Shown: positions 1 through 64,000 of the stretch, one piece after another
Layout of the letters: every line of letters begins with the position of its first letter
Numbering within the stretch: position 1 is the stretch's first letter
Source of the DNA: Carcharhinus amblyrhynchos
Taxonomy: Eukaryota
Reading direction: 5' to 3'
NCBI GenBank assembly: GCA_965287045.1
Contig: OZ336885.1
Coordinates: 65,224,001-65,288,000, forward strand
Length of the DNA: 64,000 nt
Program-made: the position numbers and the translations under genes
The notes under the pieces: model-generated
Databases searched by the model: none
The model's input: the letters and a program-made list of their open reading frames with translations, nothing else
Told to the model about the DNA's origin: nothing

Positions 1-238
1 GTTATTACTGTATTTTATATCCGAATAGGCGCAACGTGACGGTAAAAATCGTCCCAATGTTAGGGCTATGGGCCATGCTGGCGTTGTAACCAGCATTAAG
101 ATAGAAAAAAAAACATAATCTTGTGATTAACAATGGCTTGGTGACGGGCTGAATCACTTAGCCTGCCGTCGGGCTTAAACTTTTTCTTTGCTGCTCAGCA
201 TCATTAAATGTTTCCCCACAACTTATTCCTGTCCACAG

Positions 239-339
239 GAAAAGGTGCCTCCGAGAAAAGCAACCCTATCTTCCGGCAAGCGCTGGTACAGAATCATGGA
301 GAGAGTCAAAGCTTTTGTCATTATGGAGGCAGGCATGGG
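239..339 (+). other. Possible isolated internal exon (101 nt), unknown gene
   Basis: Acceptor cttattcctgtccacag|, donor GGG|gtaaag, no stop in any frame, followed by G-runs. No recognisable protein. Confidence 0.15.
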
Positions 340-678
340 GTAAAGGTTGGGACAGTTGGCCGGGTGGCGGGGAGCGGGGGGGGCGGGGGGGGTGGCTGGA
401 GGCTGGGAGGGGGGAGTTCGGAGGCTTGGGAGGTGCTGGTGGCCGAGATGAGGCACTCGAAGCAGGATAATAAACACAGCATGGAATATATGGAAAGCCA
501 GTAAGCAGCACTAATCGTCTGGCAAGTTCTGTGCACAGGTGATCCATCAGCCCCACTTGTTGTGAAACGAGAGAGAGAAAAAAAAATACAGCAGCCTCTG
601 GAGGAAAATCTGTCACTCGTTGGAGAGATAGAAGACTGATCGTATCTGAGGTGATTTGGAAGTCTAACATAATATTAC

Positions 679-747
679 CTGAGTTTTTAAACAGACGATT
701 GACCAACTGACCTTCTAATGTACTTCCCCGGGGACAGTTAATTGGGA
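679..747 (-). CDS. Candidate 69-nt phase 1-1 exon (VPINCPRGSTLEGQLVNRLFKNS), possibly a downstream part of the microexon gene
   Basis: Acceptor ctaacaccccaatttttcag| with branch-point-like ctaac; donor CAG|gtaata; open in phase 1. Confidence 0.25.
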
Positions 748-1262
748 CTGAAAAATTGGGGTGTTAGAGGGTAAAACCACTTCATGCATATTTTATGTAC
801 CTTAAATATATGATCCCTCTTTTCCATGCACCCGTGAAACACTGATCGGTAGGAAACCAAAAATGCAATCTCATCAAAACTGAATGTCTCCAACTGTTTT
901 TTTCTCTCAGTGAAATCAGCCATAGTCGCTGACACCCAGGTATTGTTTTGGCTTTCAAAGTGATCTTGCTGATTATGGTCATTAAAACACAATCCCGGAA
1001 TTCCACTATTCTCCATTTCCTTTGACACGAGACAGTTATTTCACTCATTGACATCAGATCGGTGTCACTCATTGCTGAGCCGGCTCTGTTAGCTTTTGAG
1101 CAGTGCCAGTTCCCTATTTTTTTTTACCCACGCCATTACATGTAATGAAGTATCTTCGAACGTCTGTCATCCAAATCGATTTTAAAAAGGCATTGGTGGC
1201 CTGGAATGGACGTAAACGCTAGCCCTCCAATCAACTGACTTGATTTATCCCGAAGCATTGTC

Positions 1263-2085
1263 AAAACATAAGACCATAACACATAGGAGCAAATTAGGTT
1301 ACTCCGCCCATTATATCTGTTCCGCCATTCAGTCATGACTGACATTTTGTTTTTCTCTCACTCCCACTCTTATGCATTTTCCCCAAAACCCATGATCCAC
1401 TTATTAATTAAGATCCTATCTATCTTTGTCTTAAAACACTCATTAATCTGGCCTCTAAAACCTTCTGCGGCAGAGTTTCACAATTTCATCAATTTCCAGC
1501 TGAAGAAATTCCTCCTCAAATCTGTCATAAAGATCGTCCTTTAGCCTGAGACTATTCCACCTGGTTCTAGTTTTTCCCATAAGTGGAAACATCCTCTCCA
1601 CATCCGCTGTATCCAGGCTTCGCGGAATCCTATGAGTTTTAATAAGATCCACCATCATTCCTCTAACTTCCAACTAGTGCAGACCTAGCGCACTCAACCT
1701 TTCTTCATAAGGGATACTTCATTCCAGTGAAAATTCTTTTGAACCCCCTCTGGAAGTTTTCCAAGGCCAGCACACGCAATCTCAGATACGGGGTCCAAAA
1801 CTACTAACAATACTCCAAATGTGGTCTTACCAGAGCGTTTTACAGCCTGGTGAGTACGCCCCTGCTCTTGTATTCTAGCCTTCCTGGAATGAATGAAGAC
1901 ATTGCATTTGCCTTCCGATCTGATATCTGAACCTAACGTTAACCTGACGAGAGTGTTGCACAAGGTCTCACAAGTTCCTATGCGTCTCTGATTTTCCCCA
2001 TTTCGAAAATAGTCTATATCACTATTCTTCCTTCCAAAGTGCATAACTTCACACTTTTCCATACTATACTCCGTCTCGCTTATTA
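1263..2085 (-). mobile_element. CR1/HER1-type LINE, 5'-truncated and decayed (RT C-terminus plus 3' tail)
   Basis: ORFs 1694-2062 (EKCEVMHFGRKN) and 1455-1673 (GDLI/ERMFPL-like) match the CR1 ORF2 C-terminus; cataaga-like tail at ~1265. Confidence 0.9.
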
Positions 2086-2949
2086 ATGTTCTGACATATT
2101 ATGATAATGTTGTAGTGACTCTGGTGTGTGCATCGTCAACATTGTGCAGTCAGTCCGTCTTTCGTAGACATACATGATCGATGTGCATGGATGTGTGCAA
2201 ATAAAGGCCCATCTGTATCCTTCTCTGAAATTCCGCAAATAACTCACGCTGCCTGAGGAATTATTAATCAGTAAGTCTATATACCAAATGCAACCAAACG
2301 TGTGTTTGGAAACTATCTAAACTTCGTCCCATACTGTTGAGAGTTGTTCTTCTTTCAAAAAAATATATTTTGCCTGTAAAATTCATGAAATGCTCAGTTC
2401 GTAGAAGTTTTTTTATTTCAGACAGTTATTTCTCCACCAAATTGTGCCCGATGTTAAATCTTAGATCTCACGTTGTCCTATAATTCCGTCAGAATTACGA
2501 TTTTTATTATGTGTTAAACGTTGGACTGTTAGTTATTACTGTGGAAACACTATTCAGTGAAATAGCAGTTCGAATGCAGCTTTTGCTAATCCACCTCCCA
2601 AAAGAATTCATATTCCTTTTCAGTTTTTCTTTCATTCCATCCGTCTTTTGAACAAAAAAACATTGTATTCATTGTAGGTGTTCAGGAATGCAAGCTTTAA
2701 CAACTCATAGGTGCCAACGCATATGCGGGCTGTTGCTCTCATTGATTTTCCTCATATCTCACGCTCCCCATCCTCGCATCCATCCATGTCTTGCATACAC
2801 CGTATCCTTTGACTTTACCCTCGCTGAGATTGAACTTCATTTACTCAGCAAAACACTCAGCTTCGTAGCTTCACATAAGTAATTTTAAGGCTCAACGTTG
2901 ATACTCTACTATCCCTCTGCCTTTTCAGTCTCTGTGTGAATTTCCTTGG

Positions 2950-3870
2950 AAGAAGTCCAACACGTTTATTTGGTCGCACAAGCCACAAGCTTTCTCAGCG
3001 CTGCCCCTTCACCCGGTGAACGACAGTTCTGTTCAGAATTCGGACACTTAAATACACAAACCCAATTTACAACATAATGGTTGGAATGCAAATCTTTACA
3101 AGTAATCATGTCTTAAAGAAACAATGTGTGAGTGCAGAAAGGATTTAGCACATGCTAAAGTGATGAGTATTTTCTCCAGCCAAGGTAGTTAGTGAGAATT
3201 TGCAAGCTCAGATAAATCGTGGGGGTTACAGATAATCTGGCATGAACCCAACGTAACGGTTGAAGCCGTCCTCATGTGTGCGGTGCTTGACTATCAGTTC
3301 CTGATCACCGACTCTGAGCTGTCGTGTGTCGTGACGGCCGCCTCACAGAATCCTTACCTGAAGATGGGAGGCCGCATGTCAGTGATCGATGAAGTGTTCC
3401 CCAACAGGAAGACAACATTCTTGTCTGGTGGTTGCCGAGCGGTGTTCATTCATCCGTTGTATCGTCTGCATGGTCTTCCCAATGTACCTTGCCTCAGGAC
3501 ATCCTTTCCTGCAGCGTATCAGGTAGACAATGTTGACCAAGTTATAAATTTGTGTAGTGTCTACTTGATTGACAGTGTTCTCTTGTGAGATGTCGGCATC
3601 CGTGTCGGTGATCCAACATATCTTGTAAAGGTGGCTGTGACAGGGTTGTGTGCTGTAATGTTCACTGTTCTCTTGATGTTTGCTGCGGGCAACGGTCTGT
3701 TTGAGATCCTGCGGCCGTTTGAAGGCAATAAGTGGGGGTGTGGCGATGGCCTTAGCCTGATGTTCGTCTTCACTGATGACATGTTGAAGGCTCGGGAGAA
3801 AACGTCATAGCTTCTCCGCTCCTGGGAACTGCTGGACTTGGCATGTAAGCCCAAGCTTTCAGAAACGTTG
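2950..3870 (-). mobile_element. Penelope-like element family A, inverted 3' segment (pLTR plus GIY-YIG part)
   Basis: Reverse-complement match to the 3' region at ~5140-6040; ORF 3274-3588(+) parallels ORF 5190-5873(-). Confidence 0.85.
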
Positions 3871-3889
3871 CCATCGCCAGATTCATCAG

Positions 3890-6093
3890 CCACACTCACA
3901 AGACAGCTCCGAGCATTACCCAATGACAATGCAATACCATCTGCGCTCTCAAGACCAACCACAACGTTGTCATGAAACCAGCAGATAAAGGACGGTTCAT
4001 CGTCATGCTGAACAGAACAGATTGCTGCAGAAAGTGTACCGACTACTGAACAATGAGGAGCACTTCCAACATTTACCCGAAGATCCGAGCAAAGAATACA
4101 CCTGTCAACTCAACAGACTGATCAAGACCTTTGATCCGGACCTTCAGAGCACCCTCGGTGGTCTCAACCCACGTACTCCCCGCGTTGGAGTCTCTACTGC
4201 CTTCCGAAGGTACACAAGGCAAATGCACCCGACCGTCTAATTATATGGGGCAGTGCGAGATCCTCACCAGGTACGTCGAGGGCTTCCTGAAACCCGTTAT
4301 ACAAAGAACATTTGTCCCAGTAGTACGGAATTCCTACAGAAAATCAGCACACATGGGACAGCTGAACCAGGGGCTCTCTTTGTGACATTGGATGCCACGG
4401 ATGTAACACTACACCAGCGTCCCCACGACGATGGTATTGCTGCAACTGCCTCAGTATTCAACGCTGACAACTGCTAACCTCCAGATGCAATTTTGCAACT
4501 CTTCCAGGATGAAACAGATGAGTTGCAAAATTGTAATCCAGGATGATCACAATATCTTCGCCGTCAACAACCAGTTCTTCATCCAGACACACGGAACAGC
4601 CATATGGACGAATTTTGCACTTCAATATGCCATCATTTTTATGCACAGGTTTGGAACAAGGCCTCTTCACTGCACATGAACTTCAACAGATGCTGTAAAC
4701 TAGATAAGTCGACAATACTTTCTTCCTTTGGACTCATGGTGAACAATCACTGAAACAACTCTATGATGACATCAACAAATTCCAATCCACCATCAGACTC
4801 ACCATAGACTACTATCCGGGATCAGATGCATTCTTGGACACACGCATCTCCATTAAGGACGGTCTCGCCAGCATTTCACAACCACCACAGTCTCACGGAA
4901 AAACTTAACAAGTTCCACTTCTCCAGCTTCCACCCTAAACAAGTTAAGAAGGCTGTCCCCTATGGATAATCTCTCCATATATACAAGCCCTACTCAGATG
5001 AGAAGGATCGTAATAGACAATGCCAGCTCCTAAAAGATGGCCTCATAAGAACAGGATATGACGCTTGACTCACGATCAACAGTTCCAACGTGTCTCAGCG
5101 AAAATCAACATCGACTTCCCAGGAGACAAACATGGGATATGGTGGACAGAGAACCCTTCGTCGTCCAGTACTTCCCCCGAGCAAAGAAGCTATGAAATCT
5201 TTCTTAGAACCTTCAACATGTCATTGATGAAGACAGACATTTTGCCAACGGCATCCCCATGCCTCGACTTCTGGCCTTCAGGGAACCACAAATCCTCAAG
5301 CGGACCATTGTCCGCAGGAAACTGCACAACCTTCCAGCGAACAGTGAACAGGACACCACACAGCCCTCCCAGAGCAGCCTTTGCAGCACGTGCAGGATCA
5401 TCGACACAAACACCATCATTGCATGTGAGAACACTATCAAACAGATACCCGACACATACGGTTGCAACTCGGCCAGCGTTGGCTACCAGATATACTGGAG
5501 GAAAGGATGCCCCGATGCAAGTTACAATGGGGAGACCTTGCAAACTCTGCGACAACGAATGAGTGTACACTGCTCGACAATCATCAGGCAAGGGTTCTGT
5601 CTCCCGACTGGGGAACACTTCAGCTGTCACGGGCATTCGGCCTCTGATCTTTGGATAAAGATTTTCCAAGGTGGCCAATACGGCACACAACAATGCAAAG
5701 TTTCGGTACAGAGAATTATAGCCAAGTTCCACACACATGAGAATAAACTTAACCGTTATGTCACACTCTCTGTAACCCCCACGACATGCCAGGCCTTGAA
5801 AAACCATACCCACTGTCCTGTCTGGAGACAATACAGATCTCTTTGTCCTGTGCTCAACCCTCTCTACACTCACATTGTCTGTACTTTTAAGACTTGATTC
5901 CCTGTAAAGTCATGCATTCCAATCATTATTTTGCAAATTGAGTATGTGTATTTATATGCCAATGTATCACTTGATGAATGGGTAGTGTTGAGAAAGCTTG
6001 TGGCTTGTGCTACCGCATAAACCTGTAGATGTTAACCTGGTGTTGTCAGACTTTTTACTGTGCTTACTCCAATCAAACGCTGGCATCTCCACA
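3890..6093 (+). mobile_element. Penelope-like element family A, RT plus GIY-YIG endonuclease, frameshifted
   Basis: Motifs MKPADKG (3972), QFFIQTHGTAIWT; GIY-YIG region CNSASVGYQI..CPDASYNGETLQTLRQRM..H (ORF 5259-5897); 3' end ggcatctccacat. Confidence 0.9.
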
Positions 6094-6391
6094 TTTTGCT
6101 TCTTTGGGCAGGATTTCCCCACTCGTTCATCAGATCCTTTTTCAGGGTTTGAAATTTCTACCTGTAACTGGAGGACTCCATCTGACGTGTTGCCTTCTCT
6201 TGACATATTCTTACAGAACCGTCGGATTGATATCAGATACCTAAATATTTTAACTCATCTCACTCGCACTAACGTGTCATCTTCTCAACTTTCCACATTT
6301 TGGAATCTCAGGCCCAAACCTTACTTTATTGCTAAATCCGCCGACAAGGCTGATGGATCTGGCGATGACCTGAACTCGAATTTGCAGATAC

Positions 6392-6572
6392 GAACATAAG
6401 AATATAAGGAGTAGGAACAGGTGTAGGCCATCTAGCCCTTCGAGCCTGCCCCACCATTCAATAAGATCATGGCTGATCTGAAGTGGCTCAGTTCCACTTT
6501 CCCGCTTTCTCCCCATAACCCTTAATTTCCTTGCCTACCAATTCCCTTGCCTACTAATTCCCTTGCCTACCA
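6392..6572 (-). mobile_element. Short 3' tip of a young CR1 inserted into PLE family B
   Basis: Near-identical to 63370-63505 (compare ORFs 6277-6516 and 63005-63496). Confidence 0.9.
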
Positions 6573-6573
6573 A
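6525..6573. repeat. 16-bp tandem repeat, three copies (aattcccttgcctacc)
   Basis: Three consecutive near-identical units at the truncation junction of the CR1 tip. Confidence 0.85.
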
Positions 6574-7211
6574 TGCTCAGCATTAACTCGCCGATGTTTC
6601 CTAATACTATCCCCGGACCTCAAACCCAGTTGCTAAAATCAAATCACCATTTGGAAGATAATCGTTGACCTGATTACTTCAGCAGTTCTTCCTTTCGCAG
6701 ATTTCAGCTACCTAGTCTTCCTTCCCGGCAGTCTGCTGCTATCTTTGTTACTGGAATGTCCAAACAAATGCTTCCTTGTCCGCCAATCGCATTATCTTCA
6801 TCCTGCCTATTGAATCATTTTCTTGAGTCTACCTTCTCTCCTCTCTGTCCTTTCCTTTCCCAAATATGTGGTGACTCCTCCGATATCATTTGTCATGTCA
6901 ACAACTTTCAGTTCTCTGGCCCAAATCGCTTCCTCGTTTAAAAAAAGATGTCCTATCCCGATACGCTTTCATGCTCCAACAACATTGTTGGACGTTCTCG
7001 GAGTCTAAGCCAACAAAGGTCTGATGCTTCCAAATCCACCTCCACTCCGTTCTGCGTGGACGCCCTTGTGTCATTCAGAGTTTCTTGGTAAGCTTTTCAT
7101 ACTTCCACCAAGTAATATATTTGGTTAATGGCACCCTTTTGGGCCCCAATTACGTTTGACTGTTTATAAAGTATATGGGTCATTGCATGTTACAGTGCCC
7201 CATCGGTTCAG

Positions 7212-7264
7212 ATGTGGGTATGCCGGCGTTGAACTGGCGTAAACACAGTTGAAAGTCAGACTTT
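7212..7264 (-). mobile_element. ~53-bp 3' tip of PLE family A with 12-bp TSD
   Basis: Matches 19218-19270; flanked by ccatcggttcag at 7200-7211 and 7265-7276. Confidence 0.85.
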
Positions 7265-10200
7265 CCATCGGTTCAGTACAGCTTCACACTCTCAACTTGA
7301 AGTAAAATATTGAGTAATTGTTATTCCAATTTCTACCTTTTACCTCCTTGTGGTTCATCTGTCAGCTTCGAATGTTCTTTGACCAATATCTCTCGTTTTC
7401 TGGCGTTAGTTTCTCCACCAGCATTACGTACAAGACCACCTATTCCCGCATCTACCTTGGGCACAGCTCTTCGCAAACCGCCTCATATCGGCTCCAGTCC
7501 ATTATTTTTGTCTCATCACCTCTGCATCATCTGCTCCTATGTTGCTAATTTTCATAATGAGACTAATGATATGGTCTTCTTCTTTCTTCATCGTGGATTT
7601 CCACATACTGAAATTGAGAGGGCTCTCCACCATAACTGATACATCCCCAGTGTCAAACGCCTCACCACCTGCGCGCCATAACAGACTCAGGATGGGGTGA
7701 AATGACGTTTCCCCCAATTACTGCATGATTTTACCATTAAAAGCGCCTTCCCCTCTCTCCGCTTGCGAGCATTCGACATGAACCATTCCTTCTGAGATAC
7801 ATTGATCCACTCTTCCAACACACCTAATACCCCGCCACCTGCCGACGGCACCATCGCATGCCATCCTAAAAGTTGTAACGCATGTCCCTTCATCCTCCTC
7901 TTCTCACCGTCCCAGGCATAAAACACACGTTTCAGGGGAGGAAGCATATGAGAGGCAAATTCTTTATTCCACGTTATTTGCATTCGCTGAACACAACAGC
8001 ATTGATTCTACATAAGAGCTGTCAAACACAACTGGGTGGTCATTTTGACAAACAACATGTGTCCATCCGCTAGCAGGCACGAGACTTCCCTCTCGCTTGC
8101 CATGTCAATACATCATCCTGCCCTCTTGGCAAACCGTCCTTCAATAGGCCTATAGCGCATTTTCAGTGAGGTTAAACTAAACTGAAGGAACTGAACCGGA
8201 TTCTCTGATTACGTAATTTACCATTTTCCTAAACATTTACACTCTGCACTCTTTAGTTATCAGATTGCATTAATTTTATTTACTTTTATCTTGTCACTTC
8301 ATTTTTTTTTCACCCCATCCAACCCCACGCGTACCACTTCACTGGGGAGATTTGCCAATTCTCTCTTTATGTCCTTCGACCCTCTGTAACTTTCATCTGT
8401 CATTTCATATTATAGTGTCTTAATGGACGCTACTCACAACATTCCAGCCTTTATTACCTTTATCCCAGCCTTTATTCCAGCCATTGAAACCTTTATTATT
8501 AAATGATCATGCAATCATTATTTATTCACATCCTTCTTTTGTCTATGGTATCCAAGTAAATTACGGCAAAAACCATCCCTGCCCATCCTTGCAGCATAAG
8601 TCTCGTCCGATTTTCTTCGCCTTTAACTTTGACGAAACATCATCCAGAGGCAAGTTTTGCTTCTATTCAGAGATGTTGTCAGACTTGCTGGGAGTTTCGG
8701 ACATTTTCCGTTGTTGTCACAGATGCCAACATTCGCTTAATTTGTGTTTGCCTACGATGTTGCATGCCATATATACATCTCACTTTGTAAATGTGCGTCA
8801 CTGTAAATGTCAGCATATTTTTAATCCAGTTTATGTTGCACTAACCAGTTAAGATGGCAGATTTCCCACCCAGAAGGCCATTCAAATGTGTGTAAAGTTC
8901 CAATGACAGCTTCATGCCCACTATTGAATAAACAGGATTACTTTCAGCCTTTTTCTAAACAACTGACATTCTGCATGTAATTGATGGTCCACTTTTCCCT
9001 TGAATTCTTTGTTTTTGGAATAGTCCTGCATATTGTTGTTTTATTTTTGTCTTGACGACACTACACTTTTTCCTTCTCTGCTGAATTGCAAAGAATACGC
9101 TCTTCCACGTGTTCTTCCCACTTCCTTCAAGACAAGTTTGATTCCTTCGCACTTACATTCGCCTGTTAATCCCGTTGATTGTACCAGCAAAAAAAAACTC
9201 AAGCCAAGTCTCTGTATAAATACCAATATGGAAAAATGTCTGTTTTATTTTCCAGTTCATATTTGTGATTCTTCAGCAACTTCAGATATCATGTTCAGTA
9301 CACAGTCATCATCTCAATATTTTGTTCCATCTTAAACTAGGAACGAGACGTGTTGTGATACTTCTGATTCGACTAACGATTATCACTGCAATTAGCTGGC
9401 AATTTCCAACACAAATAAACAAAAATGTAGTCTTTTTTTCTCTATCGCTGTAAGTGACGGCACACCTGAATTGCACAACAGTTAAGAACTGCGGCAAGAA
9501 GTGTGACAATAATCTTCTCCCAGTTTCAAGAAGGAATGCGTTTTGTGACTGTTTTGCCTGATTAGATCTCCGTTGCTAAACGGAATCAACATCAAACAGC
9601 TGAATAATTAGTAGCGAATTGTACCTATGAAACCAACGGTAACATTCTTAATGTCAAGTCTTACATAACCGACAATAAATGCACATAATCGTGGAGAGAA
9701 ACAAAATATACATTTAATAGGTGTCAGCACATTTAACACCACAACACAATCGGACTTTCTCGGAAGTGATGTTGCCGGCAAGCATACATAGTGTATATGT
9801 AGCAATATATATGCACTGTGAAAAATGTTAAGAAGCACCACTGAATCATTCAATAAACTTTGAGGGCTTTACGCTAAGCATTCTATCCATGTACGATCTA
9901 TGCAAAATTGAACTGTTGCTCAAGTCAGGTAAGCCTGTGGCAATCGTTCATCAAAGGAGGCAATTATGGAGAATTGTGCTGTGTTCTAACTCTTCGTGCA
10001 ATCCCCTAGTGCCTACAATCTCTATAGTAGTAGTTCAGCGTATTTATCCAGTTGCAAAGAAGTTGATAACATCCGCAGCCTCCTTCAAATTGCTTTTCAT
10101 TCCAATTTTCAGACTGAACAAGGCTAACCATTCGAAGTTAGCAACATAAATTGTCTTTGTCGCATGGTTCGCAGCAAAAGCAATCCCTTCAGTGCAATTG

Positions 10201-10849
10201 CCATATAAACACTCTGATAGAAAATTCTGATAGCAATTACCGCGAGTCTCATTATTTTTTTAAGATTGGCGGTGCACAGCACAGATTTTCTGCCCGTTTT
10301 GTCATTTGCCTGCACTGCAACACCATTGCCAGCAGGCATACTGTTGAATATGTGACATGTCATGATCTGTACTAAAATCTCTGCAAATTTTGATTTTAAT
10401 GCCCTCTGTGAGGCATTTCTGAAAATTCAGCCCATTGGAAGAAGATCTGTTTCCCGGTATAGAATGTCAGTTTTGCACGTCATGTCTACATCTTCGGATA
10501 CCATTCTGCAGGGCCAATATATTCAAATCTGACATGTACAATTTCAAAGTTGAATAAAACAACTACAACTCAAAACTTATGCACCACTTGGTGAGAACAT
10601 GAATGCCGCATTTCAACGAGATAGTTTGCTTCCGTTCCTGCATGGCCATTCACTTTTCTTTTTGATAATTTAGCTATGTTGTATATTGACAGTTCTTGTT
10701 GGAGATTCTATGGGCAGGTATTTAAATTTTTCTGCAAGTTCGAAGAAATTTGGCGTACGAACCATAACGTGGGAAACATACATTAATTAGATGGACGGGC
10801 GTCATTTTATAAAAATTACACGTATAAGAAAACGTACCTCATTGGATGA

Positions 10850-11810
10850 TTAACAACACACAACAATGTTATATTCCCTCAGGACTGAGAAAGAACAGTA
10901 CCTCCAGGAAGCGTGGAAAATGCGCAGTGCTGTTTTCGAAACTGCGCCCTGAAAAAAAAAACAGAGCACACCAAATTCCACGGAATGCCCGCGAAGTGGC
11001 GTCAGGAAAGGCCAGGAAATGCTGGACGCACTTACTGATAAGCATTTAGTGACGCGTAGACGCCACAGCACTGAACAGTTTCTGCTGCTTGGACCCAGAG
11101 TACCTGGCATTAAAATGTGCACCGTACTACCTTCTCTGGTTGGTCAGCCCTGTTAATTTGAAGACAAATTACATCCCATGCGATGTGGACGTAAAGACCG
11201 TGATGGAAGGAATATCCGCATCCACAAATAGGCTTGAGGCAAAACATTCTGAGGACTTGTTCATTGTGCCCTGAGACTTCCATCATGTCAAACTCGAGAT
11301 CATCTTACCAGGAGACCGCCAACACACTCTCGAACATCTTGAGAATTCCAGACCACAGCTTCACAAATTTCAAAAGTGCTTACATCTCTAGCACAAACAC
11401 ACACGTTGGCAAATGAGCCAAAATTCTGCGCTCTTCCTCCTGGGTGACAAGCAAAATTTGACGTGGCAGGATCCGTCTAAGACGGTGGTGCAATAGTGTT
11501 CTAAAAACTACGACGATCTCTTTCGCGACCGCACAGTATCAATGGAGCGGTCAGTATTTAAAAACCTGAATGAGAAGTCCACCGCAGCAACGGTTTTCAC
11601 CTGTACCTGTGTGGGGACTAAGTGCCAAAGAAGCCAATCCACTTGTTTCTAAATCGGAAACCGGAGCGACTGGGACCTAATGATTGCTGAAGCCTAGGTT
11701 TGAGGCATTCAAGTTAGTCGATAGTGATGTTTACAAGAAATCCAGATGTTGTCTCAGGAGATCAATCAAATGTGATAAAAGAAAGTATCTAACCAAGCTA
11801 GAAAGATATA
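10850..11810 (+). mobile_element. Rex1/Babar-clade LINE remnant (AP endonuclease region)
   Basis: ORF 11089-11274 (EYLALKCAPYYL...YIPCDVDVKT...TNRLEAKHSEDLFIV) resembles Rex1 LEYLxVKCRPYYLPREF / LFIVAGDFN. Confidence 0.75.
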
Positions 11811-12811
11811 ACTTAGTGGTCAAGAAAAAATGTACTGCACAATCGGCGTGATTTTTAAGCAACATATTTAGGAAATTTGTGAATGACGATAAATTGCAAT
11901 CTGTAAAAATGATACGCTAACGCTCAATTCTGCTGGATACGTACAATTGATCATTTCCCTTGTTTTTTTCTCTTGTGTCCCCATTCCAGTTTCGATCTAG
12001 CGTACGTGATATTGCCCCTGCTCAAGGGAAGTTCCCAACGACAGTGGCCAAACGTTGTTAGTGCCATCAGAATCGAAAGTGTTTGATCAAGCAGATTGTT
12101 GCCGGGCAGGCTTTCATAAATACCCCAATACGAAAAAAAAACAGCGGATTTATCTACATTGCACCTTTACCTGCGTTATTAATTAAAGTGGCCTGCGGCT
12201 AAATAGGCATACTGTGTTTTCTCAGATTTCTAAAACTTTAAATGCAAACGCTTAGAAATTACAATAATGTCCAGCCACATGTATGATCCAAAAATCTATC
12301 CGACCATCGCCAAAAGATTTAGCTCTGCAGGGAAACCTAAATTGTACAGTTTATTTTATGTCATTGTTAAAATTAGGGTGTACAAAATAATCCATCTGTT
12401 TGTCTCTTTAGTGTTGGAGTAATATGTTTCACACTTGCCTGGACCTAATTCAAAATTCATCATGCAGTTTTTTGGGCGACGATAGCACCACAGATACTGA
12501 CCAACGAAAAGTCAGAACCATGTAGTACAGACAATCATATTCAAATAAACTGGCAGACCAACCCATTTGTTTCTGTCAGCAACAAATTGATATTTGTATA
12601 TACGCCACAACCATTCATTTATTTTCCAGTTAAAAGCATTCTATCATATAATATTTGTAATGAAAAGCACAATTTAAAATTGTTCCAAACATTGAGCGTA
12701 TGGTGGGATTTTGTCCCTTCAGATAATCCATTGTATCGTCTTTGCAGGCTCATATTCCTACCGGCATTTTTGCGAGCTGCTAATTTGAGGAACTGGGATG
12801 TGGCCTCCTAC

Positions 12812-12832
12812 CATTATTGAGCTTGATTATTG
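12812..12832 (-). CDS. 21-nt microexon, phase 1: AIIKLNN
   Basis: cgctccggcctcag|CAATAATCAAGCTCAATAATG|gtagga; moderate splice signals. Confidence 0.45.
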
Positions 12833-13564
12833 CTGAGGCCGGAGCGTGTATTTTCATATCAAATTGCTCGATAAAGCTTGGATACAGTATCAACTAACTT
12901 TATGACGAGTCACACAGGTTATCATTCCTCCGTCCATTCTGTGTCATTGTTGTTCACAGCAGGAGCTTTTTCTTTGGCACAGTGAACGGTTCACTGCGTT
13001 TTCTGTATACCCATGAACAAGAATTTCAAGATTGAGTTGAACCTAAGTTCGGATAAATTATTACGCCTTCATTCAGAAAAAAAAAGACTGACTTAAACAA
13101 TCAATTTCTACTCTGCCTGATTGGGGAAACTTTGATGAGACGCATTTTCTTATCTCCACAGTATTAGGTGCCAGCATCCGTACATATCAACGAGTGGTGC
13201 AGCAGCCACAGTATTCGTCGTGAATTCTATCCAGTCCTGAAACGGGGTATTTCACTTTCTGGCATGCAAACCCAAACTTTCTCATCATTAACTGAACTCA
13301 GTAACATAAATTGAATGAGCACAATCTATGTTTTTGGTTTACCAGGAGGTGTTTCTCCGCAGACATAGTGCTGCATGTAAAGATGTTGCAGGACCGTCTT
13401 GGTACGTTGTTCTTATATTTGAATCAGGAACATTTAGCCTACTGGTAAACAAAATACTTGATTTTTTTTCTCCCCCAGCACATAACTTAATTTGCAACCG
13501 ATACCAGGGTTCTCAGGTTTAAAAATCTATAAGGGCCAACTGGGTAACGCTTTTCTGCACATAC

Positions 13565-13585
13565 CTGCGTCACGCTTTTTGAGGT
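13565..13585 (-). CDS. 21-nt microexon, phase 1: DLKKRDA
   Basis: ttttacccgttaatccgtacag|ACCTCAAAAAGCGTGACGCAG|gtatgt; 13/21 identical to exon 40780-40800. Confidence 0.7.
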
Positions 13586-13741
13586 CTGTACGGATTAACG
13601 GGTAAAAAAAAATGCTAATTTGAGACTGCGTTTCCGTTAGATTGGAAAGCATCATTAGAACAAAGAATAAGTCAGATCGTTGTTTTTAGTCTTTCTCTCC
13701 CTTATGTTCTCCCACTCGCGTTCTCTCTTTTTTTTGCTTAC

Positions 13742-13762
13742 CAGCTTCAAGAGAAGCTTTTG
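13742..13762 (-). CDS. 21-nt microexon, phase 1: (A/T)KASLEA
   Basis: ctaatggttttctgttttctcccaaag|CAAAAGCTTCTCTTGAAGCTG|gtaagc; branch point and pyrimidine tract present. Confidence 0.7.
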
Positions 13763-15393
13763 CTTTGGGAGAAAACAGAAAACCATTAGTATCCAAAATT
13801 GATTTTTTTTTAAATCGTAACTCATTTTTTTTTACTCTAACAGGAATTCTTACATCCAGCACTTCACTCAGTAACTCAGCCACAAACAATGCCGTGCATG
13901 AATAGAAACATGCGCTTGGAGAGTATTGCACACTTTCAATTAAACATGGATGTGATGAAAACATGACGAGTAACATTTTGTGAGAACTAAATCGACCATC
14001 ATTCGTCTTGGAAAAAAAAAGCAATTTTACTGGACTAACAACAAAATGAGCGTCCTCTGAACTGTATTCTTATTGAGTTTGAGAAAAGGCAGGTGCTTCG
14101 CCTGGTGTTGACAAATGGTCACCAATATGAAGTTTCATTGTCATAGTTTGTTCATTTCTTATTTCAAGTCAGATACATGAATATAAAGAAGTCAATTTTT
14201 TGGAGTGACTCCTGGAGATATTGTCACTTTCGTCGAAACAAGTGAACTTCAGGATCAGAAGCAGCACTCGAATTTGCAAATATGAAGGCAATAGTCATGG
14301 AAAAAGTGTGTTGCTGAAATGTTGCTGAGAGTGAATTCAGTTTGGAGGACAACAATGCCAACTTTAGTCTTAGCTGTGTCTATTTGAATAGTTCCTAATT
14401 CAACAGGAACCGTATGCAAATACATGTTCTCTCCAACCATATAAGATGTCACAGCGGTAGTTCTGCACTTATCTATAAAAGATACATCAATGAAATATTA
14501 CATGTTGCCACACACAAATTTGGCAGGTCACTTGGCAAAACAACCTCTGGGGAATCTGCAATAGTCAATAAGTCTGAAGACATGGAGGTCAAAACATCTT
14601 CATCCAATAACATTAAAAAATAATAAGGCTGTTGTGGAATTTTTGACAGTCTTGTGAACAGATGCAATTCATTCACCAAAAGCATTGAAAAAGAACCCTT
14701 CCGAATGACTGCATTCTATTATGACTCGCATGCAATTTATATTGTGTTCAGACAAGCACAGTTGATACGGTAGATTTTCTGAGGTTGGATTTCTGCAGAA
14801 TATAAATCCATAACTTTCTTGATTTCTCAAAATGTGAATTCCTTGGCATGGGAATAATGGAAGGCTAATTATCAAAGCAAAAGAAAAGCATGTGAAGCTG
14901 CCTAAAATCACATAACTGGCTGAGATTTTTTTTTCTCACTTTGAATTCACAATAGACTTACATAAAATAACACTTCTTCTAAATTGTTTTCTAACTTGAA
15001 TGGTATTATACGTTTGTACAAACCAACAGAATTAAACTGGGCATAACAGGGTCTTTTACACGTCAATGTCAGCAAAACGCTCTTGCTTGCCGCATAATCG
15101 TGTTCCAATCTGCAGCATCACCAGGCACGCATTTGGTCCGTTTGTTCAAATTTTGAAAAAAACATTCCACCTTATACCAGAACTGTACGCTACGGTGGAC
15201 GATCACCTGTTGTTCACGCTAGTGTTGTGTTGCTATTGCAAAGACGGTGCAGACCTGTGGTCGCATAAGCACGAAACAGACGGCGGTGATTCGGTTACAG
15301 GGGAGAACCATTGTGATTGCCAGGGCTAGAAAGTTCTTCCGTGGCGGAGAAATCGATTGCTTTCATGGGTAATTTCGTACAGATCTCCGTTAC

Positions 15394-15420
15394 TTTTTGT
15401 GCTGCATTTCTCTGATCTTC
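15394..15420 (-). CDS. Candidate 27-nt microexon, phase 1: GRSEKCSTK
   Basis: acatttctgcag|GAAGATCAGAGAAATGCAGCACAAAAA|gtaacg; weak donor; KC motif shared with neighbouring exons. Confidence 0.4.
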
Positions 15421-16076
15421 CTGCAGAAATGTTCCTGGCACTATGGTATTTAAGTAAAGCAGATATCTTTGAAACACAGTTCGAATGTGGAAGTGCGTAT
15501 TTACAAAGACGTAATTTAAGACAGTAAATAATTACAATATCAATATTTTTGTTTTAAATGAGAACAATGTTTTCCTTCATGTGATTCTCCCCATCGAATT
15601 GGTTTCTCGTGGACTGTGTAACTTCATTAGCAATATCTGACAAAAAAAAACAGCGCGACGTTACGGTCTCAATTGTCCTCAAAATGAAGAATCTCTTCCG
15701 AGTTGCAAGGATTGCAATTGTCCTCCGCTCGCCCGCGTCATTTACCGTGGCTGGTAAGGAAGATGTCAAGATTCAAATTATTATAACAGGAATACTGCAA
15801 TTTTTAAAGCTTTACATGTGTTCCTTCTACACAATATTTTAAATATTCTCAATAATTTGAGCCAAATTATTATTGACGCGACATAGTTCCCCATTTAAGA
15901 CATACCTCCCAAATTGGTACCAGACTTCAACTTTTATGAGAGTTGTCGGAAATTTATGTGCGGGATTTCAGGGGTTTTTTTTAGCTTAAGGTTAAGGTTA
16001 AGGTATCCGGCTTTTCCTTCGAACGTTTTCATTTGTTTCCCTATTTCTACGTAATCAGTGAGCCTCTTGCACTTAC

Positions 16077-16097
16077 CTTTGTTGCATTTGTTTGTTT
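16077..16097 (-). CDS. 21-nt microexon, phase 1: ETNKCNK
   Basis: ttttcccatcgaacaatgcag|AAACAAACAAATGCAACAAAG|gtaagt. Confidence 0.7.
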
Positions 16098-16351
16098 CTG
16101 CATTGTTCGATGGGAAAATATAAATAAGCGTCTGAATTTCTGTCCGAAATGAACCAGACATCCGACAATTACAGAACAAAAACAAACAGCTTCTGCCTCG
16201 ATCTCTCTTTGAAACACATTCATCTTTCAATCAAAATATTAGGTGTTGTAACCATTGGGAAATTGAGCGACGTCTCCACTAATCGTTCTATCTATCTGCA
16301 TCTTCAGCCAATTACTGAAAAAAAAAAGTGTGCAGCGTTTCATCCACTTAC

Positions 16352-16372
16352 CTGTTTGATATAAAATCTTTT
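16352..16372 (-). CDS. 21-nt microexon, phase 1: (E/Q)KILYQT
   Basis: Poly-T tract then atacgaaatag|AAAAGATTTTATATCAAACAG|gtaagt. Confidence 0.65.
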
Positions 16373-16633
16373 CTATTTCGTATAAAAAAAAGCTAGTCAA
16401 AATTCTGCCCAACAACTAACAAATTTATGTGACGAGAAACACAAATTAAACCTCAATTTTAGGAGATACATTTCTTTTCATATGTATTATTTCAAGCAGG
16501 CTCGTCATTCAAAGCTCATATGTTCAATACTGTAGCACAGTCGTCAACAGTGATGCATGGTGAGTTAAAATCAAATGCAATGTCGAAAGGTTGAAAGCAA
16601 ACAAAACGAAAAATGAAGACAATCAAAACAAAC

Positions 16634-16757
16634 GCCCTGGTTTTCACGGCACGGCCGCCCAAGGCTCCGAAGATCGCGGCCGAGGCCAAGGAGGAATGCC
16701 ATTCTGCGAGCCTCGACCGGCCCGATTTCGGGGCGGCCTTGCCAGTAAAATCCAGGC
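16634..16757. mobile_element. GC-rich hairpin MITE-like element
   Basis: 5' end cctggttttcacggcacggccg pairs with the reverse complement of 3' end cggccttgccagtaaaatccagg; internal arms are also partly complementary. Confidence 0.65.
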
Positions 16758-19215
16758 TAAAGTACGAGTGAAGGAGATCATGCCAATTTCTACAAACCGT
16801 GACCTAGCCCGCTTTTTTTTACCGTTTTGTGTTTTAGCGAACATGAAAATACAGTGGAAAGTATGTGGGCGTTTTTTTTTCCAAGAATGTTGGCACACAT
16901 ATGTTGCCTACGCTTTGAGGGTAAGTTGATTTATTGGAACTTTTCCCAATGCAGAACGAAAAAATTGGCAGAGGATTGTTTGGGACTTTCTCAATCTCGT
17001 GCGGGCCGAACCGGACACGTGTTTCGAGGTGGGTGGAGGAAGATAACCATTCCGTTTTTTGTGTCCATTTCAGGACTCGTCACTACTTTTGTCAGAACGG
17101 AATGAAATCGAAAATTATTTACCAACAAAAGTCAGTATGTTTATTTTCTTCATTCTTGGGGTGTGGGTTTCGCTGGCACAGTCAACAATTGTTGCACATC
17201 GGTGAGGATGTTTATGAGTTAACCAATTGTTTTCCGTCCGGAATCAGTTGTAGTCCAAACCAGGTAAGCAAAACAGATTTATTTCCTAATGGCCACATTC
17301 GCATGATGTGTTTTTTTTTCCTCAAACGGCGATGAACAACGATGCACCTATTACGCATTGAATATTTTCAGTTAAAGTAAATTGTGGCCATGGCCACTGA
17401 AAGAATTTGACTGAGATTTGATATCTTTAATCGGTTATGGGATGCTTTAATATCTGGTGACATGATTTGATTGTGATGTCATTAGTCTGTTGCTCACAAT
17501 TAGATATATTACTCCAGCTTTTTTTTTAATGTTCAAAGTTCACTATCTCCCGTGGTGGGCTGTTAATATTTGTCCAGTGATCATTACCCTGTGTCTCTGT
17601 ATAACATTTCCACTAGCGACAATACCGTGACAACATGAAAATACTATGAATTGTTTAGCGAGACACTTAGCCAATAAGCATGTTGAACAGGATGACATGT
17701 TTTATTCTATTGCACACAACGTTCTGAAATGTCGCTGTACATGATTGGAAAATAATAATCTAGTATTTATCTGGACAATTCTTCTCCTGAAACTAGTATT
17801 GCATTGTTTTGATGTAGGGTAGCGACAGAACGACAATCATCAGGCCACTCACATTCAATTAGAACTTCTGTAGTAAAATTTTCAACATTAATGACGAAAC
17901 ATTTTTTTCATCCTTCGAAATGATTCAGATAAATCATACTACAAAAGCTTAATATGGCGTTGCAGAGGACAGTAAATATTATGTCTGAACTCTGTAAATA
18001 ATTCGAAATGAATATGCTGCAACTGTGGAACGCACATATGTCTTAGCCGTGAAATTATCATAAACTAACTTTTTCTCTGCTTGTGGAAAGATATATTATT
18101 TTGACCATGCGTATTATCGAAAAATCTATGCGTATGTTTGACGTTCCTGACATTGCTGGAATGAAATGCAAATTAAACTTACTTGCTCCTTAATAGGACA
18201 AAGGATGCTTTTTTTGGTGGGGTGGGGGGGGGGGGTGCAGAAATGGGTCGTGGTCTTCTAAGATTTTGGAATGTTTCTTTCACGCGCTGAAAGAAAAACT
18301 TTGATCAGAAAATTTTTAAAGTAATTTCTCAGTGATTGTAGCAAATTTCGTGCTTATAAATTTAGCTGATTTGTTGGACCATATGTATGTATTATTTCAA
18401 TAATTCAATTTTTGAACAAATGTTTAAACACCTGAGCAATAATTTGTAAACCATTACCGCTAGCGATCAGTCTTAGATCACCAAAAGTTGCAAAGCAAAA
18501 CTTCAAGTGTTTTACTCGTTTCTTCAGTTGTAGCAGATTGCCTTATCTGCCCATTGTGAGTATCCATCAGACGTGCCCAAGCACATGCAACTCGGAAACA
18601 GTCCAGGAAAAGGTGTTTGCAACGAGTGCCATGGAACGTTAGCACACCTCGATGTGGTAACGAAAGCAATGGTTTATTTCTTGTTTGTGCGCCGAAATGG
18701 CACTGTCCTTTTTTTTTAATCATGCCATCACCAGAAAATGGTATGCATGAATTCCTTCGTGAGAATCATAATTTGATTTCCTTCTTGCTGCTCGTCTATT
18801 AAACGTCAATACAGATCAGGGGGAATGTTCACCAAATTACTTCAATGGACATCCAACTTGGAATGCAAGAAACATATTTCTTCCAACAAATGGCTTCGAA
18901 TTAAGATGTAGAAGGTATGTTCAGAATAATGTTCCTTTCTGTACGAAATTCATTAGTCTCCTTGTCCTGAGATGATGTCAGCTATGTCCCAGAATGCGAC
19001 ATGATGTTTGGATTCAACGTCTGAAATGTATTATCCAAATATTCTGTCGCATCTGTTCCACAACTAAAGACACGCGTGACCATGACACAGAGGCAGCATG
19101 ACGTACTGATTGGTGAAAAACTATGTTGCAGGAGTGTGCACCTAAGCGTATTCACCGTTTTGTTTTGCAAATCGTAACAACTTAAGAACGCCCACCACTG
19201 TAAGTCCCAGTGAAA

Positions 19216-19748
19216 ATGATGTGGATATGCCGGCGTTGGACTGGGGTAAACACAGTAAAAAGTCTGACAACACCAGGTTTAAGTCCAACCGATTTATTTG
19301 ACAGTAAACTCACAAGCTTCGGGTGTGTCCCTTCGTCAGGTGAATGGAGAGTTCTGGCCTCAGACAGAGCATGTAAAGCACAGACAGTTTACAGATTACT
19401 GATTAGAATGCGAATCTTTACACCTAATCTGCTGTTCAAGTCCTAAAGTGGCCGACAATGTGAATGGAAGGAGCACTGATCACAGGTTAAGGAGATGCGT
19501 ATTGTCTCCAGACATTACAGTAAGTGAGGTTTTACAAACCCAGGCAAGTCACAAGGGTAACAGATAGTGCAACATGAGCCCAAGATCCATGCTGAGACCG
19601 TCCTCACGTGTGCGGAACTTAGCTATCAGTCTCTGCTCAGCGACTCTGCGGTGTCTTGTGTCGTGAACGCCGCCTTGGAGAATGCATACCCGAAGGTCTG
19701 AGGCTGAATGCCCGTGACCACTGAAGTGGTCGCCAACAAGAAGGGAAC
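19216..19748 (-). mobile_element. PLE family A 3' fragment with 13-bp TSD
   Basis: Homologous to 2950-3420; flanked by agtcccagtgaaa at 19203-19215 and 19749-19761. Confidence 0.9.
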
Positions 19749-19768
19749 AGTCCCAGTGAAAGCCAGCA

Positions 19769-20820
19769 GATCATATTTCAGGTCAATGTCGGCGCTACAT
19801 CTTAACCTTTGCATAATATTGCGATCAATGGAGATGTTATTCATTCCGAAATTTTGCTTTTTGCAGGAGTCATACCCCATAAATCTGTCGAATAGGTTTT
19901 AAGTTGTTTATGTGGCATGCAATGTTATCTGGAAGATATTATAATTGCAGGGTCCAGTGACACATAATGAATGACTTAATAGGTTCGAACAGAAAATAAT
20001 TTGAAAAAGCCATCATGCAATGGAGAGCAATTCAGTCAGGTTCATTGGACAGATCTCTTCTAAAATAGCGTTCTGCCTTCTGAAGTCTTCACATCGACCA
20101 TTAATACCAATAACGGGGTCAAAATGGCTGAACTGGAAAAACTAATAAGTGGATATCGATGATGATTCAACGTTAAATGACGTTTATACATGCACATGCG
20201 TAGTTTTGCACGCCGAATGCACAGAGCAACGGCTACAGTCGTCGGAAGCCAAAGAATGTGACGTGACAGTCTCCATTCCATCAGGTAAAGAATGGCAAAC
20301 ATCCGTCTTTAACTTCGCTGTATGTTTGATTTGGTGTGTGTTGTCGAGTGTCATGGATGTCTCACCCATAGTGAATTAGTTAATGTTTTCGAACATGACA
20401 TCATAATTTAGCCATCGTGCAATGAACGACAATTCCGTCAGCTTCGTCGAACATGTGTTTTCTAAAAGACAGTTCAGCCTTCTGCTGTCTCTCCGTAAGC
20501 CATTACTGTCAATAACGGGGTCAAAGTACTTGCCTAAAAAAAAGAATGATACACTTCACTACGTGATATGCAAAACATAAAAAGGATTACATTCCAAAGA
20601 TACTTCCAAATAACTACGTGATTTTTTTGTTTTGTTCACTGGACCCTATACTTATGATACCTTACAAATAATTAGTCCGCCGCATCTGTTCATTAGACAT
20701 GTGGGCTATGACTCCTTTAAATGGCAAAATTTTGGAATTCTTAATACCTCCACTGGTAACAATGTAACAATGTTATGCAAGAGTTGTGATGTAGCGCTTA
20801 CTTTGATCTGAGTAAACGCT
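19769..20820. mobile_element. Old non-autonomous DNA transposon with ~125-bp TIRs
   Basis: 19769-19895 is a diverged reverse complement of 20685-20820 (shared gcgctacatc, ttgcataa, aaattttgc, aggagtcata); internal direct repeat at ~20028-20123 and ~20411-20525. Confidence 0.7.
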
Positions 20821-22830
20821 TCTGATAACAAACCAGTGGCTTTTAGTTTGTTTTATTGTCATCCAATCATGTGGCATGGATGTCCAGGTTTTATTGGCCA
20901 TCTTTAGTTGTGATGGTGCTGCTGAGCTTACTTCTTGAAACGTTAGATCTCACGTGATGTAGGTTGACCCAAAATACATTTAGAGAGAGAATGCCAGGAT
21001 GTTCTCCCGCTAACAACAAATTAAAGGCCATACATTTCAAATCATGATGTTGAGTGTTTACGAGAGGAACTTGCAGGTGACTTATATCTGTTGCACAAGT
21101 CCTTCTCAATTGAAGTGGTCGTTTCTCTGAAAGGTGCAATCCAAGTTGTTTTGGTAAATTTTAGCAGTGGGTATTATAGTTACTTTACACTGCTGCTCCT
21201 CAGTGTGAGTTGTGGATGAAATAGATGCTGGTGGATGTGGCACCACTCAGTAGGGTAGGGGAAGCTGCACACATTAAAGTCTCTGTGAAGTTTCACATCA
21301 CGCTCCTTACTGGCACATTGTAGATGGCTGGCAAGCTTTGGTGAGTTAGGGTTTGTGTTACTCGCTGGCATATTTCCAGTTTTTCTTCTGCTGTTTAAGA
21401 AATTGTGTTTTCGTGGCGAGTCCAGTTGAATTAATTCCAAACACCAAAACCAAAAACTTGACAGTGTGGGAATCAGTGATTAAATGTCAAGGAACGGTGA
21501 CCTAGACTGACCCAGACTGTCTCCTATGGCGATGGCCATTGCCGGCCATTTGTGTGAATGTTTCATGAAACGTTTTTGATTGGTAATTGTTGGATCTGAA
21601 ATGAACTGTTTCAGCATTTGATGTGCCGTCAAAAGTGGTGAACGTTCTGCAACGGTCCATAAACATCCCCATTTCTCAACTTATAAGGAAATCAGCTGAA
21701 TATTGTTGGACTAAGGACACTATCCTGAGGGAATCCTGCAAAGATATCCTGAACCTGATATAACAGATGCTCACATCCACAGTCATCTTCATACTCGTGA
21801 CTTATGACACCTAACAGAGCAAAAATTTCACGCAGGTACACATCGATTCTTGCTGTGACAGGCTTCCTTGCGTTCTTGAAGCCACTGGTTCCGACTCTCA
21901 TCTCACTTCCGGAATTCAACTATTTCATCAATGATTGCACCAAAACTGTATGTGGTATAGGAGCTGAGATTCCCTGGCGAATCCCAAATTGTGTTTCACT
22001 GAACAGGTAATTGCTGTGCAGGGTCTGCTTCAGAGCTCTGTTGAGATCGATTCTATCACTTTTCTGATTATCTATAACAGACTGATTGGCCGTTAATTGT
22101 CGAGTTGGTTCGCCCCGTTTTGTGCACAGGATGTGCATTGTTGTGCATTTCAACTGTACTGTTTTAGTTGTCCTGGAACAACTTAGGGGGCAGGAAGTTG
22201 TTTTGGAAAAATATCAAGTATTATCGCTGGAATGTTATCAGTGTAAATTCTCTTTGCCTTACCATATGGCCTTTAACAGTTTCTGTGATATGGATTTGCC
22301 GATGTTGGACTAATCATTAACCTCTGAACGAGCGGCATTCTGAAAGTTCATGCTAACAAATATATCTGTTGGACTTGAGCTGTGATGTTGTTCAACCAAT
22401 TCAACAAGTGCTTGCTATAACTTGAATTGAATCGAATTTAATGGAGACTGGCACCTGCGAAGCTGGGAACCACTGGAAAGCCTGATATGGATCATCTTCT
22501 TGGCAAATCTGGCTGAAGTTTGCTGCAAAAGTTTCAACCTTATGTTTTACACTGAGGTGATGAGTTTCACCACCACTGAGGATTGGGGTATTCGTGGACC
22601 TCCTTCTTCAGAGAATTGCTCTATTGCTCAAGACCATTCACGACTTGAACTGGCAAGACTGTAAATCCTGGATCAAATCTGTTGGAGGTGCGAACAGTTA
22701 GCTCTGATTATCACTTGTTGTTTATGCTGTTTGGCATGAAAATAGTTTTGTTCTGTTTCTTCACCTGGTTAACACGTCATTTTAAAGAATATCCGGAGCT
22801 GTTTCTGGTACGATCGCCTGAATTCACCCT

Positions 22831-23750
22831 TAAGAACATAAGAAATAGGAGCATGAGTAGGCCATCCAGACCTTCAAGCCTGCACCGCCGTTCAATAAGA
22901 TCATGGCTGATCTATAGTGGCTCAGTTACACTTTCCCGCTTTCTCCCCGTAACCCTTAATTTTCCTGCCAACAAAAAAAAACTATCTACCCGTATCTTAA
23001 ATATATTTAGCGAGGTAGCTCCACCACTTCAACGGGCAGAGAATGCCAGAGATTCACCACACTTTGAGTGAAGAAGTTCCTCCTCAACTCCGTTCTAAAC
23101 GGACCACCCCCCCCCCCTTATCTTGAGGCTGTGCCCTCTAGTCCTGCTGTCCTTTCTGGGCGGGAAGAATCTCCCTACCTCTACCCGATCCATCCCCTTC
23201 ATTATCTTATACGTCTCTATAAGATCCCCCCTCATCCTTCTAAACTCCAACGAGTACAGACCCAGTCTATTCAGCCTCTCTTCATAGCCCAACCCCCTCA
23301 TCTCCGGTGTCAGCCTAGTGGACCTCCTCTGCACTCTCTCCATGGCCACAATATCCTTGCGCAAGAGCGGCGACCAAAAATGCACACAGCACTCCAGTTG
23401 CGGCCTCACCAGTGCCATGTACAGTTGCAGCAAGACCTCCCTGCTTTTTATATTCTATCCCCCTCGCTATAAAGACCAGCATCCCGTTCGCCTTCTTGAT
23501 GACCTGCTTAACCCGCAGTCTGGGTTTTTGCGACTATTGCACAAGGACCCCTAGGTCCATCTGCACCGTAGCATGCTGCAGCTTTTCGCCCTTTAAATAG
23601 TAATCCCTCCTACTATTATTCCTGCCAAAGTGGATAACGTCACAATTGTTAACATTGTACTCCATCTGCCTGGCCCTCGCCCACTCGCTCAGCCTATCTC
23701 GATTTCTCTGCAGACTTTCCAAACCCTCTGCACAATTTGCTCCGCACAAT
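22831..23750 (-). mobile_element. Young 5'-truncated CR1/HER1-type LINE
   Basis: ORFs 23534-23749 (LQRNRDRLSEWARARQMEYNVNNCDVIHFG) and 23095-23433 (LYMALVRPQLECCVHFWSP); possible ttaa TSD. Confidence 0.95.
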
Positions 23751-24167
23751 TAAACGAGGGTTGTTCTGCTGTCTTGGTAGTAATGACAGATGGGGAGGAT
23801 ATGTCAACCCCTGAGATTAAATTTTGTGATAGGGCACTGTTTAGCAGCTGCGAAAAGCATATAATGCCTCATGGATGCAAGTCTTGAGTTGTTTGGAACT
23901 GTACGAAGTTCTTGAAACGTTATGGCCCGTTTACAGCAGCAGGAAAGCAACCAAAGGAAGGCTTAACGTGGTAACATGTAAGAAGTGTCATTGCCAGTGT
24001 TTAACCCGATGTTGTGTGAATGCATTTGGGATTTTTGGAAAGTTGGACAGTCCCAAAGCAAATCCCTCCAATTGTCTATCAGTATGCCAGCACCATCAAT
24101 TATATATTTATTTCCGGCAGTGGGACAGAACACATCTGGGTGTGGTAATGGTGGTGTCTGAGAAATT

Positions 24168-24293
24168 GACTGGGATTTTCCGGCCACTCTTGTCTTGAAA
24201 ATGGAAAATTCTGTCCAAAGTCAAAGGACGTCCCATGCTTCATCCCCAGCCCGCTCCGATTCCCGTGGCAGGCGGGACGGGACAATTCGCACA
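24168..24293. mobile_element. Short GC-rich MITE-like insertion
   Basis: gggattttcc...ggaaaattc inverted motifs; interrupts the LINE remnant. Confidence 0.45.
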
Positions 24294-26260
24294 CTTACCA
24301 TTAACATACGATTTCTTGTGAAATTCTATATCAGGCTGTTGCTTGACACGACCGTGAGACAACTGTCCCATTTTACGTACTCGCCTCCAGATGTCAGTGA
24401 GGAAATCTGCAGTGTGAACAGCATTTTTTTTTTTTCATTATTATTGTCATTGTCTTCTAGTGTCTAGGCTAATGCCAGATGGTCCATCAGTTTCATTCCT
24501 TGTAAGGAAGCGGGAAACAAATTAACGAAATTGGACAATGATTAGGACAAAACGCTTTATTAATAATTACGATAAAATCAGCAGAAATCATCACTGAACA
24601 TCCCGCTTTCAGGGCAGATATAATGCCCGTTTCCGTGTCTTTCACCTTAACCAGTTCTAACTCGTGACTGCACCTTCAGTCGTAAATAGTTCTTCGAGCA
24701 TGGGACAAATTGCTTTTCTCACCTCTCTAGACTTCATTTTTATTAACTGTTTTGCTTCATTTTGAATTTCCTTTGACCTCAATTCTATGATCCACCTTTT
24801 TTTTTCGAATGCACTCTCCGATTTACCAGGACTGTGCTGTAGATCCCTTTTGGTAAAGGCCAATATGCTGAATATACTCCCGTTACGGTTTGACTTCTAC
24901 AGCAATGATCACACGATTCACACTGGACTCAAGGAGAGGCAACTCTGCTACGTTTCCAACGACCTCTATGGTGACCATGATGTAACCATTTATTGGTACG
25001 CTGCATTCCTTCCATGCATTTGTAACTGCATCAGAGGGCAGTTTGCGAACAGTTTTCTTTTAGAGTTGAATGGTATGTATTCTTTCGAACTAAATATATA
25101 GCAGTGCATATACGCTTCGAAATCACCCAGGATATATCTGTTCACCCTAAATGGACAAGGTGTTGAGTGAGGTCATTTTATCTATTCCTCAATATTGCCA
25201 CATTAGGATTCAACACTATACAATCAAAAAGATGATCGTCAAGTGGCTCGCTAACCTCACTACATTGTGCACAACGTCTTAACCTTTCTAAAAGTGAGCA
25301 GTGTTTTCATCTTCCCCTTGATTCATTTGGAGAAAACAACTTGTTCCTTGATAATCAGTGGCTTTGCAGGTGAAGATGTTTTAACAGGAGTTTTGTCTTC
25401 TGGCTTTGCTGTTTGAACTAATTTCCAAAGAAATTTAAAAGTTTTACTTTCCATCGAACTGTGAAAGTCTGACATGAACACTTCGTCTGCAATTGTGCTT
25501 CCATGCCAATTGTATTGGAAGCGCTCCGCAAATACCCTATGATTAACCTAATTACTGCATTATTTGTGTTGAGGGGACAAAAGACATTTCTTACAAAACA
25601 CATCATTTTAATCAGATACATCTGATTGATGTGACTTAATAATCCCAACTGTGCAACAAAACATCCTGTCTCTTTTTTCGTTGTACCTGTCTTCCTGATA
25701 ATCTGCAATGTCTTGATATAATAATTGGAAGAAATAACCACCTTTATTAAAACCACTTAAAGACAATCGTTGCCCTTCTTCTTCGCGCAGACAGATCAAT
25801 TCCACCCCCCCCCCCCCCACTTGAATTATTCGAAATGTAAGGATCACCCCTCAACATTTGGAAGTCTTTTTTTTCCTCATTTTTCTCGGTCAAACAGAAT
25901 TGCAGACTGTCGCCAATTTATTTTTTTGTACATGCCTGGCTATGTTAGAATTGTAGTTATTCAGAGAATTAAAAGGCAGGTACTTGCAAATCATCTTCAA
26001 CACAAGTTCTATGCGTGTGGTTATTAACAGAAGCGAAAGTTTCAGAAGGGTGACACAGATTGAAAATAACACAGATCTGGTTTCAACAACGGGATGTTCT
26101 CTGTTCAGCAGTGAACATAGAAGGGAAAGTAAAAGTGCAGTGTCTGTCAACACTCTAAGTTCATCAACAACACATCATGAAGTGTGTGTGTGGGTGTGTC
26201 TCAAATTTACCAAAGTTCACGGAGGACTAACACAATTTGATATGACCCCTGAAGACTTAC

Positions 26261-26281
26261 GTAGTTCCATTTGCCGCAAGT
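26261..26281 (-). CDS. 21-nt microexon, phase 1: (D/H)LRQMEL
   Basis: ctcactgtatttttcttattttccag|ACTTGCGGCAAATGGAACTAC|gtaagt; very strong acceptor. Confidence 0.7.
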
Positions 26282-27359
26282 CTGGAAAATAAGAAAAATA
26301 CAGTGAGTATTACAAGCTTGGTCTGACCCTCAAAAGAATATTTCACATCCCACGTGTCACATCGAGTTCTCAGGAACCACCTTTAGTTTTATTGATTTCT
26401 CTCAAGGTAAATGGGAGAAAATGCGCATATTTTCATAAATTATGTTTGAAATTATAAACGGAACACAAAAAAATGATGCTAATTCCAAAGTTTCGTATAT
26501 GGCTTCTCATTTTAAATGTATTATTTTCCTGCAACTGCGCTACTTCTGTGGGGAGACGTTACAATTTGTTTAATGGCTGGACTAACTTGAAAATAAACCA
26601 GAATCTCAGACAAAGTCGTGGCAGTTTAGGGTATTTCCTAGTATATAATATATTCGTAGACACGGTTTGAAACACATTTGTACAGAGTTGAGAACATTGA
26701 AGTTATAGGGCGCTGCACATTACAATTTAGAGGAAAACTAATGTCAGGGAAGTACAGTGAAAACGAAAATAGATGGGGGAGGCGGCTTCCATCGTGGCTG
26801 GAGTTTTAACCGTTGCCCTGATTTGCACGATATGTTATTACGCTTTCATTAGTTCGGCTTGCTGCACGGTCATTTTATGAGACCAATTGATCTAAAAGCC
26901 AGCGACCCATACCAGCTGATGTTAATCACGAAGTGTACCCCTTCTCAGTTCTGCCGTCCACTTGAACGGATTGCCTTTTCTGGAACGTCAGTATTATTTA
27001 TCAAGTCCGAAAAAAAAACAAGATGCTTGGCTGTCCTTTCATTCACGACACTCACCGTTGAAGCAAAGCCGCATTAAGACACCGAATCTTTACTTGCGGT
27101 AACCGTTATTAGTTCCAAAGTTTAGAAACAGAAATGAAAGGGGATTTGATTTCGTTCTTTGACTGAACAAAGTACTAGTTCACGTATGGCGAGTCACAGT
27201 CGTGAATATGCATTTCATACAAGCAGCCATTCAAATTTTAAGTTTCAGCAGGGTCGTATAGAAATTACAAGCTAACTATTTGAAACTAGAAATAAACAAA
27301 TAACAGAAATAAACAAATAATAGTTAAAAAAAAATCCAACAACTTTTGCAAACAGCAAA

Positions 27360-29565
27360 CCGTGAAACCAAAAGCGAAAACGCTGGAAAATCTCAGCAGG
27401 TCTTGCAACATCTTTAAGGGGAGAAAATACCTGACGTTTCGAATCCAGCTAACCCTTTATCAAAGCTAATAGGCATCGACAGTGGGAAATATTTATACTG
27501 CAGAGGGAGGGAATGAAAGATGATTCACAGCCACAGAAAACAGGGGTAAAAAAAAACGTTAATAGCTTTCCACAGAGAGCATGCAAAGTGTAAAAGACCA
27601 AACGGCAGACATTGTGACAGATGGAGACGCTGGTCGCGGTGGAAAGGGGTTTGGGGGGTGCGGGGGATGAAGGGGAGGTGGGGGGAGGATGTGGAACTGA
27701 GGAAATGGGGCAAAGGAAGAATGTAGAAAAAATGTAAGCGGGGGGCCAGAGCATGTAAGGGAAAGTGGATGAATTGGGGGGTGGGGGGGGGGGACAAACG
27801 ACTGGGGGCGGAGGGAAGAAAACTGAAGAAAGACCAGTACATCATTGAATAAAATAGAACGAAAGGAAAGTCTTGACGGGTGCGACGAGGAGTATTTTGG
27901 TGCTGTTTCATGCTCTCGTCCAGACCTCGAAAGATTCAGCAAGTTCACATCCGTTTTCCACCCATCTCACTTCACTGACCCGCCTCAGATGCTTCCCCGA
28001 ACTCCCTTCACTTTTCTGTTTCCATTTCGGGAAATACACGATCTATCAATACACATTACAAGTCCACTGACTCGCACATTTATCTGGACTATAGCTTTTC
28101 ACACTCTTCATTTCATTATGACTCCATCTCTTTCCCTCAGCAACTTTAGTTCCATCGTATTTGTTCTGGTGATACCACTTCCACAGTGGTGCTTCTAATA
28201 TTTGCTCCGTTTTTCTCAACTATGGATACCCATCTACATTTGTCAACAGTGCCAAAACAGCGTACAGTCCATCTCCCGCTCCACGACCCTCACCCGCTCC
28301 GCTCTCTCCCAAAACAAGTTTCGAGTCCACCTTCTTCTCACATTTTACCCCTCCAATCTTCACATGCAAATTATAATCCGTCGCCATTTTCGCGAAGTCC
28401 AGCGAAACTGCACCATAATGCCACTGCCAAACACATTTTCCACTCACTCCCCCTGTCAGCATTTCACAGAGACTATTCACCTGCCAGTCTCTGCATGCAA
28501 AGCATAATCTCCCACCATTTTCGCCAAATCCAGCATGATGCCTCCAACAAGCACATTTTCCCTTCGTTACTTCTGTCAGCATTCCACAGAGAGTGTGGAA
28601 CCTAGTCCACTCCTCCACTATTCCTAACACCTTTCCCGTCATTCATGGCACCTTCCCGAAGGTCACTTTACCTCTTACATTCTCAACATCCAAGTAAAAA
28701 AAAAGGTTTAGCAGCATTTCACTTCCATTTATTTTGTTGTTGTGTTTGGCATTCGCTGCCCCAAATGAGATCTCGTCTGCAGCGGAGAGACAAAGCTGAG
28801 ACTAGGTGACAACTTTGCTGAACACGTTCGGGCAATGCACAATGAGGACCTTGACTTTCAATTTGCTTGTCATTATTACACACGATGCTGCTCCCATGTC
28901 CACATGTATGTCCTTGGCTTGCTGCAATGTTCCAGTGAAGCTCAAAGGAAACTGGAAGAACATCGCCTCATCTTCCAACTAGGCTGTTTATAGCCTTCCA
29001 GCCGCAACCCCGAATTTAACAAATTCAGATGATTTTCCCTGCCCTTGCGCGGTCACCTTTGTTTTCGTTCTTTTTTATTATTATTTTATTCATAGTTTTT
29101 CTTTATTTTTTTCTTCCCCAGTCTCTTTATTTCCCCCTGCGGCATCCCCGTTCCATTAACGGTCCTCCGCCCCCTCCACCACCACCGCCGCCCCGCTTAT
29201 CCTTGTCTACGTTCTACCTCGGTCCACTCCCTCCACCCCGCCCCCTCCCTCTCCCCTCCCAACACCTCCATCTTTCACAGCCAGCAGCTTCTCTGCACTT
29301 TGGCCCCTCATACTCTTTATTCGTTCTGTGTGCAGCTATTAGCAGTCGTTTTCCTTGGTTTCTATGGATATTACGCGTTGTTTCACTCCCTCCCACTGCA
29401 GGGTAAATATCTCCCACGTTCTATGCCTATTTATTTTGACAAAGGTTATCGACTCGAAACGTCAGCTCGTTTCTCTCCTGACAGATGTTGTCACACCTGC
29501 TGAGATTTCCCAGCACTTTCTATGTTGTTTCAAATTCTAGCATCCAGAGTGATTTGCGTTTGCTA
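27360..29565 (+). mobile_element. PLE family B with inverted terminal copy
   Basis: 27375-27470 is the reverse complement of 29435-29520; RT thumb remnant at 27870-28300; GIY-YIG remnant GETKLRLGDNFAEH at ~28780-28830. Confidence 0.85.
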
Positions 29566-29648
29566 CCAGGAAACATTTTAATGTTCCTAGTACATCCGTT
29601 GTGATTTGCTTTTGCTAGAAGGAAGCGTTTTAATGTTCCTAGTACATC
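29541..29648. repeat. ~53-bp tandem duplication spanning the PLE 3' junction
   Basis: catcc..gtgatttgc.tttgcta..aggaa...ttttaatgttcctagta occurs twice. Confidence 0.8.
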
Positions 29649-30192
29649 TCCTGCCTTTTCATTAGCTGCATAATTATCGTACACACATGCTATGTCCAGA
29701 TTCTCAAATGTTTATTACTTCCAATGGAGAAACAAAACCATGGAATCATCGTCAACACGTTCATTCCAGTTCATGTTCCAAACAGTAATGCATATATCAG
29801 ATTTTTTTTTTGTTTCCAGTTATTATCCTAAACTATCCAAAAACAGAATTACACAGGTATGCCCCCTCAATGTGCGTATTTTCTTCTTTCCTTTTCTAAT
29901 ATTGGCGGTTAACGAGACGGATGACACATAACCATGCTTTTATCTCAGTGCATCCATTGAACAGGATACAATTTGAGAGAAAGGCTCATTAAAAAAAAGT
30001 CATGCAATTGTACAATTCAATTTCCAGAGTGATCGCAAAGGCATGTTATCTATGTTACTGACATGATTGATTCATTTTGGATTTACTAAGAAGACTTTCC
30101 CATTAATAAAACATCAGCATGTTTTGGTAAGTCATGCCTGATTTCAATCATTTATTTTTCCTGCATTAGAATCTATGGCATCCAAAAATTAC

Positions 30193-30213
30193 GACTGCAT
30201 CTCTTTTGCTTTT
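30193..30213 (-). CDS. Candidate 21-nt microexon, phase 1: EKQKRCS
   Basis: ctcactgaaccaaccatag|AAAAGCAAAAGAGATGCAGTC|gtaatt; weak signals. Confidence 0.3.
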
Positions 30214-31004
30214 CTATGGTTGGTTCAGTGAGGTAATCCATTTTCCAAAGATTGCACTTGCACACGGTCTTATTTCACAGTTCGAAGTAGAATAATGCAT
30301 CATTTGTAGACAGTTAGTAATTAACATATGTCCCAACTAATTTAGCAATATCCGTGACTTGACAATCAAAAAATAGGATGCACCATATGATTGTACCACT
30401 TTAATCATACGGTACGTTTTCCTCCCACGATTATCCTCGTATGTTGTGCTCAAGTATGCATGTTCATAATAAGTTTCTCACAAAAAAGTTATTCGTGCTA
30501 TGTCAGGAAAAGGATGTTACAGTCTGAGGAAATTAGATTTCATCTTCGACTGGGATTGCAAAAGCTGCCAGGACAATTCAAGCTCCGGAGCTGCCGTTGC
30601 TATCAGGTTCCATGTCGGGCCGGGAGAAATGAGACTCATTGCTTGACTTTATCCTGTATTACTCACTAATCTTTAAACAAACATTATAACAATTCGTAGG
30701 TATAGTCTCGCCTATCACTTAGTTGCATTCCCTGGATCATTAACGGGACAAATAACGCAAATTCGTGCAGAATGTTCAAGAGAATGTTGAAGAGGATGGG
30801 CAAGATTTATGCAACGGAAACATACCAGACAACAAGAATGACCAGCAAGACCGAAGGTTTTGGTTCACGAGCAAATTGATAAGCCGAGCTGAGATCTGCC
30901 GAACATTGGGAGGCTCCATGCAATGAGAAAGTGGAGGAGCTTGCTTGCGCTGTGAAGGAATGTTTCATGGATTCCTAAAACAGCAACATGGTAATGCCTG
31001 TGTA

Positions 31005-31325
31005 ACAAAGAACAAACAACAATGCAGCACGGGAAAGAGGCCATTCGGCCCAACGAGCCCGCGCCTCCATTTCAACATTTTGAGCCCCCTCTTCCACCCT
31101 TGACTCTTGTCTGCGCGCATTGGAATGAGGGGAAACTAATTTAGGGACAATTTGTTACACCAATCAGCGTAAGAGTACATCTTTGGGTGTGGGAGGAAAT
31201 GGGAGCATCCGGAGAAAACCCACGCAAGTACGGGGAGAATGTGCAAACTCCTACAGACACTGGCCCAAATCCATGTATCTGCACACCAAACAGTGATAGT
31301 CACTGAGCTGTCGTGTTGCTCATCA
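31005..31325 (-). mobile_element. HE1/V-SINE-type tRNA-derived SINE, decayed
   Basis: gtgggaggaaa..ggagca.ccggagaaaacccacgca...ggggagaatgtgcaaactcc core plus CR1-like tail. Confidence 0.8.
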
Positions 31326-31599
31326 GCTGGTCCAGTTTAAGCGTACGCTAACGACGTGAAGCACTAGGCTGCTCTCGAAACATCCAACAGCAGCCCTCGC
31401 ACGACCCACCGCGTGTCTGCCACTTGCTGGACAACAAGGCGAACCGAAACACCAGTGGATTAAAAGAGAGAAAAAAACATAAATAACATGCACATCTTAT
31501 GCAAACATTCAAGGGAATCTGCTGAAGCTCAAAAGTAAAACAAGTGAGCCAGAAATTATGTTGGGAGGATCATAGGAATCAATTGATTCCCAGGGACGT

Positions 31600-32530
31600 C
31601 CCAATGCTCTTGCTCCTTATTTAAAACAGTCTCCTATATCCGTCCATCTCCATCCCGTTCATGTACCTATGTAAGTATCCCTCAAACAACTCCAGCGTGC
31701 CTGCCTCCCCCATCTTACTTGGCAATGCATTCCATACCGCTAAAAGCCTCTGTGTGAAAAACCTCCCTCTAACATCCGAATTATGCCTCCCCCCACCACC
31801 CCGCCTGGCCCTAAGCCCGAGGCCCCTCGTAAAATTTGATTCCAAGCTAGGAAAAAACTTACCACTGTTTACTCTATCTATACCCTTCATAAACTTATAC
31901 ACCTCTATTAGATCTCCCTTCATTCTCCGTCTTTCTAAGGAAAACAGCCCCAATTTGCCCAATCTTTCCTCATAACCCAGTCCTTCCATACCAGGCAGCA
32001 TCTTGGTAAACTTCGTCTGCACTTTCTCCAGGTTTTCCACGTCTTTCGGCAGTAAGACGACCAGAACTGGACGCAGTACTCCAAATGCGGTCCAACCAAC
32101 GTTCTATACAGCTGCAACATTAGATGCCAGCCATTGTACTCTATACCCCTTCCTATAAAGGCTTACATAATATAAGCTTTCTTCACAACCTTCTTCACCA
32201 GTACTGCCCCCTTCAAAGACTTGTGAACTTGCACCCCCAGGCCCCTCTGCGTTTCGACACTCTTAATAGTTTATCATGTAACTCTCCCCGTCATTATTTC
32301 TTCTAAAATGCATCACCTCACATTTATCAGGATTAAATTTCATCTGCCATTTATCTGTCCAATACATCAGCCTATCTGCATTCTGTTGTATTGCCCGACA
32401 CTGCTCCTCACTGTCTGCCAGTCCAACCATCTTAGCGTCATCTGCAATTTTGCTAATCACACCACGTATTCCCTCTTCCAATTCATTTATGCATATTACA
32501 AATCGGAGAGGTCGCAGTACTGAGCACTGC
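31600..32530 (-). mobile_element. CR1-type LINE, 5'-truncated
   Basis: ORFs 32263-32643 (SVLRPLRFVICINEL..KIADDAK..WQMKFNPDKCEVMHF), 31935-32120 and 31621-32040. Confidence 0.95.
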
Positions 32531-35318
32531 AATATAAATAGCCGACAATTAGAAAATATGGTCACAGCTGTTCTGGCCTTCTTTGAAAAATGCCATGCAA
32601 CAGCAGCTGAAGAATCCAAAACCACCCGAGGAAGGGCTGACAATGTGGAACAGAATCAAGAGTTCAGGTTGTCTACAATGCAATACACGTTGTTCCGGTT
32701 TTACTCCTATCCCCATCCTCCTGGTAAAAGTGAGGGCGTGGTGGAAGGAAAAGAAAGCACAAGAATGGCAAAGCCTGATTCAAATTTCCCAAGCCAACGA
32801 AGATTTAGCAAAACGTGCGAACCAATTATAAATAATTGTTCTTTCTCATCTCGAAAAAGTCTGATTAATTGAAAATAATTAATCTGAGCCCTATTGCCCA
32901 CAGAAACAAAGAGATTGAATTTAAACATGTTTTGTGCATTCATATGATTTGGAAGTGATCAAGTTGCCTGCCAGTTTCATTGGTTAACTCATCATCACTT
33001 TAGTTAGTGCATAAAATTTAACCTTTTCAGAAGACGGTTGATTTGACCCTAATCGCTTGGATAATTATGTGATTGTGATTTCAATTAATTATTTGGGATA
33101 TACAATCTATGCAAACATGTGTGAATCGTGTCATGTATGTGGATGTCCGTAGATGTGTTTTATCATGATTAGGGCTATTTCTCTTAAGGTTTTTTTTTGT
33201 GCGGAATTAACTGAGTTTTAACGGCAGGAATGTTGAAGTTCAAAAACACAACCACAACAGGCATTTACAGAATTCATTCGGGCATTCCTGAATTAGCGTC
33301 TGTGCTGCAATTCTTTCTTTGGTATTGATGGCCCATGTGGGCGTATGTTGCAGGCGTCAATGTGTGTTTTTTTTTCACTAATATTGTAATTCTCTGACAT
33401 CGTTTAGATCATAAAATCAATACAATAAAACACATAATCTGATTCAGAGGGATTTCACTTTTTTAAAGTTATGGATGCAGATTCATGTTACGTCGGCCAT
33501 GTGAAAAAAAAAATGCATTTTCCAGGAATTTTGACAAACGTTCAAATTTTAGTCCGGATATATATTCAAACATTTGAGCAACTGATAGTTTTATTTCCTA
33601 ATGCTAATTAACTTTTGGGATAATCCAAATTACAATAAGGTATATATATATACACGTATTTATTTACTTATTTATTCAATATATTTATTCCTGATACAAT
33701 GATGGACCTGGATGTCGGGTGAGAGAGTTTAAAAGGAGAGAGATTGCTAAATAGAAATATTTCCCAAACGTCAGTTGATTAAGGGCGAGCTTTTGAGAAA
33801 TTTACCGTACTTCTTCTAAAACTGACAGATAACTAATAGCTTGTGGATAAGGGCTGAAGTTCGTCACGGCTGAATATTTTTACCTTTCATGAACTGGGAA
33901 CGAAAAATGTTAAGATTTTCAATTGTTACTTTCAGGTCAATTGACAAAATCTTCCCCAAGCAGGATCGATTTTTTTTGTATGTTTCGTTTCTGCCTTACA
34001 TGAAGCTGAAAATGGAAAGCGATTTTCAGCAGCTTGAAAACGTGTGACAAACTATTCGCATTTAATAGAGCACCTGTTGCCCGCCTCAGACAAAATCAGA
34101 CTGAAAAGAAGGTGGCGGTTGCATCGTGAGAACATTCAAAAGACAGAATTGACAAGGATGTGCGAGATTGCATTCATCACGTTTGATCATTAATTTTTGA
34201 ATCATCAGTATAAGAATGTCAGATAATAATGTCAATCATTACATTGTTGTAGTGACACAACGACGATTTATTTTGATCGTGACGTGTGAACCGTCAAAGA
34301 TAGTGAACAGATCCCGATGTTAGAAATTGTGCTTCTGCAGACAGAACACTAGTATAACAAATTTGAACAAGGGAAAGCATGTTTCTGTCACCAAATGTGC
34401 ATATCATTTTCGTTAGGGACGAGGGGAATATACTAGCGGAATAGATGAGCATTGGATGGAAGGGTCATGTATATATTGTGCAAATGAGATGTGAGGAACT
34501 GATCAAGGTAAGAGAACAGACGTTTTCGGAGATTTAAATGACAATAGTTTACATCACGAGAGGCAAGAACTGAATGGCCAACAGTTCGATAGGGCTGGCC
34601 ATGGTCTGGTTGCATTATCACTAGTTTTGTACTCCACGAAATGTGGTAATAAACTCGGACGTGGATTCATTTGAATTTGACTGCAATCAACTAAATTTTC
34701 GAAATTATCAATCTCCTGATTACTATCAAACCTTCGTAAATTGTCGGACAAAGACAACCACTCAGTTCAATAACGCCCTTTTGCGAATGAAATCTTTCAT
34801 CATCACCTGCCATTGATTACTGCTGGCTGCAGAGCTATAGCAAAATGTTTGTCTCCGAACTCAACCGAAATCACCTCGGACACCATTCAGTTGAAAGTTG
34901 GCAAGGTCTGTAACTAAATGCGAACCAGTCAATTGTGCCCATATCCAACGAACAATTAAAACTGACGGAAATAATAACAAAATTTATTTAATGGATGCTG
35001 CGGATGATCAAAGGGATTCTAAGCAGCTAAAAAATTGCACAGTTTAGGTGCTATTTATGAATGGAAGAACGTCGTTTATTTTCAAGGAGAAGTGAAGCAG
35101 AATCTGCAGACTTGGATCCCAACAAGCAGCTGTTTGAATTAGGGGCACGTCAGAAATATGAAATGTGCGCTCCGATTGATCAACTTTTTTTAAAAGACTG
35201 ATGCTGTCTAAGATAAAGAATAAATATTCAAAACATGTCAACATATGGAATGAATTGGAAACGTCTGACTGATGTTTCAGCAATACGAACATCTTTGTCT
35301 GGATTATAAAATTGAATG

Positions 35319-35737
35319 ATATGGAGATGCCAGCGTTGGACTGGGGTAAGCATTGTAAGACGTTCCACAACACCAGGTTAAGTTCCAACTGGTTTATTTC
35401 GTATCTCAAGCCACATGCATAAAGAGTGCTGCTCCTTCAGCAGGTATGTGGGAGTTCTGTTCACAAATAGAGCATATTATGATACCATCTCAACTTACAA
35501 AATAATGGTTGGAATCCAAATCTTTACACAAACTCAAGCCTTAAAGTTACAGGCAATGCGAGCGCAGAAAGGGTTAAAAACAGGCCAGAAGGATGTATAT
35601 CGTCTCCAACCAGCAGTGAGATGTTGCAAGCCCATGCAACTCTTGAGGGTTACAGATAGTTTGAGGCCGGTTGAGGTCGGTCGTGTGTGGAACTTGACTA
35701 TCAGTTTCTGCTCAGCGATTCTGCGTTGTCATGTGCT
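35319..35737 (-). mobile_element. PLE family A 3' fragment with 9-bp TSD
   Basis: Homologous to 19216-19660; flanked by aattgaatg at 35310-35318 and 35738-35746. Confidence 0.85.
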
Positions 35738-36578
35738 AATTGAATGTTTCTATCTGACGGTGACATAGATTCTAGGAAACGGGTGTGCGAAGAAAACTAT
35801 TAAATGTGATCTTTCATTTGAATATATCCGGGTTTGTTGGTATTTTTGCTTCAAGTGAACACATTTTAACAATATTTCCATAATCCGACGCAGAATCAAA
35901 AGCTTTTTGCCACGATTTTGCGATACTGCAAAGTAAGCAGAGGAATAAGATAGGAAATAACTAATATGCAAAAATGAGCAATGAGCAGTTCTGAAGTACA
36001 TGGAATTATACATTGAAGAGCTCGCCTCAGCCATGAACGCTGCTGACATACAGCACGGCGTGAAATGGATAATTGGGCCAGTACATTCACGCAACACCAT
36101 CAAATGAAGAAGACATTGCCACAAACTCGAAGAAAGAAATGTTTTCAACGTAATTGAGAAAGAATGGAGCATATCTGTGCATTGAACCAATTTAAGGACT
36201 TGTCAGCAAGTATTCTGAATTAGTTATAGCTAGTAAATCTACACAGAAAAATGGAGTGCTGGAGAATATTTTAAGTCAGTGCTCGGTATTTTCAACGCCA
36301 TTAAGCGAAATTATCTACAGGGTGGGTGGGGTGGAAATTAGGAAGAAAGGAACGTCAATGTAACTATTCAGAAATTGATGGAATTTATCACAAAAGGGGT
36401 ATTTGGAATCTTACGAAAAAAAGTAGATGAACTTGTTGTAAAATGTCGTAAGAAAAATGAGATATTAATAATAGCAATGAGGCAATATCTCACCTTGGAA
36501 GAAAAAAATCCAAGTTGAAATAAAATTTGATTCACGTGAGTGTGAAGTATCGGATCAGATAGGTCATTGTATGTCTAC

Positions 36579-36599
36579 CATTTTCCTCAGGCAGTTTCG
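36579..36599 (-). CDS. Candidate 21-nt microexon, phase 1: AKLPEEN
   Basis: ttgtttcacgcatttattcagttag|CGAAACTGCCTGAGGAAAATG|gtagac; a competing AG lies 4 nt upstream. Confidence 0.35.
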
Positions 36600-37194
36600 C
36601 TAACTGAATAAATGCGTGAAACAACAAATCAAAATTTTGACCAGTGACAATGCATTGGGTAAACGTATTAAGGGGCGCATTCTATAATTTTAATAACAGT
36701 CAACAAAAGGCCGGGTCCCCCATGAGTAAGTTGATAAAACTGCCTGCCCTTTTCTGTTCGAGCATAGACATCTAAAAGGACACACCCTACATTTGAGGGG
36801 GACTAGGTGCGCCGACATATTGCAAAGCAGATGTCAAAAGGAAGGGTAAATAATTGTTGTGGTATATTTTAGCCGAGATCTCGTCAGCTGCATTTATATC
36901 CCCTGCATCGATTCTGGAAAGCATCTAGCAAATTATGTACTAAAAGGAGGGAAGCGTGGAGATGGACAACAATACCATTTGTATGATGTGAGCTTCCGGG
37001 CCACCATATTGTGGCATACTGTAGCCCGTGGCATTCAAAGGTGTTTTTGTCTTTTATTTCTTATTGGCTCAAGTGCGATTTCATTGACACTGCAACGATG
37101 ATCCTGTTAAAATCCGCTAGTTGCCACATTCAAACGCTTCTTTGGGTTGCTGAGGGTCAACTTGGAATAGTCAAAACTCCAGAAGAGCACTGCC

Positions 37195-37340
37195 TTCCGA
37201 TTGTGGGAGAAAACTGGAACACCCGGAAGAAACATACGTAAACGCGGGGAGAATGAAAAGGTTCTGCGCAGACAGGGATCCAAGCTCGGATGTAAGACCG
37301 GTCCCTGGTGCTTTGAGGCAGCGCTGCTAGCCATTACGCT
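37195..37340 (-). mobile_element. V-SINE/HE1-type SINE fragment
   Basis: tgtgggagaaaactggaacacccggaagaaa...cggggagaatg core and tRNA-like head remnant. Confidence 0.7.
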
Positions 37341-38164
37341 GCATTAACAAAGCTTACACCTTACAGCTGAAAAAATGGAGGCAGGAATCATTTGCACTAC
37401 ATTATACTATTGTTCAGGGAAATGGGCAATGTAATTTCCACATTAACATCACCTATACCGTGTATTTAGATGCCAGATTACATGATCACCGCCCCCCCCC
37501 CCCCCCCCCCGAATAATTATTAGATAGGTACATGAGGCATGTTTGATGGACACAGCGTTACGAAGTTGGGTATAATAATGTAGATTGGGATCGAATAATT
37601 TAGGACGTGATGTTTGTAAGAATGACAAAATTATAAGACGCTAGGGGGTAAGGACTACATTGCTCCTTTAAAACCTAATACTTTCTTTTTTATGTGCTTC
37701 AAAAGCTAATACAATGCAAGTACATAGGGAGTCCCGAATTAAACAGTGCGGATAAAAAGGTCAAGAATAAGCTTTTAACCAAGGCAATAGACTATTCAAC
37801 TTCGTGAATCAATTTGATTCCGGCCCTTAGGTACAGAAAACACATTCAAATATGCCAAATGGCTTTGACAACCCAGGCCAAATCTATTGTGGGAAATTTT
37901 GATTTTATCACACGTCGAAAATAAGAAGCCAATGCAACAAAAATAGAGATCAACTGCCACATGCAAACTATAGTAGCTCTCAGTGCTCAATTCCAGACAA
38001 GGAGCGAGAGGATCGACGACTCTCAAAGATTCATATAGTCGTAGAGAAAGCACTTTCTAGATAACAAAGGAACCAAAACAAACATAAGACACAGACGGAA
38101 AAATCACAGCCAAGGCCCCGAAAATTCCGGAACTGAAACCGGTTTTAATTGAGACAAAGGATTT

Positions 38165-38215
38165 ATGATTATTATTGTTATTGTTATTATTATTATTATT
38201 ATTGTTATTATTTAT
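38165..38215. repeat. (ATT/GTT)n microsatellite
   Basis: Direct reading. Confidence 0.9.
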
Positions 38216-38444
38216 ATAACGAGGGTTGTAAATACAGTTTTTTTTTCAATGTTATTTCGATAAATGAATTATGTGTTGATTTTAGCGTGAGTGTCAGGAA
38301 TTTATTTTTTTTAATGAACCACTAGGAATTGCTGAAGCGCAAGCCACATCAATTCACGCAGTTTTACAGATTATTAGACCATGCACTCCTCTTTGGCCGG
38401 TCGGTGTTAGTTCTCAGAGGGGGCGGCAAATCCTACATGTAGCA

Positions 38445-38935
38445 GGTTGGGGACTCAGACCCGATATTTTAACAGTCTTAAGTCTTCAAATGAAATTTAA
38501 GTGAGAAGTGGAAAATCTGTTTAATTTAGGTGGTTTGCTGTTAGTTAAACCAACCGTCGGAAAATGGTTCTTTGAATTGTTTAAACGAAAAGTTCAAGGG
38601 ACCCAAGATGCTCCTTAAATTTGTCCCCCCCCCCCCCCCAAAAAAGGACAGAAAAAGTTGACAAATTTAGAATTACCAAACGGGCAAAAAAGGGTTAATC
38701 CAGGGAGAATAAGAAAACTGGAATCATAACAGAGCTAGCCAAGCATTTAGGTCCATCAGACAAACACATTAGTACATTGGAGTTTGATAAAAAATGTAAA
38801 TTTCATGTGAGACAATTGGAATTAGAAAGTGAAATTAAAAGGCCGGAGTTGGAAAATAATGAGAGAACAGAACACGTTGTTCGAGTTCAACAAGGTGGAG
38901 CTGGAACTTGAAGCAAAAATAATGAAAAAAAAATA
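38445..38935 (+). mobile_element. Decayed LTR retrotransposon (Gypsy-like) PBS and gag N-terminus
   Basis: tggggactcagacccgat resembles the tRNA-Pro PBS TGGGGGCTCGTCCGGGAT; downstream frames give IITELAKHLG and RQLELESEIK, typical of a gag N-terminal coiled coil. Confidence 0.5.
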
Positions 38936-40244
38936 AACCTTAATACTTGCTGATATTTTACAGCACTTCTTTTTGTCTGTCCCGCCTGCATCCACATCTT
39001 TCTTTCTGGCCACTATCGAAACACTAAGACTGTTTAGAAAGTTTATGAGAGAATTCTGAGGGGGTAAAAAAAAACATGAACCTCGTGTTTACCATTCTTT
39101 TAACAGATTACAGTCAGTAAATATGAACCCCATTTTACTGGATATGAGGCAGAGGTCTCCAGCGTAGATTCAAAGGTTTGATATTCTGTACAGTGTTGAC
39201 GCAGAAGTGGAGAGGTTCACATTTCCAGGAACTGTATCACATATCCTGGCTCTATTTGCCAATAATGTCATGGTGAACAAAATGTTAGGTAAAGCTGAAT
39301 CTACTGTCTCATCAACTCCAACCAATGACCTTCTTAGCTTAAATCCCTAATGATATAATAAAATTTGCATGTCTGAATTCAAACTATTGTCTTCTCGTAT
39401 TGCTTTTTTGCAATCCAGATCGAGTCTCCTTATTTTTGAAAGTTTTTCATTTTAACTTTGTGATGAATTTTTATTTTTGTGGCATGGAAGGTTCTGGGTA
39501 GAAACGCATATATTTTCCACCCCTGATTGACGTTAACAATGGTGATGGCCTCTTCAAGGTGTATGTTCAGCAAGAGTGCTATTGCTGAATGCATTCCAGC
39601 ATTGTGGCGGCCATTATAAAGCATGTGTGTGGCACATTTCTGGAATGAATGTGGCTTCCCAATTGGCAACCCAAGTCTTGTATTATCCAACTCTGTACGA
39701 TGGCTGTTTGCGAATAAGACATCTATTTGACACGTTGTTTCTAATTTCCTGATCAAAAATGTGTCCCCCAAAAACTTCAACAAGCATTGTCATAATGTCT
39801 TCATTTGTGACACGTTTTCATTCCCCAGCAGCTCGTTAATATTATTGACTCCATTGTACATTTTGTGTCCTCAAAACGGGGCTCTAAGTCTCTCCATGAA
39901 TGCCTGTGTCCAGTGCAGTGATACTATGGGTGTAGTTAACTATTCACAAGTCAAAACCTCCTGTAAGCTGACAAAAATATACACTTTGAAAAAGGACATG
40001 AATCCCGCCCCTCACCGCCTATCGATTGTCTGTGTCATTCTTTTCTGATTGTAAAGCAGAAAGCAAACTACCCGTCCACAAATAATTGTAAAGCAGAAAA
40101 CAAAAACAATAAAATGAAACAAAAAAAACTTGTAATTGAATCCTTTCAGCATAGAAACAGTTCAACTAACACTTTCAATCTCTACGGACTGCCCGAAAGA
40201 ACATTTCATTCAGACCTTGGCCGCATTAACACGCGTACTTAATA

Positions 40245-40470
40245 CGCTAATATCCCCAATCGACACACCCTGTGATGATAAGAACAAATTCAGTATGGCC
40301 ACGTCAATTATTGGACATATATTTGGACGGGAGGAGCAAAACAAATCCCGCAGGCGAAACCCACGCAGACACACAGAGAACGTACAAACTCGACGACAGC
40401 AGTCACGCAAGGCTAAAATTGAACAACATCCCCTGTCACTGTGAGGAATCAGGGATAATAAATGTGCCAT
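40245..40470 (-). mobile_element. V-SINE/HE1-type SINE, decayed
   Basis: aaattcagtatggcca...gggagga...aaacccacgcagacacacagagaacgtacaaactc. Confidence 0.75.
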
Positions 40471-40574
40471 CGTGCGTAGCCTGTTTTGACGTTAATATGG
40501 AATGCAGACATTAAATCGATCAGAAAGTAACTCGTTTGAGTCAAAGGGCCAAAACGATTTCTTCGATTGCAGCG

Positions 40575-40576
40575 GC

Positions 40577-40608
<32 letters not shown>

Positions 40609-40620
40609 CATCTCTCCCTC
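40575..40620. repeat. (CT)n microsatellite
   Basis: Direct reading. Confidence 0.9.
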
Positions 40621-40779
40621 AGTGTGGATAAATTTAATTTCAAAACCTGATTCATGGGAACAACAGCGGATGCGGACCTACTGTGTTTGCTGGAACAGCA
40701 ATGGCGTTGTTCTCCGTTTGGAAAATTCATAGAAGGTCATAGCTTATATGAAATTAATAACACGTGGTGATACACTTAC

Positions 40780-40800
40780 CTCCTTTGCATTTTTTAAGAT
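40780..40800 (-). CDS. 21-nt microexon, phase 1: DLKKCKG
   Basis: atttatgttgtggcttgcag|ATCTTAAAAAATGCAAAGGAG|gtaagt; phase 2 contains a stop. Confidence 0.7.
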
Positions 40801-41559
40801 CTGCAAGCCACAACATAAATCTAATGATAAGTAAGGCCAAAATTATATATTTTTTCCTCAAACTGTCTGAAAGACCTTGCAATAAACAGGGATTTAACTT
40901 TCAATTTCACGAAAGGTGTGGAGTGTGACATTGCTCGTTGATTCATCATTCCCAACCATGGATTCATATGGTAAACCAACAAAAAAAAACAGCGATATTT
41001 CAGTCACCCTCGTAAATATAATTACACGGATTTAGAGGACAGGAAATATTTTCAACAAAAAACAATAACCCTAAGTATGATCACGCATATTTGTGCTTTA
41101 CTCATATTGGTGGTTTATTTTAGCTCATTTATTGGATCGCTCCGGTAATCGTATGCTTGTTATTTTGCAGTCAACGTACAGGTTTGGATTCAGTGCTTAT
41201 GTTGGCTGAACGTTCTAGAGGAGAAATAGCAATATACCGGACTATGTACGATTCGTAATGAATTGATAACTCCCAGAACCTTTTCGAGGGAGGGTGAAAG
41301 TCGATATTTGTCGTGGACAAAACACCAGCGAAGGTTAGTAACGTTGTAATTTATTGGCCCAATGAAGTATGTTTTACACATTTGGGAAATAAATATTTCG
41401 AAAACTTTGCACAAGGATTCAGAACACGGCAATCTTTCAGAATATTATTATTCATTTTAGTTCCAATAGAATAAAATTTTGAAAATGCAAATAAGAACAC
41501 TTTTCGGAATAAACATGTATATTTTGGGGACATTATACCAAGAAGTTTACAGCCTAGAA

Positions 41560-42170
41560 ACTCACTTGATTTGATTAAATTTGATTTACGATTGTCACAT
41601 ATATTGGGATGCAATGAACGGTATTATTTCTGGCGTGTTTTCTCGACAATGCATTGGGTTCATAGCAAATGAAACGAGAGAATACAATATGCAATGTTAC
41701 GGTCATAGCTAGGATGTAGAGAACGTTCGACATGATGCAAGTTTGTTCTATTCAAAAGTATGTTGGCAGCAGGGACGAAGCTGGTCTTGAATCCGTTCAG
41801 CTGTGACTTCAGATATTTGTAACTGTTTCTCGATGCGAGAGGGTGGAACAGAGTATTCCCGGATGCGTGGGGTCCAAAATTATTTGTGTTGCAGAGGTAG
41901 AGGGAAGTGTGAACAGATTCAATGGATTGGAGGCTGGTGATGGCTTGGGCTACAATCACGAACTTTTTTTTTTAGTTTCCTGCAGTCTTCGGCAGGGAGT
42001 AGCCAAACTAAACTGTGGGGCAAACAGAAATGATGCTTCCTATCATGCACCGCTAAACGTTGGCGAGAGTCGTTGTTGGATTTTATTTATTATAATGTAG
42101 GCAAGGGGAGACCCGGGCAAGTTGTTGTCGTTGAGTTACCCCAAAAACTCATATTCTGGACCAAGTACAA
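41560..42170 (-). mobile_element. Rex1/Babar-clade LINE 3' fragment
   Basis: ORF 41660-41959 (LQSIESVH...HASGNTLFHPLAS...YKYLKS..NGFKTSFVPAANILLN); (aaatc)n tail as at ~62595. Confidence 0.8.
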
Positions 42171-45100
42171 ATATTATAACAAGACTGATATGTGTCGAAG
42201 CAATAGTCAATTTGTGACACCTACCAACAACGTATCAAAGGCATTTATCCTTTCAATCCAAATTCAGGTGTTTTCAGGACCTATGCAATCACATACATTC
42301 CAAGTAAATGATATGCTGTCAGATGGAGATGATTTGGGGAACACTCCTGCTGGCCTTGCAGTCATGGCTGCCGATAACAATATGTTAATTCCTTACGATC
42401 AGTCAGCAGCAATTAACATACATATGTAGAAGCTCCTGAATCATCTGACATTAGTTGTGTCAGAGTCGTCATTCACAAGAAAAATCCACATCATAGGGGA
42501 CTTCTCGGACACTTCACTATAAATTTATTGAGAGCTAAGTGAAAATAAACGAAGGACGCTGCAGGTTATTCGATATATTTGCATGCGCTCATCCCGATTC
42601 CTTGTCTTTCTTGCAAACTGAATTGAGTCCTGCGTCTGTGCTGCTTCTACGAATTGAATTCACAATCTTCAACTGTTGAGTGAAATGTGGCCTTTCAGAT
42701 CCATGTCGATATTCAACGGGCAGACTTTGATTATTTGAAATGGATTAAATTTACAAACCAAAGAATTCAGTAAAAACGGCGTTCCCTGAACATATCATTT
42801 ATTTTTATCATTTCCAAAGTCGTAAAATTATATTTGATATTTTATTTGAAATTTCAGAATTAAATGTTTGTTTTTAGACACAAACGGTTTGAGAATATAT
42901 GTCCTCAATCCCGTTTGTCAACATAAAGTTATGTTGCTATATTACAACATTGACAGATATCCCCAATAAATGCCCCCTTTGGTTATATCTAGTCAGCTTG
43001 CAAAACAAATGAAGTTCCACGGTTCAGCTAATTTGACCACTACTTGGTTTAGCAGCTTCTGGTTCATTGAATCTACCGTGATACGGTACGCGCATAGGAA
43101 AACGCAGAAAATATCTTGCATATCGCCTGAACTTATGTTTTATGTCTAATACTCAGGACTCTTCTCGTGAATGTGTAAATAATCACTCTCCTTATAAAGA
43201 CATAGACAGCATACTCGTGAAAAGTCTGTTCAATATAGCAATGCAAATTGGTGTGTACATCCAAGACCTTTTCTGACCTTTTGATTTTCCACATTTATTG
43301 ATCTGTTTTCCCCGTTTCTACATGACATTAATTCTTTCCATGAAGATTGTTCAATTCCTCTTTTTTTTTTAGTTTTGCCCTTTAATTCCAAATCTCCTTT
43401 CAATGGTATCTATGTGGGTATCCGTCATGGTTGATTTGTGTGACTGATAATTTCCTGGAAGCATCTGGGCAGCCAGTTGGTTCTAGTTTCGTGTATGTCA
43501 CATTTCTCTTTCCTCTCTGGGCGCATGCAAAAACATTTCTGTTTTTAATGCTGAACTTCACATTGTCACTAATTTCTCTTCAAGTTTTAACCCGTCGAAT
43601 CTGTCCAGATCACTTCACATCTTGAATCGTTTGTACGACTGCCATATCGGTTCTTAACAAAATGTACACTGAACATAACGTTATTAGGGTCCGTATTCCA
43701 AAACAAATATCCCGCCGTAAACTCTTGCGTTTGCACAGCCACATTTTTGAATGCTAAATCTTCTGCTACCCTCCCCCGCCCCCCAATTTTTGTTATGTCA
43801 GTACTCGAAAACTGTCACACTGAGAGTGGCGCTACAGCACGGAAGAAGTAGATTCAGCCCAAAACTTCTTTTGTGTCTCCTCACAGAAATCCAACGAAGA
43901 TAGGCGAAGAACGGGTAATGGGGGTGAACGGGCAAGATACATATGGACCACCACCCAGGATCGGAATCAAAGTTGAGTGTCTGGTGCCTGTGAGGTAGCA
44001 TCGCGAGCCATGTTGTTCACAGAAGCTAAAAGCAGTTGGATCATTTCGAATCTGTGTGGCCATCGCAATCCTAATTGCGTCAGGGAAGAAAAGTCAAAAA
44101 TTGCCGATGCCTGATTCTTGTACTGGGAATGCGCACTCATATTTGTTTTCGATCTCCATTTCTCCAGCTGGTGGCCTCACTCCTGCAGTGTGGCTGCCAC
44201 TCTTCATCATTTCAGAACTAATAACATTTGAAATCGGTTAATTATTGAATTGCTTAATCATCGTCCTTCACAGCTGTATTTAACTGCTTAGTTCATGGAT
44301 TTTCACACTTCCTCCCCTTCCCGACATGTCAATATTTAGTGATATTGATCCGTACGTTTTTTATTCTCTCTGGATGCTGCAATACCGTTGTTTCAACGAT
44401 ATTATCCTGTTGCATTACATTAAGTGTTCTTAGACCTTCGATCTCCTCTACAACATTCCTTCAGTTTAACATATGTGTTTAGCAACCTGAGATTCATTTT
44501 GGTCAATCGTGTTGTTTTGTTAATTCTGTATTTTGGAGTCAAACACTGACTCAATTTTCAGGTTGTGGTCGATTCCCGCCTCCTAAAATTTAGTCTCCTA
44601 TTTCCTTCTGCGATTTTTCGTGAATGAACCGATAATTTGGCTCTCAGCTCCACGCCAATCGTGCAAAAAACTTACCCGGATATTTGAAACATTGCATTTT
44701 TGGTATTTTCCATCTCGAATTCAGGGCTAGATGAATTGACTTGAAAGTTCTTACGGACTGGTATGATTTAAGAAACAAAACGGTTGGTGGAATTCGAACT
44801 CTGCAATGCCATAAATTAATGATTTGAGATTTGAAATGTAGTTTGGGAAAGGATGTTTGTCGACACTGAAGACAATTTACATTACTCAAAACTGGTAAGA
44901 ACTTGGACACTGCTTATCTGGTGTTTGTCTACTCGTTTAATACAACACGGTAGTCGGAGACAATCGTGCCACATTTGGAAAAATGAAAACTTAATCTTCT
45001 TTTTTTTAAATTAGGCCCAATAGTAGGCATGCATTGATGCTACAAATAATTTACTGTCAAAGTAGAAAATATAGGTCAGTGATGCTTAGATCAAAATTGA

Positions 45101-45256
45101 CCAACTTCTTAAATGTGAACAGCCATTAACCAATTGTACATATTTATCAGCGCTAACATTTGTCTCATGTTAATGCCATCAATATGGGGTGTGATGGCAG
45201 AAAGGTTGGGTGTGGGGGCGTATGGGGGCCGTGACCTAATTGGCAATCAAACTTAC

Positions 45257-45262
45257 CTTCGC
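45257..45262 (-). CDS. Candidate 6-nt microexon (GCGAAG)
   Basis: gctttattttaag|GCGAAG|gtaagt; consensus donor, preserves phase 1. Confidence 0.25.
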
Positions 45263-45970
45263 CTTAAAATAAAGCTGAATCTTATGCAACTAGCTTTAAA
45301 AGGTCAAGGACTGCACCATTAATCTTGCGTACATTGGATAGAACTCTCATTTTTTTTTCTGGTTTCCTATGCCTTGAAGTTCATGTTTTTTTTCCTTAGG
45401 CACATATTAAGACCGTTGTCAGTCTTCCATTTTGAAGTGTGGAATTTCCCTCATAAAGATTCCCAGTCCTCTACTGCCATGTGTCGATACATTCCTCCTT
45501 TGAGCTGAATTAGGGCATGAAGTGAACTTCCGCTTTCTACGCGAACAGCATATGTGGAAGTCAGAAAATAGAGTGTGTGCTCAAATTCCTGTGCCATAAC
45601 CAATTTTGGTCCAATTACACAAACATGGTTACCTCTATTTCTAAACTATAAGCTGTACTTAATTGGCAAACGTTGTTTTAATAACATTTAAAGCCTCGTT
45701 TGTGTTAACATACCGCTCGCTGCATCTCTTGGAAATCGACCACAACCTGAAAATTGAAATAATGTTAGAATGAAATGTGTTCTTTATTTTAAACAGAAAA
45801 ATTAAAAACATAGACTTGAAGTATGTCCCAAAAAGCAAGACAGCCTCCAAAGTTAACCATCGAACTGTGGATAAGCTAATTCTGAACAAGTGATCCTCTA
45901 TGCACAACAACATTGATGTTTTTAGTCTTCATACCAAGTTAAGGGTTTTTTTTGCAACATGAGGATTCAC

Positions 45971-46174
45971 TCTTTTCCCACAGTTCAAAAACAGGTTTTA
46001 TGCTTCCAATGATTATACAGGTAATACTAAGAAGAAGAAAAAGCATAAAACAAATAAACCAAATCATAGAATGGCAGTTGTGGCTACATTGTCTGTCATC
46101 AATTGCCGAGTGCGAAATGCCCTTAAAAAAATCGTTCTTCAGTGCCTCTTCTTTGAACCTCGGCACTATGTGTC
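45971..46174 (-). CDS. Candidate 204-nt phase 1-1 exon encoding a transmembrane segment (MIWFICFMLFLLLSITCIIIGSI)
   Basis: Acceptor ttgcttcttttctctggatttgccatcag|; weak donor AGA|gtgaat; open frame equals ORF 45939-46223; lies upstream of all the 21-nt exons. Confidence 0.45.
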
Positions 46175-47545
46175 CTGATGGCAAATCCAGAGAAAAGAAG
46201 CAATCTAAGAGAGGTAGCTTCATGAAATTGACCTATCAGCAGTGTAGGGAGGGGACATATTTCCAGTCAGTGTAAAGAGCATGAGGTTCTTCAAAGGAAG
46301 CCATGTACCAAATGTAACACGACGGAAAGTCTTATACGACTAAATGTTAGCACTCGTAAGTTTAGATTGTCTCTGTGTGGAGACTTGACGAAAGATGGCA
46401 CGAAAAATTCTAGCCGGAAGAAACACCCACTGTCCAACTCACCCCCACCGAACTCCCCCCTTGCTCTAGCGAATTAATAGTGTTTTGTGCAGTTGGTGCC
46501 ATCTGATACTCAAAATCTTACTTAGAAATATGTTGCATTCAGTCAACAACATTCAGGCGTGCTTATAGCTGTACCTCTACTTCTAATTTTAAGAATCATT
46601 ATAACATTCAGTTCTGAGCTGCCAGTTCCTGAACACAATATTAACACACAACGCTCGACACCCAGAGCTGTCTTCACTTTTCATAAGCGACGCCAAATTA
46701 TTTCATTTTTTCCTTATTTGTTTCTCTGTAATTTCCTCCGAGCTAATGAACACCTAGTTCTGCAATTTGTTCTTATTTTACTTCCCACATTTTTTATACT
46801 TGGGATCAGATGATGGAAGTACATCTTTTGATGACAGAATTGAGGATGGCTGGCCAGAAACTACTGCTTATTTTTCAATGCTCACTGTCTGTACATTTTT
46901 TTCTATATCTATACACGTCTATCGTTTGCTCCCAACACATCGGCACTTAACATCTTATTTATTTGGAAAACGTTTATCTGATTCTCCTGAATTGTCCCTT
47001 TCTTACTAATGCCTGGCTTTTCCATTCCATTTTCTGCAGCTCTCTCGATCCGTAACAACTGTTACTTTTAGGTTTGAAATTCAATCTTCCGTTAACAAAT
47101 TCTGTGTGAGTTTAAACATCTTGCATAGTCGCACCTTTACCGCATTGCCTGTTTAGCTTTCTTTCTCTATTCATATTTATGTGCCAATCACACTGAGACG
47201 CTTTTTTTTTGATTCTTCCATATCCTCATTGGTGTGTTGTCTCGTTTTCTTTTCCTGTATTTATATGTTTTTTTTTAAATTCCCTTTCTCCCAAATTTCT
47301 GATTTGCTGATTGATCGTTCGCAAAGCTTAGAGGCCTCGACGGATTTCAATCTATTATGTTATCGTAAAGCAAAATTTGCCATTGACAGATTTCCTGGAG
47401 CCCGATTTACAAAATTGGTATGTACTAGCCCTAAGAAGGGGCGTCCAAATATTTTCAGAGCATTCATCAAGTGAATCATCATTTCCTCCTTTCAACACAG
47501 CACAATGTTCAGATAGAAATGATGTTAACATGTCATTTTTCTTAC

Positions 47546-47563
47546 CAGCTGTACAAATTTCAT
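47546..47563 (-). CDS. Candidate 18-nt microexon, phase 1: DEICTA
   Basis: taaatattcctgtttag|ATGAAATTTGTACAGCTG|gtaaga. Confidence 0.45.
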
Positions 47564-47659
47564 CTAAACAGGAATATTTAATGGGGTGAGTATCACAGGG
47601 TAACTGTGTTGATGAAAGACGATGCAACAATTAAGCCATTTCACTGAAACAAGGCACAA

Positions 47660-47845
47660 CATTAGAATCATAACATGATATAATGACCACAGGTCAGATG
47701 AGGCCATTTGGTCTATCGATCATGCACAGACAATAATCCTACCCTGGCCCTAACAACGCAAACAAACACATTTACCCTACTAATCTTCCAATCCATCTGA
47801 CATCCGCCAGGAATAAGGAACACTTTAGCATGGCCAATCAACATA
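47660..47845 (-). mobile_element. HE1-type SINE 3' half
   Basis: CR1-like tail (aggccatttggtctatcga) and cactttagcatggccaatc. Confidence 0.7.
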
Positions 47846-47869
47846 AAACGCGTTTTTTTAACTTAGAAT

Positions 47870-48120
47870 CAGTGCGATGCTACCTCACAGCGCCAGGGCC
47901 GTGGGTTCGATTCCTGGATTGGGTCGCTGTCTGTGTGGAGTTTGCACGTACTCCCCATGTTTACATGGGTTCCCTCCGGGTGCTCCAGTTTGCTGTGAAT
48001 GTCCACAGTACGTGCTGGTTCAGTGATTAGCCATTCTGAATTCAGAGTGTATCTAAATACACGATGGAATGGGCGATTTTTGCAGAGACTTTATTGTAAG
48101 CCTACTTTTGACTTACAGAA
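47870..48120 (+). mobile_element. V-SINE/HE1-type SINE, 5' part
   Basis: B-box ggttcgattcc followed by gtctgtgtggagtttgcacgt.ctcccc..gggttccctccgggtgctcc. Confidence 0.85.
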
Positions 48121-48836
48121 AAACTTTACTTTTGCAACATGTTATATTTTATCAATTTGATGAAGAACTTCAAGTCAGTTGCACAAACGCATGCAAACAA
48201 GAAAGTTAGGACAATAGTTCATTTTTGTAAAGTGTCCTAATTAAATGAGATGAAACAAAAATCAACTGAACATGTTTGTGTCATTCTTGTAGATTGTCTT
48301 TAATGCTCGTTATATCAATAAATAATCCCCCACATTCAACTTTCCTTTTTCTTTTGTTTACGATTTCAAAGTGTTACCATGCACATTTGGTTCACGGAAT
48401 AACTCCTGTAATTACCAAAAATGCCATTCGTACCACCTGGTCACAATTCCGAGAGCACTTTGCAAACCAAAATTCAGGAAAAAAGACACAAATTTGATGA
48501 CACATTTTACAGGAGACTGAATTATGCAATTATTCCCTCCTTTAAATGAACAATGTTAAAAGAATAATGAACATTTTGCAATCAGTTTGTGGAGTAATGG
48601 AAAAGAGCAACGCTCATAATGCATCCAAAATAATATTGCGATTGGATTATTTTCGATATCCGTTTGATGTAAAGTGCAAGGCTAGTTAATATGACAGAAG
48701 TCTGTAACATCAGGATTTTAGTCAGACACATCTCTGTTAACTTCATAATTTTATAGCCCTTCAAAAATCGTTATTTTAAAAGAAAAGAAATACAAAAATA
48801 AGCAGGGAAATTCCGTGAACCAAGTGATTTTCTTAC

Positions 48837-48872
48837 CTAATTTCTGTGTATGAGCTTCAGTATCGTGCAATT
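48837..48872 (-). CDS. Candidate 36-nt exon, phase 1: ELHDTEAHTQKL
   Basis: cctcctttattgtggtgtag|...AAATTAG|gtaaga; phase 0 ends in a stop, phase 1 is open. Confidence 0.45.
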   Translation of the reverse strand, partial: NCTILKLIHRN

Positions 48873-49099
48873 CTACACCACAATAAAGGAGGCAATATTT
48901 ATGCACTTAATTTAGATTCGATTTTCATAATTTTTTCAAAAGCTGGAGAACCACTGTCAATTCTAATCAGCAATCGTGACAAAGTTAACATTGTTAATTT
49001 TTGTTTGTTTTATTACCAAGTTGCACCTAAGTTTTGAGAGAAGTCGTTTTCACTTGAAAGCCTTCTGTCTTGCTAGGTGTCAAAACAAGCTTGATTTTT

Positions 49100-49830
49100 T
49101 TTTGTTCACGAACTTAACACACATCTAAAAGTCTGAATAGCTCCCTGCTAGGTTCCATTACAGACACAGTTCAAGGAATCTGTCGCTGAGTCATTCAATG
49201 AACTCCTCCTCACGGTGCCTTGACCGACTTGGTTTGACCAATTGGTGTGTAGATTAAAATCGCCCATAATAATTACTTTACCATTTTTACAAGTACCAGT
49301 TATTTCTTTGCTTATTTCTAGCCCCACCATCATGTTATCATTAGGTGGCATATAGACGACGCCTAGAGTGACTTCTTCTCCTCCTAATTCCTATCTAATT
49401 GGATTCAACGTTTTTTTTTGTCATAGAATCTGCATTACCTCTCACTACCTCCCTGATCTCATCCTTACATTTCAGAGATACATCAACTCCCTTACCTTCC
49501 TGTAGGTCCCTCCGAACTGTCTGATACCCCTGAATATTTAACTCCATAGTGACCATGCCACCAAATCATACTCGTTCGCAACGATATCTGCTGCTAAACC
49601 ATTTACCTTGTTTCAAATGCTGTGAGCCTTCAGTTAAAGTGTCGTTGTGCTAGTTTTTGTCCACTATATTTTTGAATGTGAACACTTCCATTAATATCAT
49701 CTCCTGATGTCTCTTTCTTATTAACTTCTTTTTCCCTTGATTTTTGATGTAGTTGGAACCCATTCCGCACATGTTGCCCAAGCCCCCTCCTTCTCAGGCT
49801 CCTTACATAGGTTCCCGTTCCCCCGGCATA
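49100..49830 (-). mobile_element. CR1 remnant, endonuclease and ORF1 junction region
   Basis: ORF 49148-49351 (PPN...VIIMGDFNLHTNW) matches the AP endonuclease motif. Confidence 0.8.
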
Positions 49831-51164
49831 TTCTATTCAACAGTTTTATCAGCCTTGTGAGCCCACTATATGATATACCCCGATGTACTATTACAATATG
49901 CAAGAACATAACACGGATTTTCACGATGTCGTGGACAATATCAATGATCAAAAGTGAAGCTCAATTCCGCAAGTTGTAAATTCAGGGTTAATCGTATTTC
50001 TTATCTACTTCATTTGCACGAAGTTGATGGCATGAATTCTGACAGAGACAGGGCTGCAGCTATCGAGCAGATGTCTATTCATGTGGACCAGCGCATGGCA
50101 AACACATTTCTGGGATTAAATACATCCCTCCAGAAAATGTCCTTGTTATAACGAGGTCACTGAAATTCTGCATGAGCTCTTCCTTCAGAACGGTAAATGG
50201 AGTCGGCAAGTTCGCTGCAGATCACCCTTCACCACACTGAAAAAAATGATGCACTCATCAGAAATACTGATGTGCAACCACCTGCCCTAATGGTGGCAGA
50301 TACTTCAAGTTATGGGATTGTTGCTGCATGCATATAGAATGTCAGAACAAGAGGCTTTGCCTGCAGGACACACAGCAACGTTGTGCCTCATTTTGCACAA
50401 ATCAAAAATAGATCGTTTGTTTCATATTTTGAAAACATGCATTTCAGGATTTCATATATATCTTCTACAATCTTTGAAACGGTCTAGTGTTAGCTCTTAA
50501 CCATCCTGAAGAAGCCTTTCCACTCTGCCTACGAGGCTGAAATGGTTGATTTATTTTATCGGGGTACTCTTGCTTAAAATCTGTAAAGAACCGCTACCCT
50601 CCCGACCAGGTAGTATTATACAGCTCCATGCCTCACATGACTATGACCAGTGCGAAGTGCGCCACAGCAAAACAGCTATGTGGTAACTAACAAGACAACA
50701 AGGTGTGAATAATTAACATGTTCTCATGGCCGTTTCAGATCCATATTTGAGGGTTCAAGATGCAGCTCAACTGTTGTACAATCACCGCTACCCACCATCC
50801 CCGCCACCACACGCACCACCCCCCCCCCCCCCCCCACCTCCACCCCAGGCCAGTCTTCACCAGAATGTGATGAGGCAGGATTCAGCTTTGTACAAAATGC
50901 ACTTGCACCTTCAATAATCAATTGGTCATGTTAACATTTTCAAGCATTGATGTGCTCAAATGCCTTTTGAATTTGGCGACACTCCGTGATCATTTTGCAG
51001 TACTGTAACTTTGTACAGCCTTGCGACTGGTGCACAGTTTTGGTTTGTCTTCTTTGCTGTTCCTTCCAAACATGTTGAAAGACGAGGGAAGAGTGCAATT
51101 TGGAATGACTCAAACTAGGTTTGATTCTTGCCGCAAAACATTTCTCAGAGTTGCATTAGAACTA

Positions 51165-51400
51165 ACTAGTTCGCAAGTTTAAGGTGCGAGGGCAAGGTTT
51201 ATGGGTCTCTGGAACTCGTTGCCGGCGGGTTTTGTGGAAGCTGATATGGAGTGACTTTTCAGGCACATCTTGACAAGTACTTGAATAGGATGGGAGGAGA
51301 GGGACATGGTCCGCGGACGGGTAGGGTTTTTTAGTTATGTCGGGCAGTATGGTCAGTGCAAGCTTGGAGGGCAGATTGGCCTGTTCCTGTGCTTTAATTT
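51165..51400 (+). mobile_element. CR1 3' end fragment
   Basis: tttaaggtgcgagggcaaggttt...gggcagattggcctgttcctgtgct. Confidence 0.7.
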
Positions 51401-51424
51401 TCTTTGTCCTTTGCTCTTTGTAAA

Positions 51425-53170
51425 AACCTATAAAAATACTACAGCACAGAAGGGGTGGGGGAGGAGTGGGTCCATTCAGCGCATGTTGTCCATAGCTACC
51501 CAAATAAAGTAAATCGAGTTATCCTTTTCTAACAAAGAAAAAAATAACTATTTCACTGGACCCTCGCAGTTGCGAATTGTACTACGTAAGGTAAAAGTCT
51601 ACGCAGTGTTCAGACAGTTTCAGTTTTCTTGCTTCTCCACAGACTCAAACAATAAATTCCAGGCACAAAATATCCTCTGCTTGTGCAATTCTCACCTCAT
51701 CTCCCCTAAAGTCCTTCTACCAATTAGTTTGAATCAGTGACTCTTGTTTCGGGGAAACAGGAACACACGTCCCTCCATCACTGTCCCTCAAATTTAATAT
51801 ACCTCAACCAAGGTATATTACAAGACTCCAGAGTATACCGAATTCCGGAGTCCTGTCTGCTCAAAGGTGAGAAAAAGAAAAAAAAACGAATTTCACTTCG
51901 TAGGATGATTCCTGCAACCACGACAATATTCCCAAAATATTTTCTGCATTCTCCTCAGTGCAATTACGTCATTCCTGAAATATAGTGCCAAGTGTCACAC
52001 GTTATAATCCATTTAAAGCCTCGTGAGAGGTTTCTACAATTTCAACTTAACATCTTAAAAAAATGTACATCTGCCAATGAAATAAGCTTATTCATCAATA
52101 CCGTCATCTTTCTGGCCAGTGCACTTGCAGGACAAGATTTCTTACGTTAGTTACCCCAATCAATATGTTCCCACTTACTCTGTATTCCTCTTTAATGTTT
52201 GACCCCATAAATGCATCATTTCATACTTATTAGGGTTTAGCTCCATTTGTTATGATCGCTCTCACTCCTCCACTTCACTTACAGCGTTTTGGATCTCAAA
52301 GCTATTATCTACCCTCTGCGATTAAGAACATGTTTCGTATCCGTTGTCCATTTCCCCAAAAATCCCGTCACCTTCAAGGTAGACCGGTTATTTATAAAAC
52401 AAACTGGAGGGGCCCCAACAACCATTAATGTTGAAAATCACTTCAAACAACTTTTCGTTCATAATGGCAGTCGTGGATCATTAACCTTTTGTTTCCCGTT
52501 AAAAAGTCAACTCTTGCTGCACTTTGAAAAAAGTCTGTCGAATTGGCTTTACATTTTTGACCTGCCTGTCAAGCAGAACTTTTCAAATGCCTTGCTCATT
52601 TACAGGGAGACAACATCCATTTCAACCCCCTCCCTCCCACCACAGCCCACTTCCACCACCAGCCCACCCCCCCTCCCCCCGCCCCCGCCCCTGCCCATTA
52701 TCCCTCTCCATACCACTTCTTCAAATAAGCCAAACGTAGTCGCATGTCATGACCTTCCCTTAACAACGCCATGCTGCCGATCATATGTTGGTCATACGTG
52801 ACAATGTATCCGATATTGCATGATTTTTTGCAACCATACCCATATGCGAGTTGCATTAAACTGCCGATAATTGTTTAGCATCCCCTACCTATCTTCAGAA
52901 TTAATGAAAACTATTGGTATTCTTCCGTCTCTCTGTCAGGTTTTCGGAGGCTAGTGAAGATTTGAATATAATCCTAAAAAAAAACTGTCATTTCCTCATT
53001 TAGCTTCCTCACAATCATAGGGAATAATTTATTCTCTTTGCTAATTTTCATGGATTCCAACTCTTCTGATCTCTCCTCTCTTGCACCAATTATTTTCTTT
53101 TTCTTTACCCAATGTTCGACAATGTTCTTCTTCGTCGATGATAATGTATTGCTCGTGCTTATTTTGTGCC
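51425..53170 (-). mobile_element. Highly decayed CR1 remnant(s)
   Basis: Tail at 51430-51500; aaatgcatcatttcatactt (KCEVMHF-like) at ~52210; RT upstream remnants to ~53170. Confidence 0.6.
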
Positions 53171-53893
53171 AACACATATCTAAATATTGATGTTTTTACA
53201 GCAAAAATGTTACATCTCGGAGAACCACAGGCCGGGCTAGATTTGGAGGATGTCGAATGGATCAGTAAATGAATGCAAAAGACTGCAACGGCTCCACCGA
53301 GGATTATATGCCAGAATCGTGCAGAACACAAGTGGTACTTACAATAACAGATTAATTAAAATAAAAGTATTGTGATTGCATTTATTTCTGCACTCATTGC
53401 TCAGGAAAGCTGAAAGCCGCTGCACCTTGTGTGGACACGTCCTGAAGGGATGGGACAATTTTAGAGAATGCACGACAATTATTTGTGAATCGGCATAAAT
53501 GCGTGGATATTCGATGTCAACGGCTATATCAATTGAAGTCCAGCTGACAAAAGATTAGCACTCTCATCTTGATTGTGTGTCAATATATTCATTTTCTTGT
53601 CAAGTATCTAGGTGGTTGCAAAACGGCGACTTCTGACAGCTCAATTTTTCCGCAAAATTCATGTTGTGTTGACACAATAATTATGTTTGTAACATTCAAT
53701 CTTATTATTATTGAATAACAAGATTAATGCATTGCAATAATATTTAAGGACATGCATTTTTGTATTATAATCTAGGATAGGTTCATCCCCAGGAAGAAAT
53801 GCTTCCGTCAAATTGCAAAAAGAAAACGATATTATCTCCATTTTAATCAACATATGTTTCATTTGAAGTTATACCACTAAAATTTTATCTCAC

Positions 53894-53923
53894 CTTTTGC
53901 GTTCGGATTTTCCTTGAAGTAGT
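53894..53923 (-). CDS. Candidate 30-nt exon, phase 1: (D/N)YFKENPNAK
   Basis: cctgttttgaacaccaaatttag|ACTAC...GCAAAAG|gtgaga. Confidence 0.4.
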
Positions 53924-55344
53924 CTAAATTTGGTGTTCAAAACAGGACTTTTTTAAGCATCAAAGTTCGTGCCGAGCAAAGATTCAACTCAACACCCGTC
54001 CTTATAAGTGAGACTTCTTTTTTCACAACTGAGATAGTAAATCGAACTCGATAGGATTTGAAATATAACAAATCATGCAAGTATCACCAAACGAGCTTAA
54101 ACAAATACTTGAACTGGAACATGTCACAACCAAATATTAACAATCACAAAATATAACTTAATATTGTTGAGCATGTTATTTTAGGTGCTGTCACGTGTAT
54201 TTGTATCTATATTGTACCATAAAGGGAGTGTACTAAACTTCTGAATATCAAGACGAATAATATCTGCGCTTTTCCGTCATAAAGAATTGTAGCGTTAAAA
54301 AAAAGTGTCGCAACTTCGTTTTCAGATAATTGTGCATTCAGGACAGGTTAAAAAAAAACATTTGTTCAGCTTCTGAGCAGAACTTTGTTGTTAATCATGA
54401 TTGTCCGCAGAAATAAAGTGGCTCCAGACTCCAGCATCACGAGGTTATCAAAGTTACGTTAGAAATGCATGTTGAACAAAAGTTCAAACATCATTATTCG
54501 ATGCATGAGACTGTTGTGATTAAAATGAATGTTGGTTATTTATTATGCTGTTCAATGTGTGTATTTTCGTCAGACAGTTTCGTTGAAATTCGTCATATAT
54601 TCTGTCAGTGATACTTTTTTTATGTTCACGACAACAAGATGCTTGTTGTCCTGAGCTGCTGATCTTTTGAATATTACTGCAACTGTGATGGTTGTCAATG
54701 CAGAAAACACAAATTGAATGTCTATGGATGTAACATGTATTGTATTTTAACTCATTTCATTTTGAAGGATTAACCTGAATCTGGAAACGTCGAAAATTAA
54801 CCAAAGCATAAAAGAAAAAAAAGTCTTACCGCTGATAATATATCAATAGGTTTTCAACTAAATTCGTCTCAACATTCGTTACTTGTGTGCAGGCAAAGTA
54901 ATTAAAAGTGACATACTCATGATCGTCGGAAGTATTTTGTTCCCTGCAATGGCGTGTGGGGTTCCTTGAGATGTTGCCGATGCCAGACACTAAAAATTAC
55001 TTCTTGGTCAATTGACTAGAAACTCTTTTTGTGATTACTCATTTGTTGTTGTGATTTCGGAAGTGATTTTCTGGCCAAAGCACTCTGCTCACTCTGCTGA
55101 CGGAGCCCCGTCATTTTTTTTTCTGTTTTAATGTGGGAACTCCGTGTAATGAATAGCAGCTGCAGTGCTGGGTACTTGGAAACAAACTACATTACAATTA
55201 AAATAAATATCATTCGCAAATGAAACCGGAGACTGCAATGGCACTGTTTGATTTTCAATGGCAAATGACATGCGATGCTCGCAGTTACCCCTGTCAGGGT
55301 TACTTCCATATCGTCTAATTTTTGAGCAACTTCTTTTCAAACTG

Positions 55345-55870
55345 ACATGAGAGAATAGAAAAGTTACAGCACAAAATGAGGCTATTCGTTTCCATGCGAG
55401 TCCAAAAGCAATTCTATCTCATGCCGCACAGCTGCGTATCATAGACCAGTAATTTAAAATTATCATGGTGGAGTTAGAGTTATTTTTTGAAATGCTTAAC
55501 GCCGCTGCCTCGACCACCAACTATGACCGTGAATTTCCGAAACCAACGACCATTTCCATCAGAAAGCTTTATCTTGTGCCGCAGCTTAATGCGACTTGTC
55601 TTGACTGCATGCCTTCCCATTCTAGATTCTCCAGCAAGTGAAGCACATGTATCCTGAAAAGTCGATCACTTCCCACTCCACCCCCCGCCCCCCAGCCTCA
55701 TAATACGCACACTTCCAGAACGTCACAACTCAGCTATATTTGTTCCAAGGAAAATAATCCAATGTGAATCCCACCCCTTCTCATACTTGTACTGTTCTCG
55801 CTCTGACAAGATTATTGGAAGCATTCGCAGCGCGCATTCCAGGTCATTAATGTCCATGTTCTTACTAAGT
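55345..55870 (-). mobile_element. Decayed CR1 3' fragment
   Basis: atagaaaagttacagcaca...gaggctattcg tail; ccaaggaaaataatcc motif. Confidence 0.55.
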
Positions 55871-55899
55871 GGCCAGGCTGCTCATTCTTTACGCCGAGT

Positions 55900-56100
55900 G
55901 GATGACACAGTGCCACAGTGACCTGCACTACCGCCTCAACACATGAGGGCCATGGGCTCGATTCCCAACTCGCCTCAATGTCTGTGCGTGTGTTTTACGC
56001 TCACCCCGTGACTGTTTGGGTTCCCTTCAGATGCTCGGCTTTCTATCATATTCGAGAATCGTTCTGGTCGGGTTTATTGCCAATGCGACTATGTCCCTCG
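55900..56100 (+). mobile_element. V-SINE/HE1-type SINE, decayed
   Basis: gggctcgattcc B-box; tgtctgtgcgtgtgtttt..ctcaccccgtgactg..tgggttcc core. Confidence 0.7.
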
Positions 56101-56419
56101 TTGTGTCCAAACAGATGCTGGAGTGTGATGAATAGGAGTTATTTACAGAACGTTCATTGCAGTGCCAGCATACGCGGAAGTGTGACACCAAGAAATGCAT
56201 TTCATTCGTCAACTCAGGCCACTTGCAGCACAACATCTGTACTTACTACTTTGTGCCGCTGACAATGAAGGAAAACGTTTCATGCACCTTCTTTAGAACG
56301 TTGCCACTTTGAAGTACGGCTCTTAGGAGCCTGTGGTTTTTTTTTTCATGTCAGTGAATCTCGTTTTGTCGAGCCGTTTAATACGTTCCCATTGATTGGG
56401 TATTCCTTTTTTTTCTCGT

Positions 56420-56757
56420 AAGTCATAGAAACCCTACAGCGCAGGAGGAGGCTATTCGGCACATCGAGTCTGCACCGACAATCCCATCCAGGATCTATCC
56501 CTGTAACCCCACCGATTTACTCTATTAATACTGCTAATCTACGCATCCCGGAACACTAAGGTGCAATTCAGCATGGCCAATGCACCTATCCCGCCCATGT
56601 TCAGACTGTGGGAGGAAACCGGAGCACCTGGAAGAAATCCACACAGGCACGCAGAGAACGTACAGACTCTGCACAGACAGTGACACAAATTGGGAATTGA
56701 ACCCGTTCCCTGGAGCTGTAAGACAACAGTGCTAACCATTGTACCAATGAGCCGCCC
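56420..56757 (-). mobile_element. Near full-length HE1-type SINE (tRNA head, V-domain-like core, CR1/HER1-like tail)
   Basis: On the minus strand: A-box TGGTACAATGG, B-box GGTTCAATTCC, 3' tail shared with CR1 copies. Confidence 0.9.
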
Positions 56758-56769
56758 ATTTAGATTTCA

Positions 56770-58380
56770 CGAAATGAATTACCTCAAACTTCTCTGTAAT
56801 ATCTATCAACCATTTTACTACTCACTCCAGCAATCCATGGCTATTTACTTTTGCACACAAGCGGTATTCTATCCACCACTCGACCAAACATCATGATGTC
56901 TGCATATTTTTCCAATTGTGCCACGTAACACCTCGCCTTCCCCCATCATCCCCAATCCCCACGTTCAACGTCTATGTCAAAACTGCTAATTCTTAGCATT
57001 AACATCAAGTGTCCCAACGCTGAACCTTTGAAAAACCACTTGAAGCAAATTGCAATTCGGAATGTCATCAATGGTCACTGTGTTTCCTGTTCATGAGTCA
57101 CGTTTTAACCCAATATGCTGCATTACCCTTTATCACACGGTCTCCTGTTTTTTATTTGACCTGTCTGCCATGTGGGACATTGGCTAACGTACTGATGTAA
57201 TGCATGTTCTCAACATCCACTGCGCTGTCTTCAAACTTCTTTGTCACTTTCTCAAGTAATTCATTCGACATTGTGAGACAAAACATCCCTTTGCCAAATC
57301 CATGCTGACCATCTCTGACATGCCCATGTTTGTCAATATTACAGTTAATCCTATCACTCAGGATAGACTCCACTAATTTGGACTGCACCAATATAATGTC
57401 TATGTTCTATGTTTTTTTGTCATTTCATTTGATCCCTTTTGAGCAATATACATATTTCTGCAATTATTGAAACCTATGGTCCTGCCCTGTGGCTAGTCAG
57501 GACAGGGAAATGGTCACTTGAACATACGTTATCCCCTCACTGACCTCAGCAAACTCGTAAACAATCCATTTTTCCCTGGTGACTATCAACGTTAGGAATT
57601 CCAACCTTTCAAGGATGTGCTGTCTACTTACGATTACCTCATCGAATATTTCACAATTTTCCTACTGGACGACTGAATCTGCTTAATCCATTTCCACTCC
57701 AAGCATGGGAACAAAATATTAATTTCGAACCCTTCCTACAGCTAATACGCTTACAAATGGCAGGTTCCACTTCTTCATAAACTAGGATTTTGATTCTAAT
57801 TTATTGGCCAAACATGTTTCAGTCATCATTAAATTCAATGTTTTTGTTTATTATGTTGTTGTGCGCTCTTGATCTCCTTGTTTCTAATATTTTATTTTGT
57901 ACCTGCGTGTTTTTTTTTACGCATCGAGGGTTTCTGCAGCTCGTAGTCCTTGATTCGTATCGTACACTACATTTTATTTATTTTGTTTTGTCTTCCGTTG
58001 CGTTCTTCCAGACAACTAGGGTGTTTGAATTACTAGTAATACACTTGTTCTTGGAGGCCGTATAATTCTGCATATAGATTCTCTAATTTTAGCGCTTCCC
58101 ACTGGAGATCCCCTGATTTATCCACTGCCTCGTTGTCCGGTGCAGTTCTGCCAAGCGCTTTCCCTTTCGTGAAAAAAAAAAGCCTTGCCACTTCAGGCCA
58201 TTTCTTACTGCGCGATATCTGCCCATTTCCTTGGTAATGTTAAAATCTGAATTGAAATCAGTACTCACGATATCATCCGCTCGCCCTTTTTCATTGCACA
58301 AGACAAGGTCTAGAATTGCATCTCCGATTGTTAAGGTTGTCGATTGCCGGCTCAAAAAAAATGTACAATTTCACTGAACT
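56770..58380 (-). mobile_element. Decayed CR1 remnant (RT and endonuclease regions)
   Basis: ORF 57152-57391 (QHGFGKGMFCLT...VPHGR); ORF 58089-58355 (DAILDLVLCNE). Confidence 0.85.
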
Positions 58381-60165
58381 GTTACCCCTCAGTGTCACTG
58401 ATGATGTTTGAATTTTCGTTTTCATTGTTATAGTATTAATTCAAAGTCAGAAATGTGCATATGTATTTAAACACCTGTCTTCCTTTCATTGCATGGTACT
58501 CTGTTGCAATCTCACAGCCGTGTCGTTGTCCTTTTATTTTCATTTCAAATCCCTACCAAGTTATTCGACCCATTCAGTGAATCATCCCGTCTCACAAATG
58601 GAAGTGAAAACTTGCTAATGAGGCCACTCCTCGTCTTTTCATTTATCCCCCAAACGTTTGTTTCTGAAGGCGGGACAACCAGGGATATTGCCCTTCCAAA
58701 ATGCCTCGCCATTAGCTCGGTTTATACTATAGAAATTGTTTTCAGCTTTAGCGTTGGTTTTCTGTTACAGCTTTGACAAAACAAATTAAATTTACAATGG
58801 TATTTTGCATTTTTAAAGCAATGTGTTAATATGGGTTCGTTGAATTTGACGCAGAGATTACGCCCCATATCATTTTGATTTACTTGAATTTCGATATGGT
58901 GTCAGGTATTATTTTTACCCAGAACTAGAGGCTTATATCAATTGCGTAGTGCTGCTATTAGTTATGGAAGCAACTTGCTTCAGCTTTGCCTATTGATGTT
59001 TCGCTTCCAACCGTGTTACAGCATTGCACGTTTATCAAAATATTCATCTTCACCAGCTCTTCCATGCTAATCTTTTCGCCTCATCTGAATTCCCTCGATC
59101 GCTGCATTCATCCAAAAAAAAACTTATTGAAAACATGACCTGTTTCTTGCAAGCCTCATGAACACATTACGTTTTATTAGTAGATGGCCATTTTGGACAG
59201 TTCTCCCTGGCCAGGAATATTAAGGAGCAACATCTTCGCCCATAATACGTAATGTTAGTGCTATATTAGAACTCCTTGCAAATGTACTTTTTTTGTTGTT
59301 TTCATTTCCCGTCATTGCCATTCTGTTGATCATTGTGGACACTGAGTCAGGTATAACTGGTACCAAAAGCTGTACCCAAAAATCTGACGTTTTGAAGTCA
59401 TTTGAGTCTACTGTGAATGATGGGTTAGTGATGGACACAATAAATATTTTGAAGAATTATCTCAGCAGGTCCACCAGCATCTACTGAGAGTCCGATAGTT
59501 TTAAACTACATACGTAATGCTCACTTAAAATTTCAGGGAAAGGTTCCAAATGCACAAAACAAAACACAACGTTATAAATCCTCACCATGGAATCAATGCC
59601 CATAGATGGAAAAAAAATGATTAAAACAATCACTTTATAATGAACTTCAATGTTCTGCATTTCATGGTTAAAACCAAGCGTGCAGCTCGTTTATAACAAT
59701 GATTCATGGTATTGATTGATGTGTCATTCCAAAGAGAAATGATCGCCTGTATTCTGATGGTCACGGCTTCAAAATCGATTTCAATTTATTTCAATTTGTT
59801 TTTCTCTTTGTCTTTCCCAAAGCAGAGCCCTGGTTTTGCATGGCATGTGTTGACTTAACATAAAATGTCTCTGCCATTATAAATTTACATGTCAACAGAC
59901 GAATAACAGCGAACTCTTCACGTTCAACTTCGAGGGTTACTAAAAATCTGTATGAGGTAAAGGAAAAGATCCCGATTCATGACATAAAGATGATAATAAC
60001 TGGAATATTAATATTTTTTCTCGTAAGAGTCGCATCGACAGGCGATGTTGCTCGCTCTCTATATAAGAAAACAATCACATTACTTTAATAATGGCATGCA
60101 GAAATTGCGAAATCATCAAATTGTTCGATGTAGTGCTAACGTGTACAGAAGTCTTTGATCCTGCA

Positions 60166-60490
60166 CCCGCCATTTGGCCGTTTGGCTAAGATCAAGTGTA
60201 GTATTGACATACTGCACTTGGTTGAAGTCAGTAGTTTACATTTCAGCTTCACTTGAAGCAATGTTTAAAGTGGCATCTCGGCCTTTTGGCTTCGATGCAA
60301 ACAAGATCAAGCCTTAGAAGAGGAATTATACTTACTCCAATCAGCTTGGATCATGTGGATCAAGCCCAAAATAGCGAGTGAGAACCCTGTCTTGTCAGCT
60401 TGGATCGGGAATGTCTCAACTTGTTGGGACTCTGAATTAGATTTAATTTGACTTGATTGGATTGGAATAAGGTTTTAAAAAAAGTAAAAA
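60166..60490 (+). other. U2 snRNA-headed composite element (U2 nt ~1-39, a second split U2 5' copy, A-rich tail)
   Basis: 60181-60204 tttggctaagatcaagtgtagtat is identical to U2 nt 16-39; tctcggccttttggct at ~60276-60291 plus aagatcaag at ~60303. The rest of U2 (Sm site) is absent. Confidence 0.75.
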
Positions 60491-61140
60491 AGAAACTAAC
60501 GTATGCACTTTTGGGTAAGGGATATTAAGCCACCATGATGAATTGTCGGGAACCTCTGAAAGGTATTTCTCTAACTTGCTTGCGAGCTACAACATTGTCT
60601 GTTTTGATTTATGAAGCTCCCATTTTATATCGAGACTGAATTAATTTAATCGTGCATTCAGATACACATATTTACGTGTAAACAAGAAAATGTGATCTAT
60701 TATCAGGGACTTTTTATTTCCTGAGGTTTTTGAACAAATGATCTTCACCAAACATATTTACGATTGTTGAAATACATTTTCTTATGTTGATGTTGATGAA
60801 TCATCATTGCACAAATGAAAGTGGTTAATTAGTTTGCTGGGCTTTGAGGGCATTGCATCACACAAACTGAGCAAAACTAGGGAACTACATCTGGCAGTTT
60901 GAATCTGTCATGGCTCTGTGATAGACATGTCTACATACTTCCGAAGCATTGCATTATTCCATAGGCTGACACAATTATAGGTCACAGGTACCAATCCAAA
61001 CTTAATTTGAGTATCTATTCGATACTTCCTACATAGCGCGTTCAGGAAATAATTCAATAAAATAATTATCCCTGGGGTGATCAGAAAAAAGTAAAATCCT
61101 CACACTTTCGTAATCTTTCTTCGGATTACCTTGCACCAGT

Positions 61141-61455
61141 TCAATTTAGTCTGTCGAGCACCGCCTCTCTAGTAACAAGAATGTCATTCACGCCCTCCAC
61201 TCCTACGATCTTTCCATCGCGAACACCCGGCAAATTATTCACGTCCTCCTCCGTGAAGACGGAAACAAAAAAGTTATTCAGGGCCTCAGCCATTTCCCCA
61301 TCCCCTACCACTAAGTCCCCCCTCTCATCCTCTAAGGGTCCAACGTTCACCCTAGCCAGCCTGTTCCTTTGTATGTATTTATAAAAACTCTTGCTATCCT
61401 TTTTTTATATTAAGCGCTAGCCCAGCTTCATAGTTTATCCTGTCCTTCTTTATCA
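61141..61455 (-). mobile_element. Internal CR1 ORF2 fragment
   Basis: ORF 61141-61350 (EMAEALNNFFVSVFTEED). Confidence 0.9.
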
Positions 61456-61459
61456 AATC

Positions 61460-62605
61460 GAGCCTTTACCTCACCTCCACTTCATCAGTCGTATTTATTG
61501 GCCACTACTGAGTTTTCAACGCCGTTATTCTTTGAAAAAAAGAGCCCTTCGAACTCTGTGGCCTGGGCCAGTGCTCCTCCCTCTGTGATTGCATCCTGAA
61601 CTTGCTAACTCACAGAGCCCAGTCAGTAAGGTTAGGCAACATCATCTGCTCCGCGATCATCCGCAATACCGGTGCCACAAAAGTCTGTGTTACCAGTCCC
61701 CTTCTATACGCCTTACTGCTATGACAATCTGTCATTTTCCCCTCCGACTCGATTTTCAAGTTTGCTGCTCACACCGCCATAGAAGGTTGGATATCAAACA
61801 ATGACGCGAAAGAGTACAAAAATTAGATATACATTCTGGCGAACTGCTGCAGGGACAATAATTTGTCCCTCAGTATCAACACAACAAATGACACTTTCAT
61901 CGATTTCTGTAAGCATAGAGAAGAAAATGTCCCTGATTCCATCAACGGGGGGTGAAGTGGAAAGGGTCGAGAGCTTCAAATTTTAGGTATTCACATCACA
62001 ACCGACATGTTCTGTTTCCCCGAAGCCAACGCTGTAGTTTAAAATCGCACCAACGTCTCCACTTTCTCAGAAAACTAAGGAAAGTTGGAATGTCAGCTAC
62101 GACTCTCACCAACGTTAACGGATGCATCGTAGACATCATTTTTTTTTCTGGCTGTATCAATGCCTGGTATGGATCATGTTCAAGGCCGCAAGAATCTACA
62201 AAATGTCATGGATGTAGCCCAATCAAATACACACATTGATCTCCCATCCATTGATTCAGTCTACATTTCTTACTCCCTCAGAAAAGCAGGGAGAATGCTT
62301 AAGGACAGAACACAGCCCAGAAATTCTCTCTTCCACCTTCTTCTGTTGGCAAAAAAAGGATACAAAAGTCTGAGGTCACGGAGCAACTGATTCAACAACT
62401 GCTTCGTTCGTGCAGCCATCAGACTTTTGAATAGACCTACCTTATATTAAGTTGAGCTTTCGCTACACCCGAGCTATGACTGTAACATTACATTCCGCAC
62501 TCTTTCTTTTCTTACTCTATGAACGGAATGAAATCTACATAGTGCGCAAGAAACAATACTTTTCACGATTTCTTAATACATTTGACAACAGTAAATCAAA
62601 TCAAG
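61460..62605 (+). mobile_element. Rex1/Babar-clade LINE, RT C-terminus plus 3' tail
   Basis: EVERVESFKFLG; QRLHFLRKLRK...GCINAWYG; LPSIDSVY...RKAG...LFHLL...YKSLR; tail aaatcaaatcaa. Confidence 0.9.
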
Positions 62606-62829
62606 GCATCAGTATTAAATTCCTCGCTTCCCATATATGCAAGAGAAATGTCTTTATCCCTTGCATGGAGATGCGAAATACTCACTTACCACGTCAGCGA
62701 TTGCTTCTGACTCTACGTGCACACATACTTTAACCCCTAACCTCTCCCCCTCATATCATTAACCACAATGTTGTTTTATTTCAGTGCAAAAAATATACAT
62801 TGTTGCAACATTTTGTTAAGCTGCCAGGT

Positions 62830-63350
62830 ACGATCGAAGAAGGTTCATCATCGATGCCAAACGACAGCTTCGGACCAAGCTAGAGTCCCAGGCGCGCCAC
62901 ACGGACCCCCACAAATTATTGAGAAGTCTAAAGGATGTACCATGTAAGATGAAAACATGGATAATCGCGGTCTTCAAAACAACTTCAAAGTATTTTTTTT
63001 CGAACTAGGCCAATGTATTTGAAACCCATTTCAAGCAATGGACCAGCGAGAGCACGTCCAAGACCGCAATAAGTAACAAAATGCCTTGAATGTAACCCAA
63101 TCCATCACGCAACACACTCTCCCATTCGTTTACTCTGTATGTATTTCCCGCTGTCTCGGCAAAATAGCCAACATATTTAAGGGCTCCACGCATCCCGGAC
63201 ATGTTATCTTTCACCTTCTGCTTTCGGGAAAAGAGAGATACAAAAGTCTGAGTCCAGGGACCAGTTGACTCAAGAAAGCCTTTTTTCCTGCTGTCATTAG
63301 ACATTCGAACGTGCCTACTTTGCATTAACTTGATGTTTCGCTGCCTCATA
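62830..63350 (+). mobile_element. Second, internally deleted Rex1/Babar fragment
   Basis: ORF 63086-63268 (SRCLGKIANIFKGSTHPGHVIFHLLLSGKERYKSL). Confidence 0.8.
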
Positions 63351-63364
63351 GAAATGAATGAAAG

Positions 63365-64000
63365 ATTATAAGAACATAAGAACATAAGAAATAGGAGCAG
63401 GAGTAGGCCATCTAGCCCTTCGAGCCTGCCCCGCCATTCAATAAGATCATGGCTGATCTGTCGTGGCTCAGTTCCACTTTCCCGCCCTCTCCCCATAACC
63501 CTTAATCCCCTCTCTTATCAAGAACCCATCAACCCGCTTCTTAAAAATATTTAGCGAGGCAGCCTCCACCACTTCAACGGGCAGAGAATTCCAGAGATTC
63601 ACCACCCTTTGAGTGAAGAAGTTCCTCCTCAACTCCGTTCTAAACCGCCTCCCCTTTATCTTGAGGCTGTGCCCCCTAGTCCTACTGTCTTTTTTGAGCG
63701 GGAAGACTCTCTCCACCTCTATCCTATCCATCCCATTCATCATCTTATACGTCTCAATGAGATCACCCCTCATTCTTCTAAACTCTAACGAGTACAAGCC
63801 TAGTTTATTCAGCGTCTCCTCATAGCTCAATCCCCTCAACTCCGGTATCAGCCTAGTAAACCTCCTCTGCACTCCCTCCAGGGCCAAAATATCCTTGCGC
63901 AGGTGCGGCGCCCAAAACTGCACACAGTACTCCAGCTGCGGCCTCACCAATGCCCTATACAGCTGCAGCAAGACCTCCCTACTTTTATATTCAATATCTA
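63365..64000 (-). mobile_element. Young CR1/HER1-type LINE 3' end, continues beyond the window
   Basis: Intact ORF 63468-63971 (LYRALVRPQLEYCVQFWAP...RRNFFTQRVVNLWNSLP); (ataagaac)n tail. Confidence 0.95.

Follow-up and report, generated by a model that had tools for sequence, protein, structure and literature searches.

The 21-nt segments of the window (the whole 64,000-nucleotide stretch of Carcharhinus amblyrhynchos DNA that was analysed) are the opening exons of a much larger minus-strand array of predicted mini-exons. This array comprises 188 called phase-1 exons, mostly of 21, 27, and 36 nt, all on the minus strand of 1.34 Mb of contiguous DNA, and its signal is still positive in samples 2.1 Mb away. 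The reading that we favor, with a probability of about one half, is that of one giant minus-strand gene, whose predicted splicing would give a cysteine-studded coiled-coil rod that likely ends in a B30.2 domain encoded beyond the DNA read. The preliminary description of this DNA had proposed a hidden minus-strand gene of a cartilaginous fish, read in phase 1, with one heptad per 21-nt exon and a long modular coiled coil. As a prediction this proposal is upheld for a shark gene. The size that it implied was underestimated at least 40-fold.

Exons of the window

Candidates in the window were ranked with a splice model trained on 98 exons, all of them outside the window. The seven best of the 267 minus-strand AG-21-GT segments were, in this order, DLKKCKG (40780..40800), which matches the array consensus, DLKKRDA (13565..13585), ETNKCNK (16077..16097), EKILYQT (16352..16372), AKASLEA (13742..13762), DLRQMEL (26261..26281), and AIIKLNN (12812..12832). 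The first six are the segments previously singled out as strong; they are real, with correct coordinates and AG/GT ends, and all are clear of the self-repeat mask, as had been claimed. From the weaker set, the segment at 12812 is retained as a borderline exon with a weak acceptor, while those at 36579 and 30193 and the 27-nt candidate at 15394 score as background. In the trained model, five segments reached a score of 10 or more; none of the 188 plus-strand segments did so, and 30 shuffles yielded 0.23 on average.

The excess at 21 nt, for which a count had been proposed, was found with an untrained generic splice matrix and on the minus strand only. Between 12.7 and 46.2 kb this matrix gave seven minus-strand segments of 21 nt, compared with a total of 38 for all 36 remaining lengths; on the plus strand it returned no segment of 21 nt. 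The corresponding Poisson probability is approximately 1e-4, or approximately 0.01 after allowing for 74 length-strand classes.

Directly ahead of the 21-nt run lies a candidate 33-nt phase-1 exon with moderate splice scores (xCGRFPRDAAS, 45714..45746, minus strand). Comparison with the genomic contigs of two relatives, organism A and organism B, revealed that its splice sites are kept in both, and that its sole change is synonymous in phase 1. Position 26274, within the exon at 26261..26281, is changed in both relatives and is also synonymous in phase 1, so that both of the exon changes observed (n = 2) are silent in this frame. Further upstream, a candidate 36-nt phase-1 exon at 48837..48872 (minus strand; acceptor 3.4, donor 12.0) is the last of an upstream run of 27-, 30-, and 36-nt candidates that extends from 194 kb to 48.9 kb. 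At the other end, positions 1..12811 of the minus strand are assigned to an intron, and the array continues past position 1 of the window through no less than 1.3 Mb of contiguous sequence, positive samples being seen as far away as 2.1 Mb.

The window alone leaves phase 1 unfixed, because phase 0 is also open in the six strong exons. The claim that the exons are read in phase 1 is settled instead by the extended array, where segments selected with the untrained matrix carry stops in 51/129 cases in phase 0, 6/129 in phase 1, and 68/129 in phase 2, versus 35, 32, and 37 of 98 for segments whose lengths are other multiples of three.

Extent and organization of the array

The trained model returned 191 minus-strand calls over 1.35 Mb, versus 14 on the plus strand; the total of 188 leaves aside one 12-nt, one 33-nt, and one 48-nt call, the last of which was discarded for lying inside a retroelement ORF. 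These counts are partly circular, because 105 of the exons were in the training set, which does not affect the untrained test. Over 1.15 Mb, the untrained matrix gave 54, 41, and 34 minus-strand segments at 21, 27, and 36 nt versus 4–18 at other lengths, while the plus strand gave 11, 9, and 25, with phase-1 stops in 18 of its 25 segments of 36 nt.

The array may instead be a series of tandem genes, each spanning a few hundred kilobases, with first and last exons too short or too divergent to be detected. The exon types do shift along the array, from 21 nt to 36 plus 27 nt and then to 27, 36, and 15 nt, and the run upstream of the 21-nt exons is a separate one, both of which would fit such a series. 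Nonetheless, we regard it as somewhat unlikely, given that no host-gene domain exon of the searched families occurs in the contiguous span, that called exons follow each other at a median distance of 3.7 kb with no gap larger than 33 kb, and that the 21-nt block does not recur, a single isolated 21-nt call being all that appears further along.

Two arrays with the same exon types lie nearby on the opposite strand. A more far-reaching version of the single-gene reading, which we put forward tentatively and at less than even odds, is that of a gene of more than 2 Mb with at least 300 symmetric microexons, flanked by sister genes in inverted orientation within a CpG-rich domain of 4 Mb. It would encode a coiled-coil molecular ruler several hundred nanometers long, its length set by exon duplication and skipping, and would represent a vertebrate micro-exon family largely missed by annotation.

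Heptad register and comparison with BG genes

Each 21-nt exon encodes one heptad, with leucine at codon 2 in 41 of 63 exons and cysteine at codon 5 in 24 of 63. At codons 2 and 5, 85 of the 126 positions hold a hydrophobic residue or cysteine, whereas 5000 shuffles gave 32 on average and never more than 46; in the 36-nt exons, the corresponding count at codons 2, 5, 9, and 12 is 110 of 160 (mean of shuffles 48, maximum 65). In 27-nt exons placed directly after a 36-nt exon (n = 20) the peaks move to codons 4 (50%) and 7 (60%), as expected for a heptad that continues from the preceding exon; a pair of 36 and 27 nt makes three heptads, with a register that is continuous across the junction. Only 4 prolines and 14 glycines are found among the 1,483 codons of the array. 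Cysteine is present in 64 of 172 exons and sits at the heptad core in 24/63, 21/60, and 19/49 of the 21-, 27-, and 36-nt exons, respectively.

The layout previously put forward was that of a butyrophilin, MOG, or BG member, with one or more Ig domains, an implied transmembrane exon (46174-45971), and a heptad tail in the cytoplasm. Chicken BG tails are built of 21-nt exons with one heptad each, a split first codon, cysteines, and a number that varies by duplication, with 13–37 heptad exons per gene and IgV and transmembrane exons ahead of them (PMC5938342, PMC4046983, PMC8813856). The array has in common with them a coiled coil of 21-nt exons (63 called), one heptad per such exon, the split first codon, the cysteines, and an exon number that varies by duplication, and the likeness of these 21-nt exons is what speaks for this layout (PMC5938342, PMC4046983). 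The differences are as follows: the array counts no fewer than 188 exons, of 21, 27, and 36 nt, over more than 1.3 Mb, its hydrophobic codons are 2 and 5 whereas those of BG exons are 4 and 7 (PMC5938342), and no Ig or transmembrane exon was found, while BG genes carry both.

The transmembrane exon itself was rejected. The segment 45971..46174 (minus strand) has splice scores of -1.1 and 1.0, and its hydrophobic stretch is 64% T. Its frame is intact in organism A, whereas organism B shows 13 substitutions and one deletion in 204 nt, a level similar to that of the flanking intron, with L>H, S>R, and C>R replacements plus a frameshift, all in a single sample, the deletion falling in a T run. The segment is T-rich DNA with weak splice sites that is unconstrained in organism B. 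With no Ig, transmembrane, B30.2, or lectin exon found in the DNA scanned and a register that differs from that of BG, the butyrophilin/BG reading is largely refuted, and we consider it very improbable.

Search for partner domains

Scans of 1.86 Mb gave no match to an Ig, B30.2, lectin, or RING exon, within the coverage set out below. For Ig exons, which had been expected upstream, neither the 260 kb on that side nor the array itself gave a match: non-repeat ORFs on both strands between 46 and 310 kb gave no IgV/IgC match in Pfam, 1.06 Mb gave no motif match, and none of the 150 V-set candidates scored, out of 1794 in the genome, lies on C16, the contig of the array. The B30.2 or lectin exon expected downstream was not found in the next 1.3 Mb. 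Searches for B30.2 (PRY-SPRY) with tblastn and phmmer, for which a shark B30.2 served as positive control, were negative in 1.864 Mb of contiguous DNA and 15 samples, the 3' end of the array lying beyond this DNA, and genome-wide none of the 150 scored of 373–393 candidates was on C16. RING and B-box gave no Pfam match among the longer upstream ORFs scanned. The C-type lectin domain was not found in the DNA scanned; of 211 candidates 150 were scored, and none of the 122 listed lies on C16.

In total, 1,088 ORF submissions to Pfam returned only domains of retroelements, a single IQ retrocopy, and noise below the threshold; four of these scans covered 146/215, 150/163, 150/264, and 87/179 listed ORFs, and ORFs that span two DNA stretches or are repeat-masked were covered by the B30.2 scans only. 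A search of the full-text literature, with subscription journals mostly outside its coverage, turned up no publication that describes a shark gene of this kind.

The failure to find B30.2 in 1.86 Mb weighs against the B30.2 end of the favored reading, and would fit the same microexon rod being secreted or anchored at its N-terminus, as a disulfide-cross-linked extracellular fiber or a very long receptor neck that has no B30.2. The cysteines at the heptad core and the 64 of 172 cysteine-bearing exons fit a secreted disulfide-linked fiber equally well, and phase-1 heptad exons likewise make up the neck region of type II lectin receptors. A signal-peptide-like stretch running from an ATG to a donor is moreover found on the minus strand at approximately +304,220. 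Still, every hydrophobic candidate examined is T-rich, one of them has a duplicate that lacks the in-frame ATG, and one is unconstrained; the signal-peptide or transmembrane candidates at 46067, 167395, 199313, and 304221 were all rejected as T-rich or unsupported. N-glycosylation sequons number 6 in 1,702 residues, which is not above the approximately 8 predicted from composition alone, and no fibrinogen, C1q, olfactomedin, or TNF domain was found on C16 between 62 and 67 Mb, with all candidates scored (102, 64, 28, and 28, respectively). A secreted or anchored rod is judged unlikely.

No shared upstream homology that would mark first exons was found between the minus- and plus-strand arrays. 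Protein look-ups with the transmembrane segment and with a 57-aa frame containing a repeated 36-nt exon gave nothing significant, in what is a weak test (few shared words, targets of up to 2000 residues). As a control, the PLVAP exon of this genome matched Mustelus asterias with 88% identity, indicating that shark proteomes were covered and that the host is a carcharhiniform-like shark. Tetherin sits beside PLVAP and has an N-terminal transmembrane segment; membership of the array in a Tetherin/PLVAP cluster was rejected, given that PLVAP is on C26 and the array on C16.

Predicted protein and known systems

According to the single-gene reading, two chains would pair in parallel, as suggested by E/D at position g and K/Q at position e, giving a rod with a minimum of 1,670 residues and a length of approximately 250 nm. 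All exons are phase 1-1 with lengths divisible by three, so that units could be gained, lost, or skipped in frame, which would make the length of the rod freely tunable. The rod would be cytosolic, with neither Ig domains nor a membrane anchor, and its putative B30.2 end would be paired and spaced as a recognition domain in the cytosol, by analogy with the coiled coil of TRIM proteins or the BG tail.

Butyrophilins and TRIM-B30.2 proteins (PMC8813856) offer a possible likeness in a coiled coil that may lead to B30.2; the array differs from them in having no IgV-IgC-TM, RING, or B-box in the scanned ORFs and a coil that goes far beyond a few heptads. The Schistosoma MEG genes (bioRxiv 10.1101/2023.06.21.545858) resemble the array in that nearly all of the coding sequence lies in short exons, whose lengths are for the most part divisible by three, and in being overlooked by gene predictors and able to vary through exon skipping. 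They belong to a flatworm, have 10–20 exons, and encode proteins of up to 189 residues with a signal peptide; no sequence relation to the array is proposed.

Heptad-per-exon coiled coils, known from BG tails with 13–37 exons, are here scaled to at least 188 exons, more than 1 Mb, and at least three arrays, in a form that escapes ORF-based annotation. With the array one can directly ask whether symmetric microexons allow the length of a protein to evolve, or to be spliced, in heptad steps. As one gene, it would stand among the most exon-rich genes of vertebrates, and, if the B30.2 end is true, innate immunity in sharks would gain an arm that has escaped study.

Exon duplication and substitution

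Units of intron plus exon have been tandemly duplicated many times, a process that would lengthen the rod, and some copies lack a splice site. Splice-site loss was seen in four homologous copies. Of five sets of copies compared for single-base codon changes, four show a clear majority of non-synonymous changes (synonymous versus non-synonymous counts of, for instance, 3 versus 27 and 0 versus 20), and the fifth has 40 versus 55. Given a neutral synonymous share of 0.24–0.29, and with copy pairs that are not independent, protein-level purifying selection is therefore unsupported. The lost splice sites and these substitution counts would both fit a decayed gene, or repeats that only mimic exons. 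Against this, copies located by their intron flanks alone, at flank identities below 82%, are intact in 19 of 22 recognizable homologues, the intact old copies having flank identities of 65–82%; this count excludes 9 unaligned or plain repeat rows, one ambiguous 75-nt match, and young near-identical copies. The phase-specific absence of stops and the register kept across exons also argue against decay, as does the fact that the majority of the array exons are single-copy sequence, so that we hold this explanation to be very improbable.

As a separate observation, tandem growth of the array was seen at several ages.

Microexons in the window and their coding character

The segments named in the preliminary description, which proposed from them a butyrophilin/MOG/BG-like gene, have the AG and GT ends ascribed to them, and none overlaps the self-repeat mask. 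The microexon observation is largely right. An excess at 21 nt in the span of the proposed gene is borne out by an untrained splice matrix of textbook frequencies, which gives, on the minus strand, seven candidates of 21 nt versus 38 over 36 other lengths; the plus strand has no 21-nt candidate. When candidates were ranked by a model trained on 98 exons, all outside the window, the six strong segments (upper coordinates 40800, 26281, 16372, 16097, 13762, and 13585) and 12832-12812 took ranks 1-7 of 267. The last had been listed as a weaker candidate and stands as a borderline case; 36579, 30193, and 15394 are at background. For 26281, 16372, and 13762, the scores come from the splice sites alone, without resemblance to the consensus of the array, that is, the minus-strand series of predicted short exons begun by these segments. 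Phase 0 is also open within the six strong exons and, therefore, the phase 1 originally assigned to them rests on the wider array. Interspersed repeats, mainly decayed LINE-like pieces, occupy 2952-6105, 22831-23745, 31004-32525, and 61148-63995 of the window.

The probability that the coding array is real is put at about 0.9. The untrained test over 1.15 Mb of the minus strand gave 54, 41, and 34 candidates at 21, 27, and 36 nt, versus 4-18 at other lengths. Among these 129 candidates, stops occur in 51 in phase 0, six in phase 1, and 68 in phase 2, versus 35, 32, and 37 for the 98 candidates of other multiples of three. The trained model made 191 calls versus 14 on the opposite strand, a comparison that is partly circular because 105 of the calls are training exons. 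The 188 retained exons encode 1,671 codons, and the 1,483 unsplit codons include four Pro and 14 Gly. Hydrophobic residues or Cys occupy codons 2 and 5 of the 21-nt exons in 85 of 126 positions (shuffle maximum 46) and codons 2, 5, 9, and 12 of the 36-nt exons in 110 of 160 (shuffle maximum 65). In 27-nt exons directly 3' of a 36-nt exon, the peak lies at codons 4 and 7, the positions expected from a continued heptad. Read in order, the exons have a periodicity of 3.5 in proximal parts and a weaker one of 3.6 distally.

Among old copies located by their intron flanks only, 19 of 22 are intact. The three others, and a younger one, have lost a splice site; the minus-strand pseudo-exons, at -167416, -225467, -299235, and -667640 (coordinates outside the window are relative to it), are still recognisable as exon copies with AG or GT gone. 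The array consists of symmetric phase-1 exons in heptad register, repeatedly tandem-duplicated and with copies now and then lost. Two microexon changes occur among the rows listed for two relatives, each synonymous in phase 1. Against a coding reading, non-synonymous changes predominate between paralogous copies in four of the five sets, although the pairs are not independent; selection would then either favour change or act less on residues than on frame and splicing.

Extent and layout of the arrays

The 1.8 Mb surrounding the window and 15 spaced samples reveal an array far larger than the gene first proposed. The 21-nt series, in which the heptad [DE]L[AKST]KC[KQN]x recurs, runs on along the minus strand as far as -422,830. 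Next come nine tandem units, each 14-20 kb long and 91-95% identical to one another, with one 36-nt and one 27-nt exon apiece (-440 kb to -593 kb, stretches L079-L124 of the contig, C16); several of the units carry broken retrovirus-like gag-pol pieces in the intron. Beyond these, mixed 18-, 27-, 36-, and 15-nt exons reach at least -1,299,447. Minus-strand exons of the array types are present in samples at 63.82, 63.45, 63.30, and 63.15 Mb; the sample at 63.70 Mb gave one 42-nt call only, and no such exons were called in the samples at 63.58 Mb and 62.95 Mb.

An inverted sister array lies on the plus strand from +309,063 (L059:5063) to +563,333 and in samples L205 and L206, with 27 called exons versus three on the opposite strand. 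It has the same order as the main array (21-nt exons first, 27/36-nt after), contains two candidates with GC donors, and reappears at 65.85 Mb and 65.95 Mb. Samples L203 and L204 (62.4 and 62.7 Mb) hold a third array, which also lies on the plus strand, converges on the main one, and is locally duplicated at 62.77 Mb. In the 2.92-Gb assembly, 12 of 14 matches to the 21-nt pattern fall in this region, versus one match to a control pattern; one outside match, when examined, had no adjoining microexons. Candidates of 27, 30, and 36 nt form a run between 194 kb and 48.9 kb (nine calls versus two on the opposite strand), which may be the front of the array's gene or the tail of another. A tandem duplication of about 22 kb at +151.9 to +193.8 kb (L010-L048), with copies 83-88% identical, holds candidate exons of 27, 30, and 36 nt, plus one of 9 nt that is only possible.

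The arrays are coextensive with a CpG-rich domain (C16 62.4-66.25 Mb). The observed/expected ratio is 0.58-0.75 over a contiguous 1.86 Mb including the window, and samples taken between 62.4 and 66.25 Mb give 0.51-0.76, with a fall to 0.34 at 66.5 Mb and 0.26 at 66.8 Mb; three 3-kb loci elsewhere have 0.19-0.38. This richness suggests low germline methylation.

Transmembrane and domain exons

The segment 46174-45971, originally taken as the transmembrane exon, has weak splice scores, its hydrophobic part is 64% T, and the relatives give no sign of constraint; this element of the proposal is not supported. In relative B, represented by one sample, its 204 nt carry 13 substitutions and a 2-base deletion within a T run (1 base in one low-depth contig), and the adjoining 224-nt intron carries 17 substitutions and one insertion. 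Translation of the genomic contigs of B places a His and two Arg within the hydrophobic stretch; in relative A the reading frame is unbroken. Other upstream hydrophobic candidates were rejected, being T-rich as well. An ATG-to-donor stretch at +304,220 (L059:208-221 region, minus strand) resembles a signal peptide and lies 4.8 kb away from the exon that opens the plus-strand array; it is T-rich and, therefore, possibly a chance occurrence.

Nine Pfam scans and motif scans found no array-linked Ig, B30.2, lectin, RING, or other host-gene domain, and a shark B30.2 query against 42,135 ORFs (1.864 Mb plus samples) matched nothing but itself. Genome-wide searches for SPRY, PRY, V-set, and lectin placed none on C16 among the matches listed, which is compatible with a domain at ends beyond the sequence read. 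C16 62-67 Mb holds no fibrinogen, C1q, olfactomedin, or TNF domain, with every candidate scored. The PLVAP exon of the assembly, used as a control query, is 88% identical to that of Mustelus asterias, and its identity to other sharks and rays is 57-79%; PLVAP is on a different chromosome from the array.

Comparison with known systems and proposed mechanism

Each BG gene has 13-36 exons of 21 nt (PMC4046983), or up to 37 in other haplotypes, placed after IgV and TM exons and with hydrophobic residues at codons 4 and 7 (PMC5938342); butyrophilins have IgC and B30.2 in addition, and TRIMs RING and B-box (PMC8813856). The array shares with the BG tail, as described there, the working principle of 21-nt heptad exons, but it differs in Ig, TM, and heptad register. 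For this reason, it is not classed as BG or butyrophilin, and the family originally assigned is not supported; MOG was considered as well. The gene logic resembles that of schistosome MEGs (bioRxiv 10.1101/2023.06.21.545858), with ten times their exon number. No description of a shark gene of this kind was found in the literature searched.

Spliced in order, the predicted exons would give a parallel coiled coil that has E/D in heptad position g and K/Q in position e. A rise of 0.1485 nm per residue would make this rod at least 250 nm long, and its length would change through duplication or skipping without harm to the frame. A cytosolic rod with a putative B30.2 end is given about even odds; a secreted fibre, given lower odds, is a rival reading.

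Other frames were also noted. A copy of an IQ-motif gene like SPATA17, without introns and with a broken frame (L185:1788-2297, minus strand; Atlas score 0.94), lies within an array intron and is likely a processed pseudogene. Long open frames of 476 and 574 aa at L208:6471-7898 and L162-L163 are gag-like by eye, with no Pfam match, and the latter adjoins protease and reverse-transcriptase matches.
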